Source: Psilocybe cubensis
Lineage: Eukaryota
Assembly: GCA_017499595.2 (NCBI GenBank)
Contig: CM039005.1
Coordinates: 2,604,001 to 2,668,000 of the forward strand
Direction: 5' to 3'
Length of the DNA stretch: 64,000 nt
Part shown: one piece after another, positions 1 to 64,000 of the stretch
Layout: every line of letters begins with the position of its first letter
How positions within the stretch are numbered: position 1 is the stretch's first letter
Made by a program: the position numbers and the translations under genes
The notes under the pieces: generated by a model
Told to the model about the DNA's origin: nothing
Databases searched by the model: none
What the model saw: the letters and a program-made list of their open reading frames with translations, nothing else

Positions 1-692
1 TGGTTCCTCTTTGAAACCGTGCCGCTGCTTGAGGCATACTAATTGTGGTTTGTGACGCAACCCGCATGTCGTATGGATCAGACATAGCTGATGAAAATGC
101 ATTCAAAGTTATTGAATGCGAATATGGGTATGCGGCACCGAACTCTCCCAACATGGACCCTAACTGGGGACTCTGGAACAGACCTTGAGTGCCGTAGCCG
201 TTGTTCCAATTCGTCGGACCCACCAGGACACTTGCATGTCCATCCCGGACAAATGAGTCGCCAGATAGGTAATCCCTGGCAAACCTGTCCTCGTCGTTTG
301 AAACAAGACCTGATTGCTGAGCCAATGCAAAGAGGTCCACGGGTATAGCAGGCTCGCTGCTCGAATGATAGTGGATTGTTAAATCGGGAGGAAAGACAAA
401 ATCTGAGCCAGCGGGCTCCTCGGATATTTGTATCCATATTTCTGGTGGGCCTGCGTGAGTGAAATCAATATCAGTTGAGTATAGCTGCACTTTTCAAATA
501 TAACGAGCCACTACCTGTGGAGATGGAGTTCCTGGCTGCTGGGCCTATGGGAATAGAGGGTGATTTAGCTGTGAGTGAAATCAATGTCAGTTGAGTATAG
601 CTTCGCGTTAGAACTTAATGATCACTACCTGTGGAGGTGGAGTTTCTGGCTGCTGGGCCTGCGGGAGTAGAGGGTGATTTAGCAGCGTCCAT
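1..692 (-). CDS. Family member A, 5' part; runs off the window start
   Basis: ATG at 692. Exons 692-629, 568-515 and 450-<1 with GT..AG introns give an open frame MDAAKSPSTPAGPAARNSTST-AKSPSIPIGPAARNSIST-GPPEIWIQISEEPAGSDFVFPPDLTIHYHSSSEPAIPVDLF...MPQAAARFQRGT. SDFxFP...PxIPxDLF matches member H; the end matches member B. Confidence 0.75.
455..683. repeat. Tandem duplication (~116 bp period) of one exon plus intron inside gene A
   Basis: gtgagtgaaatcaat.tcagttgagtatagct...cactacctgtggag.tggagtt.ctggctgctgggcct..ggga.tagagggtgatttagc occurs at 455-569 and 571-683. Confidence 0.9.
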
Positions 693-769
693 TCTGTATG
701 TATGATTGGGAGAGTGCGTTCGGTGAGTGAGATGAAAAAATTGATGTCTAAAAGTATAGAAAGGTGGCC

Positions 770-1050
770 TTTTAAATCGTCAAGTTGAGGTAGGGTGTGC
801 CTATGTACGTGAGGTTTGGGTCTTTCACTAATTACTCGAATTGAATGTATGGCTGACACACTTGCCGATGCGCAGTGAATGATCGCTGTTCATTTCCGAT
901 TGACATGCATTGCAGTGCACTGGAGTGTACCCATACGTGATCGATACCACTGTTCCAGTCCAAATAATCCAGTTTTATACTGACTCGAGGTTGAAATTTC
1001 ACTTTGAGGCAGTTTGACCGACATCACTTGTTCCTCGCGGCATGCGCATC
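770..1050 (-). promoter_or_regulatory. Conserved family upstream element, copy upstream of A
   Basis: Minus strand reads CCTCGAGTCAGTATAAAA...GCACTGCAAT...AACAGCG...ATTCAATTC...AACCTCACGTAC...GATTTAAAA. The same ordered motifs lie upstream of D, H and J. Confidence 0.7.
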
Positions 1051-3220
1051 ACGCATGCAACGTGGTGGCAGTGAGGTGGATATGCCAGTGCGTGTGAACC
1101 TTTCAAGTCGCCCAATCTCGTCCAATCCGCAACTTATCTAACTGAAAAACAGGGGTCAAATCCCAAACAGTGTAGAACTACCTGCCAGGATCTCGGAGCC
1201 TATCGTCTGTCACGGCCAATTATGATAATTAACCGGATGGCTTGCGTGAGCCAGAGTCAAGTCTTCTGAGCAGCAGCATTATATTATAGTATTCACAATC
1301 GTATGTTTTTCGGCGTATTGGGATGTTGTCTATCCCGACCTCGAACCAAGAATATGCTCGCTTAAATATATTCAGTATCCCAGACAGCATGCCTTTCTCA
1401 TATACCCATTTTTCCGTTCCTATTGCAGTTCCCATACACCGTTCCCTCCCATCTACATGCTCATCTAAGCTACAATCCCAATTCTTAAAATATTGACAAA
1501 CCCCTCAATATATATCTGCTGCGCCTCTCATTGCGTAATCCACAGCAATAAATCAGAGCGGAATCCCGCCCGGGGCTATTAAGCACTGTACGTCCCAGGG
1601 AGTCTTGCTTTGCAGTCTTCTTCCGTGCTGAACGTCCCTGTCGGATTCCATGAAATGCCCGTTTCACGCCCGAGGCCCGGGATATTGCAGAGTCAATATT
1701 TGACGGTTGCGTGGGAGGTGTATCTTCTGGAATTGTGATGGCATAAGTGAACTTTTCACAATATAAAGATGGGTCATTTACATGTGGACATCGTTTCTTC
1801 AGCGCTATTGGCAGTCACTTTGATGGGTGAACTGACGGTATCATAATTTGATACTTCGAGTTTGCCATGACTATCTGCGATGCTAGAAACAAGAACAACA
1901 TGCAGCATATCAGTCAACAGCGACGTTCATTAAAGAAGTTTTCAGACACGTACCTTGACCCACTACCGCTCTGAAGCGGCTCATCCCCCTGGTTTCTCTT
2001 CCTGGACACTCTGTCCTGGCTCTCGTTTGATTTCCTACTCACTCCATGAATCAGACATATATCCAACGAGAGGGAAAAAAGGCAAAAATTTCATACCTTT
2101 GATTTTGGGCTGGATCGCGCCCGTGCGCTCTGGCTGGGGGCAGTATTCCAGTTTCTGGAATCTCCTCCAAATCAAATGTAAAAATTTCAGTCCTAGATTC
2201 TCTCTCCTGGTGAGATAACATTGGCTGTGCTGTTGTGCTGTGGTTACTTCCTCTCTGAAACTGTGCCGCTGCTTGAGGCAGACCGATTGTGGCTTGCGAT
2301 GAAACCCGCCGCGTTTCGTCTGGACCAGACATTACTGTATGGGTGAGAGTGTGTGTTCGGTGAGGGAGATGAAAATATTCGGCACACTGGAGTGTATCTA
2401 TACGTGTCGATACCACTGTTCCAGTCCAAAAAATCCAGTTTTATACCGACTCGTGGACAAAATCTCACTTCGAATCAGTTTGACCGACATCATTCCTTCC
2501 TCGTCCCTCTTGCGGCATGCGCATCATCCACTGCGCAACGTGGTGGAAGTTAGGTGGATATGCGTGTGATGCTTTGTAGTCACGGTCCCCCAATGACAAT
2601 CTCGCCCAATCCGCAACTCATCTCTCTGAAAAACAGGGGTCGAATTCCAAACGGTGTAAACCTATCTGCTAGGTAAATCTCGGAGCCATTCGTATGTCAC
2701 GGCCAATCATGATAACTAACCGGATAGCTTGCATGAGCCAGAGTCCTGTATTCGCAATCGGATGTTTTTCGGCGTCTTGGGGTGTTCCTCTATCCCGACG
2801 TCGAACCAGGAAAATGCTCATTTAAATATACTCAGTATCCCAGACATCATGACTTTCTTAAAATACCTTTCGAATCATAATTCATTTACCCATCTTTCCG
2901 TTCCAAGTGTCGTTCCCGTACACCGTCCCTCCCACTCGCATCTACACGCTCATCGAAGCTACAATCCCGATTCCTACAATATTGACAAACCTCTCAAAAT
3001 ATATCCGCTACACCTCTCATTACATTCTCTACAGCGCCAAATCATATCGGAATCTCCGCGCGGGGAGCCTATACACCGTCCGTCCAATCTCGCTTTGATT
3101 TACAGGCTTCTTCCGGCCTTGCTGAACGTCTCCGTCTGACCCTATTGAACGACGGTTTCGCGCCGGTGGTGACCATTTCAAAGTCAATGTTGGACGGCGG
3201 TGTAGGCTGTGTATCTTCAA
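920..3220. repeat. Direct segmental duplication, ~920-1720 vs ~2384-3220
   Basis: Colinear similarity, e.g. cactggagtgta..., gataccactgttccagtccaaa, gtcacggccaat.atgataa.taaccggat, cagtatcccagaca.catg. Each unit is an upstream element plus the 3' end of the neighbouring paralogue. Confidence 0.85.
1774..2332 (-). CDS. Family member B, internally deleted mini-paralogue (~141 aa) or pseudogene
   Basis: ATG 2332; exons 2332-2097, 2034-1954, 1882-1774. Contains FTFDLEEIPETGILP and SRKRNQGDEPLQSGSGS, which match member D. A stranded, frameshifted terminal segment (SPGR/GFRSDL) lies at ~1545-1725. Confidence 0.55.
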
Positions 3221-3400
3221 GTTCCGGAACCATGGACACTACAAGGGAGTGAAATTGACCAATTGATGATCCTGGAGATGTCGTTCATGGTTTGGATGAG
3301 AGCAAGTCGTCTTGGAAGTGTGATATTGGGTCGGGTCCAACTCCTTAGAGATGGATGTGTAACGGCGTTCACGGTTGAGGTATACGATTGGAGCTATAAA
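3029..3400 (-). pseudogene. Family member C, terminal-exon remnant
   Basis: Encodes EDTQPTPPSNIDF... then, after a frameshift, RKKPVNQSEIGRTVYRLPARRFRYDLAL*. Homologous to the stranded last segment of B; no 5' exons found. Confidence 0.6.
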
Positions 3401-3465
3401 GAATAGGAAATGAAATTCAGTTAATTGACCTCGAGCTTGATGATTGCCAGTGGCGATCCACACAT

Positions 3466-3720
3466 CGACTTCAAGGTAATTGTCAGAACTGTACTTGTTC
3501 GGCTTGACGGCATGATGCGCAGTACATCACATTAGAACTCCGCCTGTTCACGTTCACGGCGGAAGGAGGTGGACTTCGACTTGATGCTGTGACTCACAAT
3601 TTGTACAAACATGCTTCCAGCCACATTCAACTCTAATGATCTGGTTGCCACTCTACCAACGATGTATACTCCCTGAATCGTAAGCAATGTTTAAATTGTT
3701 GGGATTTTTCATGTTTTTGA
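3466..3720. repeat. Dispersed block X, copy 1 of 3 (others ~8671-8945 and ~15838-16070)
   Basis: Shared gttcggcttgacggcat...actccg...atgcttccagccacat...gtaag.aat...ttgggattttt. Confidence 0.8.
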
Positions 3721-4954
3721 ACATGCGTATCATGACGCTAATACGAACAAAGGTGCACTCCTCATCACGAAGCGCATGTACACAACCACAAGATATCGAA
3801 CGAAGCTCGTAGTCAGCTACAGCTAAAACACCACCACCTGGAACAGAAGCTGACACCCACATGACGCAACACCTGGCGCGCTCGTCGCATTCCGTCCGCA
3901 TACAGATACCCGACGTCGATTCCCTTGCCCTCAGGCCTGAGGCGCCGCATTTTTGAACATTTCCCCCGCGTCCAACGCGTGTGTGGGTACGACGCTCAGG
4001 CAGCTTGTAGGGTGGGTGGAGTGGAGCGGTATGGGGTGGATGGGATCATGCTATGTTGTTGATGAGATGAGGGGGTTGGAGCACAGTGCAATAGGTGTTG
4101 CGGAAGCTGAGACGGCAGGTGCGGGTTCGTGTACGGGGTTTGGAGGGAAAGGAACGGAAGGAGTGAGATGGAGGACCGTGACGTACCTGTGTCTGCGCTG
4201 TCTTTATCCACCTCCACCTCCGCCTCTACCAGCGCCAGCGCTCATGTATACCTCGACACATCCCATCTAGCAGATGCCTCCCCACACTCCGTCGACCTCT
4301 TTTTCTGTACATGCACCAAAATGGGGTGGTTCGTGTGAGTGGAGTGTACCGTCGTGGATGCTTACACGTCAATCCTGGAAAGGGGAAGAAGGCAATTATG
4401 TTGATGGGGCGGGAGACAGAGATAAAAGTGACAGAGGCAGGGGTGGAGGGGGACGGAAAGGGAAACGGGGAGGGGAAGAGAGACTGGAGAAAATGAGACG
4501 GAGAAGGATAAAGGGAAATAGTGCAATTCTGATATCAAAGCCAACTCGCATCATAAAACTCTCACCCACCGTATCCGCCCCGCACCTGCAGTGCTACGCA
4601 CACCAATAAAAACAGGGTCTCCTTGGCGTAACGTCCGTGAGGGCCGTCACGTTTCTCAGTGCGGGTATGGTATAGGCTTCGGGGATGCGCTTTTGGGACG
4701 CGCGGAGGAGGCTTCTGGGGGGGCGGTCAGGGACTTGGAGGAGCATGATGAAGAAGAATGCGAGGAGAGATAATGCGCAGGCGATAGTGTGCTTGCTGGC
4801 TGAAAAGCTTCTTAGACACAGACATGTCCGAGTCCGCGGTGAATGCACATGGGAGCTTAGAATGCACATAAATGGGGGATTTGCGCTTTCAAAGAATACT
4901 GGGATCTCCCTCCAGTCTGAGTCTCTGTCGGAGGTATGTCGGAATAGCGCCGCG

Positions 4955-6190
4955 CATTCAAACTCCGCCTATTTATCCCATCGACTGCGCTCGATCGCGT
5001 TTCTTTGTGCAACACTCACCTCAAAGCTTTCGCCACTCTCAAACTCTTTTTGGAGGCGTTCAGTTTAGAGATAAAGCTTAAAGGTTAGCATTTATCTTGA
5101 ATTTCCTCTGTACGCCTCATTGTTGGTTTGCTCATCAGTGACACCATCGCGATGTGCCACACACTTTGCATACCCTGCTAGACCGAGCGTTTCAGGATGT
5201 TCCAGCAAGTCTGAAAACTACGAGTAACTCATGTCAAGACACCTTTACCACCATTACAGAGCGCGATATCTTTCAAGAAATTCATATTCGCCGTCTGGTT
5301 CGTCAGTGGCACCTTTCCTATTAGTTCTCACCGTTCCGGGTTTTATCAGATCATCACCATTACACACGTATATCACGCACGGAAATGGATCTTCAAGCGC
5401 ATCTACGCTCGTCAGCCACTGTGTGTAGGTACATTCAAAGTCTGGGGGCCATTTTGACTCAGCTTGCTCCGGTCGATAGATGTCCACTTGCATCCAAGCT
5501 CCCGTGCCACTGACAACGCATCCCCTCCCACTTTGCAGTAGATTGCACCATATCGGCAGGCGCGCGTATGTGCGTATGTCTATTTCATACATCGTTGGAC
5601 AATGACTTGTTTTCCGAGTCTTCAGTCGCGATGCGATGTGATACGGTATCGTCTACCACGCGCGGGCGTTTTCGGATCATGATGCATGATGATGCCTTTG
5701 TCTGTCTTGTCGGCCCCTTTCATGCATCCAACATCGCTTACACTCCCCCGTCACCCCTTGCTAACTTACCATTGCAGAAACACTCCCAAGAACGGCACAT
5801 GCAAATCACGAATCATATCGCGCCCGGATCTCGAAGGATAACCTCAGGCTTAGACTCTCGCTCCTATTTGCATCACACCTGCGTCCCTGCAAACGGACAC
5901 GCAACGTGTAACTGCAAATGCGATGCCATGATTTTCCTCAGGTACACCTTCGAGTAACGTATATGGAGGATATGATTTCTTGCATGCGCCATTCTACAAT
6001 TTCGTACACTCTCAACAAACTTCCTACCCAACTACATATCACCCGCACGGCTTGTCTTCTGCTCTATCACATCAAGGCAGCGTTTCTCCAATGTCCTCCC
6101 CTCGAGGCAGGACACAGAGCGCGCCTTTGTAGCAATAGACAGATATGCTTGCCGTGCGCAGCGTGCATATTTGTATCTTACAAAGTGGAC
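4955..6190. repeat. Dispersed block Y/Z, copy 1 of 3 (others ~9485-10900 and ~17200-17980)
   Basis: All three copies share cacatcaaggcag...cgcctttg..g..atagacagata. Copies 1 and 2 also share acactcacctca and gtcagtggcac; copies 2 and 3 share aggaagatgcgt...gtg.cttc.ctcg. Confidence 0.75.
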
Positions 6191-9100
6191 AGTTCACTAC
6201 CGTTCCCTGCTGCTACTACCAAGGCACATAGAGGCACATAGTCATAGTCGTAGTCATAGATAGTCAGCTTGTGGTCGCTCAATTCGTCTCAAAACTCTAT
6301 ATATAAACCATATAATTTCAGTACTTTGCTCAGGAGACACCGCGTTCATTCCGAATAAAGTATGCGTGGTATTAGAAGCCCGACTAACGTGTTCTACTAG
6401 ATATTACAACAACGCATTCGGAACGATAACAAGTGCAAGCATTGAAAAAGGGAATACAAATGTATGAGAGAAGGTCTGTCGAGCATAGCTGTAAGTGGCA
6501 ACTTCAACTGGCGACAGTATACGCTGTGATTGTGTTTTTGGATCACGGACGGCTGTGAGTATCTTATCTACCTACTTAGAAAGAAAAAGAAACAACAGAG
6601 AATCTAACGAGAAGTTAGTATATTCATATCATAATGAAAGTAGAAGGCAAACTTACTTAGAATAATGAGGTCAAACGCATCAGATCTCTTGAGACTCGGG
6701 TGTTTGACAGAGCTGGGGGTGCTCTCATAGCGTGGCATCGGACGCGATAGTGTGCTTTGATGTTTATGTTTAAAAGCACTTGATAATTGCCGACTGTATT
6801 CATTTGGAGACTTGTGTGGCGGAATAGATTACCCCCCAAGCCTTGATTATTTTTGTGATGACGAAGGCAGAAGTTTAGTGGAGTTGTATGGGGGTACGAG
6901 TCGTGAACACCTGGGATAACATATTGAGACGATGAATTAAAGAAGCCACAGCTTACACTCACCAGAGAAGAGATCTTTCCACGTAAAGACCTGACGCATA
7001 AGCTATTAACTACTTTAAAACAAAACCAAAACGAATATAAGCGAAAGCAAAAGCAAAAACGAGACAGCTAAGATAGTAAACAAGATTAGGCTTAATGAGA
7101 AACGTTAATTGACGGGCGGACTCACATACGAAAAGGAAACAAGTACTCCAAGATCTGACCTGACAGCGAATGGCTACTCGATTGGTGATCCGATGTATGC
7201 CAATGAGCGAATAGTAGATGCACTGAGTGTGACAAGTTATAATGCGGTTGAAGTGCAGAAGGATAGGCCATTAGAAAAGCAGCTCTGCGGGGGCGAAATT
7301 AGATGGTACTGTCAGAGGGATACTAAACCCACCAGTCATGATCTTTCCAAAGACACGACAGGGCAATGGATATTTCGACTATAAGGAGGATAACTCTATG
7401 TCTCTAACATTGCATCTCAAAAGTTGAAAGACTAATGGACATTAGATACTCACTGAGGGCCCTTTCCACATAATGTTTGTCCATATCCCAACCAAACCGG
7501 TATGATACTACAGCACAAAACAATAAGCAAAAATGCAATAAATCAAACTTGAGGAATTGAAGATGTTGAACATATGTAAGGTTGCATGGGATTGCACCAG
7601 TTGTCCAACACTGTACGGTATGGTCATATCGTCTGAGGCTGCGGAGGAATAAGTCAACCATATCAAACAACCAAAGGGTTAAACTGACCTGACGCCAACC
7701 ACCACTTGCCTAGGCCCACCCAACACACAAGGTCCAAAGCAAGCTTTTATCAATCTCCACCCCTGCGATTCACGGTAGAAGCGACGATGTCCTGCAAATC
7801 TACCGCTACTGCTTAGGGGGGTGGGCGAACCAACCAGCACTCCGTACCTCACCCCCTGGTTTCCACGACCCCCGATTAACAGGGGTGGCGGCGGGGGGGG
7901 TGCCACACATCGAGCGGGTAGGGTCAAATTTCAGCTGCCCCGCATGTCATAAGACAATCGCGCACTCCAGCCTGACACCAGCAGACTGAAGATACGCGAC
8001 CAGGATGGAGTGGTATACTTCTGTGCTGGGCTTCTTGACCGTTGTGTGTGTGTGAGCCTGCATTGTGTGGGGCTGGTTAGTCGCTGTTAGGGAGATGGGA
8101 CAGACGTTGGTTGGTCCAGGGCGGGTTGATGAAATTGCTGTGAGGCGTTGTGAGAGGCGTTTTAACCTAGGCGAGATGGACTTACGCATGTGAGGAGATG
8201 TCAGGCCAATAACAGTGAAGATAGCTCAAGGCGGGATGATGAAAGTGCTACCAAACAATGTTATTAGAAAGTTTGATAAAGGCGGGCTGTCTTTAACTTA
8301 CCTTGGTGGATTGAAGCTAACACAAGGATAAGAGTCGACATCGTCGTCAAAGATATATGCAGTAGGTCTTCCGAAATGTAGTGGGATGACAGTGGAAGAA
8401 AGTCAAGAGACGATGGGGGTCTCTTTTCCTGTCCGTCCGATTCTTATACCCTCTCAGGGCATGTTCTTGTTTGTTTCCAGCCTCTCTCGATCTCTGACAT
8501 GTCATCCGCCACTCCGAAAAGAGAACTTGAATTACTAAAAAGGGTGATTTGTACGTCATCAGTACACGCGCAATACAGGACAAACCGGGATTGGCGTCTT
8601 ATGGGTAAATAACAAACTTACTAGACGAAATATCCTGTTTAAAGCTGGAATCAAGGTCGATAATTACGATGACTTCAAGGTAATTGACGCCCCGTTCGGC
8701 TTGACGGCATAATTCACATGCGTGGTGACCACATTAAAACTCCGATTGTTTACGGCGGAGCGAGACGTGAACGCGACTTGACACGGTGACATGCACTCTG
8801 AACTAGAAACCCCGTTCCCTATATCCCTATGCTTCCAGCCACATCGAATGTGCTACGCCCTTCAAGTTTCACTGATATTCCCAATTGAAATTCACAGATA
8901 AAGTAAGCCTTTGTAAGTAATCTTCTTTGGGATTTTTTATGGTTTACGAGACGTGCTATAGGCGCTGCGCTTCTAAGGTACTACTTGATTCAGTTGCGGT
9001 CATTTATTCATCAGTACCGGTTTCAGAATTCAGTGCACCCGAAGCTGCTTACGGGCTAAAATATACGGATACATTGCAACACAATATTGGTTTTGGGTTT

Positions 9101-11268
9101 TGCGCAATGCGCAGACACGGACCCGGACAGTACGGACTCATCTTCATAGAGCATGGGTACGTAGAGTTTTAAGGATTGTACTCGGAGTCAGCTACAGCTA
9201 GGGAAGCAACACTAGCAACAGAAGCTCACGTCGATTAGGATGGCGATGGCCATGTGAAGATGGATGCAGATGCAGATTCCAACAGGGAACCGGATGATGA
9301 TGCGGGCGGGTGCGGGTTCATATATGGATAAGCAGGTGATGTACTCCGCTGCTGCTTCTGTTTCTGCAGACGGGAGTGGCGGCAGTGGAGGAGGAGGAGG
9401 GTTGGGCACCGGCATAGGTGCGTCGTTGAAGCGGCCTTGGTGCGCTATCATTGTCTGAGGCAATACCCAAGTGCCACGCCACGCTTTCCGTTTATCCCTT
9501 TGATTGGACTGTGCTACTCATTCGCGCCTTTGTGTTGCTTTTGACTGTCGACACTCACCTCACGCCTTAAAGGAGAGGTTCGGTCAGGGCATGCTCCACT
9601 GTGAATCTCTCAAAATTGGTGGAGGCACTGCGATCTTTAGGTGTGTATACAGGTGAGTGTTTCTCTCCATTTACTTACCTCGGAAGCATCCTCATTCATC
9701 ATCACCGTCTGTTGCAGTTTCCTCCCTTCTCAGAAGTGCAATCTTTGCTATGTACCACCCTTGCACATACAGAATAACTCATATACATACAGGCACTGAC
9801 AATGGGCTTCGGTCTTACGGTTTGTGATGGATTTGAAAGAAGAAAGAAGGAACTGATCTTCGTTGTCCGTCATTGGTGCGTCAGTGGCACGGTCCTTCCC
9901 ATTAACTGCCATTGTGTCATCTTTAAATGTTCAGCTGTTCTCACAGTCTACACTCTCGATGCGATTTGTGGCGCACATGGGCGTTTCCAGACCTTGACTC
10001 CTTCGTGTTTGCTCACCTTTTTCTTTGTTCATATTTTCATCATCTCTCCCTTTACATTGTGAGATCCTTTTTCCTCCATTACCCCTACCCTACTTTCTAA
10101 CTGCAGAAAGAATGGCGCATGTAAATCATTTTTGCGCCTCCATCTCGAGATAACCTTGTGCTCGCTTTGTATTGGACGCAAACACGATTACATGTACAAG
10201 TTTGAGTAATTGAATGCACCAAATGCCGTTTGCATGCGCCATAGAGGTTTGTCTTCGGTTTTTATCCACTGTCTCCAATCCTTAGCCACCAGCTCTCCTC
10301 CGATGTGAGCCGCATGGACTGGGACCCCCTTCTTTTGCTAGGAAGATGCGTCAGGGTGTCTTCCCTCGTACTTTGCAACAACATGTGTAAATGATGATGA
10401 TATGCAATATCGATAGCAGCACCCTAAACCACCTTCAGCGCGTCTTTTTTCGGCGCATTCTCATTCTTCTTCGCTGACCACTCTGTCACTGTAACTTAGG
10501 ACTTTGGTTTCGTTATCTATGTATAGCGACGCGCTTTTTCCTTTGGTGCATTGTCTCCCCGCAGCCCCCGTCAGGAATGCCATGATTATAACCATACATA
10601 TATCTATTCAAATTGACCCCTTTTTTCAAAGAATTTTTGTATCACCCGTATGTGCATGTCCTCTTCTGTACCACATCAAGGCAGTAGTTCTTAAAGATCC
10701 GCCCTGGTTTGGTGAGATATAGAACTCGCCTTTGAAGGTATAGACAGATAAACTTGATATGTGTGTGCATATGTGTGTTCTTACCTAGAGGACAATTTCG
10801 CTGTCATTCCCCACCGTGTGTACGGATAACAGTCGATATCAAAATTAATATTGGATGCTTCGAACAGCTGACTTTTCTGAAGCTGTGGAGGTTAAAATAC
10901 ATGTACTTAATAGATTCAACGTGTCTAGTCGTATGGCATTTAAATTCTAATTTTCAAAGTGCTTCCCTTGAATATGCCACTTTTTGACTTCTCATCCATT
11001 TATCTGATTCTTTGCAGAAGCAGATGAAAGATCGCTGAAGACACTCTTGTTTCCTTAATTATCGCACCATGACCAATCACATCGTCGGTGGGAATCAGAT
11101 AAATATATTTGGATGGCATGTGCACGACCAGCATGCTCCTTGCACTCCTAACCTCTTCCCATTAATGCCTCTGCTTCCAAACACTTGGTCCACTGTCCTG
11201 CTATCTACTCAGTTGAGGAACAATGGATGAAATTTTGTATAAAAGTAGAAGCCTATGTGAGTACTTAT

Positions 11269-12570
11269 CTACTCTACTATTCTATGACAATGCACACATC
11301 TCACTGCCAGTGTCATCGATTCCTTTGACCAACATCCTCTTCCTGGGCACCTTCGGGCACCATAATATGTCTCAAAAGGCAACGGTTCGCCATCCGCTCC
11401 CAGCTGTAGGCAGACGCACACTATCTCCGGTTTCATCTGCTCCTCTTTCGCTTTCTTTGAGGCTTTTGGGGACCTAGAGGCGTCACACGCAACATATCAG
11501 CCATCAGCAGTTGATCACTAGTTCGCAAGCACGTACCTCGATCCACTGCCGCTTGGAAGCGGCTCGTCCCCCCGTTTTCTCTTCCTGGGCTTTCCTACAC
11601 TGCTTGATTGGCTATCCATTCCATGAATCAGACATTCATTCAATGTGAGGGGGAAAACCAAAATTCTTACCTTTGGGGGTATATTGTGTCATAGCCTTGT
11701 GATTCCATAGGGTGTATTCCCATTATTGGGACCACTTCTGGCTCAAATGTTAAGATATTTTGGTTTTTTTCACTCGCTGGTGCGGATAATGCTGCCTGGG
11801 ACATCATGTTATGACTGAGTCTCCTATGCGACGGTGGATTTCTTTGAGGCGCAGTGACTATGGGTGGCTGCTCAAACTGCATGTTATGATCAACGAAAGG
11901 AGATGGGTTTAAATGAGGGTGCGTGGTACCAAGACTTGTACCACCAGTATCGCTCCATTCACTCCTGCTGTTGTTGGTATGAAGCTGAAGAGCAGATTCC
12001 TCGATTATAGAACGAAAATTTCTGGACAGATTTTGACATGGAACATCGTAGGCGTCATTCCATCCCGCTGGATGCATGCCACGTTCCACCCAGTCAAACG
12101 AGCCGGGTAAACGAATATCATCCTGAAGGTGCATGGTACCCAAAGTTGTACTGTCACCATTGCTCCAGTCATTGCCACTGATTTCATGAGGAATAGAAGA
12201 CTCATCATTGGTAGGTCCTGACTGTAGATTCTGACTTGGAACATCATATGCTTGACTCAGCTCCCCCGGTTCCGTGTCGTTTCTCTCCGGGTAGAATGTA
12301 TCGCCAGCAAGAGGGAGCATAGAATCCAAAGGTAACGTCAATTCCTCATATGGAAGAATCGCATTATGAGGAAATACGGATTCAGAAAAATCTGAGGTGT
12401 TGGGTGGCTGTAGAGACGTCGTCAAACTTCCGGAGATCGTATCGTTAGGCGCTGTGGGAATGAAACATCAGATAAGCAAAGTTTGTGTTTACGAGCTGTA
12501 ATTGACCAATACCTTGCGAGTTGATTCCCAACAGGCCTAGGTTCTTAGATTGCGAGCAAGCCCTGTCCAT
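11269..12570 (-). CDS. Family member D (type 1): 372-aa disordered protein with NLS-like segment and C-terminal CxC...CxxCH module
   Basis: Exons 12570-12513, 12451-11671, 11611-11537, 11473-11269 splice in frame (1119 nt). Contains LTFEPEVVPIMGIHP, KPRKRKRGDEPLPSG and IVCVCLQLGADGEPLPFETYYGARRCPGRGCWSKESMTLAVRCVHCHRIVE*. Confidence 0.85.
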
Positions 12571-12647
12571 AATGTGCGAGTTTGCAAAGATAACGTTCTT
12601 TGTAGGAGATGGAGAAAATTGACGTGAAGAACATCACAGAATGCGTC

Positions 12648-12930
12648 ATTTAAATCTTTGAGATGGGTTCTGACGGCGCGTATGTACGTGAGGTTGTAGT
12701 CTTCCACTAATTACCTGAATTGACTGAGTGGTTGACACACTTGTTGGATGCGAAGTGATTTATTGAGGCTGTTATTCATTTCCCATGCAGTGCTGACGCA
12801 CCGGAGTAGTGTACCCATTCATGATCAATACCGCAGTTCCAGTCCAAAGAATCCTGTTTTATACAGACTCGAGGTCAAAATGTTATAACTTCGAGGCATT
12901 TTTGACAGACATCGTTTATTCATTGTACGG
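12648..12930 (-). promoter_or_regulatory. Conserved family upstream element, copy upstream of D
   Basis: Minus strand CCTCGAGTCTGTATAAAA...GCACTGCAT...AACAGC...CCACTCAGTCAATTC...AACCTCACGTAC...GATTTAAA; the proximal box is ~80 bp before the ATG. Confidence 0.7.
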
Positions 12931-13489
12931 CAAGGGCACAGGCATGTCGCGTGATGGCAGCGAGGTACATTCATGCGTGTGAACCTTGAGGCCTTGAGGT
13001 TGCGCAATTCGACGCAACACCGCCTCCCTCGATCTTTGACATGTCACCTAGCACCTGCCACTCCTAAAAGAGAAACTAAGTTACCAAAAAGGATGGCTTG
13101 TCTGTTGGGTAGCTTTCTTTATTCACTGTCGTTGATAACCCGTTCCATGAGGTTGATCTCATTGTGCAGAGTCAAAGGCTCTTTTCGACCATGATAGACT
13201 CATTTAAGTAGATAGCACAAGCCATTTACAATCTGTGCTTCAATGACATCATATAATTCAAAGAAGGTCTGATAAGATAAATATACATATTACATTTGAT
13301 GCATGATGGATTGATTATCTTAAAGTATGCTCGGATTCTATCCGAACCATCCCATCTCTTCCATCGATTTCATCGTCATATAACCCCTACTCCTTTGTAT
13401 ACGTTGCAGTTGCATTTAGGGAAGAACTGTTGAGACTCTTATTGCGGAAATCTAGATGAGTGGATCATTTATTAAATGGTAGGATGTGC

Positions 13490-15006
13490 TTACTTTCCCT
13501 TCGTTTTATCAGTTCGTTTCCCTTGGGACATTACCTCCCCGGTAACAAAGTCTAAGCGCGCCACTACAGCTCGAGGCCTACGTGGTGCACTAGCTGCGCC
13601 TGGCGTCCTTTGTGACTGTGCCTCCATTGTCAATTCGTTGTCGAATGTGTCCAATTCATGAGGCTGCGTAGCACTACCATCTCTGGCAGTACGCCCGCGT
13701 TTCTTTGCGCTTTCACTCGAAGAACCCATTTTTTTGGAGGAATTTCTTCCTCTTGATGCTCTTGGGGTGGCATCGTGACTGTCAATTAAGGTTATATCAG
13801 ATAGATCAGCACTCAATTCCAGTTCTTCAGAGACAAAGCGCCAGGATATACCTTCGAGCATCTTCTGGGCCAGACCTCCCTGAGGTTAATCGCTGATCAA
13901 CGGAATTGAATCCGGAGCCTTTTGCTTCATTAGATTCCGTGTGCTGGAATTCATCATTGACTGGGTATGCTTCTGTCTCTATAAATGGACGGAAACGAGT
14001 ACGAGGAGGATGTTTATCTTTTGGGGGCATGGCGTTGTGGTCCCGTTCTGCACTGCTTGAACTTCTGTTTACACTCTCGCTGGGCACATATTCCCTGGAG
14101 TGCCTTTTAAGACTTCCGTACGGGGTGTATCTCCCTAAATCCCGAACCTTTTCGCGCCGATGCGGAGGCACTTGTAAATGCGGGGTTTTGCCGGGCAGCG
14201 CCAGCAACGCAGGATTAATTGTTCCCGTTGCCACGTAGACTTCCAGTAGAGGGTCAGTCCATTTTTCTATCACTTGATTCAATGCTGGTAACTCTTTTGC
14301 GAGTTCAACATAATCACGCGGCAGAAGTGCAGAGGGCGTATCACTATGTTGGAATGAATCTTGAGGTGCTTGAGGGATAGGTTGGGATGGAAATGGTGTA
14401 TTGCCAAACATATCAAGCCGTAGATTATGAAATAAATCATCCCCGGAGTGACTATGCCCAGGTGTGTGTTCTGCAGGATGCAATGTTTTCCCGACGGAAT
14501 TCAAAACATCTTCACGGGCAACCGGAACAGTCCCATGACAAGTGGAACCATATAGGGATGATTGGGTAAACGTTGATGGTTTAATAGTATGAGAGAACGG
14601 CATGATTTGAGAGTTTAACGCATGAATTTGTAAGACCGCCTGTGCGCGAGTACCAGCGGATGGATTGGCATCGCTAGGGGTAACAAGAGGTAATTCTAGA
14701 TTGTCCAAGTAGGTCTCCTGGTAGCCATGGTCATCAACTTCGACTTCTGTGATTAGAATAATTAGCGTACGTAGGAGATGGATACTGGTCACGTATTAAG
14801 CTTACCATTCCAGCCACTGCTTTCAAAGAAGTCCTGTTTTGGGTTTTGCTGAACGTTCCTGCTGTCTTCGTAGACAGATTGTTCGGTACGATGGTATTGG
14901 GAAGCTTATGTACCGAAATCAACATCATGCCGTTCGAATAGGATACCTAAAGCTCACTATATTCGCTAGCGGTCGGGACAGACTGAGAAACGCCTGAGTT
15001 TGACAT
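13490..15006 (-). CDS. Family member E (type 2): multi-exon disordered protein ending RLDFVTGEVMSQGKRTD
   Basis: ATG 15006 (MSNSGVSQSVPTASEY), two short 5' exons, a long exon inside ORF 13827-14792 ending CTCGAAG|GT, and a last exon inside ORF 13490-13861. The C-terminus aligns with member I. A tiny extra 3' exon is possible. Confidence 0.75.
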
Positions 15007-15599
15007 TGAGTAGCAGAGAAGACGAGGGTGGTGAAATGCAAAAAGTGATGTTTGTTTCTAACAACTCGCTTTCTACTCGTCTGCCTTAAAAGTCCGGAGT
15101 CATTGCGTTGACACGCGTGGAAATTGTACCCTAGAACAACATTGACACCTGCGTGTATCCATGAGTCAAACATCGCGGATTCGTGTCACATTAATTCTCG
15201 ATCCACTCCAGGATATGTTTAGAGACAAACGACAGCGACAGATAGCCTCATTGTATGGAATATACATTCCGTCGAGCGACAAAAATAGAATGCCAACCTC
15301 ATGCAAGCCAGCTGGCGGAACCGGACCTGACCGACTTTGATCCCGTGTTCCACGCTTAATCCAGCAACGGATCCTATCACTACTCTAAACTAAAAGGCAT
15401 ACTACGGGCTGGCATGCGTAGGTGATTTAACAATGTGAATGTGCTGTCTCAAATAGAGTCTATTACACGCAATTTTCCTAGAGACTGAGTGCAGTGCAGG
15501 GAAAGGTATGATCGAGGTTTGGGAGGGGGTAATTTTAAAGCGCAGCACATAGGTTATGAAGTAGAGACGGTGTGTTGACATAATTTGGAGACGACAGAT

Positions 15600-15705
15600 A
15601 CCGCTGTTCCAATCCAAAAAATCTTGTTGTATACCGGCTTGAGGTAAAAAGGTTACAACTGCGAGGCATTTTGCAAAAACATTATTTATTCCTCGTGCGG
15701 CATGG
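15600..15705 (-). promoter_or_regulatory. Partial (distal) copy of the family upstream element, ~600 bp upstream of E
   Basis: ccgctgttccaatccaaaaaatc...tatac.g.ct.gagg...gaggcattttg..a.acat..tt.ttcctcg aligns with 945-1045, 2412-2520 and 12830-12925. Confidence 0.6.
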
Positions 15706-18254
15706 AGTCTTGAATTCACTAAAATAAACATACGTCCTAGAACGTCGTGCACTATGAAGTTCGAAAAGTACAGTTGAAAATGTCGAAAGATACAAAAGAT
15801 GCTGCTATAACAAATTAACATGCCCTGAATCGACATCCGGTTCGGCTTGACGGCATTAATCGTGTACACTTTGAAACTCCGCTGTTTGACGACGAAACGA
15901 GGCGTGAGGTGGGCTCAAACTTGACACGGTTCCTTGCTATTTCCCTATGCTTCCAGCCACATCAATTGTGCTACCCCCTTCAAAATTCACAGATATTCCA
16001 ATTCTCAACTCAAGGATAATACTGGATAATATTGGCTTTTGTAAGTAATCGTTTTTGGGATTTTTACAGTTTACTTGTCATTGTCAACAGCCATTCGACG
16101 ACAAAGTTGGAAGACGTGGTACTTTACGTGTCGCACACAGTTCCCATCTTCAACCGCACCACCACCACCACATAAACCCCAAACCACCCGCTCTACTGCG
16201 TCCTCCTCACATAATACACGTCCGACTTCATCCACGTTGTTCCTTTCAAAGGGTGCTTCCTCCAGGTCTTGCTCACCTTCAAGTACATATTAGGGTGGAT
16301 ATTGCGCATGGAGAGGATGTGGTACCGCTGACGAGGGAGTTGAAAGAGATTAACATAGTGGATATTGGTCGGGCTGCTGTTGGTGTGAATGGCGGAGGGT
16401 GCGGTGGAAGGGTTGTGGATGAGGATACAGCGAGGTCACACCTTCACCTCCAGCTGCGCCAGCTCTTTCCCAATCCATCAGTACCTCGGTCTCGACCCTC
16501 CATCACCACTCACACCCGGGGAGAGAGGGAGAGGGAAGAGAAGATGAAAGGCAAAGGATATCAGCCCAATGTCAAACTCAAACCACACCCTCACCCCCAC
16601 TCACCGCAGTGGTACGTACACCAAGAAATATAGGATCTCCCCGGCGCGGACGACTGCGTACACCACCACACTTTTTAGCGCCGATATGAGTTTCGCGGAT
16701 GTGTCGGGATGGGCCGCAGACGAGGTTGTTAGGCGAGGTGTTGGTGAGTTTGTGGTGGATTGTGATCTTGGTATGGATTCTGGTTTTGATATTTTTATTT
16801 CGGCAACACTTTTTCAGGGATTGGAGAGCTTGTGATGGGGATGAGGGTTTAACACCGCACGTTTCGGAGGGCGATGCAGAAAAGCCATGGTGTTGTAAAT
16901 GGTGGTAAACATCCACAGAATAACAACGCGAGAGAAAATTTCAAGGCAAAGGCGAGAGCGTAGCACCCGAGGACCATCACGCGCTGGCACAAGGTGCACT
17001 GTGGGATGCCTACACTGGACATGCAGCATACGGATGTCTAAAAGTACAGGTACAGACGGTCTTCCAGATCAGTTCACCATGCCTCGCGGGCGGGAGGGCG
17101 TATGCGCGTCTGTGTATTTCGCTATCATTGGACATTTGCTTATTCTCGGAGTCTTCACTCACGATGAGATGGCGCACACTGTCAACTTTGTGCATCTGGG
17201 ATCTGGATTCTTTCGTGTTTCCCCCTATTCTACATTCTCATATCCAACACATCACTTGCCTTACCTCTGTCAGCTAACTAGCGTCCTTCACCCCTTGATC
17301 CTACCTGACTTTTTAACTGCAGAAGAACGCCGCAGCATCCTTGTGGAACGCAATTACAGGCCCAAATATAATCACATATGTACACCTGTGAGTAGCCGGC
17401 TGGTATGTTGCATACGCCATCCAGTGCCTATAACAGCCGGCACCTGCTCTCTGATATGGGTCGAATGGGACCCGGACTCCCTTCTCCCTCCAGGAAGATG
17501 CGTTACGGTGCCTTCGCTCGCACTCTGTAACCGTGACTCGTGTGAACGACGGTGACATTGTTCCAATTGCCCACAACTGCACCTTTGCCTCTTTCTCATT
17601 CCCCCTCCACTGATCACTCTGTCTCTGTACCATTGATCTTGTGCACTCTCCCTCCATCTGTCTGTCATGTTTCGATTGCACCATACAGGCAGTTCTCAAA
17701 CTCCTCCCCCTTTCCTGACAATGCCCCATATTACTCGCACGGCTTGTTTTCTGCTATACCACATCAAGGCAGAAGTTCTCCACTCTCTTTCCATATATTG
17801 GGTTTGAAGTAGAACTCGCCTTTGTAGTCATAGACAGATAAACCTGGCGTGCGCGTTCATATGCGTGCCTACCTAGCGAACAATTTTGCTGTCATTTCCT
17901 GCTCTGTGGACGGTATAACAATTGATTCGAAGTTGATCTTCGACGCTTCGCAAAGATGGCTTTTCTCAAGCTGCAGACGTTTATGAGTGTACATACTAGA
18001 TTTCATTCAAAAAGTGGAATATCCTACATATTTACTAGAAGCAGTCGATTCAGAGGCGTCACGCTTCCGAGATACCAACACATTGGTGTACCAGGGGAGA
18101 CTGTCCTCGAAGAACATTTGTTCAGCATTTCGTGCTCATTCATGGCAAGAAATGTTTCCTGAGTCTTGTCTCTACTGGGTTCGATTCCGTTGCCCACCGC
18201 CAGCCTTCCTGTGCCAATTGATAATCCTGAAAATACTTTAAGCTCAGATCTAAT

Positions 18255-18388
18255 GGAGTTGTATCCACTTGAAAGCGGCTCGTCCCCTAGTTTCCTCTTC
18301 CTGGGATTCCTCACATGGCCCTTGCTTGATTGACTACTCATTCCATGAGTCAGACGTGTATCCAATGTGAGGGGAAAAACCAAATAAA
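18255..18388 (-). pseudogene. Family member F, remnant of the type-1 intron 2 and exon 3
   Basis: Encodes SQSSKGHVRNPRKRKLGDEPLSSG; the intron part (ttggttttcccc.tcacattg.at...gtctga.tcatggaatg..tag) nearly matches D 11537-11665. Confidence 0.75.
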
Positions 18389-20467
18389 CCGCAGAAGCAT
18401 TTCCCGAGACTGATGCACAAGTGATCTCACCCACTTTTACTCCTTCATTTCGGTGTCTTTGTCAATGTATTCGCACCCTTTAAAGGGACAGTAATGCGCA
18501 AAAATCCAGGCACAGGATAACCTTGCATGCGCCCTAGAAAGTGATTTAGTAAAGAAAAAGAATATGCATTATTCCCGAGCACCCTTGAGGTCACCCGTTG
18601 CAACACCCCTAAAAACGGAAAACTACTTCCATCAATTTTAGTTTCTTACAATCATTTTGCGGTACATCAGAGAGATTTCAAGGTAAGTAACAAACTTAAG
18701 TATCTCAAATTGCTTCCATGCAAATAAAAGATGACACAACGAATAGTACATCTCCAACTGAGACAGACTCGGTATTCGAATTTCCTTCGCACCCTTCAAA
18801 TCTGAATAAATTAATTACTGTCAGTAAGCCTGTATCAAGTGATTTGAGACGCAAAAAAGAGCCTACTCGTAGAAGGTACAAATGGAGCCTTCAAAGAGCA
18901 AAATACTCTGCACTAAGTCAATCCAAAACTCAGGTATATTGGTGCATAGCGCAGGGTTAATAACAGAAGGGATAAATGAGTTTCCCGTATAGTATGCGCC
19001 GTCAAAAAATTCAACCATAGACTTTATCCCCCCTTTAACGGGCTAGCATTAAGTATACGGATAGTTAGGATTGAAATGATATAAGGAATGCAAAGTCGTC
19101 ATACTTGAGTGTTGGGTGGTGCAGGGTTTCCTGAAATGACCGAGGGAGTTGATGCAGAGAGAAGACAAGTAAGGTAGGTACCAATCCTCAGCTTCATGTC
19201 TGTAATTGGTCGTGAAGCTTGCTTGTGGGGTACCAACTCGGGAAACTGATAATATGTAGACAAGGTTCGAGCACATCCTTTAAACCCAACCAGTATATAA
19301 GTCAATACAGAAACTGCACTCCAAGCTCCGGATTTCCCGAAGTCTAAGCGCTCATTCAATGACAATGATATGAATCGGTCGCTGTGTTCATGAGGTTTGA
19401 CAATCCATACATTCAAATTACATCAAGGGATCATAATTACACCATTTTGAGAGTATGGTTGGGCCTAAAAACAGCTCAATAGACAGCGTATCAATGAACG
19501 ACATTGGATTGTGCATAGGTCACATTGTGGTTTGAGTAGACTTGCCTTGAAAGCAGATGTATTTGTTGGCGTTTTACCATTTTTAACTTCAAGCCGAACT
19601 TGGCTGAGTTGTATGGGGTCTCCGAGATAAACTCCGATTGGCCCAGCAATTGGCTTGCATTGCTAGTCGCCAAAAGGTTCCCACGCTACCAGTAACCCAA
19701 AGGTGACGTGCAGGGTGCAGTGCATCACCAGAAAGCTTGCAGAGAGTGCCAAAAGCCTGATTCATTATTCCAGTGGGTTTTGGAGAACATTATTTTGATG
19801 TGTACAAGTAAGATTCATCTTCAAGATATGTTCTCCATTCAAGCCGTTGGTTAAGCATCTATTTCCAATTCAAAAACTCTCACGGTCCGCGCTATCAATC
19901 GATCTCAACAGCATTTACAAAATTTTGTATACTCTCAATCCGGCACTATGTTCATCGATTCTATCGACGCGTTGGTATCATTCAAAGACCTCTACCTTAC
20001 TCCATCTTAAATTTACAGACACCTGACTGGACCGATACACACCGATCAGAGGGAGACTTGGGATGGTCACTTTATGGCTGGGGAAGCACAGGTGCGAGTA
20101 ACAATTCACTTGGATTTCATGCCCGTCCAAACTTCGGTAGGAGTTCTATGTCTACATGCCTTGTAATTTCTATCCCACGTCGTGGATACTTGTCCGGTTT
20201 CGGTAGGATGTTTTTTGCCATCCTCCAGTCATTATGCCCCCCTGATCTCTATTCTTTCCTCCGCTGTTTGCCTCGTCATCGACCTCATCAACGGCTCCAA
20301 CAACCGTCAATGGGCCGCGTGCCCCTGGGTACTTTTACCTCCGCTGTAACCGTATAATTTCAGATAGATCTCAGGCGCATGCAAAGTGTTATGATGTACC
20401 TCGCATCTCGATCACGGCTGTGATCTGAATGCCTTTTCATGGTTTCTTCGGATCCGACTGGGCATTT

Positions 20468-21325
20468 TCAGAGTTCTGGGTACCTCTGTGAAGTTCCGAT
20501 GTTTCTATATTCCATCAGTTCCAAATCAACGAGAGCCGGAAAGACAAAACTTACCTTCGAACAGGTATCCGACGGCGCCCAACATGGGTGACCCGCTCGA
20601 CGGTACTATGCCCAGAGCTGTCATATTTGTGGCTGGGCCGTTTGAATCTAGTGTTTTGTGGTAACTCCGGCTCTCCAGTTGAAGCGCAGGAATATGGAGT
20701 ATAGAGTGGCAGATGGTGCGGCGCAACTGGCGCATACACATCCGAGTCGACAGCGCCGCTCTGGTAAGAATCCCTCTCAGACATACGCATCTCAGGCACT
20801 CGGCGTCTCCCTGATGTCTCATATGGCAAAGGACTTGTGTCGAGCGCCTCTCTGGGGATATTGGCAATTATTGCCGTGTTTTGAGTTGGGTGCGTCGCGG
20901 GAGTGCTCGCGACACCGTGAGTGGTTTGCAGTGAATAGCGACTTGGCTCGAATGGAGACGGCTCAACATACGGCGGAAATGATGCTTCCATTGTCGGATG
21001 CATCACCAGAGGTGACACTTGGTCAACATTTGAAGCAAGTAGAGACGTCGACGGGGGATGCTCGCATAGCGACTCTCCTGAATCTGGAAATTTGGTAGAC
21101 GAGAGTAGTGAATCCAGACCATCGGAGTCGAACACTGGGCCAGTAGACAGGATGTCTTCAGGGTTTCTATTGAGGTCAAAGTCGCTAATATAGAAGCCCA
21201 TAGAGGCCATAAAATCTGTAGCAGTGAGGGTCATATCTTGTGAAACATTATGAGTGGCGCATCACCGAAAGTTGGGAATAATACTCACCGTTGATTTGGC
21301 TGGATCCTGCTGTATATTTATCCAT
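20468..21325 (-). CDS. Family member G (probably type 2); 3' end truncated or degenerate
   Basis: ATG 21325 (MDKYTAGSSQIN), a phase-1 intron, then a long S/P/acidic exon (ORF 20551-21234) ending GTTCGAAG|GT exactly as in member I. The next exon meets TGA after ~12 codons and no GxRxD tail is readable. Confidence 0.55.
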
Positions 21326-22486
21326 TGTATTGTGCGAGGCAGAGATGCTAGATGTGCGGTAGTCCTCAACGGGGGAAATAGTTAAAAAGGGATACAAATG
21401 TGCTGAGTAGGATGGGTGCATTTTGCTAATCTTCGAATCAGGATAACAATACTAGTTGAACAGCGAACTCGTATACACAATCTTTAAATAACAAAATACA
21501 GTGTAACAGCATCCGACATGAGTAAAACCGGCCTTTGTTCTTCAAGGCAGGAGTGGCTCAGTCGTCCAGCCTAAACCCGATCTCAATGTCATATCATTTC
21601 CCAGGGTTCTCCCCTTTCTTTTTGGTGTCTTTTAGGTGTTTTGGGACACACTAAACACCGCCAGGCCGCGGTCTCGTGGTATGATTCCTCAAATTTGGGG
21701 GAAATTCCACATCCTTGGGCACAAGATGCATCATCCAAGTTCTCTACCCTGTAACTCCGACGGTGTGCACACAAACAGAAAGGGAACATGGGCATGTAGT
21801 CCTCTTGCAGCGTACTACATGCTGTGCAGTTACTGCACAGCGGGTAAGCGCCAATGTCTATCTTGCTGCCAAAGAGTTCGCAGTTTATGAAACTTACTAT
21901 CGACAATGAAGGAGACTTTAACCTCGTTGAGGGGGTAATTTTGCTGCGTTTTTTAATACCTTAGTGTATGATCCGAATGAATAAAAGTTCGAAGCACTGC
22001 CAGAACATCGTGTGGCTCGAGTGGCGAGGGAAAATCTTGATTAATCTACCCGAGTCTACAATCGACCATTGTCTGATAACATGATCAGCGTGTTAACAAA
22101 GCTTCATGGTTCTGATACCGGTGGCCATTATCGTGATAGTGAGTCTTAGTCAACAACTAGTTTTTCCAAGGCTTCGCGTTATTCCGGTAGATCTTAAAAT
22201 TCCTGAGACGTGCTGAAAGATTCAAGAATCACTCACGCTCCTTCGCAAAGACCTCGGGGTCGGCTCCACTGTCTATCACATCAGAAGGACAATTTCTTAG
22301 AAGATCCTCTGCAAAACTTTCTTGAGGCTGATGCTCCTCGACATTTCATCCAGAGTATGTTGGAAAGCTAATAATATATGATGACCTCACTTGCACCTTG
22401 AGGTTAGCCAGAAGGAGAGTTCAAGCTATGGCACTACTCCTGCCACGATCGAAAAACCATTAATCAAAAGCCTGGCTGCGAACTTG

Positions 22487-22715
22487 TGAATTAGAGTCAG
22501 TATAAAAAAGGAATCATTGAGCAAGAAGTGCAGTTATCGGATTCATGTACAGCAGTGGCTTGTTCACTTGCACTGCATTCCACTTTGAAGTAAACAGCGC
22601 CCAACGACAGCGTCTAATTTTGTGTCGGCCACTGAGTCAAGTAGAGTAGTTAGTTCAGGCCTTGTAACCTCACGTCCTCCACAACGTTGTAGTGAACGTC
22701 GACTATTTAAAGCCT
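22487..22715 (+). promoter_or_regulatory. Conserved family upstream element, copy upstream of H
   Basis: AGAGTCAGTATAAAA...GCACTGCATT...AACAGCG...CCACTGAGTCAA...AACCTCACGTCC...TATTTAAA. Confidence 0.7.
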
Positions 22716-22800
22716 TATTCCAATAGCTTCTCCTGCATATTTCTTCGTCTTATCACATCTATTACCTCTACTCTTCGTACAATTACACCCGCTAATAATC

Positions 22801-24199
22801 ATGGAAAGCCGTCCAGCATCTGTAAATGAAGGAGTATCTGGCATCAGCCCTACAGGTAGAGCGTCATTGAATCTCAAGTCAAAGAGTTTACTCACCCAAC
22901 GCAGCGCCGTCCACAGTTAACCCCGAATCTACAAGTCAAAGGAACGTCGCAACGCCACTAAGTCAACCTCTAGTCACGTCCGCTTCGTCAGACTTTATAT
23001 TTCCAGCAAACATGATTCTTCAGTATCCGTCAAGAACCGATCCCATTATACCTCTGGATTTATTTCCATCTCCACAAGAACCACTGTCCCTTTCAGATGA
23101 GGGGCTGACTCTGACCGGCAGATATGGCACTGGAAATTTCTTCTCTGGAACTGAAACTGGAGACGAACTGAACACGTTTGAGCCCAGTGTGGATGACAAT
23201 TCATTCGAGGATCTCCATTCCAAACCAAGATTTAGTGAATTTTCTATTGCAGGTTATGACGACAACGGATATGCCTCTCGTACCAATAACACTATGGATC
23301 CGGATAATGCATATTGTATTAGCTATGCGCCAAAGCCAATGGAAGCCAATGTGTCTCACCCACCGCAAACCCTATTATTTGGATCAAATTTTGCCGAGCC
23401 TATCGTTGATGACCATCGCAGCAACAGCTACACCTCTAGCATCGTGGGTGGTACAGGTCTGGAGCACACATCCCCTGTGTATCCGCCTTTCTCTCCTAGG
23501 TATTCGACCCGCAATATAGCAATTCTTGAATACAATTCAGAGTATGAGCAGCAGAAACACACTCTACTCCCCGTACACCTTGAAGGGACACATTCGCGTA
23601 GACGGCATGATCGTAGTCTGTCAGTCGATGGCATACATTACGAAGAAAGGGGGAAACCAATAACATTCAAGCCGGGAGAGATCCCAATAAACGGGATACT
23701 CCCTAATGTGACGCCGAGGTCTTCCCCAACGCACACTCGAAAGTATGTGATCATTGGTTAATACCCTCTTCTTCGTAGACATGGACTAATCAGATATGAA
23801 CAGGCCCATGAGAATGGATGCAGGTACAACGGCCAATGGAAGAACCAACAGGGGTGTGGCAAGAGGCTGTAATACGAGGTACGCGTCATCAACTGGTGCA
23901 GTGAAAATTTCAACATTGATATACAATATCTCGGGTGCTGCACCTCCAGGTCTACTAAATCCCAAAAGACGCCGGGAAAGAACCGCACGGCGTCCAAGGA
24001 GGTATGTGTGTGCCAGAAGCGCGGTGTCGATGGCAAACGCGAGCCGGTGAAGACATACACGGGGCCTACGAAGAGTCCGGGACAAGGTCATCGCTCTGAC
24101 CTGGCAAATAACTCAGCAAAGAAGTGTGAGCTGTGCCATAGAGAAGAGGTTCTTCTGGAAGAGAGATGGAGGAGCAACAGCACTTTTATTGGAGAGTAG
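22801..24199 (+). CDS. Family member H (type 1): 405-aa protein with C-terminal CxC...PGQGHRSDL...CxxCH module
   Basis: Exons 22801-22855, 22905-23742, 23804-23878, 23950-24199 splice in frame (1218 nt), with the same intron phases and the same 75-nt exon 3 as D. Contains SDFIFP..., ITFKPGEIPINGILP and EVCVCQKRGVDGKREPVKTYTGPTKSPGQGHRSDLANNSAKKCELCHR. Confidence 0.85.
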
Positions 24200-26167
24200 T
24201 CGGTGGAAAGGAGGGTTCTGTCCGAGAAGCACAATGGCCTTGCAGTATATATATATCATGAATACTTGATCATCCAATTTTCTCCGATGACGTGATTGAG
24301 AAGCAGGAGAAACTAGAACTTGATATAAAATACAATTCCAGTGAATCAACATGAATACATGTGCTCACCTGTCGGTAGAATTGTGTATGGGGTACGATTT
24401 GGGTACAATCCACAGCGCTGAGCATCGGTGCTGGTCGAGAACGGTCATTCAGCAGCCGTAGACGTCCGTGAGGATAGCGGAGTGTAAATTATTCCGAGCT
24501 CAGCCTGTCGTCGGATCATATCGGATTTCAGTTTCGCGATGCGTTGAGCTTTTATCCATATTTCCACCATCCGTTGCCCCGTCTTCGCGGGTCTAGTTCA
24601 AGTACACTTAATATTTCGGAGGTGGCTTTCTTCCAGGTAATTCTTAAAACACCTTTTACTCGTCGATACTCAATTTTGTCTCTAACAGAAAGGTAGCATG
24701 CGTATCTTTCACCACCTGTGACAAAGCTTGTGGAATGGAATGTGAGTCTACGACCGCGGTGAGTGCTATTCGCGTCGCATGTGTAACTTTCATGAACAAT
24801 TTATGAAGCCTGAAATTTCTTGGTTACACCTTCATTGACACTAATCTGCTTGGTGTTGAAGCAGTTGAGTCCCCTGTTTTTATTGTCACTTTCCTTTCAG
24901 CTGGCACTAGGTTCCCAGAAATTCTCAGACATGGAAATACGCTGGGTGGCCAACGCATTCACGTTTTTAAAGTTCCACTCTTTATCCCGCTCTACCCATC
25001 CTACTGAGCATATTCTGTCTGCAAGCGTAAGGGCCGAGGTCCGAACGCATTTCAACCATCCCTGATCACGAACTGCGCCGTATTCCCTCCCTGAGTTAAG
25101 CTGGGCATATGATTTGTTAGGCCTTTCTGACCATCTCCCAGGTCCACGCCCTGCGGAACTGAAGCCAATGCACTTAATGCCACTGAGAGTATCCATCCCT
25201 TGTTCCGCCCCACCGCCCTCGATGAGCTCGCTACACTGGGTTTCGAGTCGATACCCACTCAGCTATCCTCTATCTTTATTGCTACAGCATCTTTGAATGG
25301 CCAATGTTTCTCCTCACTTACACTGCTTGACATCGTACCCCTCGGCCTTGGTGTCTTCTGTAATCCCCTGTTTTCTTGGTAACTTCAAAACCTGGAAACC
25401 GTCTATCGCAACTAATGCTTTGCATACTTATACGGAAATGGGTTATGTTGTCTGTAATTTAAGTGGACCCACAGGCTCGGTTGTGTAGGCAGCGTGATAG
25501 TGTCTTTTTGTGCACTACCGCCAATACCTGTGAAACAGGAGAAACCGTTTGTATTGACACTTGACGTTTGAAACGAATACCCCATCTCTTAACATCAAGG
25601 TGCCCACGACGTTGATCTGTTTGAACTTTCTGACGTATCTTGAAGGAATGGTCAGTAGTAAGATTACAATTTGGCGTCTTGTGCACCGGTATCACGAGTG
25701 CATTGAATGTGGTTCTCGTTGCCCAAATTTCTCCTCAGCGGTCCGGTAGTATAGAGACCTACCGTATTACTTTACACCAAAGTTTGTAACGCCACTCCGC
25801 GGCTATGAAATGCATGAGAATGTGTGGTGAACTGCGGAAAACAAAGACATGAGGTGGCAACTTCACCGGAAGTCCATTTCCGGAGACCCATGAGGTCATT
25901 TTAATACTGTTCTGTTATATAGCAATCAAATATTTCCAAAAAATGCTTACAGAGCTGGAATGCGAGAGCGAGCGAGGTAAGGAGCTGTGTAAATTCGATC
26001 GACAGGTTTGTATTGCGTGGATTACTGGCTTGTATTCAGACATGAGACTTGCGCGTGTTAATATGTGTGGTCTGCCTTTATAACAGCGCTTGGACAGATC
26101 CAAATTTCTCCACATAAAACTTTCTTGTCTTCGTAAATCTCTCTAAGCTCTTCAAGAACTGTATCCC

Positions 26168-27466
26168 ATGTTTTCCATCACGTTTGATTTTGCCGATGCC
26201 GCTACACTGGCAGAAGTGACTTCAGCCCTTCAGCTAACATCGACGGGCCTTGAAGGTGAGCGCATCTACAATCTTTTAGGATACACGCTTATCGGGAGTC
26301 TGCAAAGGTTTCTCACTGGAAAACGGGGGCACAACGATTGATCCAAATATATGGTTCATCCCCGACAACCTTTTCCAACAGATGTTTGGCAGTACATTGC
26401 CATTGAATTGGCAAGAATACGTCCCGATCACACCCAATATACACGACCCTCCTCCTCCAGTTCCGCGCCCGTCTAACAGTCACGGAGAACAGCGTCTATC
26501 CGACTCTGAAGGGGCAAATAGTTCTTTCGCTGACATAGAAGCATACCGCGGTACATACCATGCTGAGCATGAGGGAGCTTCGGGCTCAAGCAGCGTCGTA
26601 TATCCTGATACAAAACACTTTGGATGCGACATTCCTGTAGGCCATTTTCCAACTGATCAGCAATTGGTATTCCCAGAAGTGCTGAATGGATCACTTAACC
26701 AACACATGGATATTTTCCACAATGACTATGGTGCGCATCAAATCTACCCAGAGCCACGGATGACCTCCACTGGAGATCCTACCATTCCGCCATTCCAAGA
26801 AGCATCGAACCAAACATTTCTTGGAGGGTATCCTAACCCACGAGTATCTGTACATCCATATTCTGGCGACACGGAAGAAGGAAAGACAGAAAGAAACGAT
26901 AACATATTCGACTACGCAGAACACCATAAACATTCAGCTTCCGGGATGAGTCCCGTTGAGCAGAATGATGGCACATCTGCCTCAACAGCAGTTCGAAGGT
27001 AATATGTTTGTTTCTATCTTTCATACCACTATGGCTGATGGAAGATATGGTAGTAACATGCAAAGGCCTCAAATTGGCATGTCGCCAAGTGGTGAAGGTG
27101 ATGCAGGCAGTCTATACCAGACGCAGACTGCGAGACATCCAAAGGGCAGCACAAGGTACGCAAGCATAGTCTTCAATCCTCAGAAGAGAATGACAGGTAT
27201 TCTGTTCAAGATTCCAAATCAGACTAGCCAGGGGGACGTTTGATGCGCACCATCTTCCCGCTCTAGATGCGGCTGCAAGAAACGGGGCGGTGTTTGAGAG
27301 GGATGATGGAGAATTGCAAAGTGTAGGAAGAAAGACGAGACTAATTGATGGACGGCGTCAACGTCAAGCTGCAAGAACGCGCTTAGACACAGTAACCGGA
27401 AAACCAATGAGTCAAGGTCTACGGCCTGACTGCGAGGGATATAAACCTAAAACTCGTAGAAAGTGA
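26168..27466 (+). CDS. Family member I (type 2): 4-exon protein ending RLDTVTGKPMSQGLRPD
   Basis: ATG 26168; exons 26168-26255, 26308-26998, ~27054-27155 and ~27211-27466 give an open frame. The C-terminus RQAARTRLDTVTGKPMSQGLRPDCEGYKPKTRRK aligns with E. The last acceptor is uncertain by a few codons. Confidence 0.75.
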
Positions 27467-27865
27467 GCACATATTCAAAGAAATTGACCAGCTAGACTCT
27501 ACTAACAAGTTATCCATGCACCTAGGCGTTCATAACTGTTTCATCATGGACTCCGACGCGCTTGTGAGATATATACGAGTGAGCTAGGAGGCTTGATAGG
27601 TTGACGAGACGACATCGATGGAAGGGAAAGAATCCGAATATAGTCCGAGATAATCAATCAATCACATGAACTATATAATCAATATGCTTATCTTATCGTA
27701 CCACAACATTGCCTCGAGGAAAATCTATTAAAGATTGTATTTAGTATAAAAAAAGACTGTTGATGAATAAAAACATGTTTTGGTGTGGACTGCCCTTTAA
27801 ATTTATGCACCCGGAATTTTGGCGGTTAGATGGATAATATATGAATCCCTCAAAGTGTCCTTCAA

Positions 27866-28086
27866 ACCTCGAGTCAGTATATAAATAGAGTCTTTGAGCA
27901 AGCAAGGTAGATTTTAGAATCATGTTCTACAGTGGCCTGCGCTCAAGCACTGCATTTCACTTTGAGGTGAACAGCGCTCACCGCTGCGCGTGGAAAATAT
28001 GCGACATCCACTGAATCAATTCACGTAACTGGTGTAGGACTCACGTCCTCCACAAGATGGTAGTCCAACTTTGACTATTGAAAGTC
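27866..28086 (+). promoter_or_regulatory. Conserved family upstream element, copy upstream of J
   Basis: CCTCGAGTCAGTATATAAA...GCACTGCATT...AACAGCG...CCACTGAATCAATTC...ACTCACGTCC...TATTGAAA (proximal box mutated). Confidence 0.7.
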
Positions 28087-28165
28087 TCGTTCAAATGGCT
28101 TTGCCCTTACAGTTGTTCGTCTCTCACCTAACTCTATCTGCGCATAATTGCACCACATAACAAAT

Positions 28166-29209
28166 ATGACCAGCCAGACACCCTTTGTGGTTGAAAGAGT
28201 AGCATGCATCGACGCTACAGGTGGGGAGTAATTACATCTTAAATCAGTGACATTACTCATCCAACGTGTTAATTGCTTCAGCACCTTCCGTCAACCAACA
28301 ATCAACAAGTCAAAGCAATAATGTCGGTTCCAATGGTTCAACATCACCAATTCAACTGTCTACCATTTCAGCTTCGTCCGACTTTATATTTCCAGCTAAG
28401 ATGACTATTCAATAACCACTCAGCAACAGCCCGAATATACCTTTGGGTTATTTTCACCTCTCCAAGAGTCACAGTCCCTTTCTGACACGGGTTTCGCTTT
28501 CTCAGGGCATTATGAGACCAGCCGTCCCCTCTACGGCGCTGGAGTCGGAGACGGACTGAACACGTTGGAACACATTGAGGATGACAACGCATCCGACACA
28601 TCAGATTATAAGCCAAAACAGACTATGCACCCTGTCCTCCGCGACGGTATACAAGGATCCGGAATGTATGATCCTGACCTGAAGCCCAATGCCACATATT
28701 TTGAAGAAAGACAACGCAAACAAAAAACATTCAAGCTGGGAGAAATTCCGATACACGGAAATTTCCTTAATGCGATGCTGGAGTATTCCCCAACCTATGC
28801 TTGAAGGCATGTAATATTTGGTTTTAGTCCTCTTTGTTTATAGGCATCAAGTAATTGAGAATCAATAGGCCCCTGCAATAGGAAGAATCCAATGAACAGA
28901 CGAAGAGTGACATGATCAAGGAGCTTGATTCAAGCGACGGTCATCCAAGGGATGAGTTCACACACATGTATCAAGGATGTCACTGACAGTCAATAATTAC
29001 CGCGGTGTGCCTCTAGATATCCCAAGGCATCAAAGAGGTACACAAAAGACACCACGTTATGCATTTGTCAACGACGCGGGGCGGATGGGAAGCGTGGACC
29101 AGTGGAGAGCTACACTGGGACGCCAAAAACTCCAGGAGGGGGTTATCGGTCTGACCTGGCAAACAACTCGGCCGTGAGATGTACCCTTTGCCATAGAGTA
29201 CTAGATTAA
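28166..29209 (+). pseudogene. Family member J (type 1), pseudogene closely related to H
   Basis: Same 55-nt exon 1 as H. TAA at 28413, a frameshift shortly after, TGA at 28802 (CGA in H) and damaged donors. The last exon still reads LCICQRRGADGKRGPVESYTGTPKTPGGGYRSDLANNSAVRCTLCHRVLD*. Confidence 0.85.
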
Positions 29210-30661
29210 GTACAGTCTGTGGCAGCATCATGTGCAATCCGTGTGGATAGTACGAGGAACCATGGGGTCGTCAGTTGGCTCTTGTATAAGAGTTCGGTAG
29301 TGCAATTGATGGGAAGGTCAGTTTGGGTGGAAGAAGCTCTGAGATCTGAAGTTCCTTGTACAGTACACTTATCTTCGATAAAATTATCCAATTTCCACCG
29401 ATGATGTGATTGAGTATGGCGTGATAGCTGCAGATGCAAGAGAAACATAAAGAGTTGATGCCGTGACGATCTATGAAATCGATGAAATACGTATTTGCAC
29501 ACGGAAAATGTACGCACCCACTTCGGACAAAGAAATAGCATCAAATACAATGTTTAGGTGCTCCTGTAGATTGAGCGAGAAATATCCCTGTGCGGTAGTG
29601 AAGAAGAGTCGAACTCGCGGGGGTGGCAGGGAAATTTCTGTCGTGACAAAACGGAATGCCAATCAATCTCCGCCGGGAATATCCGAAACCTTCGTTCGAC
29701 GTTTGGCTGACATTTGTTTTATGAACTAATTATGTCTTTGAGTTTCCCGTTTGCTTCGCTATGGAGAATACGAGGATAGATTTAGGTGGACTCCGTGTGT
29801 ATAAGGTGAGTCGTGATATCGCAATTCACCATTTTTACACAGATACACGGAGTACAACGAATACACCAGATGATACCGATCCTCTGAAAGCAGCGAGTCA
29901 ACACGGAAGCAAAGCCGCCTGCTACTAAGAAAACTTGATCTATCTGTCCCAAAATATATCCTGTTCCACTTTTCTGGAAATTTATGGGATACATCCACCC
30001 ACACAATGTCCTCACGTAAGCGCCAGAGGCCGTCCTCCACTCTCCAAAGACAACGCGCGGTTCCGCCACGAATGAGAAATCCTGGAATCCCTACAGGCTA
30101 TACCGCGTGATATTTCTGCTCATGCTTGTAAAAAAAGGAAGAAAATGAGAGAAAATCGACATGAATGACGTCAAATTGGGATGGTCACAACGAGGAGAGT
30201 GAGGTAATGCAGTTTGAAAGATATTCGTTGCATATAGATCCCGGTGCATCCTCACGCGCTTGAATGTGGCATGTCAGGGAAATTTGTCCCCCGCTATTTG
30301 CCTTCCCTGCCCAGTTTCTCTCATTACCATTACTGTCATGCTCATCCTCCTCAAATTTTCCCTGTCCCCTCGGAATTGTACTTGTCAAAGGACGCACCAG
30401 GCAGAATGAGAGCTAGCCTCTGCTGACCCCCAACACGCGTCTCTGTACGCGCGTGCTTCTTGTCTCGCGGGGTACCACAAATGATTCTCAGCACCGTTAG
30501 GAATTTATTTGCATTTTGTTGAATTACAGTCAACTTTGATCAATCTACTCCTCTTTAAAGTCCAGAGAAAAGGCTCCCAATGTCACAATGCTTCTATATA
30601 TCAGTAAATATTAATCTAAGATAGCGAAGTACCCACTGTATAGATTTATCTTCACGTCCAA

Positions 30662-31152
30662 TCAGAAACTTGTGCATTCGAAAGATTCAATGTTTTGGTA
30701 AAGGACGGGGTTACCAGTCGTGGGAAGTGTCGCAACACGACCAGCCTGGACCTTTCCGGCACCCTGGCAGCCGGTGAAGCTGTACCCGCATGGTATTGTC
30801 AATATTTTGACCAATCGCTAGGTGAAGTGATGGATACAATACTGACCTATAGAAAGTACAAGTATACCCAGAGCCGACGCTCATACTTTCAGCTCTGTTT
30901 CTCCAAGGGGAGGGTAGGTCGATGCATGTGTCGGGTTGGGCATTGATAGGGGAGTAGGTATTGCCAACAAAGTTGATGTCGTCGTAGAATATGATGGATA
31001 GTGCGTCGGCGGACTGGAAAAGTCATGTTGGCTGTATATAGTGGATGGTATTGAAATGGAAGGCATACTTGAGCAATGGGGGGAGCAGCTTGGACAGCCA
31101 GAGCCGAGGATACAGCTGCAAGGACCAGGGACGAGATGCTGGTGAACTTCAT
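30662..31152 (-). CDS. Small secreted protein, 122 aa, 4 Cys, beta/gamma-crystallin-like
   Basis: Exons 31152-31069, 31013-30847, 30779-30662 encode MKFTSISSLVLAAVSSALAVQAAPPIAQSADALSIIFYDDINFVGNTYSPINAQPDTCIDLPSPWRNRAESMSVGSGYTCTFYSFTGCQGAGKVQAGRVATLPTTGNPVLYQNIESFECTSF. Signal peptide; FYDDxNFxG, CTFYxxxGCxG and NIESFEC resemble Greek-key motifs; TATAAA ~85 bp upstream. The fold is an inference. Confidence 0.85.
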
Positions 31153-33007
31153 GTTGCTGGTTTGTGAGTGGGTTTTTGTGCAGTAGAGACTCGAGTGATT
31201 TGCTGAAGATTATTGAATATGTATCAGCTCCTTTATACGTTTGCGGCTGTCCCGTACTCGTCACGTAATTCTGACTACATTGAATAAGCATACCTCGCCA
31301 TGATGAGAAGCCAATCGCCGACTGCATTGGGGAGTACATTCCAAGGCCTCCGTTACTATAGAAACTCTTGAGTATATCATTGATTTAGAGTATTGACAAC
31401 ACTTCCGTCGGTACACTACAACCTCCGTATCCCGTGTCTCTGATCATTTGTTATCAACGCACGCCACATTGTCCTATAGCCAAAGTTGCATAGTTTCACC
31501 ATACCTTCTTCGTGAGAATGAAGTCACTTCACGCTGTCTTTCTATTTGTCACCTCCAGGACATCTTTCCATGCAAGTACGGATCAATATCGTTGCAAATA
31601 GTATTTCTATTAGCGCGCTTTTCCATTGCCTCTTGGGCACTCTGGTTCTGGAGTGTTTTCATCGAAACTAATCCAGTTTCCGTCCCCTCTCTCATTGAAT
31701 CATTGTTCATTGTATGTTCATGGACATCGTGATTCTGGAACATGTTCTTCAAAGCCTAACAACCTTTCCACGACGTCTCTGAACGAGTTGAGCCACTTAC
31801 AATAACCTATTCATTCCCTCACTTTGACCACGCAGCCTCTTCTGGTGGGTCTCTTTATGCTTATGTGATATATCCAAATTTAAATGAGTACATATTTTTT
31901 TCTCTGTGTTTACATTGTCAGGATACCTAATCGTAAGTGCGGTCTGGAACGCAGTAGGCCATCACTAATTTAAGTTGGAATAGAAGGACATTGATTTCTA
32001 CTACACTTTTTCTTCACGGGCCGTAGAAATCTTTTACCCGACTTCAATACCTCTCTGTATTCTGAGAATGTAGATGCAACAAAGTTGTTGTTGTTGTTGA
32101 TAAAAAGTGTTAGTGAATGTCAATATCACGAGTGGTCGAAGGGAGCTGGTGTAAGTGTGAGATGTATCATTTTAAAAGAATGAACGTAATAACCCTAATA
32201 CTATCACCCTTCCTTCAGCTCAATGACTTATTGAAATTTTCCCTGCCATCCACTGTAGCTCTGCCGCCTCCGATGTCCTGTTTCGACGCTGCTGCATGCC
32301 TCTCGCAGTCCCAATATTGTCTTCCTTCCTCCAAAGGTTTCCTCCAAAGCTGCCTGTCCATCGCGTTATGTATCTTATTTTCCATCTATCTCGACGAGTA
32401 GATTTGGTATTGCTCCTCTCAAACTCCGTTACCTCGCAGTTATTTGCTTTTTGTACTTTACGAGCTGAATATTTGTCCCTCTTCCATACTCCATCTCTGT
32501 ATGCCTCAACAATCATCGAAAGCTGCTCGACATAGACTTCCACGCTGCCATCCAACATCATCTTCAAGAGGACTTCACACCCCTTCCTAGACAGGTCAAC
32601 TGCAAGAAGGTGCTGATTACTGCTGTATGTGTATCATTTATAAATAGTAAGCGTATTAGGATACGGAGGGTATAATGTACCGATGGAATTGCTATTGATA
32701 TCTTTAATCCATGACCTGTTTTTGTAAGCTGATGTACGAGGCATGTCCTGAAGAATCCTCCAATACGTAAACAAATAGACCTCAGTTTCTCTTAAACGTC
32801 GTTTCATCGAAGGCGCCGAGGTGTAGTCTCTGAAATGCAGTCGTAGATTGGCTTTTCATTATGGCCAGGTATGCTGATCCAAAATAAATTAGCAAAATCT
32901 GAGGAAAATAGTACAACCGACGTATAAAGGCACTCACACATGTTCAACAGTCCTCGGCATGTCCCTCGACACTCTACTCTACAAAGAGCCGCTCAAAATC
33001 CAGCAAC

Positions 33008-33514
33008 ATGAAGTTCTCCGTCAGCCTCTCCTCCATTCTCTTTGCGGCCGTCTTCTTCGCTCTGTCTGCCCAAGCTGCTTCGTCCATTTCTTCCGTACAC
33101 ACATATCTTCCATTTCAGAATCATCCACGATATACAGCTAACATGACTATTTCAGCCCAACGAAGCATTATTCATTACATTCTATGACGATTTCAACTTT
33201 GTCGGAAACACTTACTCTCCTGCAAAACCTGTACCCAACACTTGCATCACCCTCCCCTCCACCTGGAGAAACAGAGCTGAAAGTTGATTATTAGCCTTGG
33301 ATACTCTTGTGACTTTTACGTGTCAGTTTTTCATATCTACTAAGACCTTCGTTTATCAGTTGAGAAAATACTTAATATACACTTTTTGAACAGCTTCACC
33401 ATATGCCTAGGGATAGGACAAACACTGAGTGGAAATGTTGGCAAGCTGTCTTTAACAAGCATCCCCGCTCTCTATCAGAACATCGAATCCTTCGAATGCA
33501 CACAACAAGGATGA
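33008..33514 (+). pseudogene. Divergently oriented paralogue of the secreted crystallin-like gene, frameshifted
   Basis: Same three exons (FYDDFNFVGNTYSP...CITLPSTWRNRAES...LYQNIESFECTQQG*), but a 1-nt loss gives TGA at 33285-33287. The promoter (cgtataaagg, gattggctt.tcat.atggc.aggtatgct) is also conserved. Confidence 0.8.
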
Positions 33515-34594
33515 TCTCGTTTTATACCATCCATTAAATAGGTACCGTTGCCTCCCTCAGATTGGCTTGAGGTTCCTCACCTGTCCTTGGCAACTTGCAG
33601 CAGCACACACTGCCACTCAGTCTTTAATCCTGACTTTAAACTGGACATGCATGGAGTAAGATTATCATTTAGAGTACCTGTTGTAAAATGTGAATAGAAA
33701 TTTGGTCATTTTTGGTTGATGTTGAAGAGAAAGCAGGACAATGCTCACATTTGGACACAATTTGTTTCCGGACCATCACACTTCGGGGAATCCAATAAAC
33801 AAAGGCCCTTTATATCAATTTATCACTTTTTAAATCATTTTTCTAAAATTCATTTTTATTCGATATTATTTTGTATTTAATATTTTCAATATATCAATAA
33901 AGTGTTCTGTTTATAGTATGTTTTATTCCATTGAAAGGATTTATATATATTTACTTCATAACTTGATATATAGGTCCTATCCACAGAAAAATTCAGAAAA
34001 TCTTTATTTTTGTTTATTTGGCCGAATAATACATTTTCTGTTTGAGAAATCCATACTTTAGTTAGTTTATTCTCTATTTAGACATATATTTTATGTTTTG
34101 ATATTTAATCTGTTTGGGTACAGAGTTCGACACTAAATTTTATTTCTATTTTGTTAAAAGTAAATCTCACTCATTTTAAAAATATTCTTTAACTTAAAAA
34201 GTTTCCCAAATAGTGTGTAAAATAGATTAAATAAAAATCTCCTTTATATTGAATGCCCACTCATCGCCCACTCATCGCCCACTCATTACCCGCATCATTA
34301 CCCATTGTGAACCCACAGAGAGTATCATTACCGCAAATCGCACGACGCTAATCATTACTATCTTAGAAATATTCCACACTGTTCTAACCATTCCGCTCTC
34401 AAGTTTTTGTCGCGCTCCCCACCCTTCAACCTTCAATATACCAATCAATTCAAACCCATTCGCGAGCGCTCAACAACCCGGAACGAAGGCCATGTATGTG
34501 GTAGCAATGTGTTAACAACTCATTTACGGAACAAAGGCCTCATGATTACCTATATTTATTCAGATTTTTGAGAAATAATAGACTAACATCCACA

Positions 34595-34775
34595 ATGTCC
34601 TGTGTTGCCGATTTTAATGTTATTACATTGTAATCAATATATGAGTTGGATAATGTTATTACATTGTAATCAATATATGAGTTGGATGAAGTTTCTGATA
34701 CGGCTAATGGAATTTTGAGTCAATACACCAAACACAAAGTAAATGACTACAAAGCCAACTCTGTCGCAACACCTC
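34595..34775. repeat. Dispersed direct repeat (second copy ~58562-58697) with an internal perfect 36-bp tandem duplication (34615-34686)
   Basis: tgtcctgtgttgccgat...ttttgagtcaataca...aacacaaagtaaatgactac.aagccaactctg.cgcaacacctc in both places. Confidence 0.85.
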
Positions 34776-36419
34776 CATCGGATTTTTCCATCCCGCAACG
34801 ACAAGCAAGTGAGCAACGAGCGCTTAGCTCAAGAATGGCTCAAATGTGTGGTCAATCGCAAGTGCGACATAGCCAAAGAGCGAAAGGATCGAGATCTTGA
34901 AGTTACGGTTGTGTATTTCGCTCGTCACCTAGAATCGAAGGGCATGTACAACATTTGGAGAAAGGGTGAAAGGGTTCGCTGATGAGCAAACGAAGAGGAA
35001 GAATAGGGAGATGCAACAGCATACATAGAGATCCACGGCAGCTGCCTCCGTTCCCAGGGTGGCATACTGACGAACATCGTCAGAATTTTGCCTCAAGGAG
35101 AGGCGGAAAGTGAGAGAAGAGCCCAAACGCGTTTATTGACGTGCAGAAGCAGATGCGCCTGGATGTTGTCACATGTCTAAGCCTGTCAGAAGCATCATGC
35201 AATGCAATCCTACTAGGTCGTGGAGTTGAGTTGGAAGAAACACCGGTATCCGAACGATGACAAGTCCGGGATCTTGTTTATCTGCGAGGTGCCTAGTTGC
35301 TTAATATCGCATAGTGTGCAGTGACAGTAATACTGACGCACATTCAACCTGGACCATTACTAGTCAACGCCTCGGTTAGTTAGAGTCCGTATAATGTCCA
35401 ACCGCACCTCTTGCGCGCCATCGTTCCATCCTTCTCATATCAGGATAGTTTCCTAGATTTAATAGGGATCGTTGGTGTTCCGGATAGGAAATGGACCATG
35501 TAAGTTACTACAGAAAATTAGGTAGACTTAGGTAGACAGAACGGAACATACTTGTGTAGAACAAGAGGAAAGAAACGGTGAAACGAACGACTTGAGTGAG
35601 AATCGTGAAGTGGGCGCTGGGCAATGGCCGTGTTGGACTGTTTAACGAGATTTTAAACCACCCACTGGCAGGACGAAATGCGGTTGGAAAGTCACCGAAG
35701 AACATTATATCAAGTAGAGCTTGGGTTAATAATTTTAGTATATCAATACAGATATTCATGCATGAAGCGACATACTTTATAGCATTGAAGAGAATTATTA
35801 GACGGGAACATCTCGTATTACAGTACGTGCAAAACAGTCGCGACTGGCGCCGCTCGAACACCTGATCCTACACACAGATGCCGCTCCAAGTTTCCAAATT
35901 AAAACGGCAACCTGCAAAGAGGGTAGCTCGCAGAGAGGGTGCCTACAGTAGGCAGCGTCGTACAAAACGTAAATTTATAGCAGCATTCAACGTTCAATCC
36001 TTGAATGTAGGTGGATGCTTCGTTGAATAATTGAGGTCTGTAGGGCAATGAGGCGGCACATATGCTGTAGAATAAGTTTTCTGCACTAATAGCAAAGATG
36101 ACTCCTCACCTATGTTTGTGACGCTCGTATACGGGTCTGGCAGGCGAAGAGGCGGCGGATGTGCTGTAGAACGCGTTTTCTGTCTGTAGCACATACAAAT
36201 ACGATTCGCACCTATGTTTCTGTGTAATTCACTATCCATATGAATTGTAGTTCCCCTCCGTTTTGTGTCGCTCACCCGGCAACTATTTGCTCTGCCCTCC
36301 CGAGCCGGGTCTATCTGCACAATGTCACTTGAACTACAATTGTATTGCTAGCACGCAGCTAGCTTCACCAAGTTTATGGTATTAGAGTCTACACTAAAGT
36401 GCTACTACAGTTAAGCTCG

Positions 36420-36976
36420 TATTCGAATTATTCGAACCATCTATGCCGTACGACGTACTTCATAGGTGTGAGTGTTGAGAGAGAAGAGGAAGGGCGTCAC
36501 ACCGTCACAAAATCCCCTTGATACAGAGCAGAAGTCTCATGCCGCTGATGCCGTGCCAACAATCACGCGCATCACCAATTTGGCGACAGCATGAGCGGCA
36601 TCGAACTTCTGCGGTACATTGTTGGCGAGCTGGCCATATTCTCACGCTTTCTTCTTCTGTTCCATCCATGCACATCTAGCGGGTGAAGTAGCACATTAGC
36701 GCAGCAATCCATGTAAACAGTCTAGCGTAGTGTACCATGTAAATACTACAGGGAGCTAAACCGAACGATATTGTGCGTAAGGTGTAATCGAAGATAAGAC
36801 AGTGCCAACACAGATGTTAAGCGCGTAGGCTTGCCGTAAGTAACTCAATTTTCTTCACAATGTTGTATATTTGGTCAGTCATTCAGCGCAGATCCAGTTC
36901 AGTGAACAAGACACCGCAAAACTTTTGTTGAAGCATGTCTGGTAAGTCGCAACTCCAGTGTACCCGCTGTTTGCTA
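36420..36976. repeat. Dispersed repeat containing an ~85-nt hairpin; inverted copy at ~62508-63000
   Basis: catgtctggtaagt.gcaactc.agtgtacc.gctgtttgctaa and ctgttccatccatgcaca...agcgggtga match the reverse complement of 62508-62850. Hairpins at 36528-36612 and 62851-62923. Confidence 0.8.
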
Positions 36977-36984
36977 ACCGTGCG

Positions 36985-38938
36985 ATTCCCCTCGTAAAAT
37001 CATTCCTACCAAGTTTTCCGGCGGCCTCGCTCTTTACAACGTCACCTTCGCCTATCCTTCCAGACCAACTGTACCCGTTCTTTCCGACGTATCATTATTC
37101 CTTCCCGCCAACGACACGACGTTCATCGTTGGCTCCTCAGGATCTGGGAAATCCACCGTCACACATCTTCTTTTGAAGATTTACGAACCCCAGCAGGGTC
37201 TCATGAACTTCGATGAATGGGATATGGGCCTTTTGGATCAAACTTGGCTCCGTTCACACGTTGCGTGTGTTGGTCAACAAGGAGCCGCGGGCGTTGTCAT
37301 TTTCGATGAGAAGAGCATTTACGAAAACATCGCAATGGCGTTGCACGATCATCCGAACGGACTTCCAAGCCGGAGACAAGTGGAAGGCGCATGCCGTGCT
37401 GCATTGCTGCATGAATTTGTGCGAGATCTACCTCAAGGCTACGATACTCTTCTCGGTGGAGGTGCAGGCATTGGTGTCAGTGGTGGGCAGAAGCAGAGGC
37501 TTGCGATTGCACGGGCGTTGTTGCGGAATCCAGCTGTTCTGATTCTTGGCGAGTCCTTTCGCTTTCATACCATGATTCTTCCAGACTTATAGTTTACAGA
37601 CGAGGCCACTTCCGCCCTCGACGCTATGGCGACACAACAAAACGACTATTGTTATCACCCACGACCTCTCCCAAATCACCGCTCAGGATTTCGTTTATGT
37701 GCTTAAGGATGGCCGCGTCGTCGAACAGGGGTATAGGTCTGACCTTGAGGAAGTCAAGGCCGATTATGGTAGTGACCAGGGCGAGTTCAAAAAGTTGATG
37801 GATGCTCAACGCGAGACTGGTGGTTTCCTCCCCGAGAAAGACGACGAGGAGAAGCCTGTGCCCGCTTTGGATCTACAGGAAGAGGCCGATGAGAACAAAG
37901 ACAAGGATACGCCACAGTACCTCAAGCATCAGAGCCTCACCCTGCGACCAATGACATTCGGCGCATGGATGTTCTACGTTCTTGACGACCTCATCGGTAC
38001 TAAGCCTGCCATCGCTGCCTCTGCCACCGTCCATCCATCCAACGAAACTCAGGAAAGTCTCGAAAATCAACCTCGACGCGGCGTCCATCTTCGGCCATGT
38101 TTCCTTTGGGTCTTCAGCTTCCAACTTCTCCTGATTCTGCACATACGGTCAACACAAGACGATACAGCCTCCCTCCTACTCCTACCTCCGCGACTTTCAC
38201 TGCTTCCACCTATCGGATGTCAACGGCGACGGCGGCGACATATAGTGTGGAGGAACTCGAATTCAATTTGCAGAAGAAGACGATGGAGAGGAGTATCAAG
38301 ACGTGGAGAGCGAAGAACCCCTCCCACCGTTCTGGGCGCTCATGCGTATCGCATACAGGTCCATCTCGCGCAAGCTTCTCCTTTTCTTCGGGCTCGTTGT
38401 CTGCGTGATGAACGGTGCCATGACGCCCATTTTCTCCTACCTGCTCTCCCGCCTCTTGTATGTGGTCTCCATTGGCGCTCAGGACCTCAACGCCATCAAC
38501 ACTTACGGTGGACTCGTGCTAGGCGCAGCGGGTATGGAGGGGTTCCTCCTCGGTGTGAAGTACTTTGTCATGGAGACCGTCGGAATCTCGTGGGCCACGT
38601 CGCTGCGCAAGCGCACATGCAGAAAGATCATGTCGCAAGACCGTGCATGGTTCGACCTGTCCAAACACTCCCCCGCGCGCCTCGTGCAGATTCTCATCAA
38701 GGATGGGGATGACGCGCGGGACCTCATTGCCGTTGTGTGGGGTCAGATGGTGGTTGTGGTCGCGATGTTGAGCGTGGGTCTAGTGTGGGCGTTGGTGGCG
38801 GGGTGGCAACTTACTTTGGCGGGCATGGCGATTGCACCGATTTTTGCGGGTGTGATGGCTATCCAGACCAAGCTTGTGGGGAGGTGCGAGGTCAGGAACA
38901 AAAGAGCGAGGGAGGAAGTCGCGAGGGGATACTACGAC
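36985..38938 (+). pseudogene. STE6: Internal fragment of an ABCB transporter, STE6/HST6 (pheromone exporter)-like: NBD1, linker and part of TMD2
   Basis: NVTFAYPSRP, Walker A GSSGSGKST, signature VSGGQKQRLAIARA, LIL|DEATSALD, TTIVITHD, then NGAMTPIFSYLLSRLL...GWQLTL. Deletion/frameshift after SALDA, further frameshifts near 38080 and 38300; TMD1 and NBD2 absent. The subfamily call is from recognition only. Confidence 0.8.
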
Positions 38939-41265
38939 GTGAGTAATGATTATAGCCATCCAGACTCCGTACTATCAACTAAACAGACAGTAGATTACAA
39001 TGCTATGTAAACCAATACAATAAATTTTTGGTCTTCCAAATCCACCCAATTTTTGGGGCCCGGTTTACATTGTCAAGCAATATCTTTATTAACTTTACAA
39101 TATCCAAACAATTATTTGTTCTACCCTGCAAATTCAAGTAAGAATTTTCGCATGTTTACGACAAGTCCGGTTGACCGGCCATTACATAACCGGTCGACAT
39201 AGGGGCCGTATGTCTTGGCCCGGCGCGTGTGTTAAATATAACATACGATCGCTCATTTGAAGTTTCACACACGGTAAGTACGATCCCTCTAATTTCTTAC
39301 GCCCGAGTTTTTGTGTCAAAAATACAATATGTTTGTGATTGCTGCAACCAGTTACTTAGGTGAGAGAAGTGAAGATGTAACAAAATGAACCGCGGGTATG
39401 ACAAAAGTCCGCTCTGTGGTGTCCGAGTATGCCTTAAGGTCAGTGATAGCTGCACATGTCATAGTAGATAAGATTAAAATCATCCAAACGGGGCCGCCTC
39501 AGTACACCACGGTTAAGTACTACGTGGAAATAGGATTTATGCTAAAACCGCGTGTGGCAGACTTGCACAAAAAATAACATCAATCTTGCTGTTGTCCGGT
39601 ATAGACTTTGATTATTTCCAAGTTCTAGCTGGCTAATGATTGCCTGCGGCACTGAATTTGTTACAGAGACATTGCAGAGACAGGTAGAAATCCTGGTTTT
39701 CGGGATTACTTCATTCTGAATCTATCGAAGACATTGACCTAAACTCGGGATTCAAGATTCATTTTGTGGGATTGATTTCACGTGGAATGCGGGTCCTGAA
39801 TGCGGCTCGAGGGACTTTGAGCAATTTTATATGGTTACAGTGGTTTCAGAGTTAAAGGTCCCTTATTCACTGAATGTGTACGATAAAGTACATTGTAGAT
39901 TACCTGTTATGGTTACTGTATATTCACTGGTTCAGTGAATTCTTTGAACTCACATGATATGTTCATGTATTTATGTTCATTGTATCGTATAGTACTGTAC
40001 AGTGTAACAACACTATGTGTTTCTCGAAGGGGTTCCACAGCACGTATGTCGCCGGTGTTTGGGATTTTGGCGAATTTGTTTGTTTGGTGTCTGCACCTAG
40101 CTTCCCTTGTTGTCCCATATGCAAAATGCCGTGGAAATCGTTGTACCACTCTTCGTAGTCCCATGGGTAATATGGGTCGTCCGGTACGTGGTTGGTGGTG
40201 TCATCATCTTCCTCCTCTGACTCTTCTTGGGGAGGGTGTTCTGTTTTCTTCTTCTTCTCCCAGCTTTTCTCATCGTTGTCCTTTCTCCTCTTTCCGGGCT
40301 TGTGCATGGTGAGCTCTCCTGCTGGTTGTGTATTCTCGCTGGACCTGATTTAGTGCGTTTTAATGTCTCGTCAAAGTGGGGTTGGTGTGTTTTTGGCGCA
40401 CAACTCACTTGTTTGGTTCCTCTTGTCTTGGCCTTTCCCTCGCTGCCATGCGTTGTCGTTGAGCTGTATTGTTATCGGGCCTGGTTGTGCCAACTTTACG
40501 CGGTTTATATGGTTTTCGGTCTGCGGGCTTCTTGCTCATTGCTACCCACGCTCGTTTCGGCTCGTCATTCTCGCAGGGTTCTGACTCAGGTTTTTTCCGT
40601 ATCCTGACGGTCGTAGTTATTCTCTGGTTGTACGTATGATGTGGGCTATGTGATTTTCGGGGCTCCTCTCAGGGAGTTACGCTGTCGTCCGTTGCGTCGT
40701 GTTCTGGGTTTCATTGACCTCTAGGGTGCCCATAGTGCATTCTCTTGTTAGGTAGTTGTTTGTGGGCATGGCGTACTCCGTTGTGTCAAGTTGTTTGGTG
40801 ACCCAGTTTCTGTGTGCGATCTGTCTTTGCTTTCCACGTCTCAATAAATCGCATCTTGTTACGTCGTGTTTTATGCATTTTTCTTTTAGTGTCTGGTTGG
40901 TTTTTGGGTTAGTTGTGTATCCTCTTACATATCTAGCTTTTATCTGGTATTATATGTGTCAGAGCTTGTGCTAGTGCTCGTTGATACAGTGTGATTGGGC
41001 TAGATTTTCGCGGCGTGCAACGCTACGTTGTCCATCTTTGACTCCACCACGGTTTTCCTTCTAGGGTGTTCAGGGTTCCCTGGGTTGTGTCTATCTTTCC
41101 TGGATCGCAAAGTCTCCTTTCTGAGGCGGGCTTATGCCTGTCTCAGTCTCAACCTTCCCCAGTGTTTATTGTGGGAAAATTTTTGAACGTGGTGGTTCAT
41201 GGTTAAGAAGCGATTTATTACACATTTTCAACTACAAGAAATCTGACAACCATACACAAATCTAG

Positions 41266-41606
41266 TGGCGCTTACCCGCGCACAAGCCCTGCTTATTGTA
41301 GTAGGCAACCCTACAGTACTCTCCCTCGACCCGCTGTGGCGCTCCTTTCTTAACTACATCCATAGCTGTGGTGGCTGGCGAGGCAAAGAAATCGACTGGG
41401 ATCCCAAGGAACCTGTCTTCTCAGATGGTTTGTACAATGCTACCAGGAAATCACAAGCAGAAGCCGAGTTAGAGGACACGATCGCCAAACTTTGCGCGAT
41501 GGTTATTCAAAAGCATGAAGACGATGGATTCGAAATTGATGATGAAGATGATAAAGATCAGGATGCAGCTGCGTTCGAAAGACCAATTCTACGAGAGGCG
41601 GAGTGA
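41266..41606 (+). pseudogene. Orphan last exon of a Upf1-like SF1 RNA helicase (MOV10/SDE3/Armitage-like)
   Basis: After an AG acceptor: VALTRAQALLIVVGNPTVLSLDPLWRSFLNYIH..GGWRG (SF1 motif VI plus a MOV10-type tail). No upstream helicase exons in the window. Confidence 0.75.
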
Positions 41607-41717
41607 GTAAATTTTGAGACCTGAGCGTGTTGTAGTTTGCTGTTGTATCATGAACCAGAAAGGGTTTACGTTGCCTGAAGCTAATATTAGGATATACACT
41701 TCAAAGTCCAACTCAAA

Positions 41718-42660
41718 TCATACCCAGTGATCCATCCCAGTAAGATTTTGGTAATATAAAAGAACCTGAGCCACATCATGGCTTGACAAAAAATTGTTGG
41801 CGAGCAAAACCTACAGACGGGGTGCTCAGTTTAAGACCAAATACCAGCAATATCAAGCACAAAGCTACTTACGAACAAGAAAAAGCGCAGTGCACTCCAC
41901 CCAGCTGCTTTGTGGATCATCCTCCAATATGTATCGATAAAGGCCTTGACACCTTTGACATAATTTGCGATGAATTTATTTCTAATTATATGCGTGTCAA
42001 TCATGTTTATATAGAAAGGTCTAAAAAGAGGTCTACTCACCGATTTGCCTGTACAAATATCCACCGTGCCCATAGAGCATGCATGACCTTGTGTTCTTCC
42101 TTCACATCGTCGCTTTCCCAAATTTTGTCCTCGCGATCGATAATTTCCCATGACAGTACTCCGTATTCCGCGAGAGGCAAGGTACCCAAGAGGTCGAAGA
42201 GGTAGGGTCCCCCTGGACGGCAACTATACGTGATGGTAGCACCTGTGATGTGACTTGGAACAGCCGCGATGCTTTCGTCGATGGCCGGACCACCACCGTC
42301 TCCGAGATGACTTGGAGACATTGGGAGGTAAGGGTATCGTGCGGCGGGCCCGAGAGGCGCGTCGGCGGGCGGAGGTGTCGGATAACGTGAAGTCGGCGAT
42401 CGCGGGCGTGGCTCTTCCATTGGTCTCGAGGAGCTGGGGGTGTGATCACTTGTGGCTGCTTTCATAGACACCTAAATATCAAATCTATAGAGAGAAAATT
42501 CTAATAAAAAATCGTACAAGTTCCCGGTCTCTTTCGCGGATCGTTAATGCTCGACATGGTTGATTGAACTGAGGATGATTATTGTACCTGTCCTCGGCGT
42601 GGCCTAGGTGTGTCTCCGACGGAGCACGCGCAGAGTACGATGTGTGCCTAGAGGAAGACC
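41718..42660 (-). pseudogene. 3' part of a conserved gene with a VEFS-box (SUZ12)-like C-terminal domain; 5' end missing or unclear
   Basis: Exons 42471-42041, 41981-41873, 41810-41718 splice in frame: ...REDKIWESDDVKEEHKVMHALWARWIF...NKFIANYVKGVKAFIDTYWRMIHKAAGWSALRFFLFVLLANNFLSSHDVAQVL... No convincing in-frame start upstream of 42471. Confidence 0.6.
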
Positions 42661-42950
42661 CGAGCACTTCACTGCGACTTTAAATTTGTTGCGCTGTGAA
42701 GTGTGTCGGAGAATGAAAAAACAGAGTGCAGTCACAGTCACTGCAGAGTGACTGCGCTCTGACGGCAACACTACGTCAACGGTCACAACGAATCAGTTTG
42801 AACAAGTTACACAGTAAATTTCAATCCATTTTGACCGCGGTACTGGTTTTTTGTTGCGTATGGTTGAAGATTGAATGTTCATATCATTCAGCGATCTTAT
42901 CACACAATAAAACCATATTGAATATGTCGAATCCAAACAACGCTCCCAGG

Positions 42951-43108
42951 CACACGCTCAAAAGCCTAAATAATCCAAAAAGGAGTGCGTCATTTAAAGT
43001 TCGTTGATACATGTTCGTTCAACAAGATACACACGCTCAAAAGCCTAAATAATCCAAAAAGGAGTGCGTCATTTAACGTTCGTTGATACATGTTCGTTCA
43101 ACAAGATA
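42951..43108. repeat. Near-perfect 79-bp tandem duplication
   Basis: cacacgctcaaaagcctaaataatccaaaaaggagtgcgtcatttaa.gttcgttgatacatgttcgttcaacaagata x2 (starts 42951 and 43030). Confidence 0.95.
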
Positions 43109-43183
43109 GGGTTGACTCGTGTGGCAAATAAAACACCGTTGAACTCTTCACCTGGTCTTACATCCTTCCCCTAACAAGCAATA

Positions 43184-44302
43184 ATGCCACTTGCTTCCAC
43201 CCTTAACAGTAAGCCCGTTTTTATGGGCATCTTATCATATAGCTTATTATGTTTTTCGCTAGAAATCCGACCAACTGAGCACAGGAATGGCAAGGTACTT
43301 CGATCACAGAAAGCTTTGCAACACACTAACAGCACACAGGGCCCAGCATCTCAACTGCGAGAGCTTCTTAAACTAGACAATAATGATCCCAATCATATCC
43401 GGGATATCTATGTTAGTTGCCTTTTCTCTCCTCGTAGACCCTCCTCTTATACCTTAACGACAGAATGACATCAAAAGGATCGGAGAAAAGTATTTGAAGA
43501 TAGAGCTTTGTCCCGCTGTTCAAGCGGAGAAATTAATATTCGTCCGTAAAGAGGTCTGTACATATTTCATGTTTCAGGTGTACAGTCCTTTGATCGCTTG
43601 CTTCCAACAGCTTGTCGAAAAATATCCAAATACATTTAACAAGCAAGATTCTGAGATACGGTTGTGTCTCGCGGAGCGTATGATTTTTCAAAACCATTAT
43701 TGGGCGCGTTATTTGCAAAAAAAAAAGGCAATTAAGCAACATTCTTCATTTTTGCAGCAGCTCATGAAACTCTACAGAAATTATCTGGCTTGAGGAGAGG
43801 AACGACCGTGGATAGAAAACCTATCCTGCAAGAAACCGTTTCATTCTCTTCGTCATCGAAAAACCCAACAAACTCCAATGGGTACCGCGATTATATCGTT
43901 CCAACCAGGTTCAGCAACGAGCCTGGGCCGTCAACAGAAACCGATACCGCAGGAGGGATACCGTCGTCACCCCAAACACTCTGGACAACACCCTCCAGAA
44001 GGTCGAATAATGCCAGCCGCAGTTCCATTGGTTCCATGCCATGCACACCATCCTCATCCCATGGAGGCGATGCCATTTATCACTTTCTCGACTCATGCTT
44101 ACCTTCCATGGCCCATCTTTGGGAGGATTTCGACGCTTATGGGCTTAACGATGAACAGATGCTCCTGGCTGTTTCAAGTTGGACACCAGAGCATATCAAC
44201 TCGTTTTTACACCGATTCGCGAATAAATGCCGGAAGCCTGTTTCCGAGATGGATATTGAAATGTTGCAAGTCCATTTCCTAAGTTATTTCAAGGGGGGGT
44301 AG
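43184..44302 (+). pseudogene. Four-exon hypothetical gene with a C-terminal helical (SAM-like) domain and one frameshift
   Basis: ATG 43184 and three GT-AG introns in frame. The frame breaks near the A-run at ~43717-43727 and resumes in ORF 43790-44302 (FLDSCLPSMAHLWEDFDAYGL...LLAVSSW). Could be a homopolymer sequencing error. Confidence 0.6.
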
Positions 44303-44505
44303 GGATGCACAGTTTTTTAAATTCTATTCAGTTTCTTCTTGATTTCTTGTAGTAACCGTTGTACCCAAATATTCATTCTTATAAAAATATACTGGTTCAA
44401 ATACATATATTGAAGTTATCTGGGAACAAGTACGCGCGCGCCATCATTTCTTTTGCCGGCGCCTGACCTTTGACTTTTGATCTTGAACCACCACCATCAC
44501 CAGCA

Positions 44506-45216
44506 ATGGCGCCCCGCGAACCCACCCGCGCACAGCTCTCCTCAAAACTCTTGTACCAACAAAACACACCCATCTTCCTGCTCAAACTGCAAAACCGCAT
44601 GAATGGAATCCCCGACGCAGACGACTTAGAAACCTATAACGAGGGCGACGACGACGAATTCGAGTACACAGGCGAGGGTCGTGCGCCCATCCCGCGAAGA
44701 CCCCGCCCAGCGATTCCCGAGCGCCCTGCAGATGACCCAGGGAGCGCGGATGAAGATGACGAGTTTGCCGACGAGAAGCCGCAGGTGGTGGTGTTGAAGG
44801 CTGGGAAATATCTCACTGAATTCGAGGCAGAGAACATCCGTCGTGCAGGTGCGTGGCATGCTTTCTGTTACCGCTCTAAACCTGATGAATTATGCTTTTT
44901 GTGTGTTACAGAAAAGGGCCTTCCTCCGCTGCTGTCTCCAGAAGAGAAAGCTGCTGCCGAAAAGGCAGCTTTGGAAGAGAAATCGGGTAAAGAGGCGAGC
45001 TCGTCGAGCTCGAAATCAGCTTCTCAGGGACTCTCGTTCTCCTCGTCGTCCAAACCGGGTACAGCAGGAGCAAAATCGAACAAAAGAAAAGCCATTGGGC
45101 AGCTCGACGAGCTCAAGGCCGAGTTGAAATCTAAGGAAAAGACCCCAAAAACCTCGTCGTCCAAGAAGGCCAAGAAGCAGAGCAAAACATTGCTCTCTTT
45201 TTGGGATGATACATGA
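44506..45216 (+). CDS. DUF4604-like small charged protein
   Basis: ATG 44506 and a 63-nt in-frame intron 44849-44911. N-terminal LxY...PxFL, DEKPQVVVLK.G..LT and K-rich C-terminal LLSFxDD are typical of DUF4604. Confidence 0.7.
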   Translation: MAPREPTRAQLSSKLLYQQNTPIFLLKLQNRMNGIPDADDLETYNEGDDDEFEYTGEGRAPIPRRPRPAIPERPADDPGSADEDDEFADEKPQVVVLKAGKYLTEFEAENIRRAGAWHAFCYRSKPDELCFLCVTEKGLPPLLSPEEKAAAEKAALEEKSGKEASSSSSKSASQGLSFSSSSKPGTAGAKSNKRKAIGQLDELKAELKSKEKTPKTSSSKKAKKQSKTLLSFWDDT

Positions 45217-45389
45217 GAACATATACGGGTTGAATTGAGTATACGCCGTTATCCGACGTGAATGCCGTCTTTGCATCGCCCTAATCTCTACGTTCGCGGT
45301 GTCGTGCGGAAGTTCGGGATACCTTCTATCTTCGTTTGCACCATCAATGGTATAGTACCATTGCCTCACACATCGCGCCTCCTTCCGCC

Positions 45390-46510
45390 CCTACTTTGCC
45401 TGTATATTTAGGGGTCGAATCTCTTCTAATTATCGATCGCGATAGACTGTACGCCTTCATGTTGACAGGTTGTACCTCTCAACCTCCAGTTCTTCCTTCA
45501 TTTCATCTTGAAGACTTTTCATCATTCTTCCAGCACGCACTATGCCTGGGAGTCAGGTATGCATCTTCAAAAATGGTTTGGGAAGTCGCATCTCCAATCA
45601 CATTAATTTTTTCCTCCTCAAATCTCGTTCAGTAAACGATCTCCAGCCGCCGTCTCAAGTCGTACATCCAACTTTAAAGCGCCTCGGCGTTCAACATGGA
45701 TGTCACCAACCAGCTCTGCAACCTAACCTCGCGAAAGTACGGTATACCGAGGTCCTTGATCTATCTCCCGTTTACAAACACCTCTTCACGGAATCCTCGC
45801 CTTACACATTGATCCGTCGCCCTTCCGTTCGCAATTTGGTCTGTCTACACATCTTTTGGGGGTCAGATCTTCAGGTCTCAGGGTTTCAAGTCGAATTTTT
45901 GCCTGCGATAGATCAGGTCTTGATGCGACCAGATTACACCTTCCGGCCTCAACTCGCCCATCACGATAGTTTGCTTCTTGGAAATTTTGTCAAGAACCCA
46001 GGCACCGACATGACCGCGAACATCGATTCACGTTACCTTTGTATACGGTGTTCGAGAACCGCGAGCTCTACGATTCTTCTCTAGTTTAGGTATTGTTGGG
46101 TTACAAGGTTTACATTTAAATACTTATGGTTTTAAAACTCAAAAGAAGTTTTAAGTTTGGGCGCGTTGGACGCAGGTGTGTATTCTTCAACACTCTGAAC
46201 ACTCTGCTTGCAATTGGGTATTGACATGTGACATCTTATCTAGCTTGCAGCTCCTCTCTTCTCCATCTATTCTATCTCCTGCCATGTTCATGTTCTGCGA
46301 GCAAAGCTGGCTCTGGTTCAATGTCGATTTACGCACAATCTAATGTACCACCACCACTGCATATCAGTCTTCAAAGTCGGATCACATGTTATCATCCATC
46401 ATCTACCTCCTTACTAATTTATTCATTCAATGCTTGATTTTAAACGTTACCTTGTGTCGTTTTGCGGGTGGAAAGTTCTTTCTTCTTTGATATTTTTCTT
46501 CAAGTATATT
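45390..46510 (-). pseudogene. Degenerate hypothetical gene
   Basis: One minus frame gives protein-like text interrupted by stops (IDVRGHVGAWVLDKISKKQTIVMGELRPEGVIWSHQDLIY...); the + ORF 45542-46084 looks like its antisense shadow. Confidence 0.35.
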
Positions 46511-46849
46511 GTTGAATGGTGGAGGATATAAGGCCCTGGTTACATTTTATTTCTTCTCAATTCTCGTTTTAATTAATGTGCAGTTTTGACTCGGTTGAGT
46601 GAATTTCTGGCGAGTTAATAGTCGGATAAATGTTGAGATCTAATAATAGACTGAAAAAAGAGCCTAACCAGCGGAGGTTAGCCCCGCCCGAAGGCCAGTT
46701 GGGGGCGTAACCGGTCTATCTACACAGAGAAAACTCACCGGGGTTGACAGAGGCAAACTGGGTAGTGTCGCAATATGGCAAAGGCCGCGCCGCAATACGT
46801 CATGACAAGGCTGCAATAACAAGGTCAGAACTCAATTTGGGAGAAACAA

Positions 46850-47780
46850 GTTTGTGGACTTACAGAGGTTTTCCACCTCGTTCTCGGGAAATCCAGACAG
46901 TGTACTCTGCTCGGCGATACGTCGACAGCAAACTCGCTGTAAAACAAGTTAAGCACAAATCACAAACAAAGTAAAACAGTGACTTACCAGCATGAATTCT
47001 TCGCTCGGCTCCTGGCAGAGGTTTTCCATGTAAAACCTATCCCCTGCTTTTGCAAAGTCCTGCACAGATGGCCGACCCTGCTCGGCGGACGGCCATACGT
47101 CGTGTCACAGCAAAATAACAACCTGTATAACAAGTTAAGCACAAATCATAAATACATTAAATAGTGACTTACCAGTTTGGAACTCTTGCTCGGCGGACGG
47201 CGATACGTCGTCTCAGAGGTTTTCCATGTAAAAACCAATCCCCGCCCTCTGAAGGTCCCGGAAATACGTGGAATCCACTCGTCGGACGGCGATACATCGT
47301 GTCAGAGCAAAATATCGAGCTGGATAACAAGGTAAGCACAAAACATAAATACATTAAAAGGAGACTTACCAGTGTGGAACTCTCGCTTGGCGGACGGAAA
47401 TATGTCATGTCAAAGGTTTTCCATGTCCAAACCTATCGCCTGCCTTCGGAAAGTCCTGCACAGATGGGCGACTCTGCTCGCCGGAGGGCGATACATCGTG
47501 TCAGAGCAAAATTACGAGCTGTATAACAAGGTAAGCACAAAACATAAAGAAAGAAAGTGAATGGTGACTTACTAGTGTAAAAATCTCGCTCGGCGGACGG
47601 CAATACGTCGTGTCAGAAGTTTTCCACGTCAAAATATATCCCTCGCCCTCTGAAAGTCCCGGGAATCCGCTCGCCGGACGGCGATACGTCGTGTCAGAGC
47701 AAAACCTCGAGCTGTATAACGCAACTACAACACGCGTCAACAGGGTAAATAAAGATACATAGCACAAACAATACTTACCA
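46850..47780 (-). repeat. Tandem array of ~185-200 bp units (4-5 copies), each with a minus-strand intron-like and exon-like part
   Basis: aacaag.taagcacaaa recurs at ~46944, 47129, 47326, 47526. Each unit has acttac (GTAAGT donor on -) and the sub-repeat ctcg.cggacggcgatac.tcgtgtcagag, usually twice. Confidence 0.85.
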
Positions 47781-48663
47781 GTATGCCGGACATTAAATAT
47801 CCAGTCGGAGCATTGCTGACCTGCTCGCGGGAACGCGATACGTCGTGTCAGAGCATTCCTTCTACACAATCAGTCAGCAGGCACACCAACATGGAACACA
47901 CAACACATACCTTTGTTGCACCACAGCATCTCTCGCCGGAAGACGATATGTCGTGTCAAAGCAAACTACACATGGGTCAGCAGGCATACCAACATGGAAC
48001 ACATATAACATACACCGCTCGCCGGACGTCCAAATATCAAGTCGGATTGCGGGAGCAGCCAACGAGTGAAGAGAAACGGACGGGCTGGCATACCGCAAGC
48101 ATAAAGGCATACTCTGCGGGTAAAGTACGTTCAAAACTCGTCACTCTTTATACCTTTTTTCTTGCCTCATTTTAAGGGTCTTTATTTTTTTAACTGCTAG
48201 TCTCATCATTCCCACTAGTCGTTCTCGTTACACATCCTCGGAGACGAGGATGTTGTAACTCCCGAAGTTGTAGAAATTGTAAAAATTTCATGCCATAACC
48301 CTCCCTCCGACGAAAACTTGCTTCCCTCCACTGTAAGTATTTACCTTTCCTCTCATTATTCATACAACGTTATTGATAATTCACATCCATAAACTCACAA
48401 ATATACATGACTTGCTGCCGCAATGCTCCAACATCCAGTGCTCCAATCTGCTCGATTGTTGAATGTTGCCTACCAACCGCGCTACACTTTACGTTTTTTT
48501 ACATTACACCACTTACGAGTATGTACACACCCTCCTCGCTGGCAGCACGTAACAAACTCCTACGTGTACTAACTAGCAGGTTCTCTCTCGTCCCAAAATA
48601 ACCCTCCTCCACTCACCCGCGCGCGACGCGTCGCGTTTCCCGCAGGTACACCACCCGCATGCG

Positions 48664-48936
48664 CACTGTAAAATCGCACTGGACAAACGCGTATCCCAAA
48701 ATGCACTGGACAAACGCGTATTCCAAAATACACTGGACAAACGCGTATTCCAAAATACACACGCGACGCGTTTCCTCGCCACGTCGCGCCGCGCCAGAGA
48801 TGCCTATCAGGCGCGTAAATCAATGACGAAATGCTGTAAAATTCATCAGCGCGCCTGCTTCCTTAAATTTACGATCCACATTAGGCTAGTACCACTCTCC
48901 CGATCCTCGAGAGCATCCTAATCTCGATTTACAGTG
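48664..48936. mobile_element. Putative non-autonomous CACTG-ended (CACTA/EnSpm-like) element with subterminal 27-bp repeats
   Basis: Ends cactgtaaaatcg / cgatttacagtg are inverted with one indel. Three 27-bp units cactggacaaacgcgtat.ccaaaat. at 48677-48757. Flanks cg / tg are an imperfect 2-bp TSD. Confidence 0.5.
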
Positions 48937-51497
48937 TGCAGAACAGCGTTTCACGTAACGCGTCGGGATGACGCACTTGTGTATGACCGTCAGTATGTAC
49001 CTTGATTTTCAGCTTATCAGTCTGCAACTTGATCAGGTTTCTTCAATCTTATCACTTGTACCTCGTAGGCTCTGCAGTCGCCCCTGGCAGCCAAATATAG
49101 ATCAAGTATGTAGCCGTGCACGACGAAATGCGATGCATTGGCAGCTCTAATCGAGGGATTCACTTGTGATATAGTGTTTATATGTTTTGCACCATCGCGT
49201 CAGTGTGTAGGTTAATAAATCTGTGTAAAATTGACTTGACAACAACTCGGAAAACGCTTCAACGCCCTTTCGCTTTAAAACACCTCGAATTGCAATTTCC
49301 ACCTAACTGCGCAGCATACAAAGCTCAAGACAGCTAAATACACTCACAAATACACAAATTCATCGTATCCCAACGCGATACACAGCCCGCGCGAACCGCA
49401 AACGCCGTCAACGCCGTCACCCTCCTCCTCTCCCGATTCATCGTTCTGCCCTTTTCAATCGTCTTCTTTCAGCAGCCTTCCCAATTCAGAATGGACTGCT
49501 CTAGATATAAAACACGTTCGGAGCTTCGCCGGTGCCCAGAAGCTCGTCGAAATGTGTGTTCGTTATGTGCATTTGCTGCACGAAATGCATACGTGGCGTT
49601 AATTCCGGTGTTTTTTCGTGTCTTTAAACGTCCCTGGGGTCTTTGAAGCGTTGAATAGGGGTGCATAGATGTCTGTGCGAGGTACGGGTGACGTCAGAAT
49701 GATTGGAAATTTGTAAAATGTTGGATGTTATTTGAACACGGCTACCACTCGTATTTACCGTTTGCACGTAGATTGCGAGTTCTGGAGGTTATCTAGGTCA
49801 TGTTACAGTAGTGCAATAGCATATTTGTAGTGATTTACACATTGAATTGTTGTGCCCAACAAAAATCTGTTGTGAAATTCGTTAAGCGCCCGAAAACACA
49901 ATCAACCATTCACACTCAAAACCACAAACAACACCTTATCCACATCCACACACACATATACCCAACACCCCCTTCCAACGCACTACAGTCCCCAACTCAT
50001 CCCGCCGCATATCTGAAGAGAAAACTCACCAACACCACAAATCACGTATGCCCACATCCTCCTCCTCTCCCGATTCGCGATTCAGGCCCATTTGCACCGT
50101 CTCCTTTCTATCCGGGAGTCATGCCGGCACCGTCCTAGAAGCTCTGCAATATGAGCTGCAACGAAAATTTTCGCGACATTCAAGGTGTGCTTTCATACGT
50201 ACCATGTCATTCTACGTCGATTTTGAGGGTTTTGGGGATTCCAGGGTGTTTTGGGTTGGTTTAGGGGCTGTGTGAATATGGTACGAGTTGGAAATTTGAG
50301 CTTGGAAGACCGAGATTTGCGGGTGAAGGAAATTGGTAACGTAGACAGTTGTAGATGCCCGACGGATGAAGAGAGCGGAATACGGCATTTCCAAGCTGTC
50401 TGTGGTTATTGGAGGTGTTTCTTGTTGTATCTAAATTTGGTTTACAGGTTTGAGTCCGAGTGAGGATGAATGAAAATCTTGGAATTCAAGATATCGTTCA
50501 TGGCGATTGATTAAGCGCCTATAACGTCAATAATGAATATACACGAGAAACAGCAAAAAAGGCGAAGCAACACTATGAAACTATTAATACTATGAATATG
50601 AATCTCACCTCCAAAGGACTGAATCGCCCGGACTGTCCCAACTATTCGAGGGAAGACGCATGGACCGAACCACCCAGACCCTCTTCTCCTCCCAACATCT
50701 CCATTACACCTAATTCCAAACACTTTTTTCATCTCGGGTCGGACCGACTAGCTCCTCGGCTATCCCTAACGTCATATTCTACTCCCAGGTACAGTTTTCT
50801 GTGGTCCAGAAGATGCGAGGATGTTGGTGATTGCTGCAATTTGAATGGGTGGTGGTGTTGGGTGCATTCGAGTTCTCCGTGGTGTACGTACGTTGTGAGG
50901 TGCGATTGGAGTTCCCGAGTCATGGATATTTTGAGATGGTGGTGTGTGATGTCGAGATTGGGAAACTCGAGTTGGATTGAGGTTGTAGAGGATTGAGCGA
51001 GTGCGATTGCATTGGAATCGGATACTGTGCATTCGGTGGTTCTATTACTTGCCGAGTTTACTTTTCGTGTCGATTCTGGATTTCTATAACTCGAACGTAG
51101 ATTAGTTGACAAACACCATGAGATAACAAACTTGATTGTGAAATCTGAATCGTCTCGCTTTCAAAACTAATCGAGACGGCAAATCTGAATTAACTTGGAT
51201 TCATCTCCAACCAACCAACCAACCAACTCAATTCTGACACACAAACGGACCATCGGCCCACATACCTCTCGTAACACACCTTCCAATAACAAACCGCACT
51301 CGAAAAACAGAATTTTGCACCCTTCGGCCTATAGCGAAGAGCGGGAGAAGTGACTAACGTAATGGGCGGATGTGCACGCGGGTATATAAAGACGCGTGTT
51401 TTTGGCTGGTTACTGCATCTTCTCATCCCCTCTCATCTCCTGCCTTCTTTTCCCCTCCTCTTTACTAGACTTTGGATTTGAAGACCCGACGGCCTCG

Positions 51498-52980
51498 ATG
51501 GGATTGCATGGCGGGTGCGACTGGCGGGATGACGGTGAGCCCCTAGCAGTTGGCCAGCACAGTGAGCTGACACGTTTTTTTCCAGCGTTTTTGGGGCGCG
51601 ACAGGCCCGCCAGTGAGTTTTTCTTCTGATTTTCGTGATTCAGCGCTGACTGTGGACTTCCAGCAGCTCTAGGACGACGCCAGCGACGCAGTACGCGGAG
51701 AACAGTGGTGAGCACCCCTCGATGACGCGCTTGACTAAGCTAAAGAGTCCGAACAGCTCTTCACGGTGAGTAAGAGCTCTTGCGACGTGCGCACCCTCTG
51801 ACTCACCATTTGCTCTTACTAGCACCCGTCACCTCTACCCCTTGCCAGCGCGACTCGCCCAACATAGTGAGTACGTTCCCACAGATCGACTGACAACGTA
51901 CCTGACAGTTTGTACACAGCGACGACGCGAGTTCCGCACACACAGCAACCAGCACCCCGGAACGATATCGAAGGTCTGCATCACGACTCACCAGTGAGTG
52001 CATCCCCTCTACCCCTTGCCAGCGCGACTGAACCGACAAAGTGAGCACCTTCCGTCGGACTAGGCTGACAGCGCACCTTGACAGTTTGCACACAGTCCAA
52101 GCCCACCGACGATGCGAGTACACAACACCCCCGAACCACGTTGAACGGCAGGTTTGCGACTGGCTGGTGAGTTCCGGACGCGTTGAGGAATAATGCTTAC
52201 TGAACCCTTGATCTTTAGAGCACAGTTGCACATCACCACCCCGACGACGCGTGTTTCCACCGGGAATGTTGTTGAAAGGCGGCGTCGTGACTGACTGGTG
52301 AGTATACGACGCGTTGAGTTATACTACTTACTGACACATTACCCTTTCCAGCGCACCTGCGCACCAACGATGCGAGTTTCCAACATCGAGCACCCGGGAA
52401 TGAGGTTGAAAGGCGGCGTCACGACTGACTGGTGAGTGTACGACGGGTTGAGTTACACTGATTACTGACACATCACCCTTTCCAGCGCACCTGTGCACCA
52501 ACGACGCGAGTTTCCAACGCCGAGCACCAGGGAATGAGGTTGAAAGGCGGCGGCGACTGACTGGTGAGTATACGACGGGTGAGTACACTGTTTACTGAAG
52601 CCTTGATGTTTACAGCGTACCTGCGCACCAACACGACACCGATGACGCGAGTTGCCAACACCCAGCACCCGGGAATGAGGTTGACAGGCCGCGTCGAGAT
52701 TGACTGGTGAGTGTATGATGCGCTCAGGTACTTGGGTTACTGACTACACAACACATATACAGTGCACTTGCAGCGGGTACAGTGATGGGATTGACCAGAT
52801 ACACACCAGCACGCCTATGATGCGAACACCCAACACCCTGCGTTGCTGGACGGCTTTGCGACTCGAATGTGAGTACACGACGCGCTCAGATGCCCAGGTC
52901 GCTGCAGCGCGCTTGCCGACACAGTGAGTACGTGCCCACAGACAATGTTGAAGACTGACCTTGACAGGTTTTGCACAGCA
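51498..52980 (+). repeat. Array of duplicated short exon + intron units downstream of a TATA box (degenerate repeat gene or spliced ncRNA)
   Basis: More than ten GTGAG(T/C) donors, each followed by a branch-like motif and CAG. A ~133-bp unit cagcgcacctg.gcaccaacga.gcgagtttccaac...gggaatgaggttgaaaggcggcg...gactgactggtgagt repeats 3-4 times at 52210-52715. TATATAAA at ~51383. Confidence 0.7.
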
Positions 52981-55035
52981 ACAGCACGCCGTAGGTGGCC
53001 CAGCAAGGGACGGGTTGGTAGTGAAATGAGCATCCCAAGCAGTTGGACCGATTGAGTTGCCTGTCAAGTTGACAGCACAGAGCTCCACTGACGAGTCTTC
53101 TGGCCGCGCTGCCATGGACCTCATCCAGCCACTCGGCTCGCGCTCGCCATCGAAACACGCGGGATGCCTCGAGGCCGTTTGGCAGGCGGAGTGGCAGCAG
53201 TCCGTGTGTGCATGATAGCTACATGATCATCTCGAAATATGTGGTCCCGCCAAACCATTGCCCAAGTTCGAAACGTTGAACCGTTTCCCTCAACTCATAA
53301 CATTGTCGACGCTTTCCTCCTCCCATTTAAATGTGATTGTCTCTATCTTGGTAAACTATCGACGAATATTGACGGCACAACAATCACTGTAAGTATGTCT
53401 TCAAATCTGCCATCGTTGTATTTCTGACTTAACACATTTTACCACAACTCCACAGCTATGCGTATTGCTATGACCTCTGTGGGTCATCCTATGGACGTAC
53501 CACCTTCGATATCCCTAATACGACGCCCATCCAATTCCCAGTTCGATGCATCGGGTTCAGGATTGCTGAGGATTCGCTAGGAAAGCCGCTGTTGGGATAT
53601 AAACGGACTGACAGTAAGTTTTACGAACCTTATGCTGCTTCAAACTAATCATCGTCTTCTACTTCCATATATATATATGGTGCAGGCTGGATGCATGCAA
53701 ACCAGCTCTGTAACTCGTCATGCTGCCGGTCGTTCTCAGTCACCAACCATTTCCCTTATGTCCACCAGTCTTCCAGCACTCGCAATTGCTCGACGATGCG
53801 GCCGTGAGATTATCACACAGCAACCGCCCATCCAACTTCAACTCAACTCAGCGCCGGCCAGGGTTCTGTCCCTCGCCGATCTTAATACTGACACCATGGA
53901 TCAGGTATTCCTCATCACGGCAGAACGACCACTCTCGTTTTTGTCATTTTCTGGAGACCCGCAAGCTTGTAAGTTACTTTGACCTCTCTATGCACGACTG
54001 CTAACATCCCGAGCATGTGGCTGCCAGCCATGTCGCCCAGAGGTACGTGATTGCGCATTCCACATACGACGAGAACGACACAAGCCAGGAAAGGCCTCGT
54101 ACTCGGCCTGGTTGGTTATGGGTATAGGCCAGGAGTGGAATGACGAGTCCAGAGTCCGTCGACTCCGGGCTCGACAATCAACTTCTTTCTTATCACCACC
54201 GTCCCCCGATTCTGATCTGCGTCGCTTCATCGACTTTGAAGGGTGTCTAGACGACGTGGACGACGACGACCTCGCACATTTGCTTCATTAGGTGTCTTAT
54301 CAGCTACCCCTTAGGTTCTAGAAATAAGAAGGGAGAAAAGCAGCTTTGAATGTGTAGTATTTGTAAATTTATGTGTATGGTAGTAGGACACACCCGGGCC
54401 CAGTAATACATATATTTCACTCAAAAATACGTTTTTTCTCGCTGAATAGACATACGTCACTGATGCAGCGTTACTGACTGAAGAGCGTGTTCTCGTCGCT
54501 GAATACACAAGCGCCTATGTAGCGTGTCGCTTATCACCGAGACGCCAAGATAGCCATAAAATCGCTGGGCGTGTCGCTCAACGCGCGATTATCGACACGA
54601 TGAGCGTGTCAATGTCCGTTTGACCATTTGTTTGATTTAGTACATAACTTATGTTTCATGTTTATGGTCGATAACATACAGAATATGTGGATGATTTCAG
54701 ACACATATTATCAAACAGAAATTATATTTGAAATCAAACGCTATTTGTCAAACACAAAATATGTGTGTAATATTACAGCAAACTTGACAGGATTCCTGTC
54801 AAACATAAAGGTCATTTCATGGATCCACCAAAAAAAACCGCTATTTTCTTGCAAATTGATTTGACGATATATCGGCGATGTCCAATCGTCAGTATCATGT
54901 TGACGCGACGCGTAGTAAGTCAGGTCGCGTGAGTGTTAATAATCAAGGACACGACTTTTGTCTTTTCGGCATCAATTTCTTCAGACATACTAAGCCGCTG
55001 GCGTAACTTGCAAAAATCTTGCGGTATCCAAAATT

Positions 55036-56880
55036 ATGCCACCAACATCTCCCACAGGCTCTTCGCACAGCAGGAATGCGAACGAGGATAGTCGGAGCTC
55101 AGGACAAAAAACTCACAGGGAACGGATCGGGCAGCGCGCAGGTTAGCACAGAGTGCTGATGAAGATAGTGGTTCACACACGAAGGAACCGGAAGACAAGA
55201 GGTCTTCGAAAAGCGTAACAAATGCATCCGATAAAACAACAACGTTCGAGGAAAATGAAGACTTATACCATTTCCCGATACATCTGACGAGGAAACCGAC
55301 CCTAGTACGCGCAAGGAGGAAAAGGTACGCGAGGAACGAAAAGAAATGAATGGCAGGAATGAAACAGATTCAACGATGTCTGAACGGGCACAGGATAAAC
55401 CTAGAATGAGACTCAAGCCGAAGGGGGCCGGAGACATGACGAATACGACGACGGTTATGCAAACAAGAAGCAAAGAATGAATGCGCCGTCTAGAAAAGCC
55501 CCTTGGGTTAATGGATTAGATCTTGAACGGTGTCAAAACATTGCTGAGATGTAAGTTGTAAATTTTGTTTTATGTGTCTGATACCGATGTTCATTTCCGT
55601 AGGTTGAATTGGGGAGTAGATGCCTTCGTGAATTGGATATTACCAACACCCGTAGAAGACGAGATACGTGAGTTAGTTGTTTCTCGAATCACAAAATGCC
55701 TTACCGCCGCCTTCCCCGACGCTGTAGGCTTTCCCTTTGGGAGTTATCAAACAAAATTATATCTCCCTCTTGGGTATGTGCTTTGCTAGTGAATGCATAT
55801 CTACACGCTGATATGAATGCAGCGATATCGATCTGGTTGTACTTTCAGTACCGTCCTGCATGTCATGGCCAACGCTCTTAAACGCCACGGAATAACTCCC
55901 ATGTTACCATAATAGCGAAGGCTAAAGCCCGCATTGATAAATTTACCACTACCCATGGACGATTCAAAGCTGATATTAGCATAAACCAAGGGAATGGCCT
56001 CGTCTCAGGCCAGATTATCACTGGTTTTTTGAACGACATGATACCCAGAGCGAAAGGGAAGGAAAGCAAGGCGTTGCGGAGCCTGGTTATGATCACGAAG
56101 GCGTTCTTGAGCCAGAGGAGCATGAATGAAGTACAGTTTCCTGCAGATGCATCCCAAGATTCGGAGAGGGGAAATCGACCCAGAAAAGAATCTGAGAGTG
56201 TTGGTGATGGAAATTTTCGAGTTGTACGAGAGATCTCTTTAGGGGACGGTGGAACCTATTTCAGCAAAAGGCAGCGAGGGTGGCCTGCCAAGTACAAAGA
56301 AATATGTTGTCAATTGAAGATCCTGCTGATCCCTGTGAGTATACCTTCAAATCTTTTCCTCGGTATTCTTCACTGACCATTACTTTGTAGCCAATGATAT
56401 ATCCAGCGGATCGTACAATGTCCACAAAGTCAGGACCGCCTTCTCTGGATGTCATGGAATTCTGACCTCCACGGCGTATATGCGTGTTGGATTTTGAGTT
56501 CACGGGACAGTGAAAGATCTGTGTCACTGAGAAGACGTTGCGAGCCTGAAGATTTAAGTATTCTACCAACGGTTATGGGCATCACCCAGGAGGTAAGTAA
56601 CTTTATGTGTTATTCTGTAATTAGTTCGAACAGAACAGACCTGGCCTTTTAGATGATCAATCATCGGCGACTCGTTCAAGAATTATATGACAGAAGGGTC
56701 TTGCACAATATCCTCGGAGTGGAACCTCAGCCACTAGTCATTCGGGATTCCGATGACGAAGTGGACGACGAGCGCAAGAAGGAGCCCAAATCATATCTAG
56801 TTGAATCTGCATGGGAAAACGGGGACGGCGAGCTTCAGAAAATCATCTACATACCAGGAGTGGGAGGGACGCCCTTGACC
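55036..56880 (+). pseudogene. TRF4: Trf4/Trf5/Cid14-like non-canonical poly(A) polymerase pseudogene
   Basis: AFVNWILPTPVEDEIR, PFGSYQTKLYLPLG|DIDLV (nucleotidyltransferase motif), DISINQ.NG, KAFLSQRSMNEV, FLQMHPKIRRGEID, NDISSGSY. Stops and frameshifts, plus a deletion of the GGLGSY segment at ~56133. Confidence 0.85.
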
Positions 56881-57187
56881 AGTGAGATGGACTTGGAGTC
56901 ACCATATTTAGATACTTTGTATAGCGTAATGAATATTAGTGGCAATTATACATTATAATCTGCGGAGTATGTCAGAATACTCACCTTCACTGGCATGACG
57001 CAGTGTTCGCAGGAAATTCGATACATACAACGATAGAAATGCAACCCAATACTAGGGTTAGGGTCACAAGTTAGGCGCTCGCAACCTCGCAAATCCTCAC
57101 CGTCAACACCATCCTTGAGTTAGACTGACTAAATAACTACTGGCGCTCACTTATATTGACACTGGTCTCATAACATCGTTCTCCCTC

Positions 57188-57695
57188 ATGTCTTCCCAAT
57201 GGTCTATTCGATTCCTGAAAACCAAATACCCTCGACGATCAAGCCCAAACGATGTCGTCGACGCTATCAGGAGGTGGATTGGGGAGGTATTTGAGGAGAT
57301 TAATACATCTGCGCAGAGAAGGGAAGGAGCAGCGCCAAATGTGATGAGTTCAGGGACATTGGTGATAACGTGAGTAACGAATTTTGGACGGAGTATTCAA
57401 TGACATACGATGTATTTTCAGTTCAGCTCTTCATCTCTCTAACAAAACTCACCGAGATGGAGCACATCATATCGTGCACTGGACGGTTCGGGTGTTCGAC
57501 TCCGAGGGCTTCTACGTAGGAGGAACTCATGTGTTCCGACAACAAGCTGCCACATTCTTGGATTGCGATTTAGAAAGCAGGAGATCGAGGTGGAGGAATC
57601 AAAAATTAGAAGACGTCCCATTCGAAGGAAAAGAAACGATACTCATAATAGGCGATACCCACGACAGTGTTCAAGTTGATGAACTCAGCGAATAG
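57188..57695 (+). CDS. Intact two-exon 151-aa hypothetical protein with clustered His residues
   Basis: Exons 57188-57369 and 57422-57695 splice in frame: ...VIT|SALHLSNKTHRDGAHHIVHWTVRVFDSEGFYVGGTHVF... TATA-like ttatat at ~57151. Confidence 0.7.
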
Positions 57696-57848
57696 ATTGT
57701 ATGTTTGAGGGGATTGACACAAAGGAGCGCAATGTAACATACAATATGATTTGAGCACTATTTGTAAAATAAAATTTCTTGCATTTTAAACCGTGAACAG
57801 TGGGGAGCTCATATTGTCTGCTGTCTGCAAATAAAACTTCCCGTTCAA

Positions 57849-57998
57849 CCTTAATACGTCTGCACAGAGAAGGGAAGGAACAGCTCTAAATGTGACGAGT
57901 TTAGGAACATTGATGATAACATGAGTAAGAGTATTCAATGACATACCATGTGTTTTCAGTTCAGCAGCTCTTTGTCTCCCCCAACAAGATTCACCGAA
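57849..57998 (+). pseudogene. Partial tandem copy of the exon 1/intron/exon 2 junction of the preceding gene
   Basis: ttaatac.tctgc.cagagaagggaagga.cagc...gagtattcaatgacatac.atgt.ttttcagttcagc matches 57300-57455; the donor GT is mutated to AT. Confidence 0.8.
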
Positions 57999-59604
57999 GG
58001 CATCGCTGAATGACATCTCGTGGATTCTTTGTATGTTGTATCGATCAAAGTGTTCACGTCACATTACAATATGTTTAGTCGTAGGTACATATTGCATTTT
58101 TTATACAGATTTAACATGGATATACAGAAATATCATTCGAGGAATCTATACACTAAATAAGATAGATTAGTATCAAGTCCACTTCGAAACGACGGATAAA
58201 AACGGCATACCGAACCACGCTGAGTGAGTGTCCTCTCACCGTGGAACCCGCATGGGAATATCGTCCTGCGGACCACCCCAGCAATAGTACATTCGTGGAT
58301 GAGTATTGCTAGTCAAATAATAACACGCCATGAGTTCATAGAGCAGTTAACTGGAATACAGATAACTTCAACTTTACAACGAACGTACCTTGAAAACATT
58401 CTTTGTTTTCGGGAGAGACGAGGAGAGAAATATGACCTTGTCCAAACTTTGCATCGTAGGCAGGAAGACCTGTTTTAAAAGCTTCATACGGGCCTGGTTC
58501 TGAGCATATTACGTACGACTCTGCGCCAGGATGGTCTGTACCTTTTTTGTTTATAACCTAGTGTCCTGTGTTGCCGATAAGAATGTTATTAAACTTTAAT
58601 CAATATACCGTTGGATGAGGTTTGGCTAAATGGATTTTGAGTCAATACAACGAACACAAAGTAAATGACTACGAAGCCAACTCTGCCGCAACACCTCGAT
58701 CTCCAACTGAGAGAGAGACCCCCAATTTGGAGGACCGGGCATTCTTGTTGGTTTACAGTCATTGAGCAGCACAAACGAGGGAGGTGGGGTGACGGTGCTT
58801 ACAAGGGATGGGAGGATCGTGGGTAGAGTGTGGCAGGCGAAGGCAGATGGATTTGAGCCAGAAGTTTGACAATAGAAAGTATACAGTACATATATTTATC
58901 TGAACTTGAAATCTGAACCAGAAAGTGAACTTGCCCAAATAATCTGCTTTTGAGGAAAAGGACGTAATAGGTATGCGGGAAAATAGATGAAATACTTTCT
59001 TTACAAGCTGTGCAATGGCTCATAGGAGGATAGAACATAACGGAGCCTAGATTTGTGCCAGGAAAATGAGATCCGGGTTACAGTACGGGTGGCAACATCA
59101 CGTACCAATACACTCATTTTTATGAGTTGTGGGCTTGCTTCCAGCACGATTTATTGAAGCCTTTTCCTTATCAGTTAAGGATGTGTGATCACATGGATCA
59201 TTTCCAAGTGAAGCTTTCCAGATAACATCTTTGAGCGAGTTCCATAGATGGGATACAAGAAGACTGTCGAGCTGGAGAACCTCAACCAGAAAACTTTGGA
59301 TATATGCCGGGAGGACATGGGGTGCGTTATTGACGTCTTTAACACGTTTGATTTCTGAGAAAGGACTACAACATATGCGAATGAACCAAAACAGCCTCGA
59401 CCGCGACCAAAGTCTACCGTTGACTTGGCCGTTATGCCGTCAACAGATAGAGCAGTATGCCCGACGAGGAACTCGCCATGCCGCAAAAAATTCGGCTGGG
59501 AATGGGAGGCTGCGCGGATTGTCCTAAATGTACCATGAATGAGAGAGTGGGCATAAACGGGGCAAAGACCATGATACCCACAACCTAAAGCATACTTGGT
59601 AAAT

Positions 59605-60170
59605 TCACCATCCAAATGCACTAGGGTTTATCATCGTCGAGATTGCCAAGATTGTGGGCCCCTGATGCGGGTTCTAAGTGTGATGGCGGTCAATAGTATA
59701 TAGGTAAGTACGGGTCCAATGGTTGGTTGTTGTGGTGATTTTACGGACCCTAAAAAGGTAGGTAGATGGATGGTGGTCCCAATATAGGAATGCCCGTCGG
59801 TCCATCGGCCGCCCCCGAGACCTGCTCAACTCGGATGCCCCGATGGGACCTTTCGACTCCCTCGCAGCTGTGATGTAGTGACTGATTCCAGTCATTGATC
59901 TCACTGGTCTGGGTGGTCTCAAGCCAGATGTTGTTTTATGCCGTCGCGGCGCAAACTACTTGTGGCAGCCCCGATTTCCACGTGCCCATTATTCCTCGTT
60001 CTCTGTATCTGCCAGCTTGTTCGACGAGCTGACCCTCGTCCAGACGGCCTTCCCCTTTGTATTTGGGATGTCTATATACTTCATTCTGAGAGAACTTATT
60101 CAGTACGTGGTACATATACGCTGCCATCGAAGGGGCTAGCTTATCCATCTCCAACCCGGGTAGGATGAAG
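59605..60170 (-). mobile_element. Possible degenerate 3' end of a LINE (Tad1-like) ORF2
   Basis: Broken minus frames give YRHPKYKGEGRL, GTWKSGLPQVVCA, GPIG and a terminal NPSAFGW*, in the order I recall for basidiomycete LINE C-termini. No RT core visible. Confidence 0.3.
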
Positions 60171-60750
60171 ATATGATTACACGCGCTGGCATTACTGTAG
60201 TATAGTGTAGCTTTGTTCCCTAGATATGACCCTTCACCCCTTATAACTTGCAGTTCCAGGGCTCACCACTGAGGTGTTTCCTCTGCAAGCACAGGCGAAC
60301 ATCCTACGCTTGCCCATCTGAGCATCCCTAATAAGGGTACCTGCCACCAGGGGGTTAGCGTTTTAGAGACAACGGTGCCACTTGAGACACGCGAGCTCGC
60401 CGTCTCTTAACATTGAGCAGGGGGCATCTGCGCGGCCTTGTGATGATTGTTGCATTGTGTATGGTACTGAGAAGCATCTCGTTGCGTGCTCCTTTTCCCG
60501 TGCTGCCCCGGGATGTCCAGAGATGAGCTGTAGCGACTGTGACTGTCCACTGTGGGCAAGCACTACATTGGCTAAGGGTGCGCCGGCTCCCGAGTTGCTC
60601 AGTGTCCTGATACAACGACTCCGTTCACAGCAACCTGAGTATCTCAAGGAGTCCACCTGAGGGCGGCTCATTGTTTTGATGTACTGACCTTGTCTCCAGT
60701 ATCATGAGCATTTCTGTCTGTCGACCCAAGGGTAGCTCCAATCAGCCGCC

Positions 60751-61012
60751 CCCGAAGGCAGATTCGATGCGCCAACCCAAAGGCAGCTTCGATGCGCCAA
60801 CCCAAAGGCAGCTTCGATGCGCCAACCCGAAGGCAGCTTGTTGTGATGTTTGGAGAATTTGAGGTATCCGTAGACCAGTTAACCTTCTCCAGGGTGAGAG
60901 ACCGGTACTCCAGAGCACAGACTAGTCAACGTCATCGATGCGCCGACCCGAAGGCAGTTTTTAAGTTTTCGATGCGCCAACCCGAAGGCAGCTTCACAGT
61001 TTCGATGCGCAA
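60751..61012. repeat. 25-bp minisatellite: three tandem copies plus three spaced or partial copies
   Basis: ttcgatgcgccaaccc(a/g)aaggcagc at 60763, 60788, 60813; further copies near 60935, 60968 and 61001. Confidence 0.9.
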
Positions 61013-61518
61013 TGGAGGTGATGAAGGGTTGGAATCTAGGTCGGCCCAACCGCTCGTCATGAGAGCTTGTAACGAGGTATAGAGCGCGAGGAGCGGTATC
61101 GGTAGCCTGACAGACCTGTCAACTCCCTTACAGGTTTGAAAACCGTCGAAATACGCACTCAAATCACAAACCCTTGGTAGAGTAGGACAACAGAAGTGGC
61201 CTAGAAATTTCCGGTAAAATCACTTCGGCATTCCTCACAGGGAAAGACACCGCTCCCTAAACGATAAGTTTAGTAAATAAAACGCATGGACAGCACCGAA
61301 TAAACCTTAAGAGTAGGCCAAATACGATGTAGACGATACAAAAGCGTCGTCGGTAGCATTGTTGTCCGGGTCGACAAATTTTAGGCCTGAGTCGCGGGTT
61401 CTACGATGGTGATGTCGGTGAATTATACTTAGACAATTTCGCAATGATGAAAATACGTACTGGGATCTCGGACCAGTAGAGCGACAGAGGCGAGGACAGG
61501 TGGTTTGCGAAAAATAAG

Positions 61519-62032
61519 GCGCGGACTGTCCGCCGGACTCATAGGCCTTACAGTGAGCCAGCGTGACCTGGGTTAGTGACAGCCGTGCTCAATGTGTTCC
61601 ACAGCGACCAGTGCCCCTCCACAACAACTACCACCCTCCACCCCCAAGCTGACCTTGAGGATGGTCACCATTGTTTCAGCTTTGTAGATTTTTGCTCTTT
61701 ATATTACAATTTTTTCCTATAGAAGTACATACTGTCTCTGTCTCAATGACTACATTGGTGTAGTAAAAAGCGCCCGAATAACAGCTTGCTTGACGTTGAA
61801 GTTGAGCCAGCCAATATCCAAAAAAGCCGCAATGCGCCAAACAAATTCTCACGCGTTTGGCAACAATGCGCGCGCCGTGTAGCGCATCAGACGGCGGGGC
61901 ATTGTTGGGAATCGCTGTCTAGGGCAGTGACCATGCAAGTGAATCCCCGACGTGGCCTGGAGGTCATACTATGGTCACAAATACCCACCATATACCCAGT
62001 GTCCGGCGGACAGTCCGCCAGACAGTCCGCGC
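61519..62032. mobile_element. MITE-like element bounded by GC-rich inverted repeats
   Basis: gcggactgtccgccggac (61521-61538) is the exact reverse complement of 62001-62018; 62021-62032 also matches 61519-61530. No clear TSD. Confidence 0.5.
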
Positions 62033-64000
62033 AAAAAAAACTCGTGGACGAACCTTTCTGACAGAGGCGGCCTAAAGATTGGTGGTAAAAAACCACCGAA
62101 TACACAGTGTAGACGATAAAAGAGCATCGTCGGTGGCAAAACATCCGGAGTTTTGAGAACCTGGTCGTCCTGAAAGTAAAACAGATGAAACGTAATGAAG
62201 AGTAAAGTCGTACTTGCAAGACCCCCACACGACTACAACCATCCTCCTGGAGGATAGCAGTGCTGCGCAAATAAGCTGCCTTGTAGTGAGAAGTCCCACC
62301 ACCTTTTCTGAGACGCGCTATGCATTGAAAATTTGATGGATGTATATAGAACGGAACCTTACCTCAAGCAAAGGCGAGACTATGCAGCGTCGTTAGTAGG
62401 AATTGTTGGTGGAAATTGTATAGACAGCACCGAACACACTTGACCAGAGGAGAGGGCGCAACGAACCAATTCAGTAAGAATCGTGAATGTCTAATTGCAC
62501 TGTTATCTTAGCAAACAGCAGGTACACTAGAGTTGCTACTTACCAGACATGTTGCGAAACTTTGAGTTATTCTGTCTGCTGGACTGGATCTGCGATGAGT
62601 AACTGACCAAAGATACATCGCCGTGTAGAAAATTGAAGGGCTTACGGCGACTCTACAGATATCGTTCCGTCCTCATTTCATGGCTGAAAGTTTCCTTTTA
62701 GTGACATTTGCATTGTACACTACGCTATATTATGTAGATGGATTGCTACGCTACTCGTTCTGTATGTGCTGCATCACCCGCTGGTTGTGCATGGATGGAA
62801 CAGAGGAAAAAGGAACTGTGAGAACCTGTCCAGCTCGCCAATGTGTACCGCAGAAGTTCGATGCCGCATTGCCGTCACCACATTCGTGATGGTACATACG
62901 GCATGAGCGGCATCAAACTCCTGTCCTTTATCATAATCAAGGCGTTCCTCTCTCTCTCAGCCCTCGATCTTCCATGTAGCACATCGTATGGGATACGTAC
63001 AGTTGCACATTAGATTTAATAAATTTAAATCAACTGACACGGCAGATGAAAAGATCCAGTCATCAACAACACGTCTGTGGTAAAACTTCGTGAAATACGA
63101 GCAGTGCACCCGTGCTTTGCACGGAAAGACCGGAGCATGCTACTTATAGTTTATTTTGAACTTTGCATGGAAAGATGTGCTTCCATGTTGTACGAGTAGC
63201 CGTGCCCATGCGCAACGCTACTCCGAGCTTTGTATTTGTATCTCTCCGCATAATTCTATAGCATTCTGTACGCCCGAGCGCAAACAGAATGTCTTTCTGG
63301 CTATCCACCCTATTGTGTGTGTCTCGTGCGAATCATTGGATGTGCATCAAGTTTACATGTTATTTGTTTTTCAACCCATTACGACGTTTTTTTTGATTTT
63401 TTGGGTCAAAAAAAAACGATGTTGGTTTGATTATATTGATACCACCCAATGTTGTCATTGTTAAGATCGAAAAGTTTTTATGTCTCAGTTTTGGAGTCTA
63501 ACATAACGTTTTTGAATAAATCGTGGCTCTGTTTGGTGGGGGAACACATGCGCGTGAAAGTACTACAGTGAGCCAATGCTTATATAAAATTACCTGATGC
63601 ATTATACTCTGCCGAAGCGGCATGGAAATATTTTCACTATAAAAGTTACCCAGGAGCATATTCACACGCTTTCCTCTTTCCCCGGTCCAATCCGTAGCTC
63701 CTCAAGTGTATAGTGTTACCACCTCTTGACAGTCAGATTAGTTCATTTAACACGTACAGTAAGATAAAATAGAACTCCTAATAGGCACCACCTGTTTGAA
63801 CGAAGGAAGGATTATTTCAGGTCCCAGTAAGAGAATAAACGAAGCAAACCGATTACCGATATCATTTCGCCGATATCTCAGTGAGTGTTGGACGGCGAAT
63901 CCTGCGCCTAGGGATACTTTCGGTGAGTCAAAATACAACATGCGCATTTGGGATGTCATTCTTACCGATGAGACGGCAGAATAAAAGCACCTTCAGGTCC

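What the first reader, a model, noticed from the sequence alone, without database searches (positions are those of the whole stretch)
1..29209. Array of ~10 divergent paralogues of an unrecognised, probably nuclear, protein family
Seen: hand-splicing gives intact or near-intact genes A, D, E, H, I, truncated B and G, and relics C, F, J. They have similar architecture (short phase-1 5' exon, long S/P/acidic exon, phase-2 introns near the 3' end). Conservation is limited to short islands: SDFxFP..PxIPxDLF (A, H, J; weaker in D), TFxxxE[IV]PxxGxxP (B, D, H, J), RKRKxGDEPLxSG (B, D, F) and a C-terminal G-x-R-[S/T/P]-D core (B, E, H, I, J; altered in C and D). The ORF track hides this because the conserved parts sit in small exons. 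Inference: a disordered acidic N-terminus, an NLS-like segment and a small basic C-terminal module resemble transcription or chromatin regulators. Birth-and-death in one cluster is the pattern of recognition or conflict loci (allorecognition, drive) or stage-specific regulators. Function is unknown.
Basis: partly seen in the sequence, partly recalled or inferred. Interest (0 to 1): 0.85.

Follow-up and report, generated by a model that had tools for sequence, protein, structure and literature searches.

The report
Orphan zinc-module gene array in Psilocybe
A magic-mushroom chromosome carries a real cluster of fast-evolving duplicated genes, found in no other organism searched, whose intact copies end in a small conserved cysteine module that probably binds zinc and look like nuclear regulators, but nothing yet shows what they do or that they are conflict genes.

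Summary
The array is real but smaller than claimed. The host is Psilocybe cubensis. A, B, D, F, H and J are proven paralogues by protein and promoter DNA; C joins through DNA shared with B; two more copies lie on the same chromosome. E and I are paralogues of each other, only weakly tied to the core; G rests mostly on intron phases.

The finding missed the best-conserved part: D, H and J end in a 51-residue CxC-x37-CxxCHR module under purifying selection (pN/pS 0.36-0.54, sense frame only). The claimed shared GxRxD core is not significant across E, I, B. Pfam, PDB, the Atlas and 1.84 billion proteins gave no credible relative outside P. cubensis.

Contigs from two RNA-like runs carry spliced ANTISENSE transcripts over H and probably G; no sense-spliced H contig was listed.

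Best reading (0.5): a young birth-and-death family of stage-restricted nuclear regulators with a disordered acidic N-terminus, a basic NLS-like exon and a zinc-ribbon-like module. Drive or allorecognition has no direct support (0.12). The scan noted the Cys module before on this same stretch, not on other DNA.

The parts
1..692 (-). Gene A, 5' part (exons 692-629, 568-515, 450 to beyond the window edge); exon 1 tandemly duplicated; SDF island at 415-323
   Evidence: (P0006, 291 aa)
693..1100 (-). Family promoter block with conserved TATA-like element; homologous copies upstream of B, D, H, J and about 590 bp upstream of E
1771..2332 (-). Gene B, 5'-truncated (141 aa), keeps the TFxxE and RKR..GDEPL exons
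1488..1727 (-). Decayed 3' region of B, homologous to C; marginal likeness to the Cys-module exon
2977..3218 (-). Relic C (3' region only; part of an 872-bp, 73% identical duplication with B tail plus A promoter)
11269..12570 (-). Gene D, intact, 372 aa, exons 12570-12513, 12451-11671, 11611-11537, 11473-11269
11281..11433 (-). Cys module of D (CxC-x37-CxxCHR)
13490..15006 (-). Gene E (JR316_0009297), open frame, phases 1,1,2; paralogue of I; tie to the core family weak
15590..15717 (-). Sixth copy of the family promoter element, upstream of E (E's own, or left from a deleted gene)
18196..18418 (-). Relic F: NLS-like exon and flanks, 79% identical to D over 120 bp
20289..21325 (-). Gene G: same intron phases (1,2,2), premature stop at 20470-20468; membership unproven
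21084..21406 (+). Probable spliced antisense RNA over the 5' end of G (skip of about 21150-21203; G's own intron 1 retained)
22801..24199 (+). Gene H (JR316_0009300), intact, 405 aa, exons 22801-22855, 22905-23742, 23804-23878, 23950-24199; this allele lacks 38 bp near 24147 relative to another allele
23990..24142 (+). Cys module of H
23360..24316 (-). Spliced antisense RNA over H: canonical minus-strand GT..AG intron 23924-23867, skipped in an RNA-like contig and present in a DNA contig of the same allele
26168..27466 (+). Gene I (5' part of JR316_0009301), intact 378-aa model, phases 1,2,2; paralogue of E
28166..29209 (+). Pseudogene J (frameshift, stop, GC donor) with an intact Cys-module exon
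3468..18002 (.). Three partly overlapping copies of a non-coding spacer block (about 3468-6211, 8670-10916, 15822-18002) that mark the duplication units

Best explanation
A young, Psilocybe-restricted family of nuclear regulatory proteins expanding and decaying by tandem and inverted duplication. Each intact copy has four parts. (1) A 280-residue disordered, acidic, S/P/T-rich region with short hydrophobic motifs that probably dock onto cofactors. (2) A short basic exon acting as nuclear localisation signal. (3) A C-terminal 51-residue module whose four invariant cysteines probably bind one zinc ion in a small three-stranded, zinc-ribbon-like fold that contacts DNA, RNA or a chromatin protein. 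(4) A shared TATA-containing promoter, so copies are probably switched on together in a narrow stage and covered by antisense RNA in other tissue. Shown: paralogy, gene structure, decay, purifying selection on the module, antisense splicing over H. Inferred: zinc binding, nuclear location, regulatory role, stage-specific expression.
For: Paralogy by protein z-scores and by promoter DNA: A-D 67% over 548 bp, A-J E 1e-14, A-H E 6e-9. Four Cys plus His-Arg are invariant in D, H, J at 39-63% identity. pN/pS is 0.36, 0.50 and 0.54; 0 of 1000 bootstraps have pN >= pS; third-position mismatches 28 versus 13 and 13 of 51 for H-J; lowest ratio in the sense frame. Net charge runs from negative in the N-terminal half to +6 to +9 per 40 residues before the module, and no 19-mer exceeds hydropathy 1.26. 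Whole-protein pLDDT is 0.35-0.37, which fits disorder but also reflects a shallow alignment. The AlphaFold2 model of D's module has three strands, pLDDT 67.6. In the H allele of run X1 the module region has 0 differences in 222 bases, against 10 in the 507 bases upstream.
Against: No homologue of known function. The structure is only moderately confident; the H-based model had pLDDT 46.5. The best fold match, Z 3.2, is below background. The strict activation-domain rule hit only E, and the relaxed rule also hit 4 of 7 controls. H lacks the RKRK exon motif (one RRRH only). A's public model ends before any Cys module, and P0003 lacks the CxxCH half. No sense-spliced contig for D, E, H or I was among the 32 pieces listed, with 385 more not shown.
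Confidence: 0.5

Rival explanations
1. Nearly neutral churn: one ancestral gene with a modest or dispensable role sits in a duplication-prone region; most copies drift and decay, and the antisense RNA is transcriptional noise.
For: Of the 7 proven members in the window, 4 are truncated or relics (B, C, F, J) and A's public model lacks the module. Outside the module and the SDF island, dN/dS is 0.5-0.75 and mostly not significant. Antisense transcripts cover 17.6% and 6.3% of genes in two Agaricomycetes, and young genes show expression variance read as possibly non-adaptive (PMC8893723, passages). Other lineage-specific arrays were noted in this genome (unchecked).
Against: The module is constrained across three deeply diverged copies (synonymous sites near saturation), so several copies stayed functional for a long time; promoters are kept in 6 copies.
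Confidence: 0.25
2. Conflict locus: a nuclear meiotic driver or self/non-self recognition family, with paralogues as incompatible variants, like wtf or tdk drivers.
For: Many copies, much pseudogenisation and rapid divergence are listed as signatures of tdk drivers, which act on chromosome segregation (PMC12930445, abstract and sections 8, 13). Of the 8 listed variants in H 23524-23824 seen in run X1, 7 change an amino acid. DNA runs hold versions under 90% identical over parts of the array.
Against: No PF08593, HET, NACHT or kinase match for any member scanned; no membrane helices as in wtf. A 7:1 ratio is within neutral expectation. The divergent versions can be the second cluster (JR316_0009360, _0009377). 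No dN/dS above 1 was seen in any sense-frame comparison.
Confidence: 0.12
3. Domesticated or decayed transposon protein: the Cys module is the DNA-binding or accessory domain of a mobile element (for example KDZ-associated CxC or Mutator SWIM type).
For: CxC-type motif; dispersed copies on one chromosome; repeated spacer blocks, one of which has transcribed look-alikes elsewhere (16500-16740).
Against: No transposase, CxC1-7 or SWIM Pfam match in 22, 9 and 23 segments scanned; conserved introns, phases and promoters typical of host genes; few copies found.
Confidence: 0.08

Closest known systems
Zinc-ribbon-like small beta domains (best structural rows: a 52-residue human mitoribosomal large-subunit chain, 3j7y_1, and the aRF1 C-terminal minidomain, 4af1_A)
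   Same: About 50 residues, three strands, two pairs of Cys at the ends; Z 3.2 (rmsd 3.1, 46 aligned) and Z 3.0 (rmsd 2.4, 46 aligned). That these chains are zinc-ribbon-like is recalled, not from a call.
   Different: Scores are below the background Z of 7-8; 6-9% identity; CxC rather than CxxC first pair; 37-residue spacer; fused to a long acidic disordered region.
Fungal C-terminal-DNA-binding transcription regulators with acidic disordered activation regions (general architecture; recalled)
   Same: Acidic low-complexity region with short hydrophobic motifs, basic NLS-like run, small basic Cys-rich terminal domain.
   Different: Cys spacing fits none of Zn2Cys6, GATA, C2H2, copper-fist or SWIM patterns (patterns recalled); no Pfam match; activation-domain rule not discriminating.
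tdk killer meiotic drivers (PF08593/IPR013902; PMC12930445)
   Same: Multi-copy, high pseudogene share, fast divergence, about 350-400 residues, most conserved part at the C-terminus.
   Different: No PF08593 match; Tdk proteins have two folded halves, whereas these are mostly disordered with a Cys module; no drive data.
Lineage-specific young gene families with natural antisense transcripts in Agaricomycetes (PMC8893723)
   Same: Species-restricted, fast-evolving, overlapped by spliced antisense RNA.
   Different: Here a constrained, undescribed Cys module and a shared promoter give the family a testable core.

Membership tests
Core array family (A, B, C, D, F, H, J) | Significant protein or promoter/exon DNA homology to D or H | tested here: met
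   C only through DNA shared with B
Core array family, for E and I | Significant homology to D/H/J, including the C-terminal module | tested here: inconclusive
   hhalign 0.1%; z <= 1.0 except A-E 3.7; family promoter 590 bp upstream of E; H tail on the E/I profile, 10 of 970 control tiles; I has the same intron phases
Core array family, for G | Significant homology to any member | tested here: inconclusive
   z <= 1.8; no promoter hit; same phases 1,2,2 and a 9-residue in-frame match to the module, 5 of 172 control tiles
tdk meiotic drivers | C-terminal PF08593 (IPR013902) domain | tested here: not met
   No PF08593 hit at E <= 1 or 10 for exons or models of A, D, E, G, H, I, J; definition from PMC12930445 section 8
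tdk meiotic drivers | Biased transmission by killing non-carrier progeny | not testable with these tools
   needs crosses
wtf-type poison-antidote drivers | Multiple transmembrane helices (recalled) | tested here: not met
   max 19-mer hydropathy 0.51-1.26 in 7 of 7 models
HET/NLR allorecognition genes | HET, NACHT/NB-ARC or repeat sensor domains (recalled) | tested here: not met
   no such Pfam match
HET/NLR allorecognition genes | Balanced, deeply divergent alleles | tested here: inconclusive
   cannot separate alleles from the second cluster; one 6.9-kb contig differs by 70 letters (1%), one 827-bp contig by 41 (5%)
Zn2Cys6, GATA, C2H2, homeodomain mating-type factors | Family-specific DNA-binding domain profile and Cys spacing | tested here: not met
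   no Pfam match at E <= 10; spacing CxC-x37-CxxCH
KDZ-transposon CxC domains and SWIM | Pfam CxC/SWIM match and a linked transposase | tested here: not met
Zinc ribbon fold | Three-stranded sheet with two Cys knuckles binding one zinc | tested here: inconclusive
   model pLDDT 67.6, three strands; best Z 3.2; Foldseek no E <= 0.001; metal binding untested
Acidic transcriptional activators | 39-residue tile meeting equation 1 of PMC10550315 (a rule built on human factors) | tested here: inconclusive
   strict: 1 of 9 family models (E), 0 of 7 controls; relaxed: 7 of 9 versus 4 of 7 controls

The most novel reading that the evidence does not exclude
The array encodes a new class of zinc-module nuclear proteins that act as meiosis- or spore-stage conflict factors (drivers or nuclear-compatibility determinants) in a mushroom, silenced in other tissue by spliced antisense RNAs; E, I and G are older members that replaced or lost the module, so the head-to-head array would hold ten variants of one system.
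Probability: 0.1. Interest if true: 0.85.

Novelty: new variant of a known kind. Interest (0 to 1): 0.42.

Why it matters
The CxC-x37-CxxCHR module is a small, constrained domain with no match in any library searched, so it is a cheap target for a possibly new zinc-binding fold. If the proteins are stage-specific nuclear regulators, they show how mushrooms gain species-specific regulators. If they bias transmission, they would be a candidate driver family in a mushroom-forming fungus. Against this, species-restricted tandem orphan families are common in Agaricomycetes, and no function is shown.

Tried and rejected
No whole genome is held, so copy number genome-wide was not counted. No RNA holder listed on record; the RNA nature of X1 and X2 is inferred from intron skips.

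Family libraries: Pfam gave no array hit near a cut-off in 14 array segments among 22, 9 of 9 and 23 segments. PHROGs 0 of 7, NCBIfam 0 of 6, PDB sequences 0, Rfam 0. The ESM Atlas gave no usable feature hit, TM <= 0.37.

Homologue searches: hmmsearch of 1.84 billion representatives gave 3 hits; P0004 was rejected as a tandem-repeat protein without the motif. Metagenome scans gave 0 of 223 and 1 of 44 candidates; L001 was rejected as an 11-residue match in 63% GC DNA.

Folds: the H-based model (pLDDT 46.5) had no match at Z >= 2. The D model had 65 chains at Z >= 2, none at Z >= 5, and no Foldseek hit at E <= 0.001; this shows neither a known nor a new fold.

Alternative readings: an unspliced phase-0 start for E was dropped in favour of the public model. 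The end of X1 contig 1 at 20345 fits both a sense acceptor of G and a plus-strand donor, so it is not counted as sense splicing. The antisense RNA over H has only short ORFs, at most 99 aa. A recalled likeness of the GxRxD motif to short motifs of viral Rep and phage proteins had no support in PHROGs or the viral fold library. Depth differences were not read as copy number.

Papers: 0 for the locus tag JR316_0009300; searches listed nothing on this family (listings only). No complex prediction was run, because no binding partner is claimed.
Full report
Host and setting. The last exon of gene H finds 2 proteins among 57 candidates, both Psilocybe cubensis hypothetical proteins: P0001 (JR316_0009300) and P0002. 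No whole genome is held, so the work rests on the window, public protein models and four laid runs.

Observation. Splicing by coordinates gives open frames with canonical introns for D (372 aa), H (405 aa) and I (378 aa), each with intron phases 1,2,2. E is open with phases 1,1,2 (P0007). A is cut by the window edge; its public model is 291 aa. My A, H and I models match the public ones letter for letter. B is 5'-truncated. G has the 1,2,2 pattern but a stop in its third exon. J has a frameshift, a stop and a GC donor. C and F are fragments. A to G lie on the minus strand and H to J on the plus strand, head to head.

Which genes are paralogues. Smith-Waterman scores against 100 local shuffles give z 13.8 for A-B, 9.6 for A-H, 8.9 for B-D and 17.2 for D-H. 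Small profiles recover members left out of them: J by the SDF island (E 3e-9) and the TFxxE island (E 8e-4), and F by the NLS exon (E 4e-7). DNA agrees. Upstream regions of A, B, D, H and J are homologous (A-D 67% over 548 bp; A-J E 1e-14; A-H E 6e-9), and C shares an 872-bp duplication with B. So seven loci are tied together here. Two more lie on the same 3.3-Mb contig: JR316_0009360 (J-like) and JR316_0009377 (91% identical to P0002). E and I are a separate pair: z 5.2, a shared 17-residue C-terminal motif, and 64% identity over 214 bp of 3' flank. Their tie to the core is weak: profile-profile probability 0.1%, one marginal score (A-E z 3.7), a family promoter copy 590 bp upstream of E, and I's intron phases. 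G has no significant match to anything (z <= 1.8). The claimed common GxRxD core does not hold statistically: B's copy is out of frame behind two stops, and a frameshift-aware scan puts B at 7 of 566 control tiles, C 20 of 522, G 5 of 172, I 111 of 970, E 257 of 970. B, C and G are plausibly decayed module exons; that is suggestive only.

What the finding missed. D, H and J end in a gap-free 51-residue module, CxC-x37-CxxCHR, with invariant G-x-D-G, Y-x-G and P-G-x-G in the spacer. Amino-acid identity is 39-63% while synonymous sites are near saturation: pN/pS 0.36, 0.50 and 0.54, and 0 of 1000 bootstraps reach pN >= pS. The ratio is lowest in the sense frame, which has no stops in any pair; H-J mismatches are 13, 13 and 28 of 51 by codon position. 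The region was picked for being conserved, so the size of the effect is inflated, but the frame control is not affected by that. The A-H SDF island is also constrained (dN/dS 0.31); the other islands give 0.4-0.75, mostly not significant. An earlier first-stage note on this same stretch named the module; I had found it before looking.

Relatives. A profile of the module against 1,835,955,588 representatives gave 3 hits: two P. cubensis proteins and one unrelated repeat protein. A family profile gave 4 of 4592 candidates: three named P. cubensis proteins and gene A itself. The E/I profile gave 2 of 3050, E and I themselves. Pfam, PHROGs, NCBIfam, PDB sequences, the ESM Atlas and two metagenome scans added nothing. 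The profiles were thin (2-7 rows), and annotated proteomes of sister species may be missing, so 'restricted to P. cubensis' means in these collections.

Structure. AlphaFold2 on D's module gave three strands, pLDDT 67.6, pTM 0.45; the H-based model was poor (46.5). The best of 48,161 solved chains had Z 3.2 (rmsd 3.1, 46 aligned), below the usual background; Foldseek found nothing at E <= 0.001. A zinc-ribbon-like arrangement is a hint, not a result. Whole proteins run from acidic to basic and have no membrane helix. The acidic activation-domain rule of PMC10550315 (passages) flagged only E strictly, and the relaxed form also flagged 4 of 7 control ORFs, so it gives no real support.

RNA. Four runs were laid on 11000-29400, 18.4 of the 29.2 kb. 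No holder is on record as RNA. Contig 4 of X1 skips 23867-23924 with no letters between. That stretch is a canonical GT..AG intron on the minus strand, antisense to H. The same contig keeps H's own intron 2, and DNA contig 18 of X4, the same allele, has no gap there. Contig 12 of X2 stops at the same donor, and contig 10 of X2 stops at another minus-strand donor at 22895. X1 also skips about 21150-21203, ending at a plus-strand acceptor antisense to G, while keeping G's intron 1; its donor is not clear in the window's letters. X1 and X2 come from one study. No sense-spliced contig for D, E, H or I was among the 32 pieces shown, with 385 not shown, so expression of the genes is neither shown nor excluded. 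Antisense transcripts are common and poorly conserved in Agaricomycetes (17.6% and 6.3% of genes in two species; PMC8893723, passages). The laid runs also show that the window's H allele lacks 38 bp at 24147, giving a longer tail, while another allele stops just after the module as D and J do. Versions under 90% identical occur over D and H-J in both DNA runs; they may be the second cluster rather than alleles.

Mechanism. Most likely (0.5) these are nuclear regulators: a disordered acidic region with short docking motifs, a basic import signal, and a small zinc-stabilised module that binds nucleic acid or chromatin. A shared TATA-containing promoter suggests co-expression in a narrow stage. 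Unequal crossing-over between repeated spacer blocks would explain the gain and loss of copies. Shown are paralogy, decay, constraint on the module and antisense splicing over H; inferred are zinc binding, location, role and timing. Rivals are near-neutral churn (0.25), conflict (0.12) and transposon origin (0.08).

Comparison with known systems. It is not a member of the Tdk family (PF08593 not matched; definition from PMC12930445, abstract and sections 8 and 13), nor of wtf, HET/NLR, Zn2Cys6, GATA, homeodomain, KDZ-CxC or SWIM families (family patterns recalled). It works most like a lineage-specific regulator family. The locus tag JR316_0009300 is in 0 papers of the library, and six other searches listed nothing on this family (listings only). 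No supplements were read; annotation tables of Psilocybe genome papers could hold expression data that I did not see.

Verdict. A real, undescribed, species-restricted array with a constrained new-looking Cys module; seven proven members rather than ten; function unshown. Novelty: new variant of a known kind. Interest 0.42.

Noticed in passing
window 30714-31384 (-), about 32834-33284 (+), relic at 18869-19015 (-): Three copies of a small secreted-looking protein; the first has weak Pfam hits to beta/gamma crystallin (E 0.0035) and inhibitor I36 (E 0.019), both below cut-off; two copies form a 74% identical inverted pair and the relic sits inside the array.
   Followed up: partly
window 36978-39007 (+): ABC transporter segments (ABC_tran E 1e-22, ABC_membrane E 1e-27); the gene looks incomplete, and its 5' flank 36519-36977 has an inverted copy at 62508-62933.
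   Followed up: no
window 4556-4751 and 16500-16765: Two copies of a short element inside the spacer blocks; RNA-like contigs from other loci match 16500-16740 and run on into unrelated sequence, so it is probably a dispersed, transcribed repeat or relic gene family.
   Followed up: partly
window 6200-8550 (-): Lies between a D-upstream-like piece (8480-8552) and a D/F-downstream-like piece (6035-6211), where another copy would be expected, but no family motif or Pfam match was found; possibly a replaced or fully decayed gene.
   Followed up: partly
window 13503-13580 and 24000-24143: Run X2 holds contigs about 88% identical to the E tail and to the H module (P0002-type), so E as well as H has a further copy or divergent allele.
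   Followed up: partly
window 26168-28801 (+): The public model JR316_0009301 fuses gene I to part of pseudogene J; probably an annotation error.
   Followed up: yes
window 46912-48013 and 51829-52744: Tandem repeat arrays with units of about 180-190 bp and about 130 bp, 70-80% identical.
   Followed up: no
window 44467-45213 (+): ORF with a DUF4604 match (E 6e-18).
   Followed up: no

Follow-up and report, generated by a model that had tools for sequence, protein, structure and literature searches.

A conserved four-cysteine C-terminal tail in a young protein family of Psilocybe cubensis: a candidate zinc-binding module

Introduction

Does the cysteine-rich tail shared by neighbouring genes of Psilocybe cubensis constitute a small metal-binding module, and does it belong to a described class of zinc finger? 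The question is raised by a 64-kb stretch of DNA, referred to here as the window, in which the initial annotation had described the last exons of three genes, D, H and J, as a candidate new zinc module of the form CxC-x38-CxxCH. The module is real, under selection and matches no known family, and to this extent the description stands; the family is very narrow and young. The tail can reasonably be regarded as a putative new zinc module within such a family, but it does not establish a new fold or a new finger class. In the best reading, the 46-residue tail is the sole well-constrained part of the family proteins, which comprise about 370-405 residues.

The module at the ends of D, H and J

A six-frame scan of the 64-kb window with the regular expression C.C-x(30-45)-C..CH yielded exactly three matches (Table 1). 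As a chance control, the window was simulated 200 times under a first-order Markov model and each simulation was searched; there were 0.02 matches on average, with at least one match in 3 of 200 and a maximum of two, against three in the real window. The motif in D, H and J is real and lies far above chance. The peptides quoted initially for the three last exons are identical, letter for letter, to the scan output, and their gap-free alignment holds over 46 residues. The spacer between CxC and CxxCH comprises 37 residues in D, H and J, rather than 38. Invariant in the alignment are C, C, G, D, G, P, Y, G, P, G, G, S, A, C, C, H and R, which confirms the claimed constancy of the four Cys, the His, GxDG, YxG and PGxG. 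The modules are basic, with K+R versus D+E counts of 10/4, 8/3 and 6/4, and PGRG in D is flanked by two additional Cys.

After the module, D continues with IVE and J with VLD before the stop codon. In plus-strand coordinates, 11269 is the first base of the D stop codon, while 29209 is the last base of that of J. The ending CHR-x-[VL]-[ED]-stop is common to D, J and P0004, a copy at another locus, and the other allele of H reads the same way, judged from its inserted letters. The Cys of CxxCH lies 6 residues before the C-terminus. The remaining parts of the proteins had been said to barely align. This is roughly the case, but two islands occur in all family members, namely SDF-x-FP...P-[IL]-P-[LV]-D at the N-terminus and TF-x3-E-[IV]-P-[IV]-x-G-I-x-P, and the DNA of H and J can be aligned in part (22494-23208 and 23628-23759, 66-71% identity).

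Table 1. Coordinates of the genes, modules and associated features in the window
Feature	Position	Strand	Description
Gene D	11269..12570	-	Own model; 372 aa; 4 exons: 12570-12513, 12451-11671, 11611-11537, 11473-11269
Gene D module	11281..11418	-	CVC-x37-CVHCHR, 46 aa
Gene D stop codon	11269-11271	-	
Gene H	22801..24199	+	Extended model; 405 aa; 4 exons: 22801-22855, 22905-23742, 23804-23878, 23950-24199
Gene H module	24005..24142	+	CVC-x37-CELCHR
Gene J	28166..29209	+	Pseudogene-like upstream of module
Gene J in-frame stops	28413; 28802; 28879	+	TAA; TGA; TAG
Gene J altered donors	28807; 28950	+	GC; GG for GT
Gene J last exon	29017-29209	+	Intact
Gene J module	29060..29197	+	CIC-x37-CTLCHR
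Gene J stop codon	29207-29209	+	
Paralogue F	18264..18329	-	Exon-3 homologue RNPRKRKLGDEPLSSG
Paralogue A	1956..2021	-	Exon-3 homologue VSRKRNQGDEPLQSGSGS
Regex match	24005-24139	+	
Regex match	29060-29194	+	
Regex match	11284-11418	-	
Antisense transcript over H	22820..23924	-	Introns 22820-22895 (GT..AG), 23300-23359 (GT..GG in the window allele), 23867-23924 (GT..AG)

Gene models and copies of the family

The assignment of the modules to last exons is borne out by the models of D and H with their GT-AG introns; in J the last exon is intact, whereas the exons upstream of it are broken. The three introns of D measure 61, 59 and 63 nt, and its exon 3 encodes KPRKRKRGDEP. The public model of D, P0005, uses another acceptor and frame and thereby misses the module. 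The introns of H, likewise GT-AG, measure 49, 61 and 71 nt. P0001, the public model of H, has the same exons 2-4 as the extended model, in which exon 1 was set by analogy with P0004. Upstream of its module, gene J is probably a pseudogene, with three in-frame stops, one frameshift (a 1-nt deletion shortly after the TAA) and two altered donors.

P0004 (391 aa) is a fourth full copy in which all invariant residues are preserved, including the four Cys, His-Arg, GxDG, YxG and PGxG; the Cys4-His pattern is present in 4 of 4 copies with the whole exon, namely D, H, J and P0004. A fifth copy, P0002, retains CVC...PGRGYRSDLA, lacks CxxCH and carries a G to W exchange in GxDG. Paralogues A and F are represented by exon-3 homologues. 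In F, this homologue is followed by no donor and no module exon was found downstream, and a search downstream of the homologue in A found no module either. The module is dispensable within the family, because P0002 lacks CxxCH, and A and F lack the exon. The family is small, tandemly duplicated and apparently restricted to Psilocybe cubensis.

Selection and transcription

Identity by codon position within the module is 0.81/0.79/0.45 for H-J, 0.62/0.60/0.40 for H-D and 0.68/0.64/0.40 for J-D. For H-J, pN is 0.19 and pS 0.73, with a dN/dS of 0.08, while the dN/dS of J-D is 0.19; synonymous sites in the module are near-saturated. In contrast, substitution is even in exon 2 of H-J (0.81/0.73/0.69) and in their upstream DNA (0.72/0.80/0.74). 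The sense frame alone carries no stop codon in any of the three copies; its amino-acid identity is also the highest among the six frames. Given these third-position substitutions and the single shared open frame, the comparison of the copies shows that the module is a protein element under purifying selection. The contig X1 of a divergent strain has 0 differences in 222 nt over the last exon of H; the pieces flanking this exon differ at 10/507, 6/110 and 5/163 positions.

RNA-like contigs covering H belong to a spliced antisense transcript with three introns, two of which are GT..AG on the minus strand. These contigs keep the sense introns of H, including 23743-23803. Sense splicing of H was not seen in them, although such contigs cannot rule out a rarer sense mRNA. 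The spliced antisense RNA contains no ORF of more than 98 codons, and antisense frames are not conserved. We infer translation of the module solely from selection, because the RNA-like contigs over H are spliced antisense and the sense introns are retained. At the F locus, one weak joint with 27 letters on its shorter side suggests antisense splicing there too.

Searches for relatives and structure predictions

Pfam searches (E<=1 or E<=10) returned 0 families for H, J, P0004, P0002 and P0005, and for D one unrelated sub-threshold row, nothing finger-like. PDB sequence and profile searches gave 0 matches at E<=10. With HMMER, 1.84 billion cluster representatives were scanned exhaustively, and neither a relative outside Psilocybe cubensis nor a known finger emerged. 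Word searches, queries of the ESM Atlas and scans of contigs had the same outcome. The Pfam and PDB sequence searches thus revealed no match to a described finger, and the initial exclusion of Zn2Cys6, GATA and C2H2 fingers, whose characteristic Cys/His spacings do not fit the module, agrees with the absence of a finger family in Pfam for the six family sequences.

AlphaFold2 produced two models of low confidence, with pLDDT values of 41.6 and 52.8. In the better one (pLDDT 52.8), residues 18-26 and 58-67 form two strands that pair with each other and carry both Cys pairs. The ESM Atlas models reached pLDDT values of 0.35 (P0001) and 0.37 (P0004). The family proteins may be mostly disordered, which is consistent with this very low confidence of the language-model predictions. 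Fold searches gave no match above noise, with a best Foldseek E of 3.3 and a best VIA-align Z of 2.6, and no ribbon listed. An Atlas search with the P0004 tail (the pLDDT 0.37 model) returned neighbours with TM 0.32-0.41, all below the bar of the tool. Five of the ten neighbour rows are clusters with families that we take to be zinc-binding, namely A24_N_bact, DZR (twice), TFIIE_alpha and RINGv.

Comparison with known zinc and cysteine systems

A precedent for CxC plus CxxC as zinc ligands is the Hsp33 redox-switch domain, in which they form a Zn(Cys)4 site that upon oxidation releases zinc and forms disulfides, as described in PMC7423844 and PMC3184428. The module resembles this domain in its knuckle order of CxC then CxxC, its four Cys and its C-terminal position. 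It differs in its spacer of 37 residues, compared with 30 in E. coli Hsp33 (CTC-x30-CDYC), in the His directly after the last Cys and in the lack of an N-terminal chaperone domain. No sequence or profile similarity to the Hsp33 domain was detectable: none of the six family sequences matched Pfam HSP33, and hhalign of the module profile against E. coli Hsp33 gave a probability of 0.2%, the 5 aligned columns being unrelated and lying beyond the zinc domain.

SWIM is a finger with the pattern CxC-xn-CxH for which binding of DNA or protein has been predicted (PMC6130280). Shared with the module are the CxC first knuckle, the variable spacer and a short second knuckle with His. However, the second knuckle of the module is CxxCH rather than CxH, and its chain ends directly after. 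With this knuckle and no Pfam SWIM match in the six family sequences, a SWIM finger was discarded. THAP domains are N-terminal and spaced C-x2-4-C-x35-53-C-x2-H. Two ligand pairs, a long loop-rich spacer and a large basic module are common to both, whereas the first pair of the module is CxC, its last ligands are CxxC(H) and there is no room for a C-terminal box. THAP is a C2CH zinc finger that binds DNA, as stated in PMC2879526. The CxC first pair and the lack of a Pfam THAP match in the six family sequences led to its rejection.

A classical zinc ribbon holds one Zn with two CxxC knuckles on beta-hairpins. The low-confidence model of the module is reminiscent of it in pairing two strands with a Cys knuckle starting each, and zinc-ribbon family clusters are among the weak Atlas neighbours, all under the bar of the tool. 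The CxC first knuckle and the unusually long, Gly/Pro-rich spacer set the module apart. The last five conserved residues spell C-x-x-C-H, and CXXCH is the haem-attachment site of cytochrome c; c-type sites are not known to include a paired invariant CxC. The module sits at the very C-terminal end of a protein that structure predictors leave unfolded and in which neither a haem-protein fold nor an import signal can be recognised. The resemblance is probably that of a lookalike.

Proposed function and alternatives

We tentatively favour the reading that the family proteins are disordered and probably nuclear and carry at their C-terminus a basic, lineage-restricted Zn(Cys)4 knob that resembles a ribbon or knuckle. 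Zinc, the fold, the nuclear location and binding by the tail are what we infer beyond the conserved pattern. CxC would start one beta-strand and CxxC(H) the last, placing both side by side, and the 37-residue Gly/Pro-rich loop with its GxDG, YxG and PGxG turns would connect the knuckles. The four Cys may jointly coordinate one Zn2+ (Cys4, or Cys3His), so that the very end of the chain would form a small basic knob of the zinc-ribbon or knuckle type. The Lys/Arg-rich stretch before it (KPRKRKR in D) reads like a nuclear import signal, and together the two could act in the nucleus by binding to nucleic acid or to a partner protein. An extended version of this idea, which is improbable, holds that the tail is a newborn metal-binding fold of one Psilocybe lineage and the DNA-binding head of young, fast-duplicating, disordered nuclear regulators, with spliced antisense RNAs covering their loci.

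Fungal copper proteins can have CxC-rich tails, and D has two further Cys around PGRG; the four Cys might thus form a redox-active disulfide pair or bind Cu(I) or Fe-S, which would make the tail a sensor or switch and not a structural zinc site. CxC with CxxC is also typical of redox switches such as Hsp33 (PMC7423844 and PMC3184428). Such a switch is unlikely, as only four Cys are invariant, the relation to Hsp33 is undetectable by hhalign, Pfam contains no thioredoxin-like or metallothionein family match, and a basic module after an import-signal-like stretch better suits a nuclear binding knob. The long THAP-like spacer and the five zinc-type Atlas neighbours would fit a divergent known finger (SWIM, Hsp33 domain, THAP C2CH or zinc ribbon) that is too short and too diverged for sequence methods. 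The CxC first knuckle, as in SWIM (PMC6130280) and Hsp33, points in the same direction. This is quite improbable given the negative Pfam, PDB profile and hhalign results and the mismatch of both knuckles, CxxCH instead of CxH and CxC instead of Cx2-4C; moreover, the chain stops 3 residues past His-Arg, leaving no room for a treble-clef helix or a THAP C-terminal box.

The extreme C-terminal position, the conserved ending and the short conserved islands amid otherwise poorly conserved sequence would also suit a metal-free, constrained peptide motif serving as a docking, degradation or modification signal, with the Cys modified or recognised directly. With 46 residues, 17 of them invariant, and many Gly/Pro turn residues, the tail looks folded rather than linear, and a Cys 6 residues from the end is no CaaX box, which makes this reading very improbable. 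The family might instead be decaying, or not be expressed as protein today, with spliced antisense RNAs as its output and the tail as a relic of past selection. The defects of J, the missing module end in P0002, the missing module in A and F, the minus-strand splicing and retained sense intron over H, and the weak joint at F are in line with this. It is nevertheless unlikely: the frames of D and H are intact across 4 exons with canonical introns, dN/dS is about 0.1-0.2 at near-saturated synonymous sites, the module exon has 0 differences between strains, the antisense RNA offers no long or conserved frame, and the contigs leave room for rarer sense mRNA.

Significance

The public gene models of the family are unreliable, as one misses the module via another acceptor, and the RNA-like evidence found for the family runs solely antisense to the gene. 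The module is a modest curiosity of a young family, and if the tail binds no metal, it would be one more lineage-specific conserved peptide. If it binds zinc and folds, CxC-x37-CxxCH with its loop rich in Gly/Pro turns would be a new sequence solution among small Cys4 modules, and a well-delimited, taxonomically restricted domain of which intact, truncated and pseudogenised copies adjoin. Such adjoining copies would be useful for studying the birth and loss of small metal-stabilised domains and of orphan gene families. Should the tail prove to be a newborn fold, one could follow, as is rarely possible, the emergence and decay of both a zinc domain and a transcription-factor family in a single species.

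A constrained C-terminal module

Three paralogous genes in the window, D (minus strand), H and J (both plus strand), end in a 46-residue C-terminal element, CxC-x37-CxxCH with the motifs GxDG, YxG and PGxG. In a six-frame scan of the 64-kb window, the pattern CxC-x(30-45)-CxxCH has exactly three matches, one in each of these genes (see table). First-order Markov simulations of the window gave a mean of 0.02 chance matches, with any match in 3 of 200 runs. The module peptides quoted for D, H and J in the initial annotation are the same as those of the scan, and that observation stands. The gap-free alignment of the three last exons was likewise confirmed, with 22 invariant columns across the whole exon, while the spacer between CxC and CxxCH, previously given as 38 residues, counts 37. 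Lys and Arg outnumber Asp and Glu in all three copies (10/4, 8/3 and 6/4). The module is thus basic, and it forms the very C-terminus, after a Lys/Arg-rich stretch, of proteins to which structure predictors give no fold.

Codon-position identities in the module at positions 1, 2 and 3 are 0.81, 0.79 and 0.45 for H-J, 0.62, 0.60 and 0.40 for H-D, and 0.68, 0.64 and 0.40 for J-D. Nei-Gojobori estimates for H-J are pN 0.19 versus pS 0.73 (dN/dS 0.08), and dN/dS is 0.19 for J-D; synonymous sites are saturated for H-D. Of the six frames, the sense frame alone is free of stops in D, H and J, and amino-acid identity is also highest there. This third-position asymmetry is missing from the H-J comparison of exon 2 (0.81/0.73/0.69) and of the 300 nt upstream (0.72/0.80/0.74). 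Between the window and X1, a contig of a divergent strain, the last exon of H has 0 differences in 222 nt, with 10/507, 6/110 and 5/163 in the pieces next to it. The substitution pattern indicates that the tail is under selection as a protein. It is a genuine element, constrained at the protein level, in which Cys4-His-Arg is invariant and turn-forming Gly and Pro occur.

In the strain of X1, seen in an RNA-like run, and in one DNA run, a single base at 24146-24148, directly after CHRE, is replaced by 39 letters. By our own reading, this allele would end H as CHR-E-V-E-stop, three codons after CHR. Since the paralogues end similarly (CHRIVE in D, CHRAVE in the family protein P0004, CHRVLD in J), the 17-residue longer tail of the H allele in the window looks like a strain-specific deletion product.

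Gene models and architecture of the locus

The window is eukaryotic. It has no tRNA or Rfam match, its introns are short and of the GT-AG type, and its right part contains an ABC transporter and a DUF4604 gene. D and H follow a common four-exon plan, consisting of a short exon 1, a long exon 2 left unfolded by structure predictors, a 75-nt exon 3 that is rich in Lys and Arg in D (KPRKRKRGDEP), and exon 4 bearing the module. The product of H is identical letter for letter to the public protein P0001, 'hypothetical protein JR316_0009300 [Psilocybe cubensis]'. The public model of D, P0005, takes an acceptor 19 nt downstream (11473-11611, minus strand) and another frame for exons 3-4. It ends in ...GSGWRTVAF and therefore lacks the Cys module, which explains why D was missed by profile searches. 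Between its end exons, J has a TAA at 28413, a 1-nt deletion, a TGA at 28802, a GC donor at 28807 and a TAG at 28879, and the donor at 28950 is lost; J is a probable pseudogene.

Diverged segmental duplications form a mosaic over the left 31 kb of the window. One of them sets D and the paralogue F in successive repeat units and has further blocks in common with 799-3218. The paralogues A and F and a cut copy at the left edge have N-terminal and exon-3 islands in common with the family, without the module exon.

Features of the module family in the window
Feature	Position	Strand	Remarks
Gene D	exons 12570-12513, 12451-11671, 11611-11537, 11473-11269	-	372 aa, canonical introns
Gene H	exons 22801-22855, 22905-23742, 23804-23878, 23950-24199	+	405 aa, canonical introns
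Gene J	28166-29209	+	first exon and module exon both intact
Module match, D	11284-11418	-	six-frame scan; stop-to-stop frame 11272-11496
Module match, H	24005-24139	+	six-frame scan; stop-to-stop frame 23873-24196
Module match, J	29060-29194	+	six-frame scan; stop-to-stop frame 28997-29206
Direct segmental duplication	8819-10916 vs 15937-18002		offset ~7.1 kb, blocks 72-79% identical
Paralogue A	near 2 kb		
Cut copy	left window edge		
Paralogue F	18-21 kb		

Several further similarities were observed. About 300 nt upstream of H (22494-22789) and J (27871-28165) are ~75% identical, which is the level of the alignable parts of exon 2 and above that of third codon positions in the module exon (0.49). 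A promoter element common to both genes, or gene conversion in their 5' halves, may account for it. Directly upstream of D and J, and each in the orientation of its neighbour, lie ORFs 13493-13885 (minus) and 27194-27463 (plus). They have a C-terminal LDxVTGxxMSQG in common (11/16 identical, pairwise E 3e-4) and may be a second co-duplicated gene; the larger ORFs upstream of them do not align to each other. ORFs 30884-31384 (minus) and 32893-33291 (plus) are inverted paralogues, aligned over 46-78 aa at 50-72% identity. The signal peptide-like MKFTSISSLVLAAVSSALAVQA opens a frame that overlaps the former, and the pair may encode small secreted proteins. Within 46943-48066 (plus), and likewise within 51806-52743 (minus), ORF pieces of the region match one another with 40-90% identity, which suggests internally repetitive coding or low-complexity sequence.

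Transcription of the locus

None of the runs is recorded as RNA; two that were guessed to be RNA show transcriptome-like behaviour. Contigs from these two jump over 22820-22895, 23300-23359 and 23867-23924. The last two of these stretches are read through by DNA runs, and the first is spanned by no DNA piece among those listed. All three pieces begin with GT on the minus strand and two end in AG (GTGAGT...ACAG, GTATAT...ACAG), the remaining one reading GTGAGA...CCGG in the window allele. Because of these ends, the skipped pieces are assigned as introns of a transcript that runs antisense to H. The antisense-spliced contigs retain the sense intron 23743-23803, and no ORF of the spliced antisense RNA exceeds 98 codons. 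Joints at the three sense introns of H are absent from those listed for the contigs. The locus is thus transcribed, and the splicing seen is antisense; a sense mRNA of H may still exist, as contigs are no proof of its absence. At F, one weak joint (~20092-20140, 27 letters on the shorter side) faintly suggests a plus-strand, antisense intron. The RNA-like contigs leave D (11000-15911) and J (26350-29400) uncovered and are uninformative on their expression.

Relatives of the module

Relatives were sought with HMMER, in an exhaustive comparison of a profile built from the three tails with all 1.84 billion cluster representatives. Only P0001, P0002 (259 aa) and P0003 matched, and P0003, a repeat protein of 919 aa in which no stretch aligned, was rejected as spurious. 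Three more proteins came from word-indexed profile searches of 5.8 billion: P0004 (391 aa), P0005 and P0006, the last being a model of the P0004 locus that is truncated. P0001, P0002 and P0004-P0006 are all named Psilocybe cubensis, three of them on one 3.3-Mb contig. P0004 keeps every invariant module residue. P0002 keeps CVC...YTG...PGRGYRSDLA, although W replaces the first G of GxDG, and then diverges without a CxxCH. A word search with the J exon alone gave 21 candidates, none of them scored; it is weak evidence, as even P0001 was missed.

Scans of prokaryote genomes and metagenome contigs yielded six loci and one locus, respectively, all covering profile residues 11-29 or 2-29 only. The two that were translated (L002, L004) read EVCICQKRGVD, and the ~50 residues that follow hold no further Cys pair; the loci were dismissed as chance, pattern-selected matches. 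In viral contigs, none of 15 pattern matches was confirmed. Absence from other fungi here means absence from the predicted proteins in the libraries searched.

Comparison with known domains

For H, J, P0004, P0002 and P0005, Pfam returned nothing at thresholds as loose as E<=1 or E<=10, and for the D exon a single, unrelated sub-threshold row. Neither one tail nor the five-row profile had a match at E<=10 among PDB sequences. The earlier exclusion of Zn2Cys6, GATA and C2H2 fingers is borne out by the Pfam searches. With its CxC and subsequent CxxC knuckles, the module resembles Hsp33's redox-switch domain, described as having a CxC/CxxC Zn(Cys)4 site (PMC7423844, PMC3184428). E. coli hslO (Hsp33) reads CTC-x30-CDYC, compared with the x37 spacer of the module, and hhalign gives a probability of 0.2% for kinship. 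SWIM and THAP have individual features in common with the module; membership was rejected, as their knuckle spacings differ and Pfam gives no match. The SWIM motif is described as CxC-xn-CxH (PMC6130280) and THAP as C2CH (PMC2879526). The CXXCH of c-type cytochromes is a literal lookalike of the module end and nothing more. Full-text literature searches, on the motif and on zinc-finger gene families of P. cubensis, gave unrelated papers only, and among the main texts covered there was no description of the motif.

Predicted structure and possible function

AlphaFold2 reached a pLDDT of 41.6 with the three-row alignment of the tail and 52.8 with five rows, both too weak to define a fold. In the latter model, paired strands 18-26 and 58-67 carry both Cys pairs, and this low-confidence, not reliable model would fit a ribbon-like zinc site. 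Foldseek gave 0 PDB matches at E<=0.001 (best 3.3), and across 48,161 chains VIA-align reached Z 2.6 at most; neither result is informative or above noise. Two ESM Atlas searches returned no usable feature match and only structural neighbours with TM <0.5, obtained with models of pLDDT 0.35-0.37; these Atlas models of the full proteins are consistent with largely disordered family proteins.

The most economical mechanism, to which we give rather less than an even chance, is a single structural zinc that would tie the CxC and CxxCH knuckles into a small knob, which could then bind nucleic acid or protein in the nucleus. Competing with it, each at lower probability, are another Cys chemistry, a known finger in disguise and a metal-free C-terminal signal. 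The tail could also be a relic in a decaying family, with the antisense RNAs as its expressed output; the losses within the family speak for this reading and the codon pattern of the tail against it.

As far as can be seen, the family is tiny and confined to a single species. It is visibly turning over, with a broken J, a truncated P0002, and no module exon in A and F. For these reasons, we place the zinc module candidate among the small Cys4 modules, as a variant not described before, rather than in a class of its own.

Follow-up and report, generated by a model that had tools for sequence, protein, structure and literature searches.

Organization of the gene cluster

The window, a 64,000-nucleotide stretch of the Psilocybe cubensis genome, holds seven loci, D to J, all of which proved to be real at the positions and on the strands of the initial annotation, with F a relic.

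11269–12570, minus strand: D, class 1, apparently intact; exon model built in this analysis
13387–15006, minus strand: E, class 2, JR316_0009297, annotated as a hypothetical protein of 455 aa; five exons
18255–18396, minus strand: F, class 1 relic with residual DNA identity to D
20468–21421, minus strand: G, JR316_0009299, annotated as a hypothetical protein; 283 aa as annotated
22801–24199, plus strand: H, class 1, JR316_0009300, annotated as a hypothetical protein; annotation begins at 23012
26280–27466, plus strand: I, class 2
28166–29209, plus strand: J, class 1 pseudogene

G and H are arranged head-to-head, as had been proposed, with the ATG of G at 21421 and that of H at 22801. The 16.0–17.5 kb part of the E–F interval consists of unrelated sequence, and two more class 1 genes, A and B, lie outside the studied range. 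The two classes had been described as alternating. This stands for the class 2 to class 1 order of the pairs E>D and I>J in the direction of transcription; outside D–J it stops, with A, B and a third 3' relic following one another as class 1 copies. Strict alternation of four plus three genes is expected by chance in 1 of 35 cases, and because tandem copying alone yields such a pattern, it could arise without any function.

Class 1 genes and their terminal Cys exon

Class 1 genes consist of a short exon 1, a long exon, disordered and carrying the conserved motifs SDFIFP... and ...EIPxxGILP, a basic mini-exon that may serve as a nuclear-localisation signal, and a terminal exon containing four Cys and one His in the pattern CxC-x37-CxxCH.

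12514–12570, minus strand: D exon 1, MDRACSQ...
within the ORF 11667–12467, minus strand: D long disordered exon
11539–11613, minus strand: D basic mini-exon, PRKRKRGDEPL
11272–11475, minus strand: D Cys exon, with the stop codon at 11269–11271
22801, plus strand: likely start of H, MESRPAS
23012–23745, 23803–23881 and 23949–24199, plus strand: H exons, the last being the Cys exon
24080–24100, plus strand: GQGHRSD in the H Cys exon
28166–28219, plus strand: J exon 1
29012–29206, plus strand: J Cys exon, reading frame still open

The Cys-exon profile matched exactly three of the 3047 six-frame pieces of the window, D, H and J, with E values of 1e-35 to 1e-38; since they are themselves in the profile, what counts is that no other piece matched (next best E 3.3). 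The exon is under purifying selection, with pN of 0.29–0.39 versus pS of 0.67–0.75 and a dN/dS of about 0.2. Residues C21, C23, C61, C64 and H65 (numbered as in the H exon) are conserved in four of the five class 1 sequences compared, namely H, P0002, J and D, while the fifth, P0005, lacks the second Cys pair as annotated. P0002 is a same-species counterpart of H that is 73% identical to it and begins in the same way; its C-terminal half is a mosaic and in part J-like (NVMLGYSPTH, compared with NAMLEYSPTY in J).

Pattern and conservation together point to a putative small zinc-binding knuckle. Small zinc knuckles and ribbons bind metal through CxC...CxxC ligands, an example being the CSL-type finger of DPH3/Kti11. 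The class 1 exon resembles them in its four putative metal ligands, arranged in two pairs, CxC and CxxC(H), in those same four sequences, but differs in its 37-residue spacer and low-confidence model; the mean pLDDT for the Cys module, 49.7, is too low for the modelled structure to be of use. Class 1 matched none of the zinc-finger or ribbon families in Pfam (CSL, CxC1-6 of KDZ transposons, GRF, PARP-type and others).

Two class 1 copies of the D–J range are dead. The long exon of J is interrupted by a TAA at 28413–28415 (TAT in H), followed soon after by a 1-base deletion, and its donor is GC. F retains the basic mini-exon region alone, 79% identical to that of D; Cys-profile and upstream-element searches of the window found neither a Cys exon nor an upstream element there, and F has no long ORF.

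Spliced RNA runs antisense across H (22820–23924, minus strand), with introns at 22820–22895 and 23867–23924 that are GT..AG on the minus strand. The joints come from runs X1 and X2, none being listed for runs X3/X4, and the RNA-like contigs covering H are antisense only.

Class 2 genes and the assignment of G

In class 2 genes the N-terminus is conserved and the long exon disordered; the proteins also carry a basic patch (KKRGRTARDG) and a near-invariant peptide, RLDxVTGxxMSQGxRxD. As had been noted, E and I lack the Cys module and end in this peptide. A profile made from E and its paralog P0004, with I left out, recovered I at E 4e-4, ranked second after E. The model of I covers the long exon and the end exon.

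13508–13558, minus strand: E end motif, RLDFVTGEVMSQGKRTD
about 13852, minus strand: end of the E long exon, ...GCTCGAAG followed by GT
26280–26999, plus strand: I long-exon ORF, closing with GTTCGAAG followed by GTAA
27194–27466, plus strand: I end-exon ORF, with RLDTVTGKPMSQGLRPD at 27380–27430
20242–20319, minus strand: degenerate class-2-like end motif, RGPLTVVGAVDEVDDEANSGGKNRDQ, downstream of the G long exon and outside the annotated model

The sequence TCGAAGGT closes the long exon in E (13857), G (20560) and I (26993), in agreement with the initial annotation; the window has six copies of it over the two strands, these three included. The long exon of G closes with GTTCGAAG followed by GTAA, exactly as in I, and the two genes have the GTTCGAAGGTAA donor in common. 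The motif downstream of G agrees with the class 2 consensus at 10 of 26 residues (E 0.002 against one piece, or about 0.02 for the 12 pieces at that spot). Whole-protein tests matched G to neither class 1 nor class 2 (best z 2.8), and its long exon has no similarity to the class 2 long exon. What may link G to class 2 is the degenerate end motif and the donor, and G appears weakly class-2-like at most.

Relation between the two classes

The two subtypes had been thought to keep a common G-x-R-x-D peptide, presented with or without a zinc scaffold. D has GRGCWSK instead. In 15 motif comparisons between the classes, 33 of 1000 shuffles equalled or exceeded the best score; the peptide likeness is not above chance. 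Comparison with hhalign found no similarity between class 1 and class 2, with E values of 0.2 for whole proteins and 0.84 for end domains, and local alignments between them are at chance level.

These results bear on a single-superfamily origin, in which one class would derive from the other, for instance class 2 from class 1 by loss of the Cys module and strong divergence, and the pair would be a tandem duplicate of one gene. The classes do share an architecture of short 5' exon(s), long disordered exon, basic patch and conserved end motif. In both, the long exon is closed by a phase-2 donor of the form ...AA(A or G) followed by GT (CTCGAAA/GT in H, TCGAAG/GT in E, G and I), but beyond the usual AAG/GT this likeness amounts to three bases. 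We consider such an origin improbable.

A class 2–class 1 pair copied as a unit

The pairs E>D (minus strand) and I>J (plus strand) are collinear over five blocks and inverted as a unit; in order, the blocks are the class 2 end exon, the class 2 3' flank, the class 1 upstream element, the class 1 gene and the class 1 3' flank.

13266–13351 ~ 27702–27617, inverted: class 2 3' flank common to E and I, 68.6% over 86 bases, E 2e-7
11044–11108 ~ 29442–29378, inverted: class 1 3' flank common to D and J, 72% over 65 bases, E 5e-6
22494–23208 ~ 27871–28596 and 23550–24143 ~ 28611–29198: H/J duplication
918–1727 ~ 2385–3218: solo duplication in A/B
10284–10916 ~ 17435–18002 and 5555–6194 ~ 17089–17854: larger duplicated stretches
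8480–8552 ~ 13022–13101 and 8819–8937 ~ 15937–16065: likewise larger duplications

Judged from this collinearity, the class 2–class 1 pair qualifies as a real duplication unit. A third adjacent pair, JR316_0009360 (P0005, class 1) beside JR316_0009361 (P0004, class 2), lies about 60 genes away, its pairing being read from the adjacent locus tags. The proposed co-duplicated module is therefore upheld for E>D and I>J. It does not extend to G>F as a copy of E>D: the flanks of D and F are 72–79% identical while no DNA or protein similarity was detected between E and G. H arose when a J-like gene was copied on its own, with similarity beginning in the promoter (22494~27871). Mirror trees had been suggested as a check on the pairing; identity ranks are incongruent (J–9360 55% versus D–9360 33%; E–9361 45% versus I–9361 30%), a weak comparison of three taxa that cannot be rooted.

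An element with a TATA box lies upstream of class 1 genes, as defined by alignment and nhmmer.

12810–12923, minus strand: D copy
926–1036, minus strand: A copy
2393–2502, minus strand: B copy
15586–15694, minus strand: copy upstream of E
22467–22552, plus strand: H copy
27844–27931, plus strand: J copy

An nhmmer profile of the element gave six matches (E 1.9e-31 to 2.7e-13; next E 0.3), scores that are partly circular because the profile was built from the same six copies. Independent pairwise blastn linked the A, B, D and E copies at E 1e-22 to 4e-49 and A with J at E 1e-10; the H copy joins solely via H~J. The element before E is homologous to that of class 1, being 80% identical to the D copy over 108 bases, and for this shared control or common descent fits better than mere neighbourhood. 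It lies ~580 bases from the ATG of E, compared with about 250 in class 1, and may be a leftover of duplication, which weakens its value for a single-superfamily origin. The nhmmer search of the window found no copy at I or G.

The pairing might also reflect function, with class 2 and class 1 proteins acting jointly, as a heterodimer or co-regulated, and selection maintaining their adjacency. All three clear class 2 genes (E, I and 9361) immediately adjoin a class 1 gene, which lies downstream on the same strand in the two of three cases where the strand is known; the element before E and the basic patches in both classes would fit as well. Unit duplication alone explains the adjacency, however, and class 1 multiplies without class 2 (A/B/B', H). 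Moreover, the long exon of I is open and frame-preserving though the downstream J is dead, F, the neighbour of G, is a relic, and I and G are without the element. We regard a functional pair as unlikely, if the least so among the alternatives.

Our preferred reading, which we hold to be probable, is of a cluster confined to the species, grown by segmental duplication and partly in decay, that encodes two sequence-unrelated, mostly disordered protein classes whose adjacency comes from a copied unit. An old class 2–class 1 tandem pair would have been copied whole at least once (E>D and the inverted I>J, probably 9361/9360 too), class 1 genes would also have been copied alone (A/B/B', H), larger units (block–K–block–class 1) would have been copied as well, giving F, and several copies would then have died (B, F, J and the end exon of G). 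Adjacency would thus reflect shared history, perhaps shared control, rather than an obligate complex. The D-to-J alternation is partly inheritance of the two-gene unit and partly accident, because class 1 was also copied solo, F came from a D-side copy, J is broken and G is weakly class-2-like.

Distribution and disorder of the proteins

No Pfam family was found for the Cys exons or the full proteins P0001–P0005 and P0007 at E up to 1, and no PDB chain matched even at E up to 10. Against 1.84 billion representatives the Cys profile had three matches at E up to 0.001, of which two were proteins of P. cubensis and the third a spurious repeat protein. In the metagenome scan one of 44 candidate stretches was confirmed, in a non-coding frame of a bacterial contig. 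Protein and metagenome searches found no relative of either class beyond P. cubensis; their detection limit is about 45 bits or 5-residue words in common, so that relatives as diverged as D from H, in unannotated genomes, could escape them. Both classes are predicted to be largely disordered, with a mean pLDDT of 40.9 for our model of whole H and Atlas values of 0.37 (E) and 0.35 (H). Strain indels add evidence of coding: of the six listed that fall within coding exons of the genes E, G, H and I, five have lengths divisible by three (3, 3, 3, 60 and net 54), compared with two of the nine listed outside coding exons.

Comparison with known systems

At the matA mating-type locus of mushrooms, the paired HD1 and HD2 genes both encode homeodomain proteins and are transcribed in opposite directions from the intergenic region between them; their products form heterodimers across different alleles. 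Like them, the cluster joins two dissimilar, nuclear-looking genes in an agaric genome and repeats the pair by duplication. The analogy that had been drawn breaks down because E>D (both minus) and I>J (both plus) are tandem, only G/H being head-to-head, and because Pfam detects no homeodomain or other domain in the cluster proteins. The scanned parts of the window contain no mating-locus genes; ABC transporter and DUF4604 genes are found there instead. With taxonomically restricted ('orphan') gene clusters of Agaricomycetes the cluster shares disordered proteins, tandem duplication and the finding of no relatives outside the species. It differs from orphan clusters in general by its recurring two-class unit and its Cys exon under purifying selection, which argue that it is not merely noise ORFs. 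The cluster is undescribed, species-restricted and of an ordinary kind. The likeliest role of its proteins would, tentatively, be nuclear regulatory or chromatin-associated.

If the copied-unit reading holds, the locus is a tidy case of growth and decay in a species-restricted gene family, in which duplication within 30 kb involved a two-gene unit, genes copied singly and larger blocks, and dead copies lie beside live ones. The two protein classes are described here for the first time, with their motifs, exon structure, TATA-bearing upstream element and selection evidence, and D–E, H–I and 9360–9361 are named as concrete candidate pairs in a now genetically tractable fungus. A long-standing question would be opened only if a partnership or drive reading were true.

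The lineage-specific poison/antidote drive families wtf of fission yeast and Spok of Podospora encode membrane-spanning proteins and a nuclease plus kinase, respectively. The cluster is likewise species-restricted, tandemly amplified, fast-evolving and pseudogene-rich, but consists of two separate genes, not one gene with two products, and the Pfam scan found no toxin, membrane, nuclease or kinase domain. A pair serving as poison and antidote (meiotic drive) or in non-self recognition, and diversifying by duplication and allelic mosaicism, would fit a multi-copy family with many dead copies, the mosaic P0002 and frequent in-frame indels between strains. Disordered orphan genes often show patterns of this sort, however, and P0002 could be an allele or a paralog of H; we judge this reading very unlikely. 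Scarcely more credible is a Psilocybe-specific two-component system in which Cys-free and zinc-knuckle proteins form a recognition or poison/antidote pair, an arms race has left its marks as gene conversion (P0002), duplication and copy death, and control involves the antisense RNA across H.

Gene identities and protein classes

The window contains no N stretch and has a G+C content of about 45-50%, and word-based protein searches named Psilocybe cubensis as its source. In these searches the Cys exon of class 1, the class that carries the CxC...CxxCH module and includes genes D, H and J, returned JR316_0009300 (P0001, 351 aa, 99%), which is H, along with another P. cubensis protein (P0002, 391 aa, 82%). 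The end exon of class 2, which lacks the Cys module and ends in RLDxVTGxxMSQGxRxD, returned JR316_0009297 (P0003, 455 aa), which is E, and JR316_0009361 (P0004, 416 aa, 49%), and the long exon of G returned JR316_0009299 (P0007, 283 aa). The strands and exon ends assigned to E, G and H in the initial annotation agree with exon models from the back-mapped annotated proteins.

Class 1 genes have a first exon beginning MESRPAS.., MDRACSQ.. or MTSQTPF.., a long disordered exon with SDFIFP.. close to its start and ..EIPxxGILP close to its end, and 3' exons comprised of a basic mini-exon and then an exon with CxC-x37-CxxCH. Among 3047 six-frame pieces of the window, the Cys-exon profile matched D, H and J only; the whole-protein profile added A (2-493, minus strand), the long exon of D and, weakly, B (2054-2440, minus strand). 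Class 2 comprises E, I and P0004. Over 407 aligned positions E is 45% identical to P0004, and I was assigned via its end exon (E-value 4e-4 with a profile built without I) and is also tied to the class by the last 40 residues of its long exon (IF[QD][HY]..SG..PVEQ). No relationship between the classes was detectable, as hhalign gave E-values of 0.2 and 0.84 and local alignment scores were at the level of shuffled sequences. The G-x-R-x-D motif, previously taken as one peptide common to both classes, is not a shared peptide: it is found in H, J, P0002, P0005 (JR316_0009360), E, I and P0004 and is absent from D, which carries GRGCWSK instead.

Searches of Pfam, the PDB (by sequence) and metagenomes found no relatives of either class, and the Cys profile run against 1.84 billion representatives recovered P. 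cubensis proteins only, plus one spurious repeat protein. A metagenome match to this profile was dismissed as chance, as one of 44 candidate stretches was confirmed and it lay in a non-coding frame of a bacterial contig. Both classes are predicted to be disordered by structure models and the ESM Atlas; the models of the Cys module (pLDDT 49.7) and of whole H (pLDDT 40.9) were too poor for a fold search, and the Atlas gave no usable feature matches for E and H, with a TM under 0.3 in every structure row. The JR316 locus-tag prefix retrieved only unrelated papers among the full-text matches listed, and the two classes of protein appear to be undescribed.

G falls in neither class in whole-protein tests. 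It has the 12-base donor GTTCGAAGGTAA in common with I and, read by eye, a class 2-like SG..[ST]VE[RQ] stretch close to the exon end; beside it, in the right place and on the right strand, lies a degenerate class 2 end motif (E-value about 0.02, corrected for the 12 pieces there). Judged on these three small features, which link it to class 2, G is probably a decayed class 2 gene, an assignment to which we gave no weight.

Class 2 and class 1 genes were copied as a pair

E>D and I>J, each with class 2 upstream of class 1 in the direction of transcription, are collinear and inverted relative to each other, with five features in identical order:

class 2 end exon
13266-13351, similar to 27702-27617: class 2 3' flank
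12810-12923 and 27844-27931: TATA-bearing upstream element of class 1
class 1 gene
11044-11108, similar to 29442-29378: class 1 3' flank

Moreover, the locus tag of P0004 (9361), the one further class 2 protein that the searches returned, adjoins that of the class 1 protein P0005 (9360), about 60 genes away from the cluster in the window. This collinearity and the adjacent tags demonstrate that a class 2/class 1 unit exists and was copied. The mirror-tree comparison covered the identity ranks of three pairs, three taxa that cannot be rooted.

The repeated two-gene module of the initial annotation thus holds for E>D and I>J. It does not extend to G>F: E and G show no detectable similarity although the flanks of D and F are 72-79% identical, and hence G>F is not a copy of E>D.

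Accident accounts for part of the full alternation of classes from D to J. Class 1 alone makes up one tandem array, which consists of A, B and a third 3' relic (918-1727 is similar to 2385-3218); its upstream elements lie at 926-1036 and 2393-2502. H was copied by itself from a J-like gene: H and J resemble each other from within the upstream element (22494 corresponds to 27871) up to the stop codon. F, a class 1 relic, lies in a larger tandem unit (10284-10916 is similar to 17435-18002, and 11549-11662 to 18265-18384, 79%), which recurs at 5555-6194, where its junction, 8552 to 8682, is without a class 2 gene; E occupies the corresponding junction, 13101 to 15828. Decay is visible in J (a stop codon and a frameshift), in F, from which the Cys exon is lost, and in B, whose end exon is interrupted by stops.

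The larger unit consists of block a, a His/Pro-rich region (K) and block b, and its three copies carried class 1 genes along:

3400-6194
8682-10916
15828-18002

RNA-like contigs over 15940-16739 have loose ends, suggestive of paralogs, and Pfam gave no match for the ORFs at 16049-16633 and 16899-17555. A mobile element origin was rejected, as transposon domains are absent and silent sites are saturated between copies.

The upstream element and possible partnership

A conserved element of about 110 bases, with the core GAGTCAGTATAAAAC.GGATT.TTTGGACTGGAAC, precedes five class 1 genes and the class 2 gene E, where it lies about 580 bases from the ATG. None was found before G, I or F. The copies are:

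926-1036, minus strand
2393-2502, minus strand
12810-12923, minus strand
15586-15694, minus strand
22467-22552, plus strand
27844-27931, plus strand

That the copy at E is 80% identical to that of D, and that a class 1 neighbour lies beside all three clear class 2 genes, would fit class 2 and class 1 proteins acting as partners. We consider such a partnership unlikely, since copying accounts for the adjacency, class 1 multiplies alone, and I remains open next to a dead J. The proposed analogy to HD1/HD2 pairs fails, as the genes here are without homeodomains and arranged in tandem. The proteins belong to none of the profiled zinc-finger families and show none of the domains that known drive genes encode. 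Among known systems, the cluster most resembles taxonomically restricted gene clusters that grew by tandem amplification.

The analysis establishes how the genes are built, their division into two classes, the selection acting on the Cys exon, and how copies arose by duplication and decayed. From sequence, the four Cys and one His of class 1 would bind zinc and the basic patches could direct nuclear import; the proteins may have a regulatory or chromatin role.

Coding evidence and selection

Paralogs differ to saturation at silent sites (pS 0.62-0.75) but far less at replacement sites of the Cys exon (pN 0.29-0.39, dN/dS about 0.2). We scored indels from contigs of other strains or haplotypes against the window. 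Within coding exons of E, G, H and I, five of six are multiples of three:

13894: 3 bases
23268: 3 bases
26447: +3 bases
23300-23359: 60 bases
21148-21203: net 54 bases

The sixth, of net 38 bases at 24146-24148 in H, follows CHRE and swaps the tail only. Outside exons, two of the nine indels listed are multiples of three; both tallies cover the indels listed, beyond which there are four more. The pattern is consistent with selection keeping the frames open.

At 24146-24148, contigs of runs X1 and X4 replace one base by 39 letters right after CHRE, and their H allele would end in CHREVE and a stop, as in D, J and P0002. By comparison, the H allele of the window seems to have lost 38 bases and thereby gained a tail of 17 residues.

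Antisense RNA over H

X1 and X2 are runs of contigs presumed to be RNA, informative for the parts of the window that they cover. Over H they cover 22896-24316, remove introns 22820-22895 and 23867-23924 (GT..AG on the minus strand) and retain the sense introns of H, indicating a spliced antisense RNA across H. X1 also covers 24662-25903, and the RNA may start near the upstream region of I. Coding on the minus strand was rejected: the spliced RNA has no long ORF, and the ORF on the plus strand is supported by its paralogs, by purifying selection and by indels that preserve the frame.

P0002 is collinear with H (22801-24199), with exact long runs within the first 167 residues and much greater divergence at about residues 168-341, where it has NVMLGYSPTH (NAMLEYSPTY in J). 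This mosaic suggests gene conversion, P0002 being a putative allele or paralog of H.

Other features of the window

Downstream of the cluster lie an ABC transporter gene (ABC_tran, ABC_membrane) and a DUF4604 gene (36978-39010, 44467-45216). A small ORF is present as an inverted duplication (30885-31328 and 32834-33284, 74% over 454 bases), one frame of which opens with a hydrophobic, signal-peptide-like stretch (MKFTSISSLVLAAVSSALAVQAAP). The segment 36519-36977 has a partial inverted copy at 62508-62933. Tandem-repeat arrays at 46912-47720 and 52101-52744, with units of about 180-200 and 130 bases that are 70-77% alike, lie within or adjoin ORFs.
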